From: Nannocystis bainbridge
GTDB lineage: Bacteria; Myxococcota_A; Polyangia; Nannocystales; Nannocystaceae
Length of the DNA stretch: 64,000 nt
Assembly (NCBI RefSeq): GCF_028368995.1
Contig: NZ_JAQNDL010000003.1
Span: 1,472,001-1,536,000, forward strand
Reading direction: 5' to 3'
The position numbers and the translations under genes were made by a program. Shown piece by piece: positions 1 to 64,000 of this stretch. The notes beneath the pieces are model-generated. The model searched no databases, had not been told where the DNA came from, and saw only the letters and a program-made list of their open reading frames with translations. Numbering within the stretch: the first letter of the stretch is position 1; each line of letters begins with the position of its first letter.

Positions 1-2
1 CC

Positions 3-338
3 GATTACGCCCGCGGCGCCCTCGGCACCGAGTCGACCTTCTATCACCGCATCGCCGCGCCGATGTGGTTCTACGAATTCACCGACGACAGCTACGCCCC
101 CGCCCGCGCCGCCGCGGCCCTGCGTGGCTGGTACAGCCGCGCGGACTCCCACCATCGCGCGATCTCCCCCGCCGACCTCGGCCTGCGCCGCGTCGGCCAC
201 TTCGGCCCGTTCCGCCCCGGCCCGCCCGAGCGCCTGTGGGACGAATGGCTCGGCGTGATCACCGGCGAGGCCCGCCCGGTGCTGTCGACCGACGATTACA
301 AGGACTCCGCGGCAGCCCGCGCGACCCCGAACGCGTGA
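3..338 (+). CDS. Alpha/beta hydrolase family protein, C-terminal part (5' truncated by window edge)
   Basis: Open frame from window start; ...FTDDSYAP...PADLGLRRVGHFGPFR resembles the Asp/His region of predicted alpha/beta hydrolases. Confidence 0.55.
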   Translation, partial: DYARGALGTESTFYHRIAAPMWFYEFTDDSYAPARAAAALRGWYSRADSHHRAISPADLGLRRVGHFGPFRPGPPERLWDEWLGVITGEARPVLSTDDYKDSAAARATPNA

Positions 339-350
339 TCGCCAGCGGTC

Positions 351-474
351 CCTCGGGACATGTCCGTTCGCGCATGTCCTGAAGACCCTCGAGAGACGGA
401 CCGCCACCGCATCGATCCGCCTCGGGACATGTCCGTTCGCGCATGTCCTGAAGACCCTCGAGAGACGGACCGCC
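351..474. repeat. Two exact 55-bp direct repeats (351-405, 420-474), each with a CATG-N10-CATG pair
   Basis: cctcgggacatgtccgttcgcgcatgtcctgaagaccctcgagagacggaccgcc occurs twice, period 69; CATG at 359/373 and 428/442; further pairs at 486/500 and 562/576. Confidence 0.9.
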
Positions 475-734
475 GCGTCGTTTCACATGTCCCGAAGGAC
501 ATCGACTTCGCCGCCGATCTCCGCGTGACCCGGCCGCTTTCCTCGCGCACCGCGATCACGACATGTCCTTCGAGACATCCCGCTGCCGCCCGTCGCCGCG
601 CGTGAGCCGGTGCGGGGCCGCGGGGCCGCGGCCCGCCCTGGCCCGTCCAGCCGCGAATCAGGCCCCTGCGGCCCGCCCATGCGGACGCCCGCGCCCTCGC
701 GGCCGCCTCGCAACTCGACTACGATGGCCGGGCG

Positions 735-1325
735 ATGGACACCCACCGCTTGCGCAACCTGACCTTCCTGATGTCGCTCGGCGGCCTCTCGGCCGCGTGC
801 TTCAGCGACAACGGCCCGCACGAGGGCGCCAGCGGGCCGGGTGACACCACCGGCGGCACCACCAGCGACCCCGGCACCACCGGCGACCCCGGCACCACCG
901 GCGACCCCGACACCACCACCACGACCTCCGGCGCCGACGAGACCACCGGCACCACCGCGCCCGCGACCGCCACCACCGGGCCCGACACCACCACCGACGC
1001 CGCCACCACCGACCTCGAGACCACCTCGACCACGGATCCCGGGCCCGACACCGTCGTGTGCATGCAATACGTCGCCACGTACATCGGCTGCTACCCGCGG
1101 CTGGTCCAGTACCTCGACGCGATGGTCACGGACTGCGAGATGGTCATCACCCAGGGCCACGAGATCGACGGCCCCATGTGCAGCGACACGTACGCGGAGC
1201 TCTACGCCTGCCTGGGGGCGCTCGACTGCCAGCAGCTCGCGTTCGAGTTCGAACACTCGTTCCACTGCGCGATCCAGCGCGAGCTGATCGACCAGTTCTG
1301 CCCGGAGACCGGCAAGGACTTCTGA
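735..1325 (+). CDS. Putative lipoprotein with Thr/Gly/Asp-rich linker and Cys-rich C-terminal domain
   Basis: Lipobox-like LSAAC, DPGTTG repeats, 8 Cys in the C-terminal domain. Confidence 0.75.
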   Translation: MDTHRLRNLTFLMSLGGLSAACFSDNGPHEGASGPGDTTGGTTSDPGTTGDPGTTGDPDTTTTTSGADETTGTTAPATATTGPDTTTDAATTDLETTSTTDPGPDTVVCMQYVATYIGCYPRLVQYLDAMVTDCEMVITQGHEIDGPMCSDTYAELYACLGALDCQQLAFEFEHSFHCAIQRELIDQFCPETGKDF

Positions 1326-1335
1326 GGCGCCACCC

Positions 1336-2181
1336 ATGCTGTTCGTCTCCGGCACCAAGCGCAGCGGCACCTCGATGTGGATGCAGGTCCTGCGGGCCGC
1401 CGGCTTCCCGGTGCTCGGCGAGGCCTTTCCGCGCGGCTTCACCGAGGCGCTCCACCAGGCCAACCCGGCCGGCTTCTTCGAGTCGATCCTCCGCCACGGG
1501 GTCTACTTCCGCACCAACCCCCACCCGGTCACCGGCGAGTACTTCCTGCCCGAGCAGGTCGAGGGCTACGTCGTCAAGGTGTTCGTGCCCGGCGTCATCC
1601 GCAGCGAGCGCGCCTACATCAGCCATCTCGTCGCCAACGTCCGCGAGTGGCGCGAGTACGAGGCCTCGGTCCTGCGCCTCTACCAGCTCGAGCGCGACGG
1701 CATGGCCGCGGCCGGCCAACCTGTCCCCGAGGACAGCGTCTACTTCCCGCCGGCCTACGAGTGGTGGATGGAGAACTTCGCCCTGGTCCGCGACATCAGC
1801 CTGCGCCGCTACCCGGCCCGCCTGATGACCTACGACCAGGTCCTCGACGACCCGGTCGGCACCCTCACCGGCGTGCTCGCCTGGCTCGGCCGCGGCGACC
1901 TGGCCGCGGCCCTGCCGACCATCCAGCCGGCCTATCGCACCCAGACCCGCCCGAGCTCCGACAGCGTCCCGCCCGCGCTGGCCCGCGTGTTCGACGACCT
2001 CTACGCCGGCGTCGCCGCCCAAAAACCATTCCCCGAGTCGCTGCTGCGCGACCTCAACGCGACCAACCGCGCGCTGCTGCCCGAGCTGACGGAGATCCAG
2101 CACCGCGTAGCCGTGGCCCAGTCGCGCTCGCCAAAAGGCCCGGCGCCGACCCGCCCCGCCGGCCTGCCCGACCTCGATTGA
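1336..2181 (+). CDS. Sulfotransferase-family (P-loop) protein
   Basis: N-terminal VSGTKRSGTSMWM PAPS-binding-loop-like motif; YDQVLDDP motif; 10 bp after the upstream gene. Confidence 0.65.
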   Translation: MLFVSGTKRSGTSMWMQVLRAAGFPVLGEAFPRGFTEALHQANPAGFFESILRHGVYFRTNPHPVTGEYFLPEQVEGYVVKVFVPGVIRSERAYISHLVANVREWREYEASVLRLYQLERDGMAAAGQPVPEDSVYFPPAYEWWMENFALVRDISLRRYPARLMTYDQVLDDPVGTLTGVLAWLGRGDLAAALPTIQPAYRTQTRPSSDSVPPALARVFDDLYAGVAAQKPFPESLLRDLNATNRALLPELTEIQHRVAVAQSRSPKGPAPTRPAGLPDLD

Positions 2182-2183
2182 TA

Positions 2184-2243
2184 CATGGCCGATCCGACAT
2201 GTCCATTTCGACATGTCGTCTTGACCATGCCCTTGAGGACATG
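2184..2243. repeat. 14-bp-phased CATG array (5 cores)
   Basis: CATG at 2184, 2198, 2212, 2226, 2240. Confidence 0.9.
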
Positions 2244-2369
2244 TCCGTTCCGCCACCTCGGCGACGCCCTCCGCCCGCGCGCCGGTGATGCTCGCCTTCG
2301 CGCATGTCTGCGCGCGGTCGAGGCCGGTTGCGGCCGCGCGCGACGGCGGTCAAGCTCGGTCCACCCTCG

Positions 2370-3176
2370 ATGTCCGCGCTGAAGCTCGCCACCTACAACA
2401 TCAACGGCATCCGCTCGCGCCTGCCGATCTTGCTGCAATGGCTGGCCAAAGAGCAGCCGGACATCGTGTGCCTGCAGGAGCTCAAGGCGGTCGACGCCGA
2501 CTTCCCGGTCGCCGAGCTGCGCAAGGCCGGCTACGGCGCCCTGTGGCACGGCCAGCGCTCGTGGAACGGCGTGGCGATCCTGGCGCGCGACGGCATGCCG
2601 CTCGAGAGCCGCCGCGGCCTGCCCGGCGACCCCGACGACACCCAGAGCCGCTACCTCGAGGCCGCCGTGCACGGCGTGCTCGTCGGCTGCCTCTACCTGC
2701 CCAACGGCAACCCGCAGCCGGGCCCCAAGTTCGACTACAAGCTGGCCTGGTTCGACCGCCTGATCGCCCACGCCGCCACCCTCTGCAACGCCGGCATCCC
2801 CGCCGTGCTCGCCGGGGACTTCAACGTCGTGCCGACCGACGCCGACATCTACAACCCCAAGTCGTGGCGCAAGGACGCCCTGCTGCAGCCCGAGAGCCGG
2901 GCCCGCTACGACCGCCTGCTGGCGCAGGGCTGGCTCGACAGCCTGCGCCACCTCCACCCCGACCAGCCGATGTACACGTTCTGGGACTACTTCCGCCAGC
3001 ACTGGCAGCGCGACGCCGGCCTCCGCATCGACCACCTGCTCCTCAACGCCGAGCTCGCCCCGCGCCTCCAGACCGCCGGCGTCGACCGCTGGGTCCGCGA
3101 CCTCGAGAGCACCAGCGACCACGCGCCGACGTGGATCACCTTCACCGGCTACGCGGTGCCCGCCGACGACGACTGA
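2370..3176 (+). CDS. xth: Exodeoxyribonuclease III
   Basis: ATYNINGIR, CLQELK, YLPNGNP, GDFN, RIDHLL and SDHAP motifs. Confidence 0.92.
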   Translation: MSALKLATYNINGIRSRLPILLQWLAKEQPDIVCLQELKAVDADFPVAELRKAGYGALWHGQRSWNGVAILARDGMPLESRRGLPGDPDDTQSRYLEAAVHGVLVGCLYLPNGNPQPGPKFDYKLAWFDRLIAHAATLCNAGIPAVLAGDFNVVPTDADIYNPKSWRKDALLQPESRARYDRLLAQGWLDSLRHLHPDQPMYTFWDYFRQHWQRDAGLRIDHLLLNAELAPRLQTAGVDRWVRDLESTSDHAPTWITFTGYAVPADDD

Positions 3177-3244
3177 GCGGCCGCCCGCGAGGCGCTCCGC
3201 CACGTCCGTCAGCGACGCGCGCGCTCCGGCGCGGAGCGGCTTCA

Positions 3245-3304
3245 CGTGTACGAGAGAACATGTCGTATTCGACATGACCTCAGGGACATGTCCTCATGGC
3301 CATA
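3245..3304. repeat. 14-bp-phased CATG array
   Basis: cgtg 3245, CATG 3259, 3273, 3287, cata 3301. Confidence 0.85.
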
Positions 3305-3358
3305 TCCCTGAAGTCACCCGCCGGATTCGCCGCCGCGGCCGGCGGCGCCCGCGTCACC

Positions 3359-3739
3359 TCAGGGGACCACAGGAGGAGGCGGGGGGTTCGACGGGGGCGG
3401 CTGCGCCGCGTCGCTCCGGGCGATGTTGGCGATCCAGCCCTGGGCCGTGCGGATATAGACGACGCGCTGCTCGCAGCCCGAAACGCCGACCTGGGTGGCC
3501 CAATCATCGAAGAACATGCCGTTGCCGCCGACGGCGAGGACGGTGAGCGCGAGCTTCTCGGCGGGGCAGTTGAGGTCGAAGCTGGCTCGCTGGGCGATGG
3601 CTTGCCGGTCCTGTAACCACGGGTCAGGGTTGAGGGTAAAGCCGTCGACAGCCATGGTCGGGTCGGGGCTGTGGCGACAACCACCGAGGAGGGCGAGCGC
3701 CAGCGGGACGAAAAGGAGCGGACGAGGTAGGTGCATCAT
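3359..3739 (-). CDS. Small putative lipoprotein
   Basis: LALLGGC lipobox; ASFDLNCP...GVSGCEQRVVY...W pattern; Pro-rich tail. Confidence 0.7.
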   Translation of the reverse strand: MMHLPRPLLFVPLALALLGGCRHSPDPTMAVDGFTLNPDPWLQDRQAIAQRASFDLNCPAEKLALTVLAVGGNGMFFDDWATQVGVSGCEQRVVYIRTAQGWIANIARSDAAQPPPSNPPPPPVVP

Positions 3740-4008
3740 TGTCTCCGAGAGCAGCGGTCTGACGAGAAGGGACACCCGCGGACGTTCACGGCCGCGAAGG
3801 CCGACCCCGAAGATGTCCGATGAGGCAGCTTGGATTCTGGCACCCGGCCTCGCTCGCCGACCCTGCGCAAGGAATGATGAAGCTCACGCGTCGCGCGGCT
3901 GGGAGCCGAAATCGGATGCTGTGAAAGACATGTCTTGGCGGGTAGGAGGCGCTCGCCGGGACAACGAGCGCCGAGGGACACCGACGACCCAACCCCGCGG
4001 CAGCCGCG

Positions 4009-8094
<4,086 letters not shown>

Positions 8095-8373
8095 TCTTCT
8101 CGAGTGGGCTCGCCGTGTGCGCGGCAGGTGAACCCGTCCCCTTAGCACGCAGGGCTCACCTGGCGCAATCGAGGGACCCGCCCACGATCGAGAGTAGCCC
8201 GAGGAACAGCGTCCTTCACCTCGGCGGACCGCCCGCGCGCAAAGTCAGCGGTAGGTCCTCGGAGCGCACCCTCCGGGCCGCCATCAACCCGGGTCGACCG
8301 TATCGCGCCGCGCATCGCCGCTGCTCCTCAGGCCGCTCGGTTCACCCAGCGGAGGCGGCCGCTCGCCCGGGCC

Positions 8374-9834
<1,461 letters not shown>

Positions 9835-9917
9835 GGTCCGGTCATTGTGACCGAACGCGAGCGGTCAAACCGACCGAAGTCCTGCGCGCCCCCCGGGCAA
9901 GTCGTTGAAATCAGTGC

Positions 9918-9933
9918 CGGCACGCGACCTGCG
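9918..9933 (+). promoter_or_regulatory. Putative sigma54 -24/-12 promoter for the P450 gene
   Basis: cGGCACGcgacCTGCg with GG (9919-20), N10, GC (9931-32); lies between the divergent activator and P450. Confidence 0.6.
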
Positions 9934-9945
9934 AAGGGGCGGCGC

Positions 9946-11130
9946 ATGCGAACCAGCATCGACATCCTCGCCCCCGAATTCCGCGCCGACCCCTACCCCC
10001 ATTACGCCGTCTTGCGACGCGACGCCCCCGTGTGCCTGGCCGAGCCTGCTGGCGTGTGGCTCGTCAGTCGGCACGACGAGGTCATGACCGTGCTCCGCGA
10101 CCCCGCGCGGTTCTCCTCGCAGGGCTTTCGCGCCGTGTGGGAGCCGCCGTGGCTCGACTACAACCCGCTCGCGCGCTCGATCCTGGCGATGGACGCCCCG
10201 GGCCACACCCGCCTGCGCGCGCTCGCCAGCCGCTCGCTCGGCCCGCGCGCCGTCGCCCACCTGGGGCCCGCCATCCACGCTCGCGCCGACCAACTGCTCG
10301 CCGGGCTCGCAGGTGAAGTCGACCTCGTCAGCGCCTACGCCGCCCCGCTGCCGGCCTTCGTCATCGCCACCCTGCTCGGCCTCGACGAGGCCCTCGGCGA
10401 CCGTTTCAAGCGCTGGGCCGACGACTTTTTATCCGTCACCCCCGAGCCCCTCGACGCCGCCCACGCCGCCCGGGTGCGGGCCACCATCGCCGAGAGCTCC
10501 GCCTACCTCACCGCCGTGATCGCCGATCGCCGACGCGCCCCGATCGACGACACCGTCAGCGAATTGGTGAGCGCCGAGCTCGACGGCCAGCGCCTCGGCG
10601 ACGCCGAGATCCTCGAATTCATGATCGCCATCCTGCTCGGCGGCCTCGAGACCACCACCCACCTGATCGCCACCTCGGCCCTGTTCCTCGCCGCTCGCCC
10701 CGACCTGTGGTCGCGCCTGCGGGGCGAGCCCGCGCTGGTCCCCGCGTTCGTCGAGGAGATGCTGCGCTTCGACGGCCCCAGCCAATCGCTGCCCCGCTTC
10801 ACCACCTGCGACCTCACCCTCGCCGGTGTCGACATTCCCGCTCGCTCGCTGGTGCTCGCATTGGTCGGCGCTGCCGGCCGCGACGAGCGGCGCTTCGCCG
10901 ACCCCGACCGCTTCGACCTCGACCGCCGCAGCGCCGGCGCCCTGAACTTCGGCCACGGCGTTCACTTCTGCCTCGGCGCCGCCCTCGCCCGCATGGAGGC
11001 CCAGATCGCCGTCTCCGCCCTCCTCCAGCGCTTCGCCCGGATCGATCGGCTGCCCGGCCCGATCGCCTGCAACCGCACCATGACCGTGCGCGGCCCCGTC
11101 TCCGCCCCCCTGCGCCTCCACCCCGCCTGA
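9946..11130 (+). CDS. Cytochrome P450
   Basis: DAPGHTRLR, I-helix GGLETT, EEMLRFD (ExxR), heme motif FGHGVHFCLGA. Confidence 0.95.
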   Translation: MRTSIDILAPEFRADPYPHYAVLRRDAPVCLAEPAGVWLVSRHDEVMTVLRDPARFSSQGFRAVWEPPWLDYNPLARSILAMDAPGHTRLRALASRSLGPRAVAHLGPAIHARADQLLAGLAGEVDLVSAYAAPLPAFVIATLLGLDEALGDRFKRWADDFLSVTPEPLDAAHAARVRATIAESSAYLTAVIADRRRAPIDDTVSELVSAELDGQRLGDAEILEFMIAILLGGLETTTHLIATSALFLAARPDLWSRLRGEPALVPAFVEEMLRFDGPSQSLPRFTTCDLTLAGVDIPARSLVLALVGAAGRDERRFADPDRFDLDRRSAGALNFGHGVHFCLGAALARMEAQIAVSALLQRFARIDRLPGPIACNRTMTVRGPVSAPLRLHPA

Positions 11131-11179
11131 TCGCCCGGGACGCGAATGCTCCGTGTCGCCGACCCTTCGCTCCGCTCTC

Positions 11180-12073
11180 TCACCACGGCAGCCCGGTCAG
11201 CTCGCCGTCGCGGCCGATCACCCGGTACGTCGTCGCCGCGGCCGCCGTCATCACCACCGCGTTGCCTGACAGCAACAACACATCGTGAAGGCGTTCGCCG
11301 CCCTCGGGCGCCCCGAGCGTCATCGTCAGCCCCAGCCACGCGATCAGGCGCACGAACGGGTACGCCATCGCCAGCCCGAGCAGCTGGCGACGGCCGACCT
11401 CGTCCGAATCGGCCAGCGCCGCCATGACCCCGATCAGCGCCGACGCCACGAAGTTGCGGGTCGGCCCGCCGAAATCCACGTCGATCATCGGCCCGCCGAC
11501 CAGCGCCCCCGTCAGCGCCGCCGACAGCAGCGTCAGCACCAGCGCGAGCGCCAGCACCCGCAGCGCCTGCAGCATCAGCGCGCGCCGCCGCGCCGCCACC
11601 CCCAGCGCCGCGCTCAGCACCAGCGGCGAAAACGGCGTGAAGATCAGCGCCCCCACGGCCAGCAGCGTATCCGCCTTGAGCATCGCGTAGGCCAACAGCG
11701 CCGCCGACACGCACGTGCGCGCCACCAGGCTGGCCGTCACGTGGCAATGGCGCCACAGATCGTGATGCACGTCGGTGAGCGGCACCCCCGCGGGCACCGT
11801 CACGCGCTGCGCCGACTCCTCGTCGACCAGCGCCAGCACCTCGTGGGCCGAGAACCGAACCGTGCGACGGTCGAACAGCGGCGAGCACAGCAGGGCGCGC
11901 AGGAACTCGCGGATCTTCGGCGTCGACGACTTCACCGTCATCTCCTCCGCCGGCTCCTCGCGGCCCAGAACCCGCACCTCGTGCACGCTCGCCTCGGCGA
12001 TCCCCGCCGCGCGTGCCAGCGTGAACACGGCCTCCGCAGCGCCGGGCGGCAGGGTCAGACGGATCTCCCGCAT
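11180..12073 (-). CDS. DUF389-like integral membrane protein
   Basis: Soluble N-terminus followed by about 6 hydrophobic helices; LAVGALIFTPFSPL motif. Confidence 0.55.
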   Translation of the reverse strand: MREIRLTLPPGAAEAVFTLARAAGIAEASVHEVRVLGREEPAEEMTVKSSTPKIREFLRALLCSPLFDRRTVRFSAHEVLALVDEESAQRVTVPAGVPLTDVHHDLWRHCHVTASLVARTCVSAALLAYAMLKADTLLAVGALIFTPFSPLVLSAALGVAARRRALMLQALRVLALALVLTLLSAALTGALVGGPMIDVDFGGPTRNFVASALIGVMAALADSDEVGRRQLLGLAMAYPFVRLIAWLGLTMTLGAPEGGERLHDVLLLSGNAVVMTAAAATTYRVIGRDGELTGLPW

Positions 12074-12186
12074 CCCGGGCCAGGATGGCGCAGCCGCTCC
12101 GGACCGCCAGCCCGCCCGCCCAGCGCCCCCGCGGCCGCGCCTCGCCGCGACCGCCGTCAAACGGCGCAGGCCTCGCCACCCCGACC

Positions 12187-12554
12187 ACATGTCCCAGAGG
12201 ACATCTCACGGCCGCCGCCCCCGCCGCCCCGTCATATGTCCAGAAGGACATCTCACGCCCGCCGCCCGCGTCGCACTAAACATGTCCAAAAGGACATATC
12301 TCGACTCGCCACCCCGCGCCGCCCCTGAACATGTCCAAAAGGAAATCGCAGCTCGCCGCCCATGAACATGTCCCAAAGGACATGCAACGACTCGCCGCCC
12401 CGCATCGCGCTAAACATGTCTAGAAAGGACATATCACGGCTCGCCGCCCCGCGTCACCCCTAAACATGTCCAAAAGGACATATCATGGCTCACCGCCCGC
12501 GCCGTGCACCGGCCTCCCTCGCGCCTCGCCCATCCACATGTCTCGCTAGACATC
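12187..12554. repeat. Array of 8 palindromic ACATGTCC-N4-GGACAT units with C-rich spacers
   Basis: Units start at 12187, 12234, 12280, 12329, 12366, 12414, 12464, 12536 (periods 47, 46, 49, 37, 48, 50, 72). Confidence 0.9.
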
Positions 12555-12727
12555 CCATCGCTCACGAACGAAATCGCCGACCCCGCGGCTCGCTCGTCCG
12601 CCCGCCATCCCCGCACGAATGCGAAGAGTCCGCCGCGCCGATTCGGCGCGTTATTGCCCGAGCGCAGCATGCGCAGCTTGGACCCACGAATCAACCTCGT
12701 TACCCTGCCCCTCGCGCGACCTCTCGC

Positions 12728-15700
12728 ATGACCGAGCCTCGCCCCCACCTCGTCGGCGCGCGCGTCCTCGTCCGCGGCGAGCGATGGCTCGTGCGCGCCG
12801 TCCGGGTCACCGCGGCCGGCGGCGCCGAGCTCCACGTCACCGGCCTCTCCTCGCTCGTGCAGGGCCGCGACGCCGTCTTCCTCGACGACCTCGACGACCT
12901 CGAGCTCCTTCACTCCGGGTCCACCGACCTCGTCTCCCCTCATTCTGCCCCCGACCCCCAGCAACTCGGCCCCTGCGACCCCGAAGTCCTGCTCGATCAG
13001 CTCGCCCTCGACCAGCCGCGACCGCGGATTCGCGGCGCTCGCGACATCATCGAGCGGCTCGCCGACGAATGCATCCACTGGCACCGCTGCGCCGATCCGT
13101 CCGTCATCGACGCCCCGCACCTCGCCGACCGCCTCGCCCGCGAATGCGTCGTCTACCTCTACCGCCTGCTGTTCCTGTTCTACGTCGAGGCTCGCGGCCC
13201 CAGGCTGCAGGCCGAGCCCTGGTTCACCGATGCCTATCGCCGCGCTTATTCGCTCGAGGCCCTGCGTGACCTCGAGCTCGTACCCCTCGACGCCCCCGAG
13301 GCTTGCGACGGCCACTACCTCGACGCCTCGCTGAAGCTCCTGTTTCGCCTGGCCCAGCGCGGCTACCCCGGCTTCGCCCTCGCTGGCCTTCACGGCCAGC
13401 TGTTCGACGATACGCGCATTCCCTTGCTCACCGCCGCCCGGCTGCGGAATCACGTCCTCCAGGACGTCCTGCGGCGATTGTCCTTATCGCGTCCGCTCGG
13501 CAAGCGCCCGCCTGCGCGGATCTCCTACGCCCACCTCGGCATCCACCAGCTCGGCGCCGTCTACGAGGGCTTGCTCAGCTACACCGGCTTCCTCGCCCGC
13601 GAGGACGTGCACGAGGTCCGCGCCGCTGCCGACCTCGCTGACGACGACGCCCGCACCTGGTTCGTCGCTCCCGCCCAGCTCACCGACGACCCCGGGCACG
13701 CGCTCGTGCGCGACGCAGCCGGCCTCCCCCTCCTCCACCCGCGCGGCAAATTCCTCTACCGCCTCGCCGGCCGCGAGCGTGAGAAGAGCGCCTCCTATTA
13801 CACCCCCGAGCTGCTCACTCGCTGCCTCACCCGCCACACCCTCGCCGAGCGGCTCCCCGGGGCCCGCGCCGACGACATCCTGCAATGGACAATCTGCGAG
13901 CCCGCCATGGGCTCCGGCGCCTTCCTCCACGAGGCCGTCGAACAGCTCGCCGACGCCTACCTCGCGCGCAAACAGGCCGAGCTCGGGCGCACGATCGCCG
14001 CTGACCGGTACGCCCACGAGCGACAGCGCGTCAAACATCACCTCGTCGCTCGCAACTGCTACGGCGTCGACCTCGACCCGCTCGCCGCCGAGCTCGGCCG
14101 CGTCTCGCTGTGGCTGAGCGTCCGCCACGAAGGCGCCGCCCCGCCGAACCTGTCCTTGCGGACAGCCGTCGGAAACAGCCTGATCGGCGCCCGCCGGGCC
14201 GTCCTTCGCGCCGACGACCTCGCCCGCGGCCTCCGCTGTGAACCGGCCGCCGTGCCCCTCCACGAACCGCGGCCCGCTGGCGCCGTCTATCACTTCCTCC
14301 TCGCCGACCCCGGCATGGCCGGCTTCGACGACGACCGCGCCCTCAAGTCGCTCGCGCCCGCGGCCGTCGCCCGCATCAAGTCCTGGCGCCGGCAGCAGCT
14401 CGCCGCCGACACCGCGCGCGAGCTGCCGCGGCTGGCGGCGATCTGCGCCGGCATCGACCTCTTGTGGCGCGCCCACCTCGACGAGCGCCGCGCCGCCCTC
14501 GCCGCCGTCCGCCAGCCGCTCGCGCTGTGGGGTCAAACCGACGAACCTTCGCCCCCGCTCGATCCCGTCGCCGCCTGCGAAGCCCTCGCCCGCCCCGACG
14601 CCCCCGGCCGCAAGCTCGCCGCGATCCTCGATTACTGGTGCGCCCTGTGGTTCTGGCCCATCGACCAGGTCGAAGCATTGCCCGACCGCGGGCAATGGCT
14701 CGCCGACGTCGAGCACCTCCTCGCCACCGACGACCTCGATCGCCCGGGCGATCGCCCCGCCCTCGCCGTCACCCGCCGCGTCGCCGGCGAGCAGCGCTTC
14801 TTTCACTGGGAGGTCACCTTCCCCGAGGTGTTCGCCGCCGGCGGCATGGACATCATCCTCGGCAACCCGCCGTGGACCAAGGTCGTGTGGGAGGAGACCG
14901 GCGTGCTCGCCGACCTGCACCCACGCCTCGGCCAGGGCCGCGCCGCCGCGACCCTCTCGCAGGCCGAGCGCCAGCGCCTGCTCGCCGACCCACGCTCGCG
15001 CGGCCGCTACGAGCGCGAGCTGACCACCAGCCTCGGCACCCGCAATTTCCTGAGCAGCCGGCTCTACCCGCTGCTCGGCGGCACCGCCACCAACCTCTAC
15101 AAGGCCTTCCTCGTGCGCGCCTGGTCGCTCGCCGGCCCGCGCGCCGTCGTCGGCCTGTTCCATCAGACAGGCGTGTTCGACGACCCCGCCGGCGGCCCGC
15201 TGCGCGCCGAGCTGCACCACCGCCTGCGCCTCGCCGCCCGCTTCCAGAACAAGCTCATGCTGTTCCCGGAGGTCCTTCACACGCGCCCCTACGCCTTCAC
15301 GATCTGCGGCGACCGCCGCGACGTCCCGCGATTCCGCTACGTCGCCAACCTGCTGCACCCGCGCACGCTCGACGACAGCCTCGCCCACGACGGCAGCGGC
15401 GACGTGCCCGGCCTCAAGGGCGACGACGGCGCCTGGGACCTCCGCGGCCATCGCGACCGCGTCGTCGACGTCGACGCGGCCGCTCTGGCCCTGTTCCGCG
15501 CCGTGTTCGACGCACCCGACACGCCCCTCGCCGAGGCTCGCCTGCCGATCGTGCACGCCGGCGCGCTGCTGCCGATCCTCCTCAAGTTCGCCGCCGGCCC
15601 GCGGCGCATGCTCGACCTCGCCGACGCCTATACCACCAGCGAACATTTCCACGAGACCTATCAGCAGCAGGACGGCACCATCCGCCGCGTCACCTGCCGG

Positions 15701-16726
15701 CCCGAGCGCCTCGCCCAATGGATCGTGTCCGGCCCGCACTACTACGTGGCCACCCCGTTCGCGCGCGACCCCAACGCGGCCTGTCGCAGCCCCATGGACT
15801 ACACCACGATCGACCTCGCCGCGATCGCCCCCGACTATCTCCCGCGCACCAACTATCTGCCCGCCTGCGATCCCGCCACCTACGCGGCCCGCAGCCCGCG
15901 CTGGCACGAGACGCCCCTCGCCGCGCGTGCGCGCTGGATCGCCCGCAAGATGCTGTCGCCCTCCGGCGAGCGGACCTTGATCGGCGCCCTGCTCCCGCCC
16001 GGGCCGGCGCACATCGGCGCCAGCGTCAGCCTGGCCTGCCGCGACGACGCCACCACCGTGCATTTCGCCGGCCTGGCCGCCTCGCTGCCCTACGATTTCT
16101 GGCTCAAGATCACCGGCAAGTCGAACCTCAGCAACGACGTGGTCAAGTTCCTGCCGCTGCCCACGGCCTGGCGCTCCGAGATCGTCCTGCGCGCCTTATT
16201 GCTCAACTGCCTCACCGAGCCTTACGCGCCGCTGTGGCGTGACGCCTTCGTCGAAGCCTTTCGCGCCGACGGCTTCGCCAGCGCCGATCCACGATTGCCG
16301 TCCTTCGCCGCCCTCGGCCCGCGCTGGACCCCGGGCACCCCCCTGCGCACCCCGTTCGCGCGTCGGCAGGCGCTGGTCGAGCTCGACGCCCTCGCCGCCC
16401 TGGCCCTCGGGCTCACGCTGCCCGAGCTGCTGGCGATCTACCGCCTGCAATTCGCGGTGCTGCAGCAGAACGAGCGCGGCACCTGGTACGACCGGCGCGG
16501 CAAGGTCGTGTTCTCCGACAACGTGCTGCTCGCGGGGCTCGGCCTCGATCGCCGCCGGTGGCTGGCGATCGCCGACGCCGGCGCCGGCGAAGTCCTGCCT
16601 GTGTGGGCCCACGACGTTCAGGGCCCGTACCTCCCGCCGTTCGACCGCTGCGACCGCGAGGCCGACCTGCGCCGCGCCTACGCGCATTTCTCGGCGCGCC
16701 GCAGACCTGTCCCAGCGGACCTATGA
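12728..16726 (+). CDS. Large N6-adenine DNA methyltransferase (Eco57I/type IIG/DISARM DrmMI-like), apparently chimeric at the N-terminus
   Basis: YLYRLLFLFYVEAR, QLGAVYEGLL, SYYTPE, motif I CEPAMGSGAFL, YGVDLDP, motif IV GNPPW, then a TRD-like C-terminal half; ATG 12728 chosen. Confidence 0.85.
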   Translation: MTEPRPHLVGARVLVRGERWLVRAVRVTAAGGAELHVTGLSSLVQGRDAVFLDDLDDLELLHSGSTDLVSPHSAPDPQQLGPCDPEVLLDQLALDQPRPRIRGARDIIERLADECIHWHRCADPSVIDAPHLADRLARECVVYLYRLLFLFYVEARGPRLQAEPWFTDAYRRAYSLEALRDLELVPLDAPEACDGHYLDASLKLLFRLAQRGYPGFALAGLHGQLFDDTRIPLLTAARLRNHVLQDVLRRLSLSRPLGKRPPARISYAHLGIHQLGAVYEGLLSYTGFLAREDVHEVRAAADLADDDARTWFVAPAQLTDDPGHALVRDAAGLPLLHPRGKFLYRLAGREREKSASYYTPELLTRCLTRHTLAERLPGARADDILQWTICEPAMGSGAFLHEAVEQLADAYLARKQAELGRTIAADRYAHERQRVKHHLVARNCYGVDLDPLAAELGRVSLWLSVRHEGAAPPNLSLRTAVGNSLIGARRAVLRADDLARGLRCEPAAVPLHEPRPAGAVYHFLLADPGMAGFDDDRALKSLAPAAVARIKSWRRQQLAADTARELPRLAAICAGIDLLWRAHLDERRAALAAVRQPLALWGQTDEPSPPLDPVAACEALARPDAPGRKLAAILDYWCALWFWPIDQVEALPDRGQWLADVEHLLATDDLDRPGDRPALAVTRRVAGEQRFFHWEVTFPEVFAAGGMDIILGNPPWTKVVWEETGVLADLHPRLGQGRAAATLSQAERQRLLADPRSRGRYERELTTSLGTRNFLSSRLYPLLGGTATNLYKAFLVRAWSLAGPRAVVGLFHQTGVFDDPAGGPLRAELHHRLRLAARFQNKLMLFPEVLHTRPYAFTICGDRRDVPRFRYVANLLHPRTLDDSLAHDGSGDVPGLKGDDGAWDLRGHRDRVVDVDAAALALFRAVFDAPDTPLAEARLPIVHAGALLPILLKFAAGPRRMLDLADAYTTSEHFHETYQQQDGTIRRVTCRPERLAQWIVSGPHYYVATPFARDPNAACRSPMDYTTIDLAAIAPDYLPRTNYLPACDPATYAARSPRWHETPLAARARWIARKMLSPSGERTLIGALLPPGPAHIGASVSLACRDDATTVHFAGLAASLPYDFWLKITGKSNLSNDVVKFLPLPTAWRSEIVLRALLLNCLTEPYAPLWRDAFVEAFRADGFASADPRLPSFAALGPRWTPGTPLRTPFARRQALVELDALAALALGLTLPELLAIYRLQFAVLQQNERGTWYDRRGKVVFSDNVLLAGLGLDRRRWLAIADAGAGEVLPVWAHDVQGPYLPPFDRCDREADLRRAYAHFSARRRPVPADL

Positions 16727-16748
16727 TCATACTCGGCACGCGTCCGCC

Positions 16749-17504
16749 TCAGCGCGGAGCCAGCGGGTGGATCTGCCCGCGGATGTCACCGAAGTAGCTC
16801 TGCCCCGTGGTGTGCAGATTAAAATAAAGCTCGCCGTCGCGGGCCAGTTGGGCCATCCCCGCGACCGTCGACACCTTGACCGGCGCGACGCTACCGAGCG
16901 ACGGGCTCGGGATCACGCAGCCGGTGGTGAACGCCCCGACCAGCCCGTGCGCGTGCTCGACCGTCTGGACCAGGTGCTCGTTGCGGATCTCGACCGAGAA
17001 CATCCCGTCGGCCAGGTTGCCCTGCAGATCGGTGGCGTGGGCGAAATCGACGAGGATCGGCCCGAGGATGCCCGGCTTGCCGCAATGGATGTGGAACATG
17101 TTGATAGACTTCAGATCGATCCCCTCGATCTTGACGTCGACGAACGCCCGGCTGAAGTCGTTGGTGAAGCGGACCTGCCCGTGCGCGCGGTGCCCCGCGG
17201 CCTCGCGCGCGGCCCGGTTCTGCGACGGCGTGGTCGAGCGGAATTGCTTGGGCGTGGTCGCGGGCGTGTTCTCCTCCTCGTCGCCCTCCTGGTGCGGGCT
17301 CAAGTAGGCTTCAAAAATCGCGCCGATCTGGGTCCCGCGGCCCGGATCGAGCTCACCCGCGGCCACCGCCGGCGCCGCGACCGTCGGCGCCGGAGCCGGG
17401 GCCACCGGCGCCGGGTCCGGCGCGGCCGTGGTCCGGCCCTCGGCCCGCGTGTCACAACCGCCCAAGAGGAGCACACCCACAACAACGACGCGTCGTCCGT
17501 CCAT
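16749..17504 (-). CDS. CHRD domain lipoprotein
   Basis: LLGGC lipobox; LSPHQE, FHIHCGKPGILGP, LYFNLHT...GDIRGQI. Confidence 0.8.
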   Translation of the reverse strand: MDGRRVVVVGVLLLGGCDTRAEGRTTAAPDPAPVAPAPAPTVAAPAVAAGELDPGRGTQIGAIFEAYLSPHQEGDEEENTPATTPKQFRSTTPSQNRAAREAAGHRAHGQVRFTNDFSRAFVDVKIEGIDLKSINMFHIHCGKPGILGPILVDFAHATDLQGNLADGMFSVEIRNEHLVQTVEHAHGLVGAFTTGCVIPSPSLGSVAPVKVSTVAGMAQLARDGELYFNLHTTGQSYFGDIRGQIHPLAPR

Positions 17505-17660
17505 GGTCCGCCACGCTAGCGGACTCGGCCGCGCCGTGATGGCGACACGTGGACACCCGGTGGTCCGAATTTGGACTCGAGCCCGGCGTGACCCCCGGTC
17601 AACCGATGGCGCCACGCGACCTGCGACCTGCCCTCTCCGAGATCGCCGTTTATCCCGCCC

Positions 17661-18332
17661 TCATGCTGCCTCGCAGAACCCCACTTCCATCTCCAGCGAG
17701 GCGAACGTCCCCGCCAGGTACGTCGCGCAGGCCGCCCCGCACAGCTCGACGATGCGCTCGCCGTCCGCGTGGAATTGCACCCACAGCGCATTCGGATCGC
17801 TGCAATCGGCCACGCCCTGCGGCAGCGACACGTCGTCGAGCCGCACGGACTCGACCGGCCAGGGGCAGAATGCGCCGACGATCCCGGTCGGAATGGCACA
17901 AGTCGCGCGGCCGGACGGCAACGGCAGGGGCCCGCCGCACTTGCAGCAATCGGTGAGCGGCTCGCACGCGGCAGAGCACAGGTCTTGCGAAGGCACGACC
18001 ACGCACGCGTCCTCCGCGGTCGTGTCCGTGGTCGCAGAGGAGGTGACCTCCCCCGCCCCGCTCGTCGGCGCCATCGAAGTCGCCGCTCCCGTGGCCTCGG
18101 CGCTCGCTCCCGACGACGCTTCGCCGGCGCTCGCTCCCGACGACGCTTCGCCGGAGCTCGCTCCCGACGTCGCTCCCGTCGCCTCGGAGCTCGCCCCCGA
18201 CGTCGCTCCCGTTGCCTCGGAGATCGACGTCGACTCGCTCCCCGTCGTCGCGCCCGGCGACGACGGCCCGCACGCCAGCGCCACCATCGTCCAGCACCAC
18301 CCCCGCATCCGACCCGGTGCTCTCATCGTCAC
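17661..18332 (-). CDS. Putative lipoprotein with Ser/Thr/Ala/Gly repeats and Cys-rich domain
   Basis: VALAC lipobox-like; SGASSEATGAT repeats; IVELCGAAC motif. Confidence 0.65.
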   Translation of the reverse strand: MTMRAPGRMRGWCWTMVALACGPSSPGATTGSESTSISEATGATSGASSEATGATSGASSGEASSGASAGEASSGASAEATGAATSMAPTSGAGEVTSSATTDTTAEDACVVVPSQDLCSAACEPLTDCCKCGGPLPLPSGRATCAIPTGIVGAFCPWPVESVRLDDVSLPQGVADCSDPNALWVQFHADGERIVELCGAACATYLAGTFASLEMEVGFCEAA

Positions 18333-18394
18333 GCCTCCGGCGACCGAGCATGGCCTCGACCCGCGTGACGACGCCGCTCAGCGGCCGGCCCGGC

Positions 18395-18892
18395 TCACAG
18401 GAACGTCGCCATGTAGACCACCAGGCAGTACCACGGCGTCCCGGCGAGGACGATCGCCCGCCGCCCGCGACCGAGGTCGCGCCGTGAGCCGCCCGCGATC
18501 ATCAGCCCCAGCGCCAGGCACCAGACCACCGCCGCGATCGCCACCGCCAGGGCGAACGCCTTGAGGATGAACGGCGCCACCCCGGGGACGAACAGCCCGG
18601 CGGCGGCCACGACCGTCAGGAGCACGGGCACGTACGCCAGTGCGAGGACCGCGCGCGACAGCCACGGCCGCGAGTGGTCGCTCGCGCGGCGGGCGTGGGA
18701 CAGCGCCCACGAGGCGATGAACACCAGGCTGGCGAGCAGCGCCAGGGCCACCCCGCCGAGCACCAGCAGCTCCTGGGCGCGGCGGAAGATCTCCCGCAGC
18801 CGGTCGAGGCCGCCGAAGGCCCGGTCGAGGCCCTCCAGGAGGGTGGAGCCGAACACGGCGAGCGGGAGGAGCAGCGCGAAGAGAGAGCGCAT
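18395..18892 (-). CDS. Hypothetical membrane protein
   Basis: 4-5 hydrophobic segments, GC-rich third positions. Confidence 0.6.
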   Translation of the reverse strand: MRSLFALLLPLAVFGSTLLEGLDRAFGGLDRLREIFRRAQELLVLGGVALALLASLVFIASWALSHARRASDHSRPWLSRAVLALAYVPVLLTVVAAAGLFVPGVAPFILKAFALAVAIAAVVWCLALGLMIAGGSRRDLGRGRRAIVLAGTPWYCLVVYMATFL

Positions 18893-18986
18893 CGAAGTCC
18901 AGTGTACCACCCCGAAGCCAGGGCCCAAGGCCGCGGCCACGGGCGCGGGCGGCGTGGACCCGGCGCCCGCGCACCCCGGCGGGGGC

Positions 18987-19015
18987 TTGCAAGCCGGAAC
19001 CTCCTGGGGTAGAGA
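18987..19015 (+). promoter_or_regulatory. Possible sigma70-type promoter of tRNA-Arg
   Basis: TTGCAA-17 nt-TAGAGA, 15 bp upstream of the tRNA. Confidence 0.35.
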
Positions 19016-19030
19016 TCCCGTCCCCAAACT

Positions 19031-19107
19031 GCGTGTGTAGCTCAGTTGGATAGAGCGTTGGCCTCCGAAGCCAAAGGTCGCAGGTTCGACTCCTGCCACG
19101 CGCGCCA
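19031..19107 (+). tRNA. tRNA-Arg(CCG)
   Basis: Cloverleaf: acceptor GCGTGTG/CACGCGC, D arm AGCTCAGTTGGATAGAGC, anticodon arm TTGGC-CTCCGAA-GCCAA, T arm GCAGG-TTCGACT-CCTGC, encoded CCA. Confidence 0.97.
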
Positions 19108-19110
19108 GCC

Positions 19111-19149
19111 CGAGCGCCGCCCGGATCCCGGGCGGCGCTCGTCGCTTTC
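19111..19149 (+). terminator. Strong GC hairpin after the tRNA (likely terminator)
   Basis: cgagcgccgcccgg-atc-ccgggcggcgctcg, 14-bp stem, short T-run downstream. Confidence 0.65.
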
Positions 19150-19174
19150 GGGCCGCGCCGGGGCCGCCGCAGCG

Positions 19175-19326
19175 CATGTCCCTTGCGACATGTCCTCGGG
19201 CGCAGACCACGGCTTCGCCCCTGTCTCTCAGGACATGTCCTGGGGGCGCCTTACGTCAACCGGCTCGCGGCCACAGCCTCGGCGCGCCGGATCATATGAC
19301 CTTTCGGACATGCCCATTCGCGCATG
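19175..19326. repeat. Three clusters of 14-bp-phased CATG sites
   Basis: 19175/19189; cctg 19220/19234; tatg 19295/19309/19323. Confidence 0.8.
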
Positions 19327-19991
19327 ACTGAAAGGCCAGCTTCGAGGCGCGCGCTCGGGCGCCCCGGCGCGGCCCGGCGCGCACCTGTCTGAAGAGCCAG
19401 CTCTCCGAACAGCCGGCGGTCAGCGTCAGCGCCAGCGCCTCGACCTCCGGCGCGTCGGTCGGGTCGGGTGAACGGGTCGCGGCCGCGAGGGCCCGCGCCA
19501 GGGCGGAGATCCGCGGCCGCGGAGCCAGCGCCGGGGTTGCGAACAGCCGCCCCGGCGCCGCCGACTTCGACGCCACCGCCGCCAGCAGCGACGCCGACAG
19601 CCCGGGGCTCGGGCACACGTCGCCGACCCCGTGCTCGTGCGAACCCTCGAACCCCTCCTCACCCTCGCCGAGCAGCACCGACCCGGCCACCAGCGCGAGC
19701 GTGCGGTCGCGGCAGCGGTCACAAAAACTGCCGACCAGCACGAAGTACAGCATACCTGGCGGTGCTGCTCCGGGACCGGCCGGTCGCGGGGCCCCGCGTG
19801 ACACACGTGGCGCCTCACCGTGATGTCGGGTCAGGCCGCCAGCACCTCGACGCGCGGGCGCGCGGGGTCGGCGCGAGACGCCGTGGGGCCTTCCGCCACC
19901 TCACCGGGTGTACCGACACCGCCTGCGCGGGTCAACCGCGCTCTTGGCTGGCCCGTGCCAGTTGCGATACGGTCGGATGGCCAGGACGGCC

Positions 19992-21533
19992 ATGGAAATC
20001 GCAGCGAGCGTCACCCTCGGACTCTTGTTCCTGATCTCGGGCTTCGCGTCAGTGTTCCTGATGTTCAAGCTGTGGGGCTGGCCCGACGGACATCAACCGG
20101 GCATGGGCCAGGCGCCGCGGCACCTCGTGCGCCTCCACGACATCTTCAAGGTCATCTTCACCGCGCTCTACGTGGTGATGATGGCCGTGATGGTCCCGCG
20201 GCTGTGGAACTACCAGGTCGAGCTGCCGCCGCGCTCGGCCGTGCACGTCAGCCTCGGCTTCTTGCTGGGCGTGTTGCTGCTGGTCGAGCTCGCGTTCTAC
20301 AAGCTGTTCCGCCACCTGCAGTCCTGGGTCCCGGCGCTGGCCACCGCGACGCTCGGCTGCTCCGTGCTGCTGCTCGGCCTGTCGGTCCCGAGCGCCCTGC
20401 GCGAGTACGGCCTGGCGCGCGGCCAGGTCGGCGGCGGCGTCTACAGCGTCGAGAACCGGGCCCGCGTCGCCCGCCTGCTGCCGCAGGCCGAGATGCCCGC
20501 CGACGCCCCGCTGGCCGACCTCACCACCGTCGACGCCCTGCGCCACGGCCGGGAGATCCTCGCCACCAAGTGCGTCGTCTGTCACGACCTCAAGACCGTC
20601 CTCGTCCAGCCGCGCTCGCCCGCCGGCTGGTGGCGCACCGTCGAGCGCATGGCCGACAAGCCGATGTTCGAGGACCCGATGACCGAGCGCGAGCTCTACG
20701 ACGTCACCGCCTACCTGGTCGCCATCACCGGCGACCTGCAGAAATCGGCCCGCCAGCAGCGCGAGCAGAAGCTCAAGCAGCAGCAGGCGATCGCCCCCGT
20801 CGACCCGGCCGCCCCGGCGCCGACCTACGACGCCTCCGCCGCGCAAAAAGCGTTCGAGACCCGCTGCGCCGAGTGCCACGACCTCGCCGAGGTCGACAAG
20901 AAGCCGCCCACCTCCGCCCGCGAGGTCAAGGAGGTCATCGAGCGCATGGTCGCCGACAACGGCATGACCGCCCCCGCGGCCGAGCTCGACCTCTGCTACG
21001 CCTTCATGATCCGCAAGTACGCGCCGAACGAGGTCGCCACCGCGCCCGCGACTCTCGGCGCGGCCGTCGGCGCCGACGTCGCGGCCGCCGTGGCCGTGGC
21101 CAGCGCCCCGCCTGTCCCCGCGGACAGCAAGCCTGTCCCCGCGGACAGCAAGCCTGTCCCCGCGGACAGCCCGCCGCCCGCCGCCGATCCGGACGTCATC
21201 GTCGACGACGACACCCCGCCGGCCAAGGCCCCGACGCCCGCGCCCGCCGCCCCCGCCAAGCCCAAGCCGGCCCCCAAGGCGATCGACGCCCGCGGCCTCT
21301 ACGTCAAGCACTGCGCCGCCTGCCACGACGTCAGCGGCAAGGGCAAGCCGGGCCTCAAGAGCAAGGGCATCCCGGACATGACCGACAAGAACTGGCAGAA
21401 GAAGAACGGCAAGGGCGCGGTCGCCAAGGCGATCAAGGTCGGCATCCCCGGCACGATGATGAAAGCCTTCGCCGCCAAGCTGAAGCCCGAAGAGGTCGAC
21501 GCCGTCGCCGCCTTCGTCAAGAAGATGCGCTGA
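19992..21533 (+). CDS. Membrane-anchored tri-heme c-type cytochrome
   Basis: Four N-terminal TM helices with His; CVVCH, CAECH and CAACH heme motifs; Pro/Ala linker before the last domain. Confidence 0.85.
   Translation: MEIAASVTLGLLFLISGFASVFLMFKLWGWPDGHQPGMGQAPRHLVRLHDIFKVIFTALYVVMMAVMVPRLWNYQVELPPRSAVHVSLGFLLGVLLLVELAFYKLFRHLQSWVPALATATLGCSVLLLGLSVPSALREYGLARGQVGGGVYSVENRARVARLLPQAEMPADAPLADLTTVDALRHGREILATKCVVCHDLKTVLVQPRSPAGWWRTVERMADKPMFEDPMTERELYDVTAYLVAITGDLQKSARQQREQKLKQQQAIAPVDPAAPAPTYDASAAQKAFETRCAECHDLAEVDKKPPTSAREVKEVIERMVADNGMTAPAAELDLCYAFMIRKYAPNEVATAPATLGAAVGADVAAAVAVASAPPVPADSKPVPADSKPVPADSPPPAADPDVIVDDDTPPAKAPTPAPAAPAKPKPAPKAIDARGLYVKHCAACHDVSGKGKPGLKSKGIPDMTDKNWQKKNGKGAVAKAIKVGIPGTMMKAFAAKLKPEEVDAVAAFVKKMR
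21111..21170 (+). repeat. In-frame 21-bp tandem repeat x3 (PVPADSK), each a CTGTCC-N4-GGACAG palindrome
   Basis: cctgtccccgcggacagcaag at 21111, 21132, 21153 (third copy partial). Confidence 0.9.
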
Positions 21534-21536
21534 ACC

Positions 21537-21678
21537 GGCGAATGCACCGACCCCGATGAGCCCCCGGCAGCCGCGACCTCGCGGCTGCCCGCGCGACCCT
21601 GGCGAATGTACCGACCGCGATGATTACCCGGCAGCCGCGACCTCGGTTGCCCGGGCGACCTCGGCGAATGCACCGACC
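21537..21678. repeat. REP/BIME-like ~63-bp tandem repeat with hairpins between convergent genes
   Basis: ggcgaatgYaccgacc at 21537, 21601, 21663; hairpin ggcagccgcga-cc-tcgcggctgcc, with a variant in copy 2. Confidence 0.8.
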
Positions 21679-21743
21679 ACGGAATCACTGCGACTACGTA
21701 CCCAGTGGGCCGGCCGCTCACAGTACGGTGATTCCGGCTCCTA

Positions 21744-22823
21744 TCAATACCCGAGCCGCTCGAGCACCTTCTCCGTCACCTTTGGGATCCCCCCGCGCGG
21801 TCGCTCGCCCGGCGCGATCCACATGCGCCCCGGGCCGTCCTCATAGCCGGCCCGGAACGGCACGTCGACGACCGCCGCCTCGCCGCGGCACGGCCACAGC
21901 ATCCACACCCGGTGCGTGAACACGTGCTTGACCGGCTCCACCAGCGCCTCGACCGACTTGACCTTCACTCCCGTCACCTCCGCGATCACCCGCGGCGGCG
22001 CCCCGGCGCGGTCCGTGCTCTTGCGCTCGATCAGCGGCAGGCACCACATTCCGCCCAGCAGCCCCTCGTTCGCGCGCTGCTCGAGCAGCACCCGGCCGTT
22101 GCGGCGCACCGCCACTGCCCATAGATCTTCGCGGGGCGACGGCGCTCGCTGCTTCGGCGTCGGGATCGTCGATTGCAGCCCCTTCGCCAGCGCCTGGCAC
22201 TCGCTGCGCACCGGGCAGCCCTCGCAGCGCGGCCCCATCGGCGTGCACACCGTCGCCCCCAACTCCATCAGTGCCTGCGCCAGCACCCGCGGCTGGCCCG
22301 CCTGCACGATCTTCTGCGCCATGATCCAGTGCCCGGCCGCGCTCGCGTCCTGCTGCTTCGGGTTCTCGAGCGCCTGCAGCCGCGAAAGCACGCGCGCCAC
22401 ATTGCCGTCGACCAGCGCGGTCGGCCGGTCGAACGCGATCGACGCGATCGCCCCGGCCGTGTACCGGCCCACCCCGGGAATCTTGCGCAACAATTCAGGA
22501 TCGTCGGGCACGGTCCCGCCGTGGCTGGTCGCCACGTGTCGGGCCCCCGCGTGAAGCAGGCGCGCCCGGCGGTAGTACCCGAGCCCGCTCCACGCCGCGA
22601 GCACCTCCGATTCGTCGGCCGCCGCCAGCGTGCCGACATCCGGGAAGCGCTCCAAAAACCGCCCGTAATACGCCTCCACGGTGTCCACGCGCGTCTGCTG
22701 CAGCATGATCTCGCTGACCCAGATCGCGTACGGGTCCCGCGTGCGCCGCCACGCCAGGTCGCGCTGGTGCTGGTGGAACCAGGGTTCGAGGAGGTTGGCG
22801 AGGCGATGCGCGAGATCGAGCAC
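21744..22823 (-). CDS. mutY: A/G-specific adenine glycosylase
   Basis: WVSEIMLQQT, WSGLGYYRRAR, HhH IPGVGRYTAGAI, VDGNVARV, Fe-S motif CTPxxPxCxxCPVxxxC, KHVFTH. Confidence 0.95.
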   Translation of the reverse strand: MLDLAHRLANLLEPWFHQHQRDLAWRRTRDPYAIWVSEIMLQQTRVDTVEAYYGRFLERFPDVGTLAAADESEVLAAWSGLGYYRRARLLHAGARHVATSHGGTVPDDPELLRKIPGVGRYTAGAIASIAFDRPTALVDGNVARVLSRLQALENPKQQDASAAGHWIMAQKIVQAGQPRVLAQALMELGATVCTPMGPRCEGCPVRSECQALAKGLQSTIPTPKQRAPSPREDLWAVAVRRNGRVLLEQRANEGLLGGMWCLPLIERKSTDRAGAPPRVIAEVTGVKVKSVEALVEPVKHVFTHRVWMLWPCRGEAAVVDVPFRAGYEDGPGRMWIAPGERPRGGIPKVTEKVLERLGY

Positions 22824-23432
22824 ACACTTCGTATAGCATGTCCAGCGCGAAAGTGAACCCCGGATCCGTCCACACCCCGGACCCCGGCGCCCGCTCCGCA
22901 GGCCCCCCGGACGGCCTCGCCGGGCCGAACGCCGACGGGTCTGCTCATGCAGCTCGGCCCAATCGCATCACCATCGATCGCTTGTCGCGCTCGGATGTCT
23001 GATCATTCAAGCACAGTCTTGGCATTCATCTCCTGCGAATCAATGCCCAGAGCTCCGGCGAACACGCCATGCTCGCATCATGCGAGCTGCCCGCCCCACA
23101 CAGCGACGAGGTCGCATCACCCCCGGCGAGGCACGCACGGCCGCCCCGCTCTCGGCGTCGCCTCGACATGGCGAGCGCCGATCGAGCGCCGATCGAGCGC
23201 CCCAAGCCCCCTGCAGAGATTCCCGCCCGCGCCCGACCTGCGTCCGCGCATCGGGCGCGCGCCCCGCTCTGCTCGCCCCAAACCCGCCTCCCGCCGCTTC
23301 TGCCGCGGGAAATAACCCACCTGCCTCGACACGTTGAAGCCTCTGCCGCCCCGCGCGCCTCCCGCCACAGCCGGGGCTTTTTGTGTCCTTTTACCGGCGA
23401 ACCAGTACACTCGCCGGCCAGCGTTTCCCCGC

Positions 23433-24836
23433 ATGTTCCGCAAGAGCGACACACACATCCACTTCGTCGGCATCGGCGGGATCGGGATGAGCGGGATCGC
23501 CGAGATCCTGCTGGACCTCGGTTACCGCGTCACCGGCACCGACCTGGCCGAGAGCGAGACCACGCGCAGGCTCAGCGAGCGCGGCGCCGTGGTCCACCGC
23601 GGGCACGACGAGGCCCACCTCGGGGACGCCGACGTCGTCGTCATCTCCTCCGCCGTGCGGGCCGACAACCCCGAGGTCGTCGCTGCGCGCGCGCGCAACA
23701 TCCCCGTCATCCCGCGGGCCGAGATGCTCGCCGAGCTCATGCGGCTCAAGCAGGGCGTCGTCATCGCCGGCTCGCACGGCAAGACCACCACCACCAGCCT
23801 CGTCGCCACCGCCCTTCACGCCGCCGGCCTCGACCCGACCGTCGTCATCGGCGGCAAGCTCAACGCGCTCGGCAGCAACGCCAAGAACGGGCGCGGCAAC
23901 CTGCTGGTCGCCGAGGCCGACGAGAGCGACGGCAGCTTCCTCATGCTCACGCCCACGGTCGCCGTCGTCACCAACATCGACGACGAGCACATGGACCACT
24001 ACGGCAGCATGACGCGGCTGCAGGACGCCTTCGTCGGGTTCGCCAACCGGGTCCCGTTCTACGGCCTGTGCGTCGTCTGCGTCGACGACCCCAACGCCGC
24101 CGCCATCCTGCCGCGCGTGCACAAGCGCTTCGTCACCTACGGCTTCTCGCAGGAGGCCGACTACCGCGCCGTCGACGTCGTGCACGACGGCCCCGTCACC
24201 CACTTCCGCGTCGTCGGTCAGGGCCGCGACCTCGGGCCGTTCACGCTGCACATGCCCGGCGTGCACAACGTCCTCAACGCGCTCGCCACCATCGCCGTGT
24301 GCGAGTTCCACGAGCTGCAGATGGCCGCCGTCGCCAACGCCCTGTCCGGCTTCGGCGGCGTCCAGCGCCGCTTCACCGTGCGCGGCACCGCCGGCGACGT
24401 CATGGTCGTCGACGACTACGGCCACCACCCGACCGAGGTCCGGGCCACCCTCGCCGGCGCGCGCACCAGCTACCCCGAGCGGCGGCTCGTCGCCGTGTTC
24501 CAGGCCCACCGCTACACCCGCGTGCGCGCCCACCTCGACGGCTTCGCCGCCAGCCTCGACGCCGCCGACCTCGTCGTGCTCACCGACATCTACCCCGCCG
24601 GCGAATCACCCCTGCCCGGCGCCACCGTCGAGGCGCTCGAGGCTGCCATGCTCGCCCGCCGGCCCGACCGCCCGGTCGTCATCCACAAGCCGGTCGCCGG
24701 CCTCTCCGAGTACCTGGCCCGAGAGTCATGTCCCGGAGACCTCATCATCACCCTCGGCGCCGGCAGCGTCACCCACGTCAGCCGCGAGCTGGCCGCGCAC
24801 CTGGACGGCCTGCGCGAGCCCGCCGCCCGCGCGTGA
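23433..24836 (+). CDS. murC: UDP-N-acetylmuramate--L-alanine ligase
   Basis: HFVGIGGIGMSG, GSHGKTTTTS, EADESDGSF, DDYGHHPTE. Confidence 0.97.
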   Translation: MFRKSDTHIHFVGIGGIGMSGIAEILLDLGYRVTGTDLAESETTRRLSERGAVVHRGHDEAHLGDADVVVISSAVRADNPEVVAARARNIPVIPRAEMLAELMRLKQGVVIAGSHGKTTTTSLVATALHAAGLDPTVVIGGKLNALGSNAKNGRGNLLVAEADESDGSFLMLTPTVAVVTNIDDEHMDHYGSMTRLQDAFVGFANRVPFYGLCVVCVDDPNAAAILPRVHKRFVTYGFSQEADYRAVDVVHDGPVTHFRVVGQGRDLGPFTLHMPGVHNVLNALATIAVCEFHELQMAAVANALSGFGGVQRRFTVRGTAGDVMVVDDYGHHPTEVRATLAGARTSYPERRLVAVFQAHRYTRVRAHLDGFAASLDAADLVVLTDIYPAGESPLPGATVEALEAAMLARRPDRPVVIHKPVAGLSEYLARESCPGDLIITLGAGSVTHVSRELAAHLDGLREPAARA

Positions 24837-24841
24837 CCGCC

Positions 24842-25801
24842 ATGACCGACTCCCGCGGGCAGCGGCTCCTCGCCGAGCTCGGTGACCTCGACCTCCCGCC
24901 CGGCGCGCTCGAGCTGCGGCCCGATGAGTCGATGGCCCGGCACACCACCCTGCGGCTCGGCGGCCCGGCGGACCTGTGGGCCAGGCCGGCCGACGCCCGC
25001 GCCCTGCAGATGCTCCTGACCGCCTGCCACGCGCGGGCGATCGGCGTCAGCTTCGTCGGCGGCGGCTCCAACCTGCTCGTGCGCGACGCCGGCATCCGCG
25101 GCGTCGTCGTCAACCTCGCACGCATGAACCGGGTCGAGCGGCCCGACCCCGCCGACCCCGCGCGCGTCGAGGTCGAGGCCGGCGCCACCACCGGTCGCCT
25201 GCTGCAGCACGTCACCACCTGGGAGCTCGGCGGCCTCGAGTTCCTCGGCGGCGTCCCGGGCAGCGTCGGCGGCGGCCTCGTCATGAACGCCGGCACCTAC
25301 CTCGGCGAGTTCACCAGGGTCGTCGTGCGCGTGCACAGCCTCCACCGCGACGGCCGCGCGCGCACCCGCGAGCACGCCGAGTGCGGCTTTCGCTACCGCG
25401 GCAGCGACCTCCCGCCCGACGAGCTCGTCGTCGGCGCCGAGCTGCGCTGCTGGCCGCGCCCGCGCCCCGAGATCGAGGCCGACGTCGCCGGCCTGCGCGA
25501 GCGCCGGCGCCAGCGCGAGCCGACCGGCGTCGCCAACAACGGCAGCACCTTCAAGAACCCGCCCGGCGAGTTCGCCGGCCGCCTCATCGAGTCGGTCGGC
25601 CTCAAGGGCACCCGCGTCGGCGCCGCGATCGTCAGCCCCGTGCACGCCAACTGGCTGGTCGTCGAGCGCCCCGGCCCCGGCGTGCCCGAAGCGCGCGCCG
25701 CCGACCTCCTCGCCCTCATCGACCTCGTGCGCGAGCGCGTGCGCGAAGCGACCGGCGTCGCCCTCGAGCTCGAGGTCAAGATCGCCGGCGAGGCGGTATA
25801 A
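24842..25801 (+). CDS. murB: UDP-N-acetylenolpyruvoylglucosamine reductase
   Basis: HTTLRLGGPAD, GGGSNLLV, GLEFLGGVPGSVGG, MNAG, GSTFKNP, HANW; GTG at 24833 overlapping the murC stop is an alternative start. Confidence 0.95.
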   Translation: MTDSRGQRLLAELGDLDLPPGALELRPDESMARHTTLRLGGPADLWARPADARALQMLLTACHARAIGVSFVGGGSNLLVRDAGIRGVVVNLARMNRVERPDPADPARVEVEAGATTGRLLQHVTTWELGGLEFLGGVPGSVGGGLVMNAGTYLGEFTRVVVRVHSLHRDGRARTREHAECGFRYRGSDLPPDELVVGAELRCWPRPRPEIEADVAGLRERRRQREPTGVANNGSTFKNPPGEFAGRLIESVGLKGTRVGAAIVSPVHANWLVVERPGPGVPEARAADLLALIDLVRERVREATGVALELEVKIAGEAV

Positions 25802-25809
25802 CTCCGGCC

Positions 25810-26067
25810 ATGAGTCACCACCCGACCAACTTCCAGGGCTCCGTCGTCGACGCCATCCGCGAGGCCATCCTCGCCAAGATGCCCGCAGACGACGTCCAGG
25901 TCTCGGGCGGCGGCGGCCACTACGCCATCGTCGTCGTCTCCTCCGAGTTCGCCGGCAAGACCATGGTCGCCCAGCAGCGCCTCGTCTACGGCGCCATCGC
26001 CCACCTCATGGCCGGCGACATGGCCCCGGTCCACGCCGTCGACAGCCTGCGCACCATCGTCCCCTGA
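25810..26067 (+). CDS. BolA/IbaG family protein
   Basis: GGHYAIVVVSSEFAGKTMVAQQRLVY...VHAV. Confidence 0.88.
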   Translation: MSHHPTNFQGSVVDAIREAILAKMPADDVQVSGGGGHYAIVVVSSEFAGKTMVAQQRLVYGAIAHLMAGDMAPVHAVDSLRTIVP

Positions 26068-26081
26068 GCGCCGCACCGCGA

Positions 26082-26099
26082 CCTGTCCTCAAGGACAGG
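26082..26099. repeat. Perfect inverted repeat, variant of the 14-bp site family
   Basis: cctgtcct-ca-aggacagg between convergent genes. Confidence 0.7.
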
Positions 26100-26178
26100 C
26101 CGCCTCGAAGCGCGAGCGCGCCAGGCCGCACCGCCCGGCTCTACCACGCGACGATGGGCGCGACGGAGCCCTGCGCGC

Positions 26179-26739
26179 TCAACCGAGCCGCGCGAGCAGG
26201 CCGTCATACACGTCCGTGAGCGCCAGGCGGCACGGCGGCGCCGCCAGCTCGACCACCGCCTCGGCCCCGGCCTCGCGCCGGTAGTGCCAGCCGTGCGCCG
26301 CGCGGACGAAGACCTCGACCGACAGCGCCTCCTGGCTCACCAGCAAGTACGCCTGCAGGCTGCTCAGCTGCTGATACAGCGCCCATTTGCGCCCCCGATC
26401 GAAGCTCTCGGTCGACGGCGAGAGCACCTCGACGATCAGCGCCGGCCGCTCGACCAGGCTCCGCTCGAGCTGCTCCGGATCGCAGCTGACCACCACGTCG
26501 GGATAGACCACATCTGCGCCCACGCGCACCTTCATGCCCTCGTGGAACGTGAAACAACCGCGCGGCCGCAGCTGCTCGCGCAGCGTCGCGGCGAGGTTGA
26601 CGCCGATGTGCGCGTGGAACGTCGAGCCACCCGCCATCGCGAACACCTCGCCGTCGACGAGCTCGTATCGCGGCTCCTGCTCCTGCTCCCACACCAGGAA
26701 CGCCTCGAGGCTCATGCGTACCTGGGGGACCGCGGACAC
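26179..26739 (-). CDS. Uma2 family endonuclease (DUF820)
   Basis: RYELVDGEVFAMAG, YPDVVVSC, IVEVLSPSTESFDRGRK, YLLVSQ; start approximate. Confidence 0.9.
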   Translation of the reverse strand: MSAVPQVRMSLEAFLVWEQEQEPRYELVDGEVFAMAGGSTFHAHIGVNLAATLREQLRPRGCFTFHEGMKVRVGADVVYPDVVVSCDPEQLERSLVERPALIVEVLSPSTESFDRGRKWALYQQLSSLQAYLLVSQEALSVEVFVRAAHGWHYRREAGAEAVVELAAPPCRLALTDVYDGLLARLG

Positions 26740-26978
26740 GCCTCCAAGTCTATCAAGCCCGGCGCATGACGGCCAGCTCGCCTCCCCGCCACGCCGGGCG
26801 CCGGCCTCGCGTCTCGTCGCGGCGGCCCCAGGAGTGACGCCCGCGAGGCCCGCGGACGCGAGCGACAGCGCAGCCGCGCCGGCTCGTCGCATTGACAGCC
26901 CCGCGCCTCGGCCCAGCCTTCGCGGGTGGGCCTCTTCGTCCACACATCAGCCCGGCGTTCGCCGCCAGGAGACCGATC

Positions 26979-27518
26979 ATGAGCACCCTCAAGCCTTCGC
27001 TCGGCCTGCGCGATCACCTGCGCGGCGAGCTCTCGCGGGCGATTCACCTCGTCGAATTCGGCGACTTCGAGTGCCCCTTCTGCGGCCAGGCCCAGATCGT
27101 CGTCCACGCCCTCGTACGGGCGCTCGGCGATCAGCTCTGCTTCGGCTTCCGCAACTTCCCGCTCGAGGCCGCCCACCCGCACGCCCGGCTCTCCGCCGAG
27201 GCTGCCGAGGCCGCCGGCGCCCAGGGCAAGTACTGGCAGATGCACGACCTCCTGTTCGAGAACCAGCACGCCCTCACCGTCCCGCACCTCGGGCATTACG
27301 GCGAGCAGCTCGGCCTCGACATGCACCGCTTCGTCGCCGACCTGCAGGCCCACCGTCACCTCGAGAAGGTCCGCGGCGACCGCCACAGCGGGGCCATCAG
27401 CGGCGTCACCGGCACCCCGACCTTCTTCGTCAACGGCATCCGCCACGAGGGCCCGTTCGACTTCGACTCCCTGCTCGCCGCCATGACCCTCGCCGCTCGC
27501 TTCCCCCGCGCCGGCTGA
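26979..27518 (+). CDS. DsbA-like thioredoxin-fold oxidoreductase
   Basis: EFGDFECPFC, RNFPL, GVTGTPTFFVNG; AGGAG RBS. Confidence 0.9.
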   Translation: MSTLKPSLGLRDHLRGELSRAIHLVEFGDFECPFCGQAQIVVHALVRALGDQLCFGFRNFPLEAAHPHARLSAEAAEAAGAQGKYWQMHDLLFENQHALTVPHLGHYGEQLGLDMHRFVADLQAHRHLEKVRGDRHSGAISGVTGTPTFFVNGIRHEGPFDFDSLLAAMTLAARFPRAG

Positions 27519-27532
27519 CGCGCGCCGCTCTG

Positions 27533-27606
27533 CATGCCCCGCAGGACATGCCCCCTGGGACATGCCCTATCCGACCTATCCCATCGGACATGCCCCCGAG
27601 GCCATG
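27533..27606. repeat. 14-bp-phased CATG array (6 positions)
   Basis: CATG at 27533, 27547, 27561, ccta 27575, CATG 27589, 27603. Confidence 0.9.
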
Positions 27607-27623
27607 TCCACGGCGCACCGAAT

Positions 27624-28445
27624 CTAGCGCGTCTGCGTGAGCTCGACGCCGAGCCCGCGCAGCGCGTAGCGCAGCCCGCTCGCCAGGTCGGCCAGCGTCG
27701 GCGCCCGGAACGACACCCCGCGGGCGCTCATCGACTGTGCCACTGCCGGCTGGATCCCGACCAGCACCGGCGTCGCCCCGAGCAGCTCGATCGCCTGCGC
27801 CGCGCGGGCCAGCAGCTGCACGGCCTCGTCGGTGTCGAGGCTCGGCACGCCCGACAGATCGATCAACGCATAGGCCGCCGAATGCCTGGCCACCGCCGCC
27901 AGCAGCGCCTCGGTGATCTGCTGCGCGCGCTCGGCCCCCAGCTCGCCCAGCAGCGGCAGCACCACCACCCCGGGGTACAGCGGCAGCACCCGCAGCGACA
28001 GCCGCACCAGCGCCTCCGATTGGGCTCGCACCACCGCCTCGCGCGCCTGCAGGTACGTATCGGCCAGCACCGCCGCCCCGGCGTAGGCGAGCTTCGCCCG
28101 CGCGCGCTCCCAGCCGAGGCGGAGCTCGGGCTCGTCGGGGTGATGCGCCGCGAAATCGTCGGACACCGCCTGGAACCCGAGGTTGAGGCCCGTGACGACA
28201 TCCATCACCGCCACCCCGAGCTGCGAGCGGACCACCGCGATCTCGCGCATGCGCTGCAGCAGCGCCTGCGGCTCTCCGTGGGCCAGGTCGAGGGCCACCG
28301 CCTCGAACGCGCGGGCCAGCGTGGCCGACAGCTGCGGATCGGTGAGGCCCTCGTAGAACGGCAACTTCGCGGCCCGGATCCTGGCCGCGGACGCTGCCAC
28401 GTTGTCGTTCAACCGGCCTCGAAACGCGTCCACCAGCCGCTGCAT
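27624..28445 (-). CDS. RsbR-like STAS domain protein with globin-like N-terminus
   Basis: VLPLLGELGAERAQ, IDLSGV, LLGATPVLVGIQPAVAQ. Confidence 0.85.
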   Translation of the reverse strand: MQRLVDAFRGRLNDNVAASAARIRAAKLPFYEGLTDPQLSATLARAFEAVALDLAHGEPQALLQRMREIAVVRSQLGVAVMDVVTGLNLGFQAVSDDFAAHHPDEPELRLGWERARAKLAYAGAAVLADTYLQAREAVVRAQSEALVRLSLRVLPLYPGVVVLPLLGELGAERAQQITEALLAAVARHSAAYALIDLSGVPSLDTDEAVQLLARAAQAIELLGATPVLVGIQPAVAQSMSARGVSFRAPTLADLASGLRYALRGLGVELTQTR

Positions 28446-28694
28446 CTCCGGTCAAGATGCATCAACCGTCCACGCAAGTAAACGCGTGGGCCCGGGCCCA
28501 CGCATCACGCGAGCGCCGACCTCCGCCAGCGCACGCCCCGCACGCGCAGACGCGGCTGTGCGCCCCCGACCGCGTGTCGTCTCCGGCTCCAGGACGCGGC
28601 CTCATGACCCTGTCCCAAGGGACATGCACCAGGCGGACGATCGCGTCCACTTGTCCGCGGCGCCCGCCGCGGCCGAGTGCTACCCTCGCGCGCG

Positions 28695-29981
28695 ATGCCT
28701 GCACGCGGCCGATCGCAGCGCCTCGCCGCCGACGACCCCGTCACGCCGGTGTTACGCGAAGACCTCGCGCTCGGCCACCGCGCCGCCCGGCCCGGCGAAG
28801 GCGACCTTTTCGACAATCGCCTGATCCACGGCGACAACCTCGCCGTCCTGCGCGCGCTCGAGCCCGAGTTCGCCGGCCGGGTGCAGTGCGTGTACATCGA
28901 CCCGCCCTACAACACCGGCCAGGTGTTCGCGCACTACGACGACGGCGTCGACCACGAGCGCTGGTCGGCGCAGATCCGTCAGCGCCTCGAGGTGCTGCAG
29001 CGGCTGCTCGCCGCCTCGGGCACGCTGTTCGTGCACATCGACGACAACGAGCTGGCCTATCTGATCACCGCCGCCGACGAGGTGTTCGGGCGGGCCAACC
29101 GGATCGCCGTGATCACCTTCAAGCAGAGCTCCGTCTCGGGGCCCAAGGCCGTCAACGCCGGCTTCGTCAGCACCGCCAGCTTCATCGTCGTCTACGCCCG
29201 CCAGCGCAGCGCCTGGCGCCCCGAGCGGGTCCACGCCGCGACCGCGCGCGACGCCCGTTACAGCCGGTGGATCGACAACATCGACGACCCGCCGGAGCGC
29301 TGGCGCTTGGTCCCGCTGCGCCAGGCGTTCGCGCGGGCCCGCGGCCTCGCCCCCGGCGGCCTGCGGGGCGGCGCCCACGAGGCCGAGCTCGAGGCGTTCG
29401 TGCTCGCATCCCCCCACCGGGTCGTCCGCACCGCCCGCATCGCCGCCCGCGACGTCGGCGAGCCCGCGCGGCAGATCCTGGCCCGCTCGGCCGCCGAGCC
29501 CGGCGTGGTCCTGCGCGCCGAGCGACCTGGCCGCGAGGACATGTACTTCCTCGGCGGCGAGCAGCTGATCTTCTATGCGGCCAAGGTCCGCGAGGTCGAC
29601 GGCCGCCGCGTCACCGCCCAGCCGCTGTCGACGATCTGGGACGACCTCCTGCCCAACAACCTCCACAACGAGGGCGGCGTCGCCTTCTCGCACGGCAAGA
29701 AGCCCGAGCTGCTGCTCAAGCGCTGCCTCGACGTCGCCACCGCCCCCGGCGACCTCGTGCTCGACTGCTTCGCCGGCTCCGGCACCACCGCCGCCGTCGC
29801 CCACAAGATGCGGCGCCGCTGGCTGGCCGTCGAGCTCGGCCCGCACGCCGAGACCCACTGCCTGCCGCGCCTGCGCGCCGTGGTCGACGGCGAGGACCCG
29901 AGCGGCGCGACCGCGGCGACCGGCTGGCGCGGCGGCGGCGGCTTCCGCTTCTTCCGCCTCGAAGACCCGCCCGCGCGCTGA
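28695..29981 (+). CDS. Beta-class N6/N4 DNA methyltransferase (type III Mod-like), solitary
   Basis: LIHGDNL, YIDPPYNTG, HIDDNE, KKPELLL, VLDCFAGSGTT; motif IV precedes motif I; no res gene adjacent. Confidence 0.9.
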   Translation: MPARGRSQRLAADDPVTPVLREDLALGHRAARPGEGDLFDNRLIHGDNLAVLRALEPEFAGRVQCVYIDPPYNTGQVFAHYDDGVDHERWSAQIRQRLEVLQRLLAASGTLFVHIDDNELAYLITAADEVFGRANRIAVITFKQSSVSGPKAVNAGFVSTASFIVVYARQRSAWRPERVHAATARDARYSRWIDNIDDPPERWRLVPLRQAFARARGLAPGGLRGGAHEAELEAFVLASPHRVVRTARIAARDVGEPARQILARSAAEPGVVLRAERPGREDMYFLGGEQLIFYAAKVREVDGRRVTAQPLSTIWDDLLPNNLHNEGGVAFSHGKKPELLLKRCLDVATAPGDLVLDCFAGSGTTAAVAHKMRRRWLAVELGPHAETHCLPRLRAVVDGEDPSGATAATGWRGGGGFRFFRLEDPPAR

Positions 29982-29998
29982 CGCGCCCGCCAAGCACA

Positions 29999-30086
29999 CA
30001 TGCCCGTTCAGACATGCCCTTTCGAGCATGCTCCATCAGGCATGTCCCAAAGCACATGCCCCTTCGAGCATGCCCTCCGGGCCATC
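29999..30086. repeat. 14-bp-phased CATG array (6 perfect cores plus 1 degenerate)
   Basis: CATG at 29999, 30013, 30027, 30041, 30055, 30069; catc 30083. Confidence 0.92.
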
Positions 30087-30100
30087 CTCTACCTATCCGC

Positions 30101-32464
30101 TCACACGATCCACATCGCTTCGACGCGCTGGGCGACCGTGCGACGGACCTTGAGGAAGCGGGGGTCGGCGCGGACCGCCGCCAGCGCCGGGCACAGGTCG
30201 AGCCACTCGAGGTCGATCAGGCGGGACTCGCAGGCGCGCTCGATCAGCGCCAGGCAGTCGTCCTGGAACCCGCGCAGGCCCATGATCTCGGCGGTCACCT
30301 GGCACGTCGAGGTCAGCATGCGCGGGCTCGGACCGTTCTTGATCACGTCCTCGAGACCGACCCACAGCCGCTCGCGGTCGTAGTCGCCGAGCAGCCCGTG
30401 GGCCGAGAAGCTGACCGCGTTCTCGCGCTCGCCCTGGGCCATCGACCGCGAGCGCTCGAGGCACGCGCGCACCGTGTCCAGATCGCCGAACCACCCGGCC
30501 ACGCGCACGCGGGTGATGAGCGCCTGGAACTGGAAGTGCGGCTGGTGCTCGAGCTTGTCGAGGAACTCGTGCAGCGCCCCGAGGTCGCGGCGGAGCGCGT
30601 GCACCCGGGCCACGTGGGCGTACGCCTGCAGCAGGCTCGGCTCGAGCGCCGCCGCCAGGCGGGCGCGGGTCACCCCGTCCTCGATGTTGCCCGCCTCGCA
30701 CTGCAGCTGCGACAGGTACTCGTGGGCGTGGGCGTAGGTCGGCGCCAGATCGAGCGCCCGGACGAACGCCTTGACCGCGTCGCGCCACTCGCCGACCTGC
30801 ACCTCGTACATCCCGCGGGCGAACTGCGACTCGGCCAGGTCCGGCGCCAGCTCGAGCGTGCGCTCGACCGCCGCGCGCGACAGCGCCGCGAAGTCGCGCG
30901 GCGAGCCCACGCGGGTCGCGAAGAACCACGCGCGCGTGCACGCCACCGCGTAGCTGGCGAGCGCCGGGCGGAACATCGGCGCCGCCTGCAGCGCCTCCTC
31001 GAGCAGCTCGATCGCCCCGTCGGGCCCGACCACGTGCCCGCCGATGATCTTGCGGCGGGCCCGGCGGTACAGCGCGATCGCCTCGGGCGTGCCGGTGCGG
31101 CGGTGCGCGTACGTCGTCAGCTCGACGCGCAGGCCCTCGGCGATCTTCTTGCCGACGATCTCCTGCGCGTCGAGCAAGTCCTCGGCGCGGGCCTCGAACC
31201 GCTCGTTGTAGACCTGCAGCCCGGTCTGGACCTCGACCAGCCGGGCCTGCACGCGCAGCAGCGTCGGCGTCACCTGCAGCGTCGCGTCGACCACCATCGC
31301 CGCGCCCAGCTCCGTGCCGACCGCCCGCGGGTCGCGAGCGTCGCGGTAGCGGGCCGTCGCCCCGCTGCCGAGCACCCGCATCCCGCCGGTCTGCTGCAGC
31401 ACGTCGATCGCCGCGTCAGTCAGCGCCTCGCCCAGGTACGCCGTCGCCGGCGGCCCCTGGTAGCGCAACGGCAGCACCGCCACCATCGGCGCCTGCAGCG
31501 TCGCGGTCGGCGTCGTCGCCCCGGCCGGGTGACGCGTCGAGGCCAGCGTCGAAAGCGGCCCCGCCCCGCTCGAGATCGTCTCGCCGCTGCCGACCAGCCA
31601 CCCGCGCAGCCGCTCGGCGATCGCCGCCGCGCTGGCCGGCCGATGACCTGACTCTTGGGACAGGCACTGCCGCACCAGCTCCGCCAGCGCCTCGGGCGCG
31701 TCGGGCCGCACGGACAGCAGCTCGAGCGGCCGCTCCGTCAGGCGGGCCAGCGCCGCCGCGAACGCCGTGTCGCCGGCGAACGGCAGCCGCCCCGTCAGCA
31801 TCTCGAACAGCACCAGCCCGACCGCGTAGAGGTCGGTGCGCGCGTCGACCGGCGCCCCCGCCACCTGCTCCGGCGCCATGTACACCGGCGTCCCGAGCAG
31901 CCCCTGCGTGTGCTGGCCGTCGTCGAGCGGCCGCGCGATGCCGAAGTCGGTGAGCACCACCCGGCCCTCGACCTCGAGCAGCACGTTGGCCGGCTTGAGG
32001 TCGCGATGGACCACCCCCGCCGCGTGCGCCGCCGTCAGCGCCTCGCACACCGACAGCGCGATGCGGGCCGCGCGGGCCGGCGCCAGCCCGCCGGCCGACG
32101 CCGGGTCGTGAAGCAGATCCTGCAGCGTCGAGCCCTCGACGAACTCCATGATCAGGAACGGCACCCCGCGGTGCTCGCCCATGTCGTGCGTGCGGGCCAC
32201 GTTCGGGTGGCTGATCCGGCGCGCCAGCCGGACCTCGCGGCGGAACCCCTCGAGCTGCTTCGGCGTCACCGAGTTGCCGAGCAGCTTGAGCGCGACCACG
32301 TCGCCCACCAGCACATCGACCGCGCGGTACACCGCCCCCATCCCCCCGCGCCCGGCCAGCGCCTCGATCTGGTAGCGATTGGCGTAGAGCTCCCCGCGCG
32401 GCGTCTCGTGCGGGACCTCGTCGCCCCGCAGGGTCGCATCGACCTCGTGAAGCGGCCTCGACAC
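30101..32464 (-). CDS. Ser/Thr protein kinase with TolB-like/TPR C-terminus
   Basis: GRGGMGAVY, VALK, HRDLKPAN, DFGIAR, GTPVYMAPE; AVLPL...YLGEAL segment then TPRs; start approximate. Confidence 0.9.
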   Translation of the reverse strand: MSRPLHEVDATLRGDEVPHETPRGELYANRYQIEALAGRGGMGAVYRAVDVLVGDVVALKLLGNSVTPKQLEGFRREVRLARRISHPNVARTHDMGEHRGVPFLIMEFVEGSTLQDLLHDPASAGGLAPARAARIALSVCEALTAAHAAGVVHRDLKPANVLLEVEGRVVLTDFGIARPLDDGQHTQGLLGTPVYMAPEQVAGAPVDARTDLYAVGLVLFEMLTGRLPFAGDTAFAAALARLTERPLELLSVRPDAPEALAELVRQCLSQESGHRPASAAAIAERLRGWLVGSGETISSGAGPLSTLASTRHPAGATTPTATLQAPMVAVLPLRYQGPPATAYLGEALTDAAIDVLQQTGGMRVLGSGATARYRDARDPRAVGTELGAAMVVDATLQVTPTLLRVQARLVEVQTGLQVYNERFEARAEDLLDAQEIVGKKIAEGLRVELTTYAHRRTGTPEAIALYRRARRKIIGGHVVGPDGAIELLEEALQAAPMFRPALASYAVACTRAWFFATRVGSPRDFAALSRAAVERTLELAPDLAESQFARGMYEVQVGEWRDAVKAFVRALDLAPTYAHAHEYLSQLQCEAGNIEDGVTRARLAAALEPSLLQAYAHVARVHALRRDLGALHEFLDKLEHQPHFQFQALITRVRVAGWFGDLDTVRACLERSRSMAQGERENAVSFSAHGLLGDYDRERLWVGLEDVIKNGPSPRMLTSTCQVTAEIMGLRGFQDDCLALIERACESRLIDLEWLDLCPALAAVRADPRFLKVRRTVAQRVEAMWIV

Positions 32465-33052
32465 GGTCGCCAGCTTAGCAGGTGCCCCCCGGCCCGCGCC
32501 CCGCCCCACCCCTCAATCGCGGCCGCAGCGCACCCGGAGCTTCCGCACCTCACCGCGCCCCCACGCGCGCGCCGTCCCCCCTGCGCCCGCGAACCCTCCC
32601 CCCGGCGGCGCGGCAGGCTCATGCGGCGCCCGGGATCTACGACCCCTCGACGCAACCCCGGAAGCGAGCGCGCCCGACACGGAGCCGACCGCACGCCGCG
32701 CCATGAAAGCAAACCACCGGTCCCGCTCCCCGACCCCACGCCCCGCGTCACGACATGACCCAAGAGACAGACGGTATCTCCTCACCGCGACGCATCGTCC
32801 TGCCGCGAACATCCGATCGTCTCTGCGCCGAAGACAATCGTGCCACAGGCAGATCCGTCCGGCCGCGAGTCCGAGCTCGCGGCGCTGTCGTTGCTTTGGC
32901 GTCTCCGATGGGACCTCCCGGTCGCGCAATGCTCTGGCCCGCTTCAATCTCTTGCTGCTGCAAGGATCGTTCATCCAAGCATTTCTACCGACCTGCCTGA
33001 ACGTACATGATGATGTGTTCAGGTCGCAAGGACACCCGATGCTCGGGCGCGT

Positions 33053-35524
33053 ATGGCAACCTGGGCTGCGATGGACAGCTCCCCGACGCCGGCTCCGCGG
33101 ACCTATCCCGCGTGGCCCATCCATATCGAGGCCGGCTCCGACTACCTCGGCGAGGTGATCGACGGCCGCTACCGGATCCTCGAGCGCCTCGCCGTGGGCG
33201 GCATGGCCCACGTGTTCCTCGCCAAGGACTTGACCCGTCGCTGCCACGTGGCGCTCAAGCTCCTGCACCGGACCGGCCCGGAGTCGCGGCGGCGCTTCGA
33301 GGACGAGGCCGAGGTCCTCAGCAACATCCGCCACCCGCACATCGTCCGGACGCTCGCGTTCGGCCACACCCTCGACGCCCGGCCGTACATGGCGCTCGAG
33401 CACCTCGAGGGCGAATCACTGTCGCAGCGGCTCGCTCGCGGCCCTCTGCCGTGGCGCGAGGTCGCCGAGTTCGGCGCCCAGATCGCCGGAGCCCTGCACG
33501 CATTGCACCGCGCGGGCGTGGTGCATCGCGACGTCAAGCCCGACAACATCATGATCGCCCACGACGCCGGTCGGCCCGTCGCCAAGGTCATCGATCTCGG
33601 CCTCGCAAGCGTCGGCACTCCGTTCCACGAGGTCCAGGACGCCCGCTTCGCCTCACAGGTGCCCGAGCGCCACAAGACCGAGCTCGGTCGCGCGATCGGT
33701 ACCCCCGCATACCTCCCACCCGAAGCCGGTCTGCGCCCCGCCGAGCCGCGCCTCGACGTCTACTCGCTCGGCGCCACGCTCTATCTGCTGTGCACGGGGA
33801 TCTTGCCCGATCCGTCCGACCTCTCGCCGATCGCCGAGGTCTGTCCCGACAGCGACGCCCCTGACGACCTCTCGCGCTTGCTGCTCGCCGCGCTCGATCG
33901 CGAAGTCACCGAGCGCCTCCCTTCCGCCGATCACCTGCGGCGCGGGCTCGACGCGATCCTCGCCGCGCACCCCCAGACCTCGCGGCCGCTGTTCGGCGGT
34001 TGTTACGATCGCCTCGAGGTCATCGGCATCGGCGCCAGCGCCGTCGTCTACCGCGCCTCCGATCGTGCGCTGTCGCGGGAGGTCGCGCTCAAGGTCCTGC
34101 GCGCCGCCAGCCCGAGCGAGGACGATGCGCTCCGCTTTCGCCGCGCCGCCAAGATCCTGTCCGCGCTGCGCCACCCGAACATCCCGCAGATCCACCATTT
34201 CGGCGTCCATCCCGGCGATCCCGCCCGGGACGAAGGTCAGCGCTTCGCGGTGATGGAGCTGTGCCCCGGCTCGCCCGCGTCGCAATTCACCCGGCCTGAC
34301 CGGCACCTGCGACCCGACGAGGTGATCGCGGTGGGCCACCAGCTCGCGAGCGCCCTCGAAACCGTGCACGCGGCCGGCCTCGTCTACCGCGACCTCCACG
34401 TCGGCAACGTCCTGATCGCGCGCGGCGATCCGCCGCAAGCCTGGATCTTCGACTTCGATCAGGCGCAGGTGTCGCCCGAGTTCTACGCCCGCGTGACGGA
34501 GCGCTGGGCCACGCCCCCCGAAGATCGCATCGAACCAGCCCGCGAAAAGCCCTTGCAGCGCATGGACTACGCGCCGCCCGAGGTGCGCGCCGGGGCAGCC
34601 TTCACCACCGCGAGCGACGTGTTCGCGCTGGGCCTCCTGCTCTACCGCCTGCTCACCGGGCTGCGCCCGTTCCCACCCGCAGCCAGCGAGGCGACACCCG
34701 CCCGCAAGGTCTGCCGCGGCTGCCCCCCCGGCCTCGAGCATCTTCTGAAAAAGATGCTGCACGCGGACCCACGAGAGCGCCCGACGCTCGCGTGGGTGCA
34801 GACCAGCCTCGAGGACGAGCAGGCCGAGCTCGACGCCGAGCGCGAAGCGGAGCGCGAGGAGGCGGCCGCCAGCGCGTCCCCTCCCGCGACCGCGAGCCCG
34901 CCCGAGCCCGCAGCGGAGCCCGCTCCCCCGCGCGTCGCCGCGACGAACGCCCTCGGCCCAGCCCCGGCATCCGTCACCGCCCCACCGCGAAGGCTCGCCC
35001 GCCTCGCGCTCGTCCTGTTCGCAACGCTCGGCCTCGCCGCCGCCGGGTGGTGGTTCCGACCCGCCTCGCCCGCGCGCGAGCAGGTCCCCGCGACGCCAGT
35101 CACTCCCCCCGCCGTTCACGCCCATGACAATGTCCCCACGGACATGTCTCATAGAACACATGATTCCGCGCTCGACCCCCTACCCGTTCCACCGCCCATG
35201 CTCGCCCCGACCGCCGCGCCTATTGTCGAGACCCCGCACGAAACCGCCGCCACGACGCGCCCCACGCGTCCGCGCAAGCAGGACCCCGTGGCCGCCTGGG
35301 AGGCCCGCATGCGTAAAGTGGAGGCCCGCGCGCGCCGCTGCCTCGCCGCAGCCCGCACCGAGCCTCGCCGCGTCGTCGTGACCTGGACGCCCGGCGCGCC
35401 CGCCGAGTTCGGCGGCGTCTCGTCCGGCTCGGTCCACGCGCAATGTCTCCGCGACGCGCTCGCCGGCCTCGACCTCCACGACCTCCGCCGCCGCCACACC
35501 TTCTTCGAAGAGAAGCAGCCTTGA
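33053..35524 (+). CDS. Tandem (two-domain) Ser/Thr protein kinase with one TM helix
   Basis: Domain 1: GGMAHVF, HRDVKPDN, DLG, GTPAYLPPE. Domain 2: GIGASAVVY, YRDLHVGN, DFD, YAPPE. TM LALVLFATLGLAAAGWWF. Confidence 0.88.
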   Translation: MATWAAMDSSPTPAPRTYPAWPIHIEAGSDYLGEVIDGRYRILERLAVGGMAHVFLAKDLTRRCHVALKLLHRTGPESRRRFEDEAEVLSNIRHPHIVRTLAFGHTLDARPYMALEHLEGESLSQRLARGPLPWREVAEFGAQIAGALHALHRAGVVHRDVKPDNIMIAHDAGRPVAKVIDLGLASVGTPFHEVQDARFASQVPERHKTELGRAIGTPAYLPPEAGLRPAEPRLDVYSLGATLYLLCTGILPDPSDLSPIAEVCPDSDAPDDLSRLLLAALDREVTERLPSADHLRRGLDAILAAHPQTSRPLFGGCYDRLEVIGIGASAVVYRASDRALSREVALKVLRAASPSEDDALRFRRAAKILSALRHPNIPQIHHFGVHPGDPARDEGQRFAVMELCPGSPASQFTRPDRHLRPDEVIAVGHQLASALETVHAAGLVYRDLHVGNVLIARGDPPQAWIFDFDQAQVSPEFYARVTERWATPPEDRIEPAREKPLQRMDYAPPEVRAGAAFTTASDVFALGLLLYRLLTGLRPFPPAASEATPARKVCRGCPPGLEHLLKKMLHADPRERPTLAWVQTSLEDEQAELDAEREAEREEAAASASPPATASPPEPAAEPAPPRVAATNALGPAPASVTAPPRRLARLALVLFATLGLAAAGWWFRPASPAREQVPATPVTPPAVHAHDNVPTDMSHRTHDSALDPLPVPPPMLAPTAAPIVETPHETAATTRPTRPRKQDPVAAWEARMRKVEARARRCLAAARTEPRRVVVTWTPGAPAEFGGVSSGSVHAQCLRDALAGLDLHDLRRRHTFFEEKQP

Positions 35525-35537
35525 CCGAGAGACCGCC

Positions 35538-36353
35538 ATGCTGATGCGCATCACCCTCGCCCTCACGATGCTCGCACCTCCCGCGCAGAAGGACGCCGAC
35601 GCGGCCTACAACGCGGGTGATTATTCGCGGGCGCTCGAGCTGTACCTCGAGCGCGCCGAAGCTCCCGACGTGCACCGCCCCGAAGCCCTCCACGGCGCGC
35701 ACGACAGCCTGCTCGCCCTGCACGACGACACCACCGACGCCGCCTATCTCTGCCGCGCGCTCGCGCTGGCCCGCGAGCTGCTCCTCAGCGGTCCCTTCAC
35801 CGACGCAGACGAGCGCGCGGCATGGCTCGAGATCGAAGCCCGGGACATCGCAAAGGGCGAGCGCGCTGGCATCACCTGCGCGGCCGCCCCCCCGAAGGAC
35901 CCACTCGCATCGCCACCCGCAAAGGTCGATGCGCCCGCGGAGCCCGCCGAGAACACTCCACGCGCCGAAGGACCCGAGCCGCTGCCCGAAGGCGGCAAGG
36001 CGCCAGTTCGCCCGCGAGGCCGCGTCATCGCCGGTGCGAGCATCCTCGCGGCCGCGGCCGGACTGGCCGGAGGGATGGCCGCCAGCCTCGTCGGGCGACG
36101 ACAGGCCAATGCGACGATCCTCGCCATCGACGCCCAGGCCACCGCGGAGCAGCGCGACCTCTCCGCTCCCGAGTTCGCGGAGGCGAACGCCGCCGATCGC
36201 AAATATCAGGGCCTCACGATCACCGCCGGGCTCCTCGGAGCTGCCATGGTTGTAAGCGTCGTTACAGGTTTGGCACTGCTCATCGCGCCGCCGTCCCGTC
36301 GCCCTCACGCACGGCTGCGCGTGCAGCCAGGTACACTCCTCCTCTCGTTCTAG
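35538..36353 (+). CDS. Secreted/membrane TPR-like protein with C-terminal TM segments
   Basis: Signal-like N-terminus, AAYNAGDYSRALELY TPR-like helix, two hydrophobic segments; 13 bp after the kinase. Confidence 0.65.
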   Translation: MLMRITLALTMLAPPAQKDADAAYNAGDYSRALELYLERAEAPDVHRPEALHGAHDSLLALHDDTTDAAYLCRALALARELLLSGPFTDADERAAWLEIEARDIAKGERAGITCAAAPPKDPLASPPAKVDAPAEPAENTPRAEGPEPLPEGGKAPVRPRGRVIAGASILAAAAGLAGGMAASLVGRRQANATILAIDAQATAEQRDLSAPEFAEANAADRKYQGLTITAGLLGAAMVVSVVTGLALLIAPPSRRPHARLRVQPGTLLLSF

Positions 36354-36372
36354 GCCCTTGCGAAGATTCGTC

Positions 36373-38046
36373 ATGCTGAATCGCCACGCCCTCGAGATCT
36401 CGAGCGCCTTGCTGGTGCTCGCCGCGTGCTCCCTCCACGCCCCGGCCTGGTACGGCCTCACCGACGAAGCCCCGCTCGGCCCGGACCCCACGAGCAGCTC
36501 GACGAGCGCCACTACCACTGACGCGCCACCCGACCCCGACCTCGGCGAGACCGCCTTAGGCAGCACCACCGAGGACGGGAGCGCGAGCGATGGCTCGAGC
36601 TCAGGAGAAGCCGGCGACGACGACGACGGCAAGGCGATCCCCATCGAGGTCAAGCTCTCCCTGTCTCCGTCACCGATGGTCGACGTCGGCGAGGTGCAGG
36701 TGACGGTCTGGACATCACGGCCGGTCGCGTCGATCGACATCTTCGACGGCGACGTGCCGCTGGTGCTCGGCGCTGCGCCGGTGAACCCCGTCCACGTGTT
36801 CGAGGTGACCTCGGACGATGTCCCCGGCGACGGCTCGCACACGCTCCGCGCCGTCGCCCACGCAGCCGACGGTGTCCGCGGCCAGGGCCAGGCGGAGCTG
36901 ACGATCGACGTCCAGCCCGGCGGCACCGACGTCTGGCCGCCCTACGTCAAGGCCGGACCGGTCAACGGCTTCACCAGCGCGGCGATGCTCGGCAACGGGA
37001 TCGCCACCGCGGGCTTCTTCGAGACGAACAAGGGCCTCGAGGCGGTCGCGGTGCGCATCGACGGCACGAAGGGCCAGCCCGAAGGCGATCCCGTATTGCT
37101 CGGCGCGGTCGCCGTGACGGGCGGCGGCCGCGGACCGGCGATCGCAGTCGGCGAGGACGACACCGCGTTCGTGGCCTGGACCATGCCGGAGAACGGTTCG
37201 ACGCGGTGGGCCATGTCCCGCGTGAAGTTCGGCGAGCCGAAAGAACCGACGACGATCGGGCCGCTCGGGACGAAGGTCCACGCGATCGCCGTCGCCGACG
37301 ACGAGACGCTGATCCTCGTCGGCGCCGACGAGGTCCATCCCGGCACGCACGACCTCAAAATCTGGTGGGTCTCTTCGACGGGCGGCGGCCAGGTCCTGGA
37401 TGAGCAAACATTCGCGGCGCCAAAGGAAGACGACTTCGCAAACGCGTGGGACGAGGTCGGCCGCGGCGTGGCGATCGTCGACAACGAGGTGATCGTGGTC
37501 GGTGAACGCCAGCTCATGGACCAGAACAATTTCCTCGCCCGGCGGACCGTCGTACTGCACTACGCCCTGGATGCTGAAGCTCTCACTGAATGGACCTCAC
37601 CGGGCGAACTCCTGGATGAAGACGCAGGAATGGCGATCTCGCCTCTGCGTGCGGGCGGGTTCGTCGTGACTGGATGGGGCCGCGAAAAAGGATCGGTCCG
37701 TCAGGTGCTGACGCGCTGGTTCTCGGCTGACGGCGAACCGAGTGCCCTGAGGATCGAGCCCACTCCTTCGAGCGATGCGCTTGGGTTCGCGGTGGGTGAA
37801 GACCGCGAAGGCAAAATCATCATCGCCGGAGCGCGCGAACAATCGCAGACCGATGCGAACGCCTGGATCTTCGCCGTCTCCGGATCGATCGGCCCGCATG
37901 CCTGGGGGGTGCTCCGCAACGGACCCGGCCAGGGTCCAGACGAGGCTGCAGGGTTGGCTATCGATGCGTGGGGCTACAGCTACATCGTCGGCAGCGAGTT
38001 CGACGGCTTGCAGCCACGAGCGTTCGCGCTGCGCCTCTACCCGTAG
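36373..38046 (+). CDS. Putative lipoprotein with Ig-like and beta-propeller-like repeats
   Basis: LVLAAC lipobox, S/T linker, DGSHTLRAVA, repeated AIAV/GLAID...IVG blades. Confidence 0.7.
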   Translation: MLNRHALEISSALLVLAACSLHAPAWYGLTDEAPLGPDPTSSSTSATTTDAPPDPDLGETALGSTTEDGSASDGSSSGEAGDDDDGKAIPIEVKLSLSPSPMVDVGEVQVTVWTSRPVASIDIFDGDVPLVLGAAPVNPVHVFEVTSDDVPGDGSHTLRAVAHAADGVRGQGQAELTIDVQPGGTDVWPPYVKAGPVNGFTSAAMLGNGIATAGFFETNKGLEAVAVRIDGTKGQPEGDPVLLGAVAVTGGGRGPAIAVGEDDTAFVAWTMPENGSTRWAMSRVKFGEPKEPTTIGPLGTKVHAIAVADDETLILVGADEVHPGTHDLKIWWVSSTGGGQVLDEQTFAAPKEDDFANAWDEVGRGVAIVDNEVIVVGERQLMDQNNFLARRTVVLHYALDAEALTEWTSPGELLDEDAGMAISPLRAGGFVVTGWGREKGSVRQVLTRWFSADGEPSALRIEPTPSSDALGFAVGEDREGKIIIAGAREQSQTDANAWIFAVSGSIGPHAWGVLRNGPGQGPDEAAGLAIDAWGYSYIVGSEFDGLQPRAFALRLYP

Positions 38047-38049
38047 CGA

Positions 38050-39144
38050 TCACTGCGGAACGAACACCTCGCACTGCGACTTGATCATCTTGGCGACCGC
38101 CTCGAAGTAGTCCGTGTAAGATCCCGCGCAGATCGAGCCGAACCGGGCGTTCGGCTGCATGAGCTCTGTCCAGGTGCGGAGCTTGTGTTCGACGCCGGGG
38201 GGATCGTAGCCGCAGAGGCCCGCAGGATCATCGACGTCGGTCGAGATCACCAGCAACACCACCGCATCCGCCTCGCCGCCCTTCGCGTCGATCAGCGCGT
38301 CCCTCCAGTCCTTTGCCGTACCATCGCTGAATTGATCCCCGGTATCCTGGATGGCGACGACGACGAGGAGCGCGTCCGGTCGCAGAAACCCCTCGTTGCA
38401 GCCGCCCGGCGCGTTGATGGCGTCGGCGACCGCCTTCACGGTCGCCTCCGCGACCTGGTCCGCACCATTCGTCCCGAGCGACGCGACGCAAGTGAACGCA
38501 TGCTCGAGATCCGATGACTGACCGGTGTCGATGTAGCGACGGCCGCTGGTGAGGTCGCAGCGCTGGTTCGTCGCGTTGTCGCCGCGTGGGAACGTGACGC
38601 CAGCGCCCTGGACGGAGTCGCATGGCTCCAGCGTCGCGGTACATGGATACTCGGGCGTCTGGGCGCAGACATCCCCGCAGCCCTCGCACCACGGCAAAAC
38701 CCACGAGCCGAAGGTGTTGGTAGACAGGATGTGATAGTCGAAGTCCGCGAACTCGTTCTCGAGCGTGGCGACGAACCCTGGAAAGCTCGCCTTCAGCTTG
38801 GCTTGCTGGCCCTCCATGGTCTTCGCCGAGCTGATCGTGAACAGGAGATCGACCTTGCCCTTGCACCCCGGCGGCGGACCATCCCCACCGTCCGGGACCA
38901 TGCCGACATCGCGGATCCCGCCCGAAGAGGTGGAGCTGGAGGACGTGCTCGAAGCCGTCGAAACGCCTGCGGTCGAGTCTTCGCCCGAAGCGCTGGAGGT
39001 CGTCGTCGAACCCGCAGTCTCGCCGCTGGTGCTCGCAGTGCTCTCCGGAGGCGCAGTGGTGATGCTCGTACTGAACACTGTCATGCCACTGCCGCCCCCG
39101 TTACAGGCGGCGAACATGAACGAAGCGAGCGCGAGACGACGCAC
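38050..39144 (-). CDS. Putative lipoprotein with vWA-like domain (myxobacterial family)
   Basis: MFAAC lipobox, S/T linker, CKGKVDLLFTISS...FPGF, GFLRPDALLVVVAIQD; start approximate. Confidence 0.75.
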   Translation of the reverse strand: MRRLALASFMFAACNGGGSGMTVFSTSITTAPPESTASTSGETAGSTTTSSASGEDSTAGVSTASSTSSSSTSSGGIRDVGMVPDGGDGPPPGCKGKVDLLFTISSAKTMEGQQAKLKASFPGFVATLENEFADFDYHILSTNTFGSWVLPWCEGCGDVCAQTPEYPCTATLEPCDSVQGAGVTFPRGDNATNQRCDLTSGRRYIDTGQSSDLEHAFTCVASLGTNGADQVAEATVKAVADAINAPGGCNEGFLRPDALLVVVAIQDTGDQFSDGTAKDWRDALIDAKGGEADAVVLLVISTDVDDPAGLCGYDPPGVEHKLRTWTELMQPNARFGSICAGSYTDYFEAVAKMIKSQCEVFVPQ

Positions 39145-39200
39145 ACCCGAAGCGTAGCGCTGGCCGCCAAAAACTTCACGCTGGCAACGCCGCTCCGGCT

Positions 39201-39236
39201 GGAGTTCGCGCCAACTTGGTCGGAGTTCGCGCCAAC
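39201..39236. repeat. 15-bp direct repeat, 21-bp period, upstream of the vWA lipoprotein gene
   Basis: ggagttcgcgccaac at 39201 and 39222. Confidence 0.7.
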
Positions 39237-39455
39237 CACACGGGAAGGCAAGAAAAAAGAATCTATGCCGCGTCAGCGGCGACACGGAGATTATCATCGC
39301 GGGCAAGTCCTCAAGAACTCTACGCAACCCATCGCGCTAGGTTAGCCTGACAGCGCCTTCGGACTGCATGAGCGCTGAGCTGACATACATGGCCAGCGGC
39401 GCTCATCGAGTACCTGAATTTTTGATGAGCGATACCGTCCCCGGCTGGCATTTAG

Positions 39456-40904
39456 CTATCGCTCAGGCAGGTGCGACGGGTACCTCATGCTGGATGTCGC
39501 GGCTTCAGCGAGCCATTTCTTCCAACGACCGATGAACCACTCCTCACCTTCACCATCGATGGGCCGCGGCGGGCGTGGCGTTACATCCATTGAATGCATC
39601 GATTTTGACAGCGCCAGGTCTGCATCACGCAACTGGCTGTTATGGACAAGCGCAAAGGGCTGACTATGAACAGGCCCGTGGCCAAGCCTCCAATGCCCCG
39701 CCTCGAACCATCGATAAGAGCCGGATCTACTCGGATCTGCGTACCATAGATTCGCCGAACGCTCGCGATAACTTTTATTGCTCGATTGAGTCACCTTTAC
39801 GACCCACCCTGCAACCACATCCCAGGCTGAACTCTCGAACTTCCCAGCAGGGATGAGTTGGAACCGACTTTCGATCGACAACACCCCTTCCCCCAGCGCG
39901 ATACTTGCGTCATCCTCACGATGAGCCATTGGGCTCGCACCGATGATTTCGCTAAAGATGCGCTCCCGGAGTTCCTCGAGGATAGAGTCGCCGGCATGAG
40001 CCAATTCTACTCGTGCTTCTTCTGCAGCACGTTGGCGAGCGGCGTGCGCGTCGCTTGCTAAGGCTCGTTCCGCCACGATCGCCCCCGCAGCAATGATGGG
40101 GTCGTGCAGAAGGACCTTCGCTTGAGCACGCTCCAACTGCTCGATCAAGCTGGACAAGGATGGCCTCGCACCGGTCGGCTTCCGAAGACATGCGGCGAGC
40201 ATCTGACGGAGCGCAGGGCTAGCAGACACGCTCGGGGGCGTTTGCTGGAGATGGCAGCGCTGAAGATCATCTTGCCCCGCGAATGGAGGCAGACCCGTCA
40301 ACAACGCAATCCCGATGCATCCCAACGCATATATATCGGTTGCCTTGGTGGGAGCTTCGAGGCGCCATTGCTCCGGTGCTGCGTAATGCCCAGATAAAAA
40401 ATCCCGAAGGGTTCGGAGCGACGTGCTGTCTTCAACGAATTTTGCAATACCGAAATCTGCAACCACCCATTTGCCTTCATATCGAAGGACGTTATCGGGC
40501 TTCAAGTCTCGGTGTACGATGTCGTGGACCTCGCTCAATCCACGCGCGATATCCATGAGCACCGCAACTGCCTCGCTCTCTGGCAAAGCTCCCCCATTAA
40601 GGCGGCCTTGCAATGAGCCCTCCGCACGAGGCATCACGAGGAAATATCCGCCGCCGTCAGCGTCGGATCCCCAATCCAGTATCGGCATGACGTTTCGAAG
40701 GGTACGCGTCGCCAGAACGGCGGCCATCTCCATCTCCCGATGCCCAGCGGCCTCGTTGTTGATATGGAGTTTCTTCACCGCCACCGCACCACCAGCGGCA
40801 TCATGTCCTGCATAGACTGCCCCGAAGCCCCCCCGCCTCCCCAGCGGTGCGTTCGGATCAAACCGCCACTCCGACCGCTGTAACCGAATGACTTGCTCTT
40901 CCAC
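39456..40904 (-). CDS. Soluble Ser/Thr protein kinase with atypical (lower) GC
   Basis: GRRGGFGAVY, VAVK, HRDLKPDN, DFGIAK, YAAPEQW; many A/T-ending codons. Confidence 0.88.
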   Translation of the reverse strand: MEEQVIRLQRSEWRFDPNAPLGRRGGFGAVYAGHDAAGGAVAVKKLHINNEAAGHREMEMAAVLATRTLRNVMPILDWGSDADGGGYFLVMPRAEGSLQGRLNGGALPESEAVAVLMDIARGLSEVHDIVHRDLKPDNVLRYEGKWVVADFGIAKFVEDSTSLRTLRDFLSGHYAAPEQWRLEAPTKATDIYALGCIGIALLTGLPPFAGQDDLQRCHLQQTPPSVSASPALRQMLAACLRKPTGARPSLSSLIEQLERAQAKVLLHDPIIAAGAIVAERALASDAHAARQRAAEEARVELAHAGDSILEELRERIFSEIIGASPMAHREDDASIALGEGVLSIESRFQLIPAGKFESSAWDVVAGWVVKVTQSSNKSYRERSANLWYADPSRSGSYRWFEAGHWRLGHGPVHSQPFALVHNSQLRDADLALSKSMHSMDVTPRPPRPIDGEGEEWFIGRWKKWLAEAATSSMRYPSHLPER

Positions 40905-41031
40905 AGTGACCTCGCCTTGCCGTAACGCCGTTCAACTCTGCAGTTCCCACGAGGGGAGCCAGAGGCTGCCGTTGATCATGCCCAATCCGGGTTTGAAAAG
41001 CAATACCGCCAGCAGCATGTTTACCCACCTC

Positions 41032-42564
41032 TCACCGCACGAAGATCTGCCCTGGCTTCCCGTTGAGGTCGCCGCCCACGCACGAATCGTAGCACGTGCG
41101 CCACCCGCTCGCCGTCAGCCCGAACCCGTTACCGTCGACATCGCGCATGTGGAACGAATCCACGTTGCTCGTGTAACCCAGCCACGCCAGCATCGACGCG
41201 CCGTTCGGGCACGCCCCCTGGATCGCCGTCGGCTCGCCGACATAGTAGTGCGTGTTTTGATGCAGCTCGACGAAGTTCGCCACCACCGTATGGCGATAGA
41301 TCGTGCCTGCGAACGCCTTGCTGCCGGCGTGGTCGCCGAGCAGCACCTGCGTGAACTGGACCGCCTTGCCTGCCACGTCGAGCGCGTACGCGTTGCCGTC
41401 GTCGGCCAGCGAGCCCTGGGCGGCGCGCCAGCCGAAGCTGCCGCCGTTGTCGGTGTCGGCGCAGCCGGGGGCTGACGGCGTGTTGCGGGAGCGGCCGACC
41501 AGCGTCCAGCCGCCGCCGTCGATCGTCATCTCGCAGTACACGTCGAACGGCGCGCGCGGCCCGTCGCCGTCGACATCGATCTGGTACACCCCGTTCGGCG
41601 TGCTCGGCAGCCCGCTCTTCAGCTGCTTGCAATTCGTCGGCAGGTTGCACGAGCCGTTGACGCACGCTCCGGTCACGCAGTCCGTGTCGGCCGCGCAGTT
41701 CTTGCCCTTGTTGCAGGCCTTGCAGCTGCCGCCGCAGTCGATGTCGGTCTCCGGGCCGCTCTGGATCGCGTCGCTGCAGCTCGACACCTTGCATTCGATC
41801 GTGCACGCGTCGAGGTTGCTGAGGTTGGCGTCGTCGCACTCCTCGACGCCCGCCTGCACCTTCCCGTCGCCGCACTCCGCGTTCAAGCACGTGCTGAGGC
41901 ACGCGTCGGTGTCGTCCTGATTGCCGTCGTCGCACTCCTCGTTCGGCTGCAGCGCCCCGTCGCCGCACGTGGCGCTCTTGCACGTCGCCGTGCACGCGTC
42001 GGCGTCGTCGTCGTTGCCGTCGTCGCACGCCTCGCCCGGCCCCACGATCCCGTCGCCGCACACCGCCAGCGCGCACGCGTTGGTGCAGTCGTCGGTGTCC
42101 GTCTCGTTGCCGTCGTCGCACGCCTCGCCCGGCCCCACGATCCCGTCGCCGCAGCCGGCCGCCTCGCACGTGCTCGTGCAGTCGTCGCCGTCGTCGGGGT
42201 TGCCGTCGTCGCACGCCTCGACCCCGTCCAGCACCAGCCCGTCGCCGCACACCGCCAGCTTGCAGCCGGCCGTGCATTCGCCGGTGTCGTCGTTGTCGCC
42301 GCCGAGGTCGCACTCCTCCTCGCCCTCGATCTTGCCGTCCCCGCACACCGGCACCGGCGGCTCCATCCCGCCGCTGCCCATGTCGTCGCCCGGACCGCCG
42401 CTGGTCGGTGCGCTCGTCGACACGTCGGTCGCCGAGCCCATCGTCGACGGCGCCGTCATCGTCGCCGGCATGGTGGCAAATCCCGTCGATGGATCCTCGC
42501 CGGTGGCGCAGGCGACGAGGAAGGACGCGGCGACGACGAGGCACGGGGCGGCGATTCGGCTCAC
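41032..42564 (-). CDS. DUF4215/myxococcal Cys-rich repeat lipoprotein with fibrinogen-like C-terminal domain
   Basis: Repeated CGDGxxxxxExCDDGN; ETDIDCGG; NGVYQID...VYCEMTIDGGGWTLV; start approximate. Confidence 0.85.
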   Translation of the reverse strand: MSRIAAPCLVVAASFLVACATGEDPSTGFATMPATMTAPSTMGSATDVSTSAPTSGGPGDDMGSGGMEPPVPVCGDGKIEGEEECDLGGDNDDTGECTAGCKLAVCGDGLVLDGVEACDDGNPDDGDDCTSTCEAAGCGDGIVGPGEACDDGNETDTDDCTNACALAVCGDGIVGPGEACDDGNDDDADACTATCKSATCGDGALQPNEECDDGNQDDTDACLSTCLNAECGDGKVQAGVEECDDANLSNLDACTIECKVSSCSDAIQSGPETDIDCGGSCKACNKGKNCAADTDCVTGACVNGSCNLPTNCKQLKSGLPSTPNGVYQIDVDGDGPRAPFDVYCEMTIDGGGWTLVGRSRNTPSAPGCADTDNGGSFGWRAAQGSLADDGNAYALDVAGKAVQFTQVLLGDHAGSKAFAGTIYRHTVVANFVELHQNTHYYVGEPTAIQGACPNGASMLAWLGYTSNVDSFHMRDVDGNGFGLTASGWRTCYDSCVGGDLNGKPGQIFVR

Positions 42565-42850
42565 GGCGAGCCACGCTAGCAGACGCGGTCGCACCTCCTC
42601 AAGCCGCGCGAATTCGCCGCTGCGCACCCGACGATACGCCTGCAAGCGCCGGAGGCCCGGGCACGCCCCCGCAGTCCCGCGGCGTCGCCGACGCCACCCG
42701 CATCACCGCCGCGCCACGCACCGGCAGCGCCAGCAAAATCACATGTCCGAAGAGACATCCGCTCGACATCGCCGCCGGCACCGGGCCGTGACATCGAAGT
42801 CGTGGAGACACGCACTGGCAGCGCCCGCGGCTGTCGTGCATCCTGCGAGC

Positions 42851-51954: not shown

Positions 51955-54663
51955 TCACCCCGCGCGGGCCTGCGGCCGGAGCTGCGACAGCTGCTGCTCG
52001 ACCTCCGCGAATTCCTGCGCGCGATCCGGGTCGCGCTTCAGCAGCGCCCGCGCCTGCTCGAGCGCCACCCTCGCGGCTCCTACCTCGCCGGTGCCCTGCA
52101 GCGCCAGCGCCTTGTTGCGCAGCACCAGCAGCAGCAATTCTTCGCCGGGCTCTCCGGCCGCGCGCGCCACCGGCTCCGCCGCCGCGAACCGCTGCAGCGC
52201 CTCCGGATGGCGCTGCAGCGCCACCAAGCTCTCGCCGAGGTTGCTCTCGGTGATCGCGCGGTGCAGATGTCCCTCGGGCAACACGCGCTCTTGCAGCCGC
52301 AGCGCCTCCGCGTAGGCCGGCACCGCCCCGCTGAAGTCCCCGCGCCAGTGCAGCACCGCCCCCAGGTTGACCAGCGCCGCTGCCAGATCGGGGTGCTCCG
52401 CCGGCAGCACCTGGCGGTAGATCGCCAGCGCCTGGCGGGCGTGGTGCTCGGCCCGACCGAGCTCCCCCGTCGCGCTCGCCTGGCCCATCAGCGACGCGTG
52501 GGCCCGCCCGCACTCGACGCAGCTCGCCCCGTACGTCTCGCTCCAGATCGCCAGCGCCTCCTCGAGCAGCGCCCGCGCCCGCGCCTGCTCGCCGCCCTCG
52601 AGCAGCAGCACCGCGAGGTCGTGAGACACCCGCGCGCGCTGGGGATGACGCGGGCCGAGCTGCTCCGCGCACAGCCCCTGCGCCTCGACCAGCCGCGCCT
52701 CGGCCTCGTCGCGGCGGCCCAGCAGCGCCAGCGCGTTACCCAGGCTCTGCAGCGAGCGGATCAGCTCGAGCGTCGGCCCCTCGCTGAAGCGCAGCCGCGC
52801 GTACGCCTCGCGGTGCAGGCCGACCGCCTCGGCGAAGCGACCCTCGGCCGCGGCCGCCACCCCGAGCGCGTTGAGCAGCGTGGCTCGCCGCGGCCCCTCG
52901 TCGCCCAGCCGATCGAGCAGCGCCTGGGCCCGGCGCGCGCGCTCGTGCATGCGCTCGGGGCTCACGCGCAGGCGCGCGGCCACTGTCGCCAGCGCGACCC
53001 ATCCGCTCGCCGTGATGTCGTCGAGCCCGTGCGCCTCGGCGACATCGATCGCCGCCAGCAGGCGCGTCTCGGCCGCCACGATCTCGCCGTCCTCCGCGCG
53101 CAGGCGGCCCGCCGTCAGCAACGCGTCGGCCGCGAGCGCCGGCTCGTCGAGCCCCTGCGCCCGCGCCCCCACCTGCTCCGCCAGCCGCAGGCCCTCGCGC
53201 CGGTCACCCGCCGCCGCCTGCGCCCGCGCGGCGATCAACGCCCGCCGCAGCTCGTCGCGGACGCCTGACTTTTCGGACATGTCCCTTGCGACATTGGCGG
53301 CTTGCGCCTTGCAGCCGGCGATCGGCGGCAGCGCCTGGACCACCGCCATCGCCTGCTCCGCGTCCGCCCCGCCCGCGAACGCCAGCACCTCGGCCGCGCG
53401 CCCCAGCCCCTCCGCCGCCTGCCCGAGGCAATCGAGCTGCGCGTGCAGCTGCGCCGCCGCGCTCGCCGACAGCGCCGTCGTCGCCTCGCAGGCCCGCAGG
53501 CGCGCCTGCTGCCATTCGTCGGCGTACGCGTCGAGCGCGAGCGCGACGCGCCGCCCAGCCGCGCGCGCGTACTCGCCGGGCCCCGCGAAGCTGGCCTCCA
53601 GGGCCGCGCGCTGCGGATCGCCCCACGCGCGATCGATGCGCTGGATCGCCGCCTCGCACGAGGCCGCCCGCGGCTTGCCGCCGTCCGACGCCATCAGCCC
53701 CGCGAAGCCCCCGATCACCACCAGCGCCGCCGCCAGGCCGACCCGACGCCACCACCGCCCCGGGTCGCGCCCCAGCGCGGCGATCAGCGGCTCGAGCGAC
53801 GCGTAGCGCTGGCTCGCCGCCGGCGCCAGCCCGCGCGCCAGCGCTCGATCGATGCGCCGCGGCACCTCGCGTCTGCGCGTCGCCGTCGCCTCCGGCTTCG
53901 ACCCCGGGCGCTGCCCGTGCAGCGCCTCGTGGAGCGACACGCAGAAGCTGTAGATGTCGCTGCGCACGTCCGGCGGCCGGCCGGCGCGCTGCTCCGGCGC
54001 CATGTAGGCCGGCGTCCCGACCACCGCCCCGGTCCGCGTCAGCGGTGAATCGGACGACAGCGACAGCGCCGGCGAAGCCCCCTCGACGCCGCCCTCCAGC
54101 GCCACGCCGGTCGGCCGCGCCAGCCCGAAGTCGACCACGTACACGCGCTCGTCGTCGCCGACCAGCACGTTCTCGGCCTTGAAGTCGCGGTGCACCAGGC
54201 CGGCCGCGTGGGCCGCTTGCAGCCCGCGCGCCGCCGCCACGTACTTGGCGACCGTGGCCCGCCACGTCCGCGGCCGCTCGCGCTGCCAGGCCCGCAGCGT
54301 CTGCCCGTGGATCCGCGCCATCACGATGTAGATCTGGCCGCGGAACTGCCCGATCTCGTGGATCTCCACCACGTTCGGGTGACGCACCTGCGCCAGCAGC
54401 CGGGCCTCGCGCAGCAGCCGGCTCTCGAGCGAGCCGGGGCCGTCCACCCGCGCCAGCTTGATCGCCACCTCGCGCCCGAGCATCGGGTCGTGCGCCGCCC
54501 ACACCGTCCCCATGCCGCCGGCGCCGATGCGTCCGAGCACGCGATAGCGGCCGATCGCCAGCAGCTCCGACGAGTCGGAGCACGGCTCGCTCGGCGGTCG
54601 CCCCGACGCGTCGATCGTGTCGAGCTCGACGAGCGGCTTGCTCTCGCGGGTGGTCGTCTCCAC
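51955..54663 (-). CDS. Ser/Thr protein kinase with TM helix and TPR repeats
   Basis: [32 protein letters not shown]; multiple TPRs ([12 protein letters not shown]). Confidence 0.92.
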
Positions 54664-54827
54664 GGCCTCGTGGCGCCTCGAAGCGCGCGGATCTCCTCGA
54701 AAATCGCGGTAACACGAGGATCGCGGCCTGACAAGGTCTCAGGGTGCGCGCGCACCGAAGATCTTGCGTCCGCGTCAGCCCCTGCAGGCGTCACGACCGC
54801 GCGCTCTTGATATAGAGTTCGCCCCCG

Positions 54828-55217
54828 ATGGCCAACTACACATCGACGATTCCAGTCCAGATCAGCGAGGTCACCAGCGGCGCCAGCTATGTGCTGGTGC
54901 TCGACACCGACGCTGCGGCCGCGTCACCCCAGCTCAATCCGCGCGACCAGGTCACGGCGAGCACCACCGGCACCTCGGTCCTGGTCACCGTCGATTCGAC
55001 CGGTGGCGCGCCCACGATCACCGACGTGGTCGCCATCCCGATCGACGGCGCCCCGTCGGTCTCGTTCACCGGCAGCGCCGGCGTGTACACGGCCAACTTC
55101 CCGGCCACCCTGACCACCTACTACTCGTGGCGCATCGAGGTCACGGTCGACGCCGAGGCGCGCCTCGGCAAGGCGCTCGTGCTCGACCCGATCCTCATCA
55201 TCCGCCGCACCAACTGA
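54828..55217 (+). CDS. Hypothetical beta-rich protein
   Basis: Good codon bias; Thr/Val-rich; ends in LDPILIIRRTN. Confidence 0.6.
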   Translation: MANYTSTIPVQISEVTSGASYVLVLDTDAAAASPQLNPRDQVTASTTGTSVLVTVDSTGGAPTITDVVAIPIDGAPSVSFTGSAGVYTANFPATLTTYYSWRIEVTVDAEARLGKALVLDPILIIRRTN

Positions 55218-55352
55218 TCGCGGACCTGCGATGATTCCGCGGATCGCACTGCGGCGATTCGCGGAATCTTCACATGGCCTTTTGAACATGTCTACGAAGA
55301 CAGCCTGCGTCATGCAATAGAACGTCGCGCCGCGGGGTTCTCTCGCTCCCGC

Positions 55353-56168
55353 ATGTCGCTCTCGCCTCGCCTCGCCCTCGCCTGCGCCCTGCTCACGCCC
55401 GCCTGCGCCGGCCGTCGCGCGCCGGCTCCGCTCACCCAGGCAGCACTGCGGTCCGAGCTCGACCGACACACCTGCGCGCGCTGGGAGCCCTCGGTCAAGC
55501 AGTGGAGCCTGCTCCTGTTCGACCCCGACTGCGAGCCTGCGCCGCCGTCCGGTGACCCTGCGAAGCTCGTGCACGCCGCCGTCGCTCGCCTGCGGCCGCT
55601 CGTGTTCCTCTCGACCGCGGTCTACGACCGCTTCTACGACGCCCCCGGGGCCGCGGCGCTGCCCCCCGCGACGGCCCAGCGCCGCGCCGACGCCGTCGTG
55701 TGGTCCGACCCCGACCTCACCGCGGCGATCTGGCGCGCCCTCGCCGTCGAGCTCGGCGCGCGCGGCCTCGCGTGCAGCGACTGCCCGCCCGGCCCCGCGC
55801 CCGCGCCCGTCACGATCGCCTGGGCCGACCTCTTCCCGTACCTCGCCGCCTACGTCTGGCCGGCGCAGGCCAGCCCGGACGCCCCGGTGCAGATCTTCAC
55901 CTGCAGCGGCATCCACGGCGCCGCTGCCCTGCCCGAAGCGCCCGCGCTCACGCAGGCCGGCAAGCTCGTCGCCCTCGCCTTCGCCGACGACCCGGCCCAC
56001 GGACGCGAGATCCACGACCTCGCTGGCGCCGGCTCGTTGGCCGACGTCACGCGAGCCGTGCGCGACTACCTCGATTCGCCGCCGAGCCGGCGCTTCGCCT
56101 GCGCCGCCCTGGCCGACGTCGCCTGGTACACCGGCCTGCGGATCACCGACTGCGACGCCGCCGGATGA
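55353..56168 (+). CDS. Putative lipoprotein
   Basis: LTPAC lipobox-like; GC-rich third positions. Confidence 0.6.
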   Translation: MSLSPRLALACALLTPACAGRRAPAPLTQAALRSELDRHTCARWEPSVKQWSLLLFDPDCEPAPPSGDPAKLVHAAVARLRPLVFLSTAVYDRFYDAPGAAALPPATAQRRADAVVWSDPDLTAAIWRALAVELGARGLACSDCPPGPAPAPVTIAWADLFPYLAAYVWPAQASPDAPVQIFTCSGIHGAAALPEAPALTQAGKLVALAFADDPAHGREIHDLAGAGSLADVTRAVRDYLDSPPSRRFACAALADVAWYTGLRITDCDAAG

Positions 56169-56182
56169 TGCGGTCGTCATCA

Positions 56183-56228
56183 AATGTCTTCAAGGACATG
56201 CCCTTCACGACATGTCCTTGGCGACATC
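56183..56228. repeat. 14-bp-phased CATG array
   Basis: aatg 56183, CATG 56197, 56211, catc 56225. Confidence 0.85.
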
Positions 56229-56281
56229 TGCCAGTGATGCCCGCGACGCCCCGATGACGCGAGGCGTCGCGGCTCATTCGC

Positions 56282-57916
56282 TCAGCGGATCCAGATGTGA
56301 CCGGCCGTGTTGTAGATCATCGGGCCTGCCGCGAAGCCGGACGGCGTCCGCCACGGCGCGTCGACGCCCGGGGCCACGTCGCAGCCCGACGTGTAGTACG
56401 ACTGCGCGCCGAAGCCGGCCGCGTCGTTGAGGGTGTTGATGTTGTTCTCGTTGTTGAGCACCAGCCCGAAGCGCACGCGCGCGTCGTAGCACGATTGGTC
56501 GTCGTCGATGTTGATGCCGGTGGCGATGTACATCGGGGCGATCGACGCCTCGGCCAGCGTGCGGCCCTGGATCGTCAGCCACTTGACCTTCTCCGCCTGG
56601 GCCTCGTTGAAGTAGAGCCCCTTCATGGCGATGTCCGAGCCGACCGGCGTATTTTTAAACAGGTCGAGCAGCGTCGTCGTGCCCGGCAGCGCGTAGGACT
56701 TGCAGGCGTAGGCCTTGGTCACCGGGTGCTGCATGCAGCCGCGGATCTCGCCGCCCGGCAGCACGTTGTAGGCCTGGAACTTGCCGTCGAGCGTGTCGGT
56801 CGGCGACTTCAACGCCTCGTTGACGACCGTCACCGTCGTCCAGTGCGGCGAATAGAAATCGAACGTGCCCTGCGCCGGCGCGAAGCGGATCGCCAGCGCC
56901 CAGCCGCCGCCGTCGGTCGTCATGTCGCACCACACCTCGAACGACGCGCCCGGGCCGGCGCCGTCGGCGTCGATCGTGTAGAGCCCGTTGGCCGCGTTCG
57001 GCTGGGCCTGCTTGATCGCCTTGCAGCTGGCCGAGACCACGCACTGATTCTGGTCGCAGCTGCCGCTCCCGCAGTCGCTGCCCTGCTCGCAGCCCTCGGC
57101 CAGCTCGCACGGCGCGCAGTCGGGCCCGCCGCAGTCGACATCGGACTCCGCGCCGCTCTCGATCCCGTCCTGACAGCTCGGCGGGGCGCACAGGGTCGTG
57201 CACGCGTCGGTGTCGTCGGCGTTGCCGTCGTCGCAGGTCTCGACCCCCGCGTGCACGAACCCGTCGCCGCAGCTGGCCGCCGCGCAGGTGCTGAGGCACG
57301 CGTCGGTGTCGATCGCGTTGCCGTCGTCGCACGCCTCGCCGACCTGGATCGCCCCGTCGCCGCACGACGCCGGCGCGCAGTCGTTGTTGCAGTCGTCGGC
57401 GTCGACCTCGTTGCCGTCGTCGCACGCCTCGCCGGGCCCGACGAAGCCGTCGCCGCAGCTGGCGTTCTGGCAGCCCTCGACGCACGTGTCCGTGTTGTCG
57501 TCGTTGCCGTCGTCGCACGCCTCGTCGCCCTCGACCTGGCCGTCGCCGCACACCGGCGGCGGCCCGTCGGTCGTCGAGGTCGAGGTCGTCTCGCCGTCGG
57601 TCGTGCTCGTCGTGCCCGTCGTCGTCGTCGTGTCAGTCGTGCTCGTCGTCGTCGTCGTCTCGGCGTCGGTCGTCGTCGAAAGCGAGCTCGAGCTGGTCGC
57701 GTCACCCGAGGCGCTGCCGTCGGTCGGCACCGTGGAGGTGCTGGTAGTCGGCGCCGTGGTCGCCTCGGTGGGCGTGCCCGTCGTCGTCTCCACCGTCGTC
57801 GTCTCGGTCCCGGTGCCCGTCTCGGTCGCGCTGGTCACGGTCGCCACGCCGTCCCCGTTGCACGCGATCAGCGAACACATCCCCCACGCCGCGGCCCTCA
57901 CAAGCTGTCTTTTCAT
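56282..57916 (-). CDS. DUF4215 Cys-rich repeat lipoprotein with fibrinogen-like domain (paralog of 41032-42564)
   Basis: LIAC lipobox, Thr-rich linker, CGDG..EACDDGN repeats, ESDVDCGG, VWCDMTTDGGGW. Confidence 0.87.
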   Translation of the reverse strand: MKRQLVRAAAWGMCSLIACNGDGVATVTSATETGTGTETTTVETTTGTPTEATTAPTTSTSTVPTDGSASGDATSSSSLSTTTDAETTTTTSTTDTTTTTGTTSTTDGETTSTSTTDGPPPVCGDGQVEGDEACDDGNDDNTDTCVEGCQNASCGDGFVGPGEACDDGNEVDADDCNNDCAPASCGDGAIQVGEACDDGNAIDTDACLSTCAAASCGDGFVHAGVETCDDGNADDTDACTTLCAPPSCQDGIESGAESDVDCGGPDCAPCELAEGCEQGSDCGSGSCDQNQCVVSASCKAIKQAQPNAANGLYTIDADGAGPGASFEVWCDMTTDGGGWALAIRFAPAQGTFDFYSPHWTTVTVVNEALKSPTDTLDGKFQAYNVLPGGEIRGCMQHPVTKAYACKSYALPGTTTLLDLFKNTPVGSDIAMKGLYFNEAQAEKVKWLTIQGRTLAEASIAPMYIATGINIDDDQSCYDARVRFGLVLNNENNINTLNDAAGFGAQSYYTSGCDVAPGVDAPWRTPSGFAAGPMIYNTAGHIWIR

Positions 57917-58245
57917 CGATCCTCGCCTCCCTACAATCCGCACGACGGGTAGTCCGAGGCGCCCTTCCCTGTCAAGGACGGGGCCCCCGGCGACGCACGC
58001 GCCGTGACGCAGCGCAGAGCATCATCCATGAGCTCGCCGAGTGCGCGCCCGGTCGTCCGCATGGAGCCGCCCCGGAGCGTGCTTTCGAGCCTGCGCGAAC
58101 GAGGGCCTCCTTTGCGACAGCAGGGCGCGAGCCGCAGGAGCTCATGCGACGGTTCGCCCCGAGGCCCCGGCCGAGCTGGCTTCGACCGACGACGCGCCCG
58201 GCGTCACAACATGTCCCAAGAGACATGTCGAAGCGCCGGCTCGCC

Positions 58246-58581
58246 TCACGCGAACGAGCGCACGGCCTCGTCCTCGCTCTCGTGGACCTCGAACACCGAC
58301 AGCAGCCGCGTGATCAGGAGGACGTCGTGCACCCTGGGCGGCACGGCCGCGAGCTTGAGCCTGGCGTTCTGGTTGTTGGCGGTCGTGTAGGCGCTGACCA
58401 GCTCGCCGATGCCGGACGAATCCACCGTCGTCACCTCGGACAGGTTGAGCACGAGCTTGCGCGCGCCGTTGTCGAGGGCGGCCCGCACGGCGTCCCGTAG
58501 GGTGGAGCCGGTCTCGATGGTGAGCTTGCCGCGCGGCGCGAGCACCGTGACGTCTTCGAGCTGTCGGGTCGTGATGGTCAT
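58246..58581 (-). CDS. Anti-sigma factor antagonist (STAS, RsbV/SpoIIAA-like)
   Basis: LNLSEVTTVDSSGIGEL phospho-Ser motif; ITRL..VF. Confidence 0.9.
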   Translation of the reverse strand: MTITTRQLEDVTVLAPRGKLTIETGSTLRDAVRAALDNGARKLVLNLSEVTTVDSSGIGELVSAYTTANNQNARLKLAAVPPRVHDVLLITRLLSVFEVHESEDEAVRSFA

Positions 58582-59045
58582 ACCTTGTCTCCTTGTTGTT
58601 CGCGGATCGGGACGAAAGGACGCGGGGCCGCGAATCGCGAGCGCAGGACCACCGAAGTCCCGCCGCCCGCCCGCGGCACGAAGCGAGCATCGTCGACGAG
58701 GTGGCGGATCAGGAACACGCCGCGTCCGTCGGGCCGCAGCCGCCGCGCCGGCTCGCGTGGGTCCGCGAGCCGGGCGGCGTCGAAGCCCTCGCCGCGGTCC
58801 TCGACCCGCACGACGAGCTGACCGTCGCGCGCCTCCGCGGTGAGCGTCACCGATTTATCGGGGTCTTCGCGGTTGCCGTGCACGATCGCGTTGGCCACCG
58901 CCTCGCGCACCGCGAGGTCGATGCTCCACTGCGTCTCGGCGTCGACGCCCGCGCTCCGCATGAACTCGCCCAGCGGCTGCTGGACGGCCTCCACGCTGCG
59001 CCTGCGGCTGGCGAGGGTCAGCTGAATGGAAGGACCTGCTGCCAC
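58578..59045 (-). CDS. Anti-sigma factor Ser kinase (RsbW/SpoIIAB-like HATPase)
   Basis: EAVANAIVHGN, VEDRGEGFD, GRGVFLI; stop overlaps the antagonist start. Confidence 0.88.
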   Translation of the reverse strand: MAAGPSIQLTLASRRRSVEAVQQPLGEFMRSAGVDAETQWSIDLAVREAVANAIVHGNREDPDKSVTLTAEARDGQLVVRVEDRGEGFDAARLADPREPARRLRPDGRGVFLIRHLVDDARFVPRAGGGTSVVLRSRFAAPRPFVPIREQQGDKV

Positions 59046-59541
59046 GGGCCGCCAACCCTAGCATGGCCCACCACGCCCGCCACGCGCATGAATGCGCCGC
59101 CGCTCTCTTCCTTTCATGATGGTCGCGGCTCGGGCAATCGTCCGCTCGCCCACCGCTGATTCGCTGACATCGCGCGCGACATGGCCTTTGCGAGCGAAGG
59201 TCCGCTTCGCCCTCGCTCGAAATCATGAGAGCACGGCCGAGCCCGGTAGCACCCAACCCTGCCACACGAGTTCGCAGGGTTCAGATCCGTCGCGCGAAGC
59301 GGGTTCGTGCGCATCGAGCCTCACGGGCGAGCGGCGCACCGATGGCGACGCGAGGGTAGATCTCGCAGCACAGGGCCGAGGCCCCGGCGAGCGCCCACCA
59401 CGCCGCCCGCCCGCGCACGGCCGACGACCCCACGCACTCGCTCGCGAGGACGCCGAGGCGCTTCGACTCGCGCGGTCATCGCGGGCCGCGGCTGGCCGAT
59501 CGGTCGCACAGCCCCACCGTCCTCGACTATTCTGTTCGCGC

Positions 59542-61341
59542 ATGCCGAAGGCGCAGCGGCTCGCGGGGCTCGTGTCGTCGACCCTGCTGGCGTGCGCGCC
59601 GGAGCTGCCGCGAAGCGTGCAGCCGAGCGGTCGCAGCGGCGCCGAGCCCTGGCCCGACATCGCCGCTCCGATGCCGGCCCGGCGAGACAGTCGGGGCGAC
59701 GCCGCCCTGATCGTCAGCATCGAGGACTACAGCCAGCTGCCCGACCGCCCCGGCGCCCACGCCGTCGCCGGCGCGTGGTACCGCTATTTGTGGCAGACCC
59801 GCGGCCTGCGGCCCGCGCGGATCTCCTGGCTGCGCGACCGCCAGGCCGGCGGCGACTCGCTGCGCAAGGCCCTCCAGCAGGCCCACGGGAGGGTCGGCAA
59901 GGACGCCACGTTATGGGTCGTGTTCGTCGGCCACGCCGCGACGGCCGCGGGCGACGCTCACGGGATCTTGCTGGACCCGGACGCCAGCGCCGGTCGCTGG
60001 CGCGGCACGCCGGTGCGCGGCTTGCTCGCGCTCGCGGGCCACGGCCTGCACCGGCGCCTGATCGCCGTGCTCGATGGCTGCCTGCCCGAAGGGACAGGTG
60101 ACGCCGCGCGCTCCGGGCTGACCGCCTCGGGCCTGCCCGCGCTCGCGCCGTGGGCCGGGCTGGCCCCGCGTTCGCACGACCCCATGCGCGGGTCGGGCCT
60201 CGGAGCCATGCTCGCCGAGACCAGGGACCGGGTCGCGCTCGACATGGCCCGCCGCGGCCGCGAGCCGGCCGACGCGGTCGTGTTCACCGCCGGGGCCGGG
60301 CCCGCCTGCCGCGAGGACCTGCCCGGCGCCGACACCCCCGCGCTGTCGTACCTGCTGCTCGGCGGCCTGCGCGGGTGGGCCGACATCAGCGGCGACGGTC
60401 GGGTCAGCGCGAGCGAGGCGCACCGCCACGTCGACCTGCTCCTTCGGACAGGTTATCACGGCAGCCCGGCCACACCGCGGCCGCAGGCGCGCGGCGTCGA
60501 GTTCACCCTCGCTCACGACGCGCGCGAGCGCGGCCCCACGATCGCCGGCGTGTTGCCGCTCGACGAGACCATCGACGAGCGCGCCCTGGCGGCCGAAGCC
60601 GGGGCCCTGTTCGTCGCCGAGCCGATGCTGAAGATCGATCGCGGGCGCTTCACCCTCGGCTGCCGCAGCCGACGCGACCGCGCCTGCGAGGCCGACGAAC
60701 GGCCGGCCTCGCGGGTCTTCCTCGACAGCTTCGCCATCGACGAGCACGAGGTCACGTGGCGCGACTACGCCGCCTGCGTCGCCGCGGGCGGTTGCGAGAA
60801 GATCGCCGTGCATCGCTGCGAGGTGTGGACCGGCGACGCGTTCGTGCGCGGCGCCCCGCTGGCCGACGCATTCATGCGCGAGGATCACCCGGTCGTGTGC
60901 GCGACCTGGGCCCAGGCCGCGGCGTTCTGCGCCTGGCGCGACAAGCGGCTGCCGACCGAGGCCGAGTGGGAACGCGCCGCCCGCGGCCCCGACGACCGCC
61001 ACGAATACCCGTGGGGCGACGCGCCGCCGACCTGCCAGCGGGCCCAGACGCACGAATGCGGCCCCACCACCGCGCCGGTCGGCAGCCACCCCGCCGGCCG
61101 CAGCCCCGACGGCGTGCACGACCTCGCTGGCAACGCCTCGGAGTGGGTCGCCGATTGGTACCACCCCCGGGCCTACGCCCGCAGTCACGGCCACAACCCC
61201 GCCGGCCCCGACCGCGGCGAGGTCCGGGTCGTGCGCGGCGGCAGCTTCTACGACGGCCCCGGCTACCTGCGCGTGTCCTATCGCTACGGCCTCAGCCCGC
61301 AATGGGGCTACGGCACCGTCGGCTTCCGCTGCGCGCGCTGA
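59542..61341 (+). CDS. Lipoprotein with caspase-like domain and FGE-sulfatase (SUMF1) domain
   Basis: ALIVSIEDY, VFVGH, LDGC; then EVT..DY, PVVCATW..A..FC, RLPTEAEWERAARG, DLAGNASEW, RGGSF, GFRCA. Confidence 0.8.
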   Translation: MPKAQRLAGLVSSTLLACAPELPRSVQPSGRSGAEPWPDIAAPMPARRDSRGDAALIVSIEDYSQLPDRPGAHAVAGAWYRYLWQTRGLRPARISWLRDRQAGGDSLRKALQQAHGRVGKDATLWVVFVGHAATAAGDAHGILLDPDASAGRWRGTPVRGLLALAGHGLHRRLIAVLDGCLPEGTGDAARSGLTASGLPALAPWAGLAPRSHDPMRGSGLGAMLAETRDRVALDMARRGREPADAVVFTAGAGPACREDLPGADTPALSYLLLGGLRGWADISGDGRVSASEAHRHVDLLLRTGYHGSPATPRPQARGVEFTLAHDARERGPTIAGVLPLDETIDERALAAEAGALFVAEPMLKIDRGRFTLGCRSRRDRACEADERPASRVFLDSFAIDEHEVTWRDYAACVAAGGCEKIAVHRCEVWTGDAFVRGAPLADAFMREDHPVVCATWAQAAAFCAWRDKRLPTEAEWERAARGPDDRHEYPWGDAPPTCQRAQTHECGPTTAPVGSHPAGRSPDGVHDLAGNASEWVADWYHPRAYARSHGHNPAGPDRGEVRVVRGGSFYDGPGYLRVSYRYGLSPQWGYGTVGFRCAR

Positions 61342-61636
61342 TATCACATGTCCCACGGGACATGTCGCCCGCGCAGTGATACGCTCCCGACGCTCTTTTT
61401 AGCGGTTATCGAGCATCGGGAGAACCTTCGAGTTCGCGGCGCCTCGCCGGGACATAGGGACCTCGCGCGGAGCGCCTGCCATCGTCCGTGAAGCACCGGC
61501 CCGGCGCGGCATACCCCGCGCCCGAAAAATGGCCAGTCACGCAATTTCGGTGGTCGTGGCCCCGCTGCGGGTTCGCTCGTCACCGGGGTCCAGGCCGGGG
61601 AGCGGGCCCGCAGCGGGGCGAGGGGAATCACGGCAG

Positions 61637-62362
61637 TTACAGGCAGCTGCTCGGGCCGACGTAGATGTCGCCGTCGCAGAACAGCGCCCCGCCGGTCACG
61701 CAGGCCTCGAGGCAATCGGACATCAGCTCCGCCGCGCAGAAGGCGAACAGGTGCAGGTCGTCGTTGAAGTCGAGCTGGACGCTGCAGGCCGGCTCGACCG
61801 CGATCGGGTCGCACTGGGCCAGACAATCGAGGCCCTCCTGCACTTCACAATCGGTCTCGAGGTCGAAGCCGAGGTCGGTGCACTCGTCGAACTCGAGGTC
61901 CGGGACGAGGTCGACGTCCGGGAAGAGGTCGATGTCGATGTCGATATCGAGGTCGATGAGACCGAGCAGACAGGCGTCGGCGCCGACGAACAGGCCGTCG
62001 CAGAACAGCGCCCCGCCGTCCTCGATCTCGGCCTCGCACAGCGCGACCATGTCGCCGAGGCAGTCCGCGAAGTCATGGATGTCCGGGCCGGGCCCGAGCT
62101 GGACGAGGCAGGCCTCCGCGACGCTCACCGGGTCGCAGACGAGCTCGTCGAGGTCGTCGATCACGATACAGTCGGCGCCGAGGTCGAGGTCGATATCGAA
62201 GCACTCGCCGAGGCCGAGATCGATGTCGTCGTCGCCGTCATCCTCTCCGCAGCCGATGCCGAGCAGAGGGCACAGGTCGATCAGGGCGTGGGCCGGCGTC
62301 GCCATGCTGGCCGCGGCGGAGAATGCGAAGACCGTGAAGAGGTGGGAAATGGTGCGTGACAT
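61637..62362 (-). CDS. Secreted, extremely acidic Cys-rich protein with internal duplication
   Basis: AAGGAG RBS, signal peptide ending AHA, two GGALFCDG repeats. Confidence 0.75.
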   Translation of the reverse strand: MSRTISHLFTVFAFSAAASMATPAHALIDLCPLLGIGCGEDDGDDDIDLGLGECFDIDLDLGADCIVIDDLDELVCDPVSVAEACLVQLGPGPDIHDFADCLGDMVALCEAEIEDGGALFCDGLFVGADACLLGLIDLDIDIDIDLFPDVDLVPDLEFDECTDLGFDLETDCEVQEGLDCLAQCDPIAVEPACSVQLDFNDDLHLFAFCAAELMSDCLEACVTGGALFCDGDIYVGPSSCL

Positions 62363-63133
62363 TGGGAATACTCCTTGGTAGGTCCATCGAACCCGTCGAT
62401 AGCGATCACGGACGGGCTCGGCGAATCCCCTGCTATGAATCCCGCAGGGTCGTTTCGGGCTAACCATGGAGCCCCGGCAGGTGCGGGCAAACGACAAAAA
62501 CATGCGCTCGCCCGCCCTTCACCCTGGAAAACGGCGTCTAGCGGCGTTCTTCGGCCACTTTACGCGGTTTTCCGGCGGCCTCTCCGCCCCCCTGGGGGCA
62601 TGCGTCGGGGGAATACACCCCCGGCGCTTCGCCCCGCCCGGTCCATCAGGCGAGCTCACCATTAAAAGGCCTCGACGCGCCCATTTCGCCGGCTCCATGC
62701 GATGTCTCCATGCCGTCATTGGCAGGACCCGATCTGGAATGCGGGTTCGACCGCGATGGCGTACGACCGGTCCATGGCGCTCGCCGACGCGCAGGACAGG
62801 CCGGTCCGTCGCGCCGCTTCGATCGGCCTGAATCGGGCCAATTCCGCCGCTAATCGGCGAATTCGCGAGAGGCAGACCCTCGAGTCCCGGAGCGGGAATT
62901 GCGCGTTCGGTCTACCCCGTTATGATTCGCAGCGACCTCGTCCTCGGCCCTGCAGACAGCGCTGGGCTCGCTGGCACGATCGGGCCGAATCACCTCACTC
63001 GACCCCGGCCGAGGCCGCCTGTCACCGGACCGAGCCCGCAGGCGCCCGCCGTGAATCAAGGCTCACGACCCGCGCCCTGCCACCATTCACCCGGCGCCCC
63101 GCGACCTGTCGCGGAGCGCCTCGCCTCGGCGCC

Positions 63134-64000: not shown

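Follow-up and report, generated by a model that had tools for sequence, protein, structure and literature searches.

The genome of Nannocystis bainbridge carries a lineage-specific, hyper-abundant DNA word, TGTCC-N4-GGACA, whose best explanation (probability roughly 0.4) is a site read on DNA by a putative two-fold symmetric protein. The phased palindromes are real and genome-wide. They were noticed in the window (the whole 64-kb stretch of DNA analysed), where an earlier note described CATG cores at exactly 14-bp spacing with conserved nearest flanks and a variable four-base spacer. Both observations hold across the whole 11.05-Mb genome: 3736 CATG pairs lie 14 bp apart, 2073 at 28 bp, 1586 at 42 bp and 751 at 56 bp, over about 70-300 pairs at neighbouring distances, and the logo of the 3736 pairs reads GGACATG(T/C)CC followed by four uninformative bases. 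The register had to be revised. In place of the proposed GGACATGTCC plus N4, the basic unit is an interrupted dyad of two 5-bp arms around N4, and the 14-bp phase is that of dyads abutting. Exact dyads number 1987, against 3 for the reversed control (about 660-fold), and the same arms at other spacer lengths (N0 to N13) occur 0-16 times each. Dyads with one mismatch number 4258 (201 in the control) and those with two 7530 (3382 in the control); at up to one mismatch the density is about 1 per 1.8 kb. Solo copies make up 1145 of the 1987 exact dyads (58%) versus only 196 of 956 exact GGACATGTCC units. The extended half-site is R-C-(C/A)-TGTCC, and most of the two-core clusters previously taken for repeated units are the two extended arms of a single dyad, CATGTCC-N4-GGACATG.

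Arrays of 2-11 dyads cover 0.9% of the genome and keep a strict phase. The nearest neighbour of units with at most one mismatch lies at 14 bp in 1619 cases, at 13 bp in 15 and at 15 bp in two; abutting pairs (at most one mismatch each) number 485 at 14 bp and 0, 0, 0 and 2 at 12, 13, 15 and 16 bp. Of 1722 pairs of neighbouring spacers, only 90 match exactly (5.2% versus 1.2% at random; about 95% differ), so simple slippage copying does not account for the arrays. In the window, independent scans recovered 26 of the 29 clusters listed before (Table 1). The remaining three (3915/3929, 32754/32768 and 46766/46780) each consist of one degenerate dyad, with 2-3 mismatches, and could be decayed copies or chance. 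The array at 29996-30084 has a counterpart at the orthologous position in all five relatives, with other unit numbers (3, 6, 5, about 7) and other spacers, while four relatives have 3.7-4.0 kb of extra DNA at the position of the 27530-27604 array. Dyads resembling that at 16708-16721 (CATGTCC-N4-GGAC.T.TGATCA) adjoin one another's orthologous flanks in three genomes (G005, G007, G010).

Table 1. Dyads, arrays and related repeats in the 64-kb window.
Position	Feature	Context or detail
347-448	Duplicated segment, two copies about 69 bp apart	Each copy GGACATGTCC-GTTC-GCGCATGTCC, one dyad plus flanking half-sites; first copy begins 9 nt past called stop codon
488-501	Single exact dyad, TGTCC-CGAA-GGACA	Formerly the 486/500 pair
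564-577	Single dyad, 1 mismatch	Formerly the 562/576 pair
1722-1735	Exact solo dyad	Within called ORF 1336-2181 (+)
2186-2255	Array, 4-5 abutting dyads	Between tandem genes; begins 5 nt past called stop codon
3247-3302	Array, 4 dyads	Convergent intergenic region
12174-12504	Higher-order tandem repeat, 47-49 bp period, about 6.9 copies	Out of 14-bp phase; one dyad per copy, five dyads exact
14151-14164	Exact solo dyad, CCTGTCC-TTGC-GGACAGC	Within called ORF
16708-16721	Single dyad, 1 mismatch	
19177-19323	Three dyad clusters (19177-19204, 19222-19235, 19297-19323)	Directly downstream of tRNA gene
21110-21170	Perfect 21-bp tandem repeat, 2.9 copies	Within called ORF; exact dyad CCTGTCC-CCGC-GGACAGC in each copy
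26084-26097	Exact dyad	8 nt past called stop codon
27530-27604	Array, 5-6 units	Between convergent genes, stop codons 17 nt and 19 nt away
28611-28624	Exact solo dyad	Divergent region, 52 nt ahead of called start (28677) of DNA methylase gene
29996-30084	Array, 6-7 units	Between convergent genes
35131-35158	Two abutting dyads, 0 and 2 mismatches	Within called ORF
42744-42757	Single dyad, 1 mismatch	Within called ORF
46647-46660	Exact dyad	Convergent intergenic region
49495-49508	Single dyad, 1 mismatch	Between tandem genes
53266-53293	Two abutting dyads	Within called ORF (- strand)
55275-55302	Two degenerate abutting dyads	58 nt past called stop codon
56185-56226	Array, 3 dyads	Convergent region, 17 nt past stop codon
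58212-58225	Single dyad, 1 mismatch	20 nt off end of - strand gene
61349-61362	Exact dyad	Convergent region, 8 nt past called stop codon

Clusters had been thought to occur alike between convergent, divergent and tandem genes. Genome-wide they do not: of the intergenic regions, 600 of 1186 convergent (51%), 576 of 2967 tandem (19%) and 89 of 1019 divergent ones (9%) carry an array, fractions that are approximate because genes were called by a crude method based on GC3 (6700 genes, 79% coding). Arrays of at least three units occupy 405, 266 and 22 of these regions, respectively. The stop codon nearest to an array lies at a median distance of 12 nt, and in tandem contexts the upstream gene's stop codon is the nearer one for 71% of arrays. 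Most of the 18 listed divergent arrays adjoin gaps longer than 600 nt, a sign that genes were probably overlooked there in the crude calling. Many arrays are found at synteny breaks. Position had been taken to show that the clusters are not simply operators or terminators; given their strong association with the 3' ends of genes, it is compatible with a role as terminators or REP-like elements.

The word is also constrained between species and kept frequent both in and between genes. The 3022 array-free genes (4.38 Mb) contain 224 exact dyads, whereas 10 synonymous-codon shuffles averaged 6.0 (range 2-9), a 37-fold enrichment, and matched Pfam domains (e.g., SelO, EutB, AstB, SSF) enclose 10 of 20 sampled in-gene dyads. 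Per base, dyads are about six times sparser in called genes (742 in 8.7 Mb) than in the remaining 2.3 Mb (about 1245). Constraint was measured on the 69 of 221 dyads from relatives that align to the studied genome: per-base identity was 93.3% in the arms, 79.3% in N4 and 86.2% in the far flanks, and 46 of the 69 dyads kept every one of the 10 arm bases, while at six shifted offsets used as controls the count was 24-29 (p = 9e-6, paired Wilcoxon test). The arms change at about half the rate of the adjacent, mostly coding, sequence. The arms of three in-gene dyads with rare A/T-ending codons are unchanged at all 10 bases when compared with two other species (6/6 comparisons). Counting against the protein-read word, when only third codon positions are considered, conservation in the arms (145/166) does not significantly exceed that in the flanks (1261/1502). 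The word is confined to one genus plus, thinly, two sister genera: 11/11 Nannocystis genomes hold 114-2090 dyads each (controls 1-6), 7/7 genomes of the sister genera hold 67-169, about 10-fold sparser, and 28 other genomes searched hold a background of 0-8.

The covariation, coding-enrichment and conservation tests favour a chromosome-wide, protein-read DNA site system of HIP1/DUS type, so that this proposal of the earlier note is partly supported. Cooperative polymerisation, nucleoid organisation and phased methylation, also raised in that note, are further candidate roles. The putative reader would set one subunit on each arm, the arm centres being 9 bp apart and N4 the uncontacted centre. 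In the unconstrained DNA just past stop codons, dyads would pile up head-to-tail. The outer three bases of the extended half-site (ACA/TGT) may already begin the neighbouring half-site; new dyads would therefore lock in only at exactly 14 bp, with their N4 centres free, and a strict phase with unrelated spacers would follow. Arrays of 2-11 dyads would then take up dimers in a helical stack where transcription units end, each 14 bp amounting to a 120-degree turn per dimer. By serving as a roadblock, helping termination or holding back supercoils, the stack may mark the end of the unit or insulate it, with the strongest effect expected between converging genes. Such a boundary role is awkward because the word is enriched inside genes, where solo dyads may bind the same putative reader at low occupancy or serve as a HIP1/DUS-like self-DNA tag.

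A somewhat unlikely alternative is that the arrays are REP/BIME-like structured repeats whose hairpins, formed in single-stranded DNA or at the 3' end of the mRNA, are either functional or simply tolerated. Two adjacent palindromic units would pair to give a 10-bp stem closed by a 4-nt loop. Such stems would block read-through between converging genes or keep 3' exonucleases off the transcripts; otherwise, an enzyme specific for hairpins, of RAYT or Ssn type, would recognise and spread the units. The gene-end position described above fits this account, and so does folding: the 70 nt past stop codons with arrays have a predicted folding energy about 10 kcal/mol below shuffles, versus only 2.3 kcal/mol at gene ends without arrays. 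Array-free gene ends thus have little excess structure, and arrays are the main structured element at 3' ends; the window arrays have folding z-scores of -2.3 to -6.0. Reverse complementarity between the flanks occurs in 3.6% of two-unit arrays, compared with 1.0% for random flanks. It hints weakly at an extended stem and, like the strong folding, also speaks against a reader of duplex DNA. On the sense strand, G.U mismatches number 909 and A.C mismatches 703, and the G.U type is favoured about 1.4:1 after correction for replication strand; however, A.C mismatches are still common, and most of the asymmetry follows replication GC skew (64% on the G-rich strand).

Several results count against hairpins. 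Positions -1 and +14 of the 1145 solo dyads prefer C/A and G/T, respectively, but do not covary (Watson-Crick pairs 48.3% observed, 46.8% expected), and neither do the pairs (-2,+15) and (-3,+16), so covariation is absent past the 5-bp arms. The next unit compensates a deviant base in 20.9% of cases, and the unit 28 bp off, where pairing is impossible, does so in 19.6% (random units 12.7%), which leaves no pairing-specific compensation. Solo dyads, 58% of the exact ones, offer a 5-bp stem only, and hundreds of dyads are in coding DNA. A T-tract or U-tract behind arrays is absent, with TTTT within 15 nt in 2.4% of cases. The genome has 0 matches to the Y1/RAYT family (PF01797), and a small GIY-YIG gene was not found, the only two GIY-YIG matches lying in large open frames (523 and 1264 aa). 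Apart from degenerate units in phase, array flanks hold no conserved sequence; the arrays are therefore no part of a larger MITE. The precedent for hairpin recognition is the Ssn/NTS-dRS3 system as described in PMC11893778, and by analogy with Ssn a sequence-specific reader of the folded hairpin would also give conserved arms and no covariation, which tempers the case for a reader of duplex DNA.

It is very doubtful that the word is a self-DNA tag for uptake or recombination. In that case a receptor at the surface or in the periplasm, or else a recombination or restriction-like system, would prefer word-bearing DNA, and biased uptake and recombination would spread the word through genes and heap it where sequence varies freely. 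The synonymous-choice enrichment, the conservation between species and the density of the word agree with such a tag. Its restriction to one genus, thinning in two sister genera, resembles uptake-sequence dialects, and its concentration behind genes recalls the DUS pairs that sit in Neisseria terminators. Against the tag, known uptake sequences are, to our knowledge, oriented and non-palindromic, the model needs neither exact 14-bp abutment nor arrays of up to 11 units, and in-gene density is about six times below that outside. In its favour, HIP1 has been reported to raise natural transformation in a cyanobacterium (bioRxiv 10.1101/2024.09.10.611283).

Equally improbable is the absence of any function, with the word created by a drive from sequence-biased repair or gene conversion, or by biased mutation linked to methylation, and then expanded by replication slippage where harmless. 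Array turnover is fast (6, 3, 6, 5 and about 7 units at one orthologous array in five species), similarity decays away from one edge, spacers within arrays are identical four times above random, arrays avoid promoters like any harmless passenger and often lie at synteny breaks, and variants track mutational GC skew; conversion or repair drive could also account for the arm constraint that supports the protein-read word. Vsr endonuclease, however, was found neither in the studied genome nor in 3/3 genus genomes sampled, and the arms change at half the neighbouring rate. Plain slippage followed by neutral decay is disfavoured by the near absence of phase errors (17 neighbours at 13 or 15 bp versus 1619 at 14 bp) in arrays whose adjacent spacers mostly differ.

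The element is apparently undescribed, as the earlier note supposed: a literature search found no description. Its closest relatives each share part of its architecture. FNR-type sites have the same 14-bp 5-N4-5 geometry, and MetJ metboxes are tandem palindromic boxes bound cooperatively at a fixed phase. Both kinds are few and lie at promoters, whereas the Nannocystis word has thousands of sites at gene ends and in genes and avoids divergent promoter regions. DUS/USS are 9-12-nt words, about one per kb, with genus-level dialects, found in genes and as inverted pairs behind genes; they share the short, frequent, genus-level character of TGTCC-N4-GGACA and its placement. The uptake sequences known to us are asymmetric, and we know of no phased arrays among them, whereas the present word is palindromic and arrayed. 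REP/BIME elements of enterobacteria and pseudomonads are palindromic units in transcribed, untranslated gene-end DNA that form regular arrays and occupy about 1% of the genome, close to the 0.9% found here. REPs are 20-40-nt imperfect hairpins, extragenic by definition and linked to RAYT transposases; the Nannocystis unit is a 14-bp dyad, enriched in genes too, with exact phase and variable linkers and with no RAYT found.

HIP1 (GCGATCGC) of cyanobacteria is a short palindromic word over-represented 15- to 300-fold, present in and between genes, whose interspecies conservation has been argued to show selection; a role in nucleoid structure has been proposed and its function is still unknown (PMC5861425). 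The Nannocystis word is likewise palindromic, over-represented (37-fold even against synonymous shuffles), conserved between species and found in and between genes. It differs in belonging to Myxococcota and in being an interrupted dyad where HIP1 is a contiguous 8-mer, and the HIP1 abstracts make no mention of phase-locked gene-end arrays or a comparable 3' bias. HIP1 has been tied to orphan methyltransferases (PMC4390886); none is tied to TGTCC-N4-GGACA, and the one DNA methylase examined does not track it. The dRS3/NTS repeats of Neisseria are described as ATTCCC-N8-GGGAAT, with hundreds of copies around genes and a restricted lineage, and their cognate protein Ssn was found through gene-repeat association; it is a small single-strand nuclease of the GIY-YIG type, and the repeats flank its gene (PMC11893778). 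As described there, NTS differ in their 6-N8-6 geometry and their oriented, non-palindromic flanks, and Ssn is unlike the two large GIY-YIG frames seen here; the interrupted palindrome with a variable centre, the clustering around genes and the lineage restriction are shared. The Nannocystis element may be read as a HIP1- or dRS3-like, putatively protein-read DNA word joined to REP/BIME-like gene-end arrays.

The 14-bp interrupted palindrome TGTCC-N4-GGACA (hereafter the dyad) occurs in 1987 exact copies in the N. bainbridge genome (11.05 Mb, 71.5% G+C, five contigs C1-C5 with the window on C2, 90.5% complete). The control word with reversed arms occurs three times. One-mismatch dyads number 4258, compared with 201 for the control. 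Spacers other than four bases (N0-N3, N5-N13) give 0-16 copies each, including the in-frame controls N1 (0), N7 (2) and N10 (11). The earlier note had proposed that CATG cores recur at 14-bp spacing along the chromosome, and the genome-wide distance histogram bears this out. There are 3736 CATG pairs at 14 bp, 2073 at 28, 1586 at 42, 751 at 56, 383 at 70 and 391 at 84, compared with about 70-300 at other distances. The logo of the 3736 pairs reads GGACATG(T/C)CC, followed by four uninformative bases. The register centred on CATG has to be shifted, however. Most of the two-core clusters are one CATGTCC-N4-GGACATG, in which two CATGs lie 14 bp apart within a single dyad. The dyad is the basic unit because 1145 of the 1987 exact copies have no recognisable half-site on either side, whereas only 196 of the 956 exact GGACATGTCC units are isolated in this way. 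CATG either arises where two dyads abut or belongs to an extended arm. The arms measure 5-8 nt, and the extended consensus of solo dyads, those with no half-site beside them, is R-C-(C 0.62/A 0.33)-TGTCC-N4-GGACA-(G 0.55/T 0.37)-(G/C)-Y.

Phase is kept strictly between units. For units with at most one mismatch, the nearest neighbour is 14 bp away in 1619 cases; a distance of 13 bp occurs 15 times and one of 15 bp only twice. Abutting dyads with at most one mismatch each number 485 at 14 bp, compared with 0, 0, 0 and 2 at 12, 13, 15 and 16 bp. When units with at most two mismatches that lie 14 or 28 bp apart are chained, 2611 arrays of at least two units result. Array sizes of 2, 3, 4, 5, 6, 7, 8, 9 and 11 units are represented by 1568, 369, 304, 243, 88, 32, 4, 2 and 1 arrays; with control steps of 11-17 bp there are 103-305 doublets and hardly any longer chains. 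Arrays make up 101,094 bp, or 0.9% of the genome. In the window, 26 of the 29 clusters listed in the earlier note were recovered by independent scans, and the other three are degenerate single copies.

Array position relative to genes was assessed with a crude GC3-based caller (6700 genes, 79% coding). Arrays of at least two units lie in 600 of 1186 convergent intergenic regions (51%), 576 of 2967 tandem regions (19%) and 89 of 1019 divergent regions (9%); for arrays of at least three units the counts are 405, 266 and 22. The three kinds of region had been described as hosting the clusters alike, which is therefore wrong. Most of the 18 listed divergent arrays of at least three units adjoin gaps longer than 600 nt, which suggests genes missed by the caller. 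The stop codon nearest to convergent-region arrays is at a median of 12 nt. Tandem-context arrays begin a median of 58 nt past the upstream stop codon and 232 nt ahead of the next start codon. A degenerate first unit such as TGACATGTCC often includes the stop codon itself. A downstream spacer of 70 nt or more follows 4333 gene ends, and for 985 of them an array lies inside the first 70 nt.

Coordinates of arrays, repeats and genes (window positions unless a contig is named; G005 and G007 are genomes of relatives)
Position	Strand	Feature	Context
300-640, 27450-27700, 29900-30200		described units visible by eye	
5917-6087		21/42/63-bp tandem repeat (CAGCTCCTCGTT...)	probably a heptad-type coding repeat of the opposite strand
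12174-12504		47-49-bp higher-order tandem repeat, ~6.9 copies, one dyad and a G+C-rich block per copy	upstream of two apparently divergent ORFs; 3.9-4.1 kb at the same place in G005 and G007
19031-19104	+	tRNA gene (72.6 bits)	single match of the Rfam gathering scan of the window
19177-19323		three dyad clusters	directly 3' of the tRNA gene
21110-21170		perfect 21-bp tandem repeat, 2.9 copies, exact dyad per copy	within called ORF 19908-21533
27519-27626		27530 array	3.7-4.0 kb of extra DNA in four relatives; flanks not collinear in G005
28677-29981	+	DNA methylase N6/N4 (PF01555, E = 1.5e-35)	exact dyad 52 nt ahead of called start; array past stop codon
29996		array of 6 units	convergent spacer
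41799-42295, 57200-57551		long tandem repeats with a 93/186-bp period, 2.5-4.6 copies at 73-78% matches, with many GTCGTCGCA/GCACGC words	probably coding for modular repeats in two large proteins
L055 (G000:C5:123673-125118, N. bainbridge genome)		NadA-like ORF, dyad at residue 321	Pfam match ends at residue 318, profile position 221/295; the dyad may mark an insertion or domain break

Dyads are also found inside genes. The interiors of 3022 genes that are free of arrays and 900 nt or longer (4.38 Mb) contain 224 exact dyads, compared with a mean of 6.0 in ten synonymous-codon shuffles (range 2-9). In 20 sampled ORFs with an interior solo dyad and strong codon-phase G+C on both sides of it, the dyad falls within a matched Pfam domain in 10, and three have no Pfam match at all. 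The domains that hold dyads are SelO, EamA, SSF, AMP-binding, adenylosuccinate synthetase, peptidase S13, AstB, VWA, EutB and TPR. Coding dyads occupy the three codon phases 419, 234 and 89 times. Since an insertion of 14 bp would break the reading frame, these dyads must stem from substitution. In three genes the dyad is written in rare A/T-ending codons (ACA, TGT, GGA, GAT). All ten arm bases of these three dyads are kept in two relatives, G001 and G010 (six of six comparisons), and nearby codons differ.

The relatives compared are different species with 81-96% identity, and 69 of their 221 exact dyads align to the N. bainbridge genome. In these alignments, per-base identity is 93.3% in the arms, 79.3% in the N4 spacer, 83.3% in the near flanks and 86.2% in the far flanks. 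The ten arm bases are all kept in 46 of 69 cases; at six offsets shifted as controls the figure is 24-29. The arms average 0.67 mismatches and the controls 1.34 (Wilcoxon p = 9e-6). When only third codon positions are counted, the arm excess is not significant (145/166 vs 1261/1502). Two coding-context dyads, from G010 and G007, have their arms kept in G005, G007 and the window around the centres CCTC, CCGC and CCAC, with one arm mismatch in G001.

The reading we prefer, with a probability of roughly 0.4, is that a symmetric protein reads TGTCC-N4-GGACA on DNA and that arrays are phase-locked stacks, plausibly marking or insulating the ends of transcription units. The putative protein would recognise the dyad as DNA. 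An extended half-site shares three bases with the adjacent dyad, so stacks would be locked in phase and would grow only in unconstrained DNA behind stop codons.

A rather unlikely alternative is that the arrays are hairpin-type elements, similar to REP/BIME or Ssn-associated repeats. RNA folding of the arrays is good, and 3.6% of two-unit arrays have reverse-complementary flanks, compared with 1.0% at random, which is a small signal for stems. However, a solo dyad would form a stem of only 5 bp, and there is no covariation at the arm-flanking positions. A deviant base is "compensated" in the next unit in 20.9% of cases and in the non-pairing unit 28 bp away in 19.6% (random 12.7%). A conserved structured RNA fails on the same grounds, no covariation at the arm flanks and no pairing-specific compensation. 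Of 4204 G.T-type mismatches between neighbouring units, 2695 lie on the replication strand that is rich in G. Once the replication strand is allowed for, their preference for the sense strand is only about 1.4:1 (568:191 vs 512:341), a residue that transcription-linked mutation could explain too. The arrays of the window read ACATGCCC on the + strand because the region is C-rich on that strand. An intrinsic (Rho-independent) terminator fails since no U-tract follows the G+C-rich hairpin: TTTT occurs within 15 nt past the array in 2.4% of 675 tandem-context arrays and AAAA in 3.0%, with no downstream T enrichment. Selection of tetraloops was rejected as well, as neither GNRA nor UUCG dominates among the spacers. 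Overall, the pairing statistics favour sequence recognition of each arm; a protein that reads a folded hairpin sequence-specifically would fit them too.

REP/BIME units are strictly extragenic imperfect hairpins of 20-40 nt with a cognate RAYT. The arrays share with them the regular clustering in 3' untranslated and intercistronic DNA, but the dyads are neither strictly extragenic nor hairpins of that kind. The RAYT family (Y1, IS200/IS605-like; PF01797) has no match in the 90.5% complete N. bainbridge genome, in a search that was positive in 6 of 14 control genomes. A word driven by VSP repair was rejected too. The Vsr endonuclease (PF03852) has no match in N. bainbridge or in any of three genus genomes sampled, and its matches in 2 of 41 family genomes are both in genera without the word. 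The window methylase (PF01555), the one methylase compared with the word's distribution, was dropped as a reader candidate, as neither its distribution nor its flanking dyads track the word. Its close orthologues were found in N. bainbridge and one of three genus genomes sampled, and distant homologues occur in genera without the word. The dyad on its 5' side is present only in N. bainbridge and G010 among six genomes. A 60%-identical paralogue on contig C4 and the G005 counterpart of that paralogue carry one in-frame TAG each. Dyads flank 65 genes on both sides. The 20 smallest, with Pfam matches to pyrophosphatase, NUDIX, ExbD, isochorismatase, ferritin, ABC, nitrilase, SAM methyltransferase and others, include one TetR-family regulator and no compelling candidate for the reader protein.

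Arrays have changed quickly. The convergent spacer at 29996 has an array in all five relatives, with 6 units in the window and 3, 6, 5 and about 7 elsewhere. Spacers differ between these orthologous arrays, one relative has a 13-bp step, and similarity falls off from one edge, with flanking genes 84-96% identical. Many arrays coincide with synteny breaks: both flanks are collinear in N. bainbridge for only 7 of 63 arrays of relatives, and five of these seven represent one single locus. Functionless drive combined with slippage would explain the arrays with quite low probability. In its favour, 90 of 1722 pairs of adjacent spacers match exactly (5.2% vs 1.2% random); against it, the arms are kept between species beyond their surroundings. 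Neither an excision footprint or target duplication (identical flanks of two-unit arrays 0.7%, not above random) nor a template switch (adjacent spacers reverse-complementary 1.5% vs 1.0% random) was retained. On a larger scale, C1-C5 show a strong replication GC skew of about +/-0.07-0.10, which changes sign on C3 near 1.5 Mb. Certain bins of 100 kb are poor in dyads (2-3 vs a mean of 18), for example bins 5, 11, 12 and 18 of C1 and bin 18 of C2. Bins 11-12 of C1 have a skew close to zero and bin 18 of C2 a weak one (-0.015), whereas it is ordinary in C1 bins 5 and 18. The dyad-poor bins may be acquired islands or giant biosynthetic clusters.

The distribution of the word has a sharp taxonomic boundary. 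Ten other genomes of the genus contain 114-2090 dyads (controls 1-6), the low counts belonging to incomplete assemblies of 4.5-6.9 Mb. Two sister genera contain 87, 121, 169 and 149 dyads (g2, controls 2-10) and 161, 87 and 67 (g4, controls 1-4). Distances between the listed copies in these genera run from the kilobase scale up to hundreds of kilobases, most often tens. In the remaining 12 genera of the family the counts are 1-7 dyads, and 16 genomes from other families have 0-8. No 14-bp signal was found in samples of the sister genera (166 kb of G011, 99 kb of G013). A sister-genus dialect was rejected, as neither a 7-mer self-distance profile nor a ranking of 5-Nx-5 palindromes gave a phased or iterated word in these samples. 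Among 185,579 species genomes, the exact two-unit pattern was found in 78 stretches: 64 in Nannocystis records, 11 in records labelled Nannocystaceae or Myxococcales bacterium, and 3 singletons elsewhere. The exact triple unit was absent from the genome-contig records searched. The viral contigs searched gave an uninformative single doublet on one contig, and contigs from four soil-metagenome runs matched window 12000-31900 in short fragments only, with nothing on the arrays. From these counts, the word is read as having come first, in three genera, and the arrays later, in Nannocystis. A self-DNA tag for uptake or recombination is an improbable reading of the word. The uptake sequences DUS and USS, which bias DNA uptake by way of a dedicated receptor, are asymmetric, oriented words, whereas the dyad is an interrupted palindrome with perfectly matching arms.

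For decades, HIP1 and other hyper-abundant palindromic words have lacked an explanation. The dyad is an independent case of such a word in a cultivable soil myxobacterium. The case is unusually clean, with a sharp 5-N4-5 dyad and an exact genus profile: dense in one genus, thin in two and at background in 12 of the family. Half of the converging gene pairs have phase-locked arrays behind them, a striking derived state. A bolder version of the protein reading, unlikely as a whole, holds that a HIP1-like word became a gene-end device in Nannocystis. A candidate symmetric protein would coat phase-locked dyad stacks behind stop codons and form a boundary (termination, insulation or supercoiling) for about half of converging pairs; the word, thin in genes of the three genera, would represent an ancestral chromosome-wide site system out of which the arrays developed. 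Because the genus profile is sharp, phylogenetic profiling or a pull-down should be able to find the reader protein. The gene-end arrays offer direct phenotypes in read-through, supercoiling and transformation. Nannocystis is a natural-product producer, and the arrays matter for its annotation and engineering because they occupy 0.9% of the genome, mark gene ends and coincide with many synteny breaks.

No description of the dyad or its arrays was found in the literature on Nannocystis and myxobacterial repeats; the lists of repeat-rich genomes in the supplement of the Ssn paper might bear on novelty. Myxobacteria are absent from the paper "Satellites in the prokaryote world". In architecture, the nearest system is dRS3/NTS with Ssn (PMC11893778). 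In that system, a small Ssn gene (GIY-YIG) is flanked by the repeats, but no such small gene was found in N. bainbridge. Its only two GIY-YIG matches (PF01541) lie in open frames of 523 and 1264 aa, judged UvrC-like by size alone, and an Ssn system was rejected. In behaviour, the nearest analogue is HIP1 (PMC5861425; PMC4390886; bioRxiv 10.1101/2024.09.10.611283). HIP1 is a palindromic word many-fold over-represented in coding and non-coding DNA, as is the dyad (1987 vs 3; in genes 224 vs 6.0). HIP1 is also conserved between species beyond background, as is the dyad in its arms (46/69 vs 24-29/69), although not significantly at third codon positions alone. Orphan DNA methyltransferases recognise HIP1; for the dyad, the PF01555 gene of the window is the one methylase compared, and it does not follow the word. 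HIP1 itself is GCGATCGC and belongs to cyanobacteria, whereas the dyad is a different word in the Nannocystis lineage. The dyad is HIP1-like in its working and not a member of the HIP1 family.
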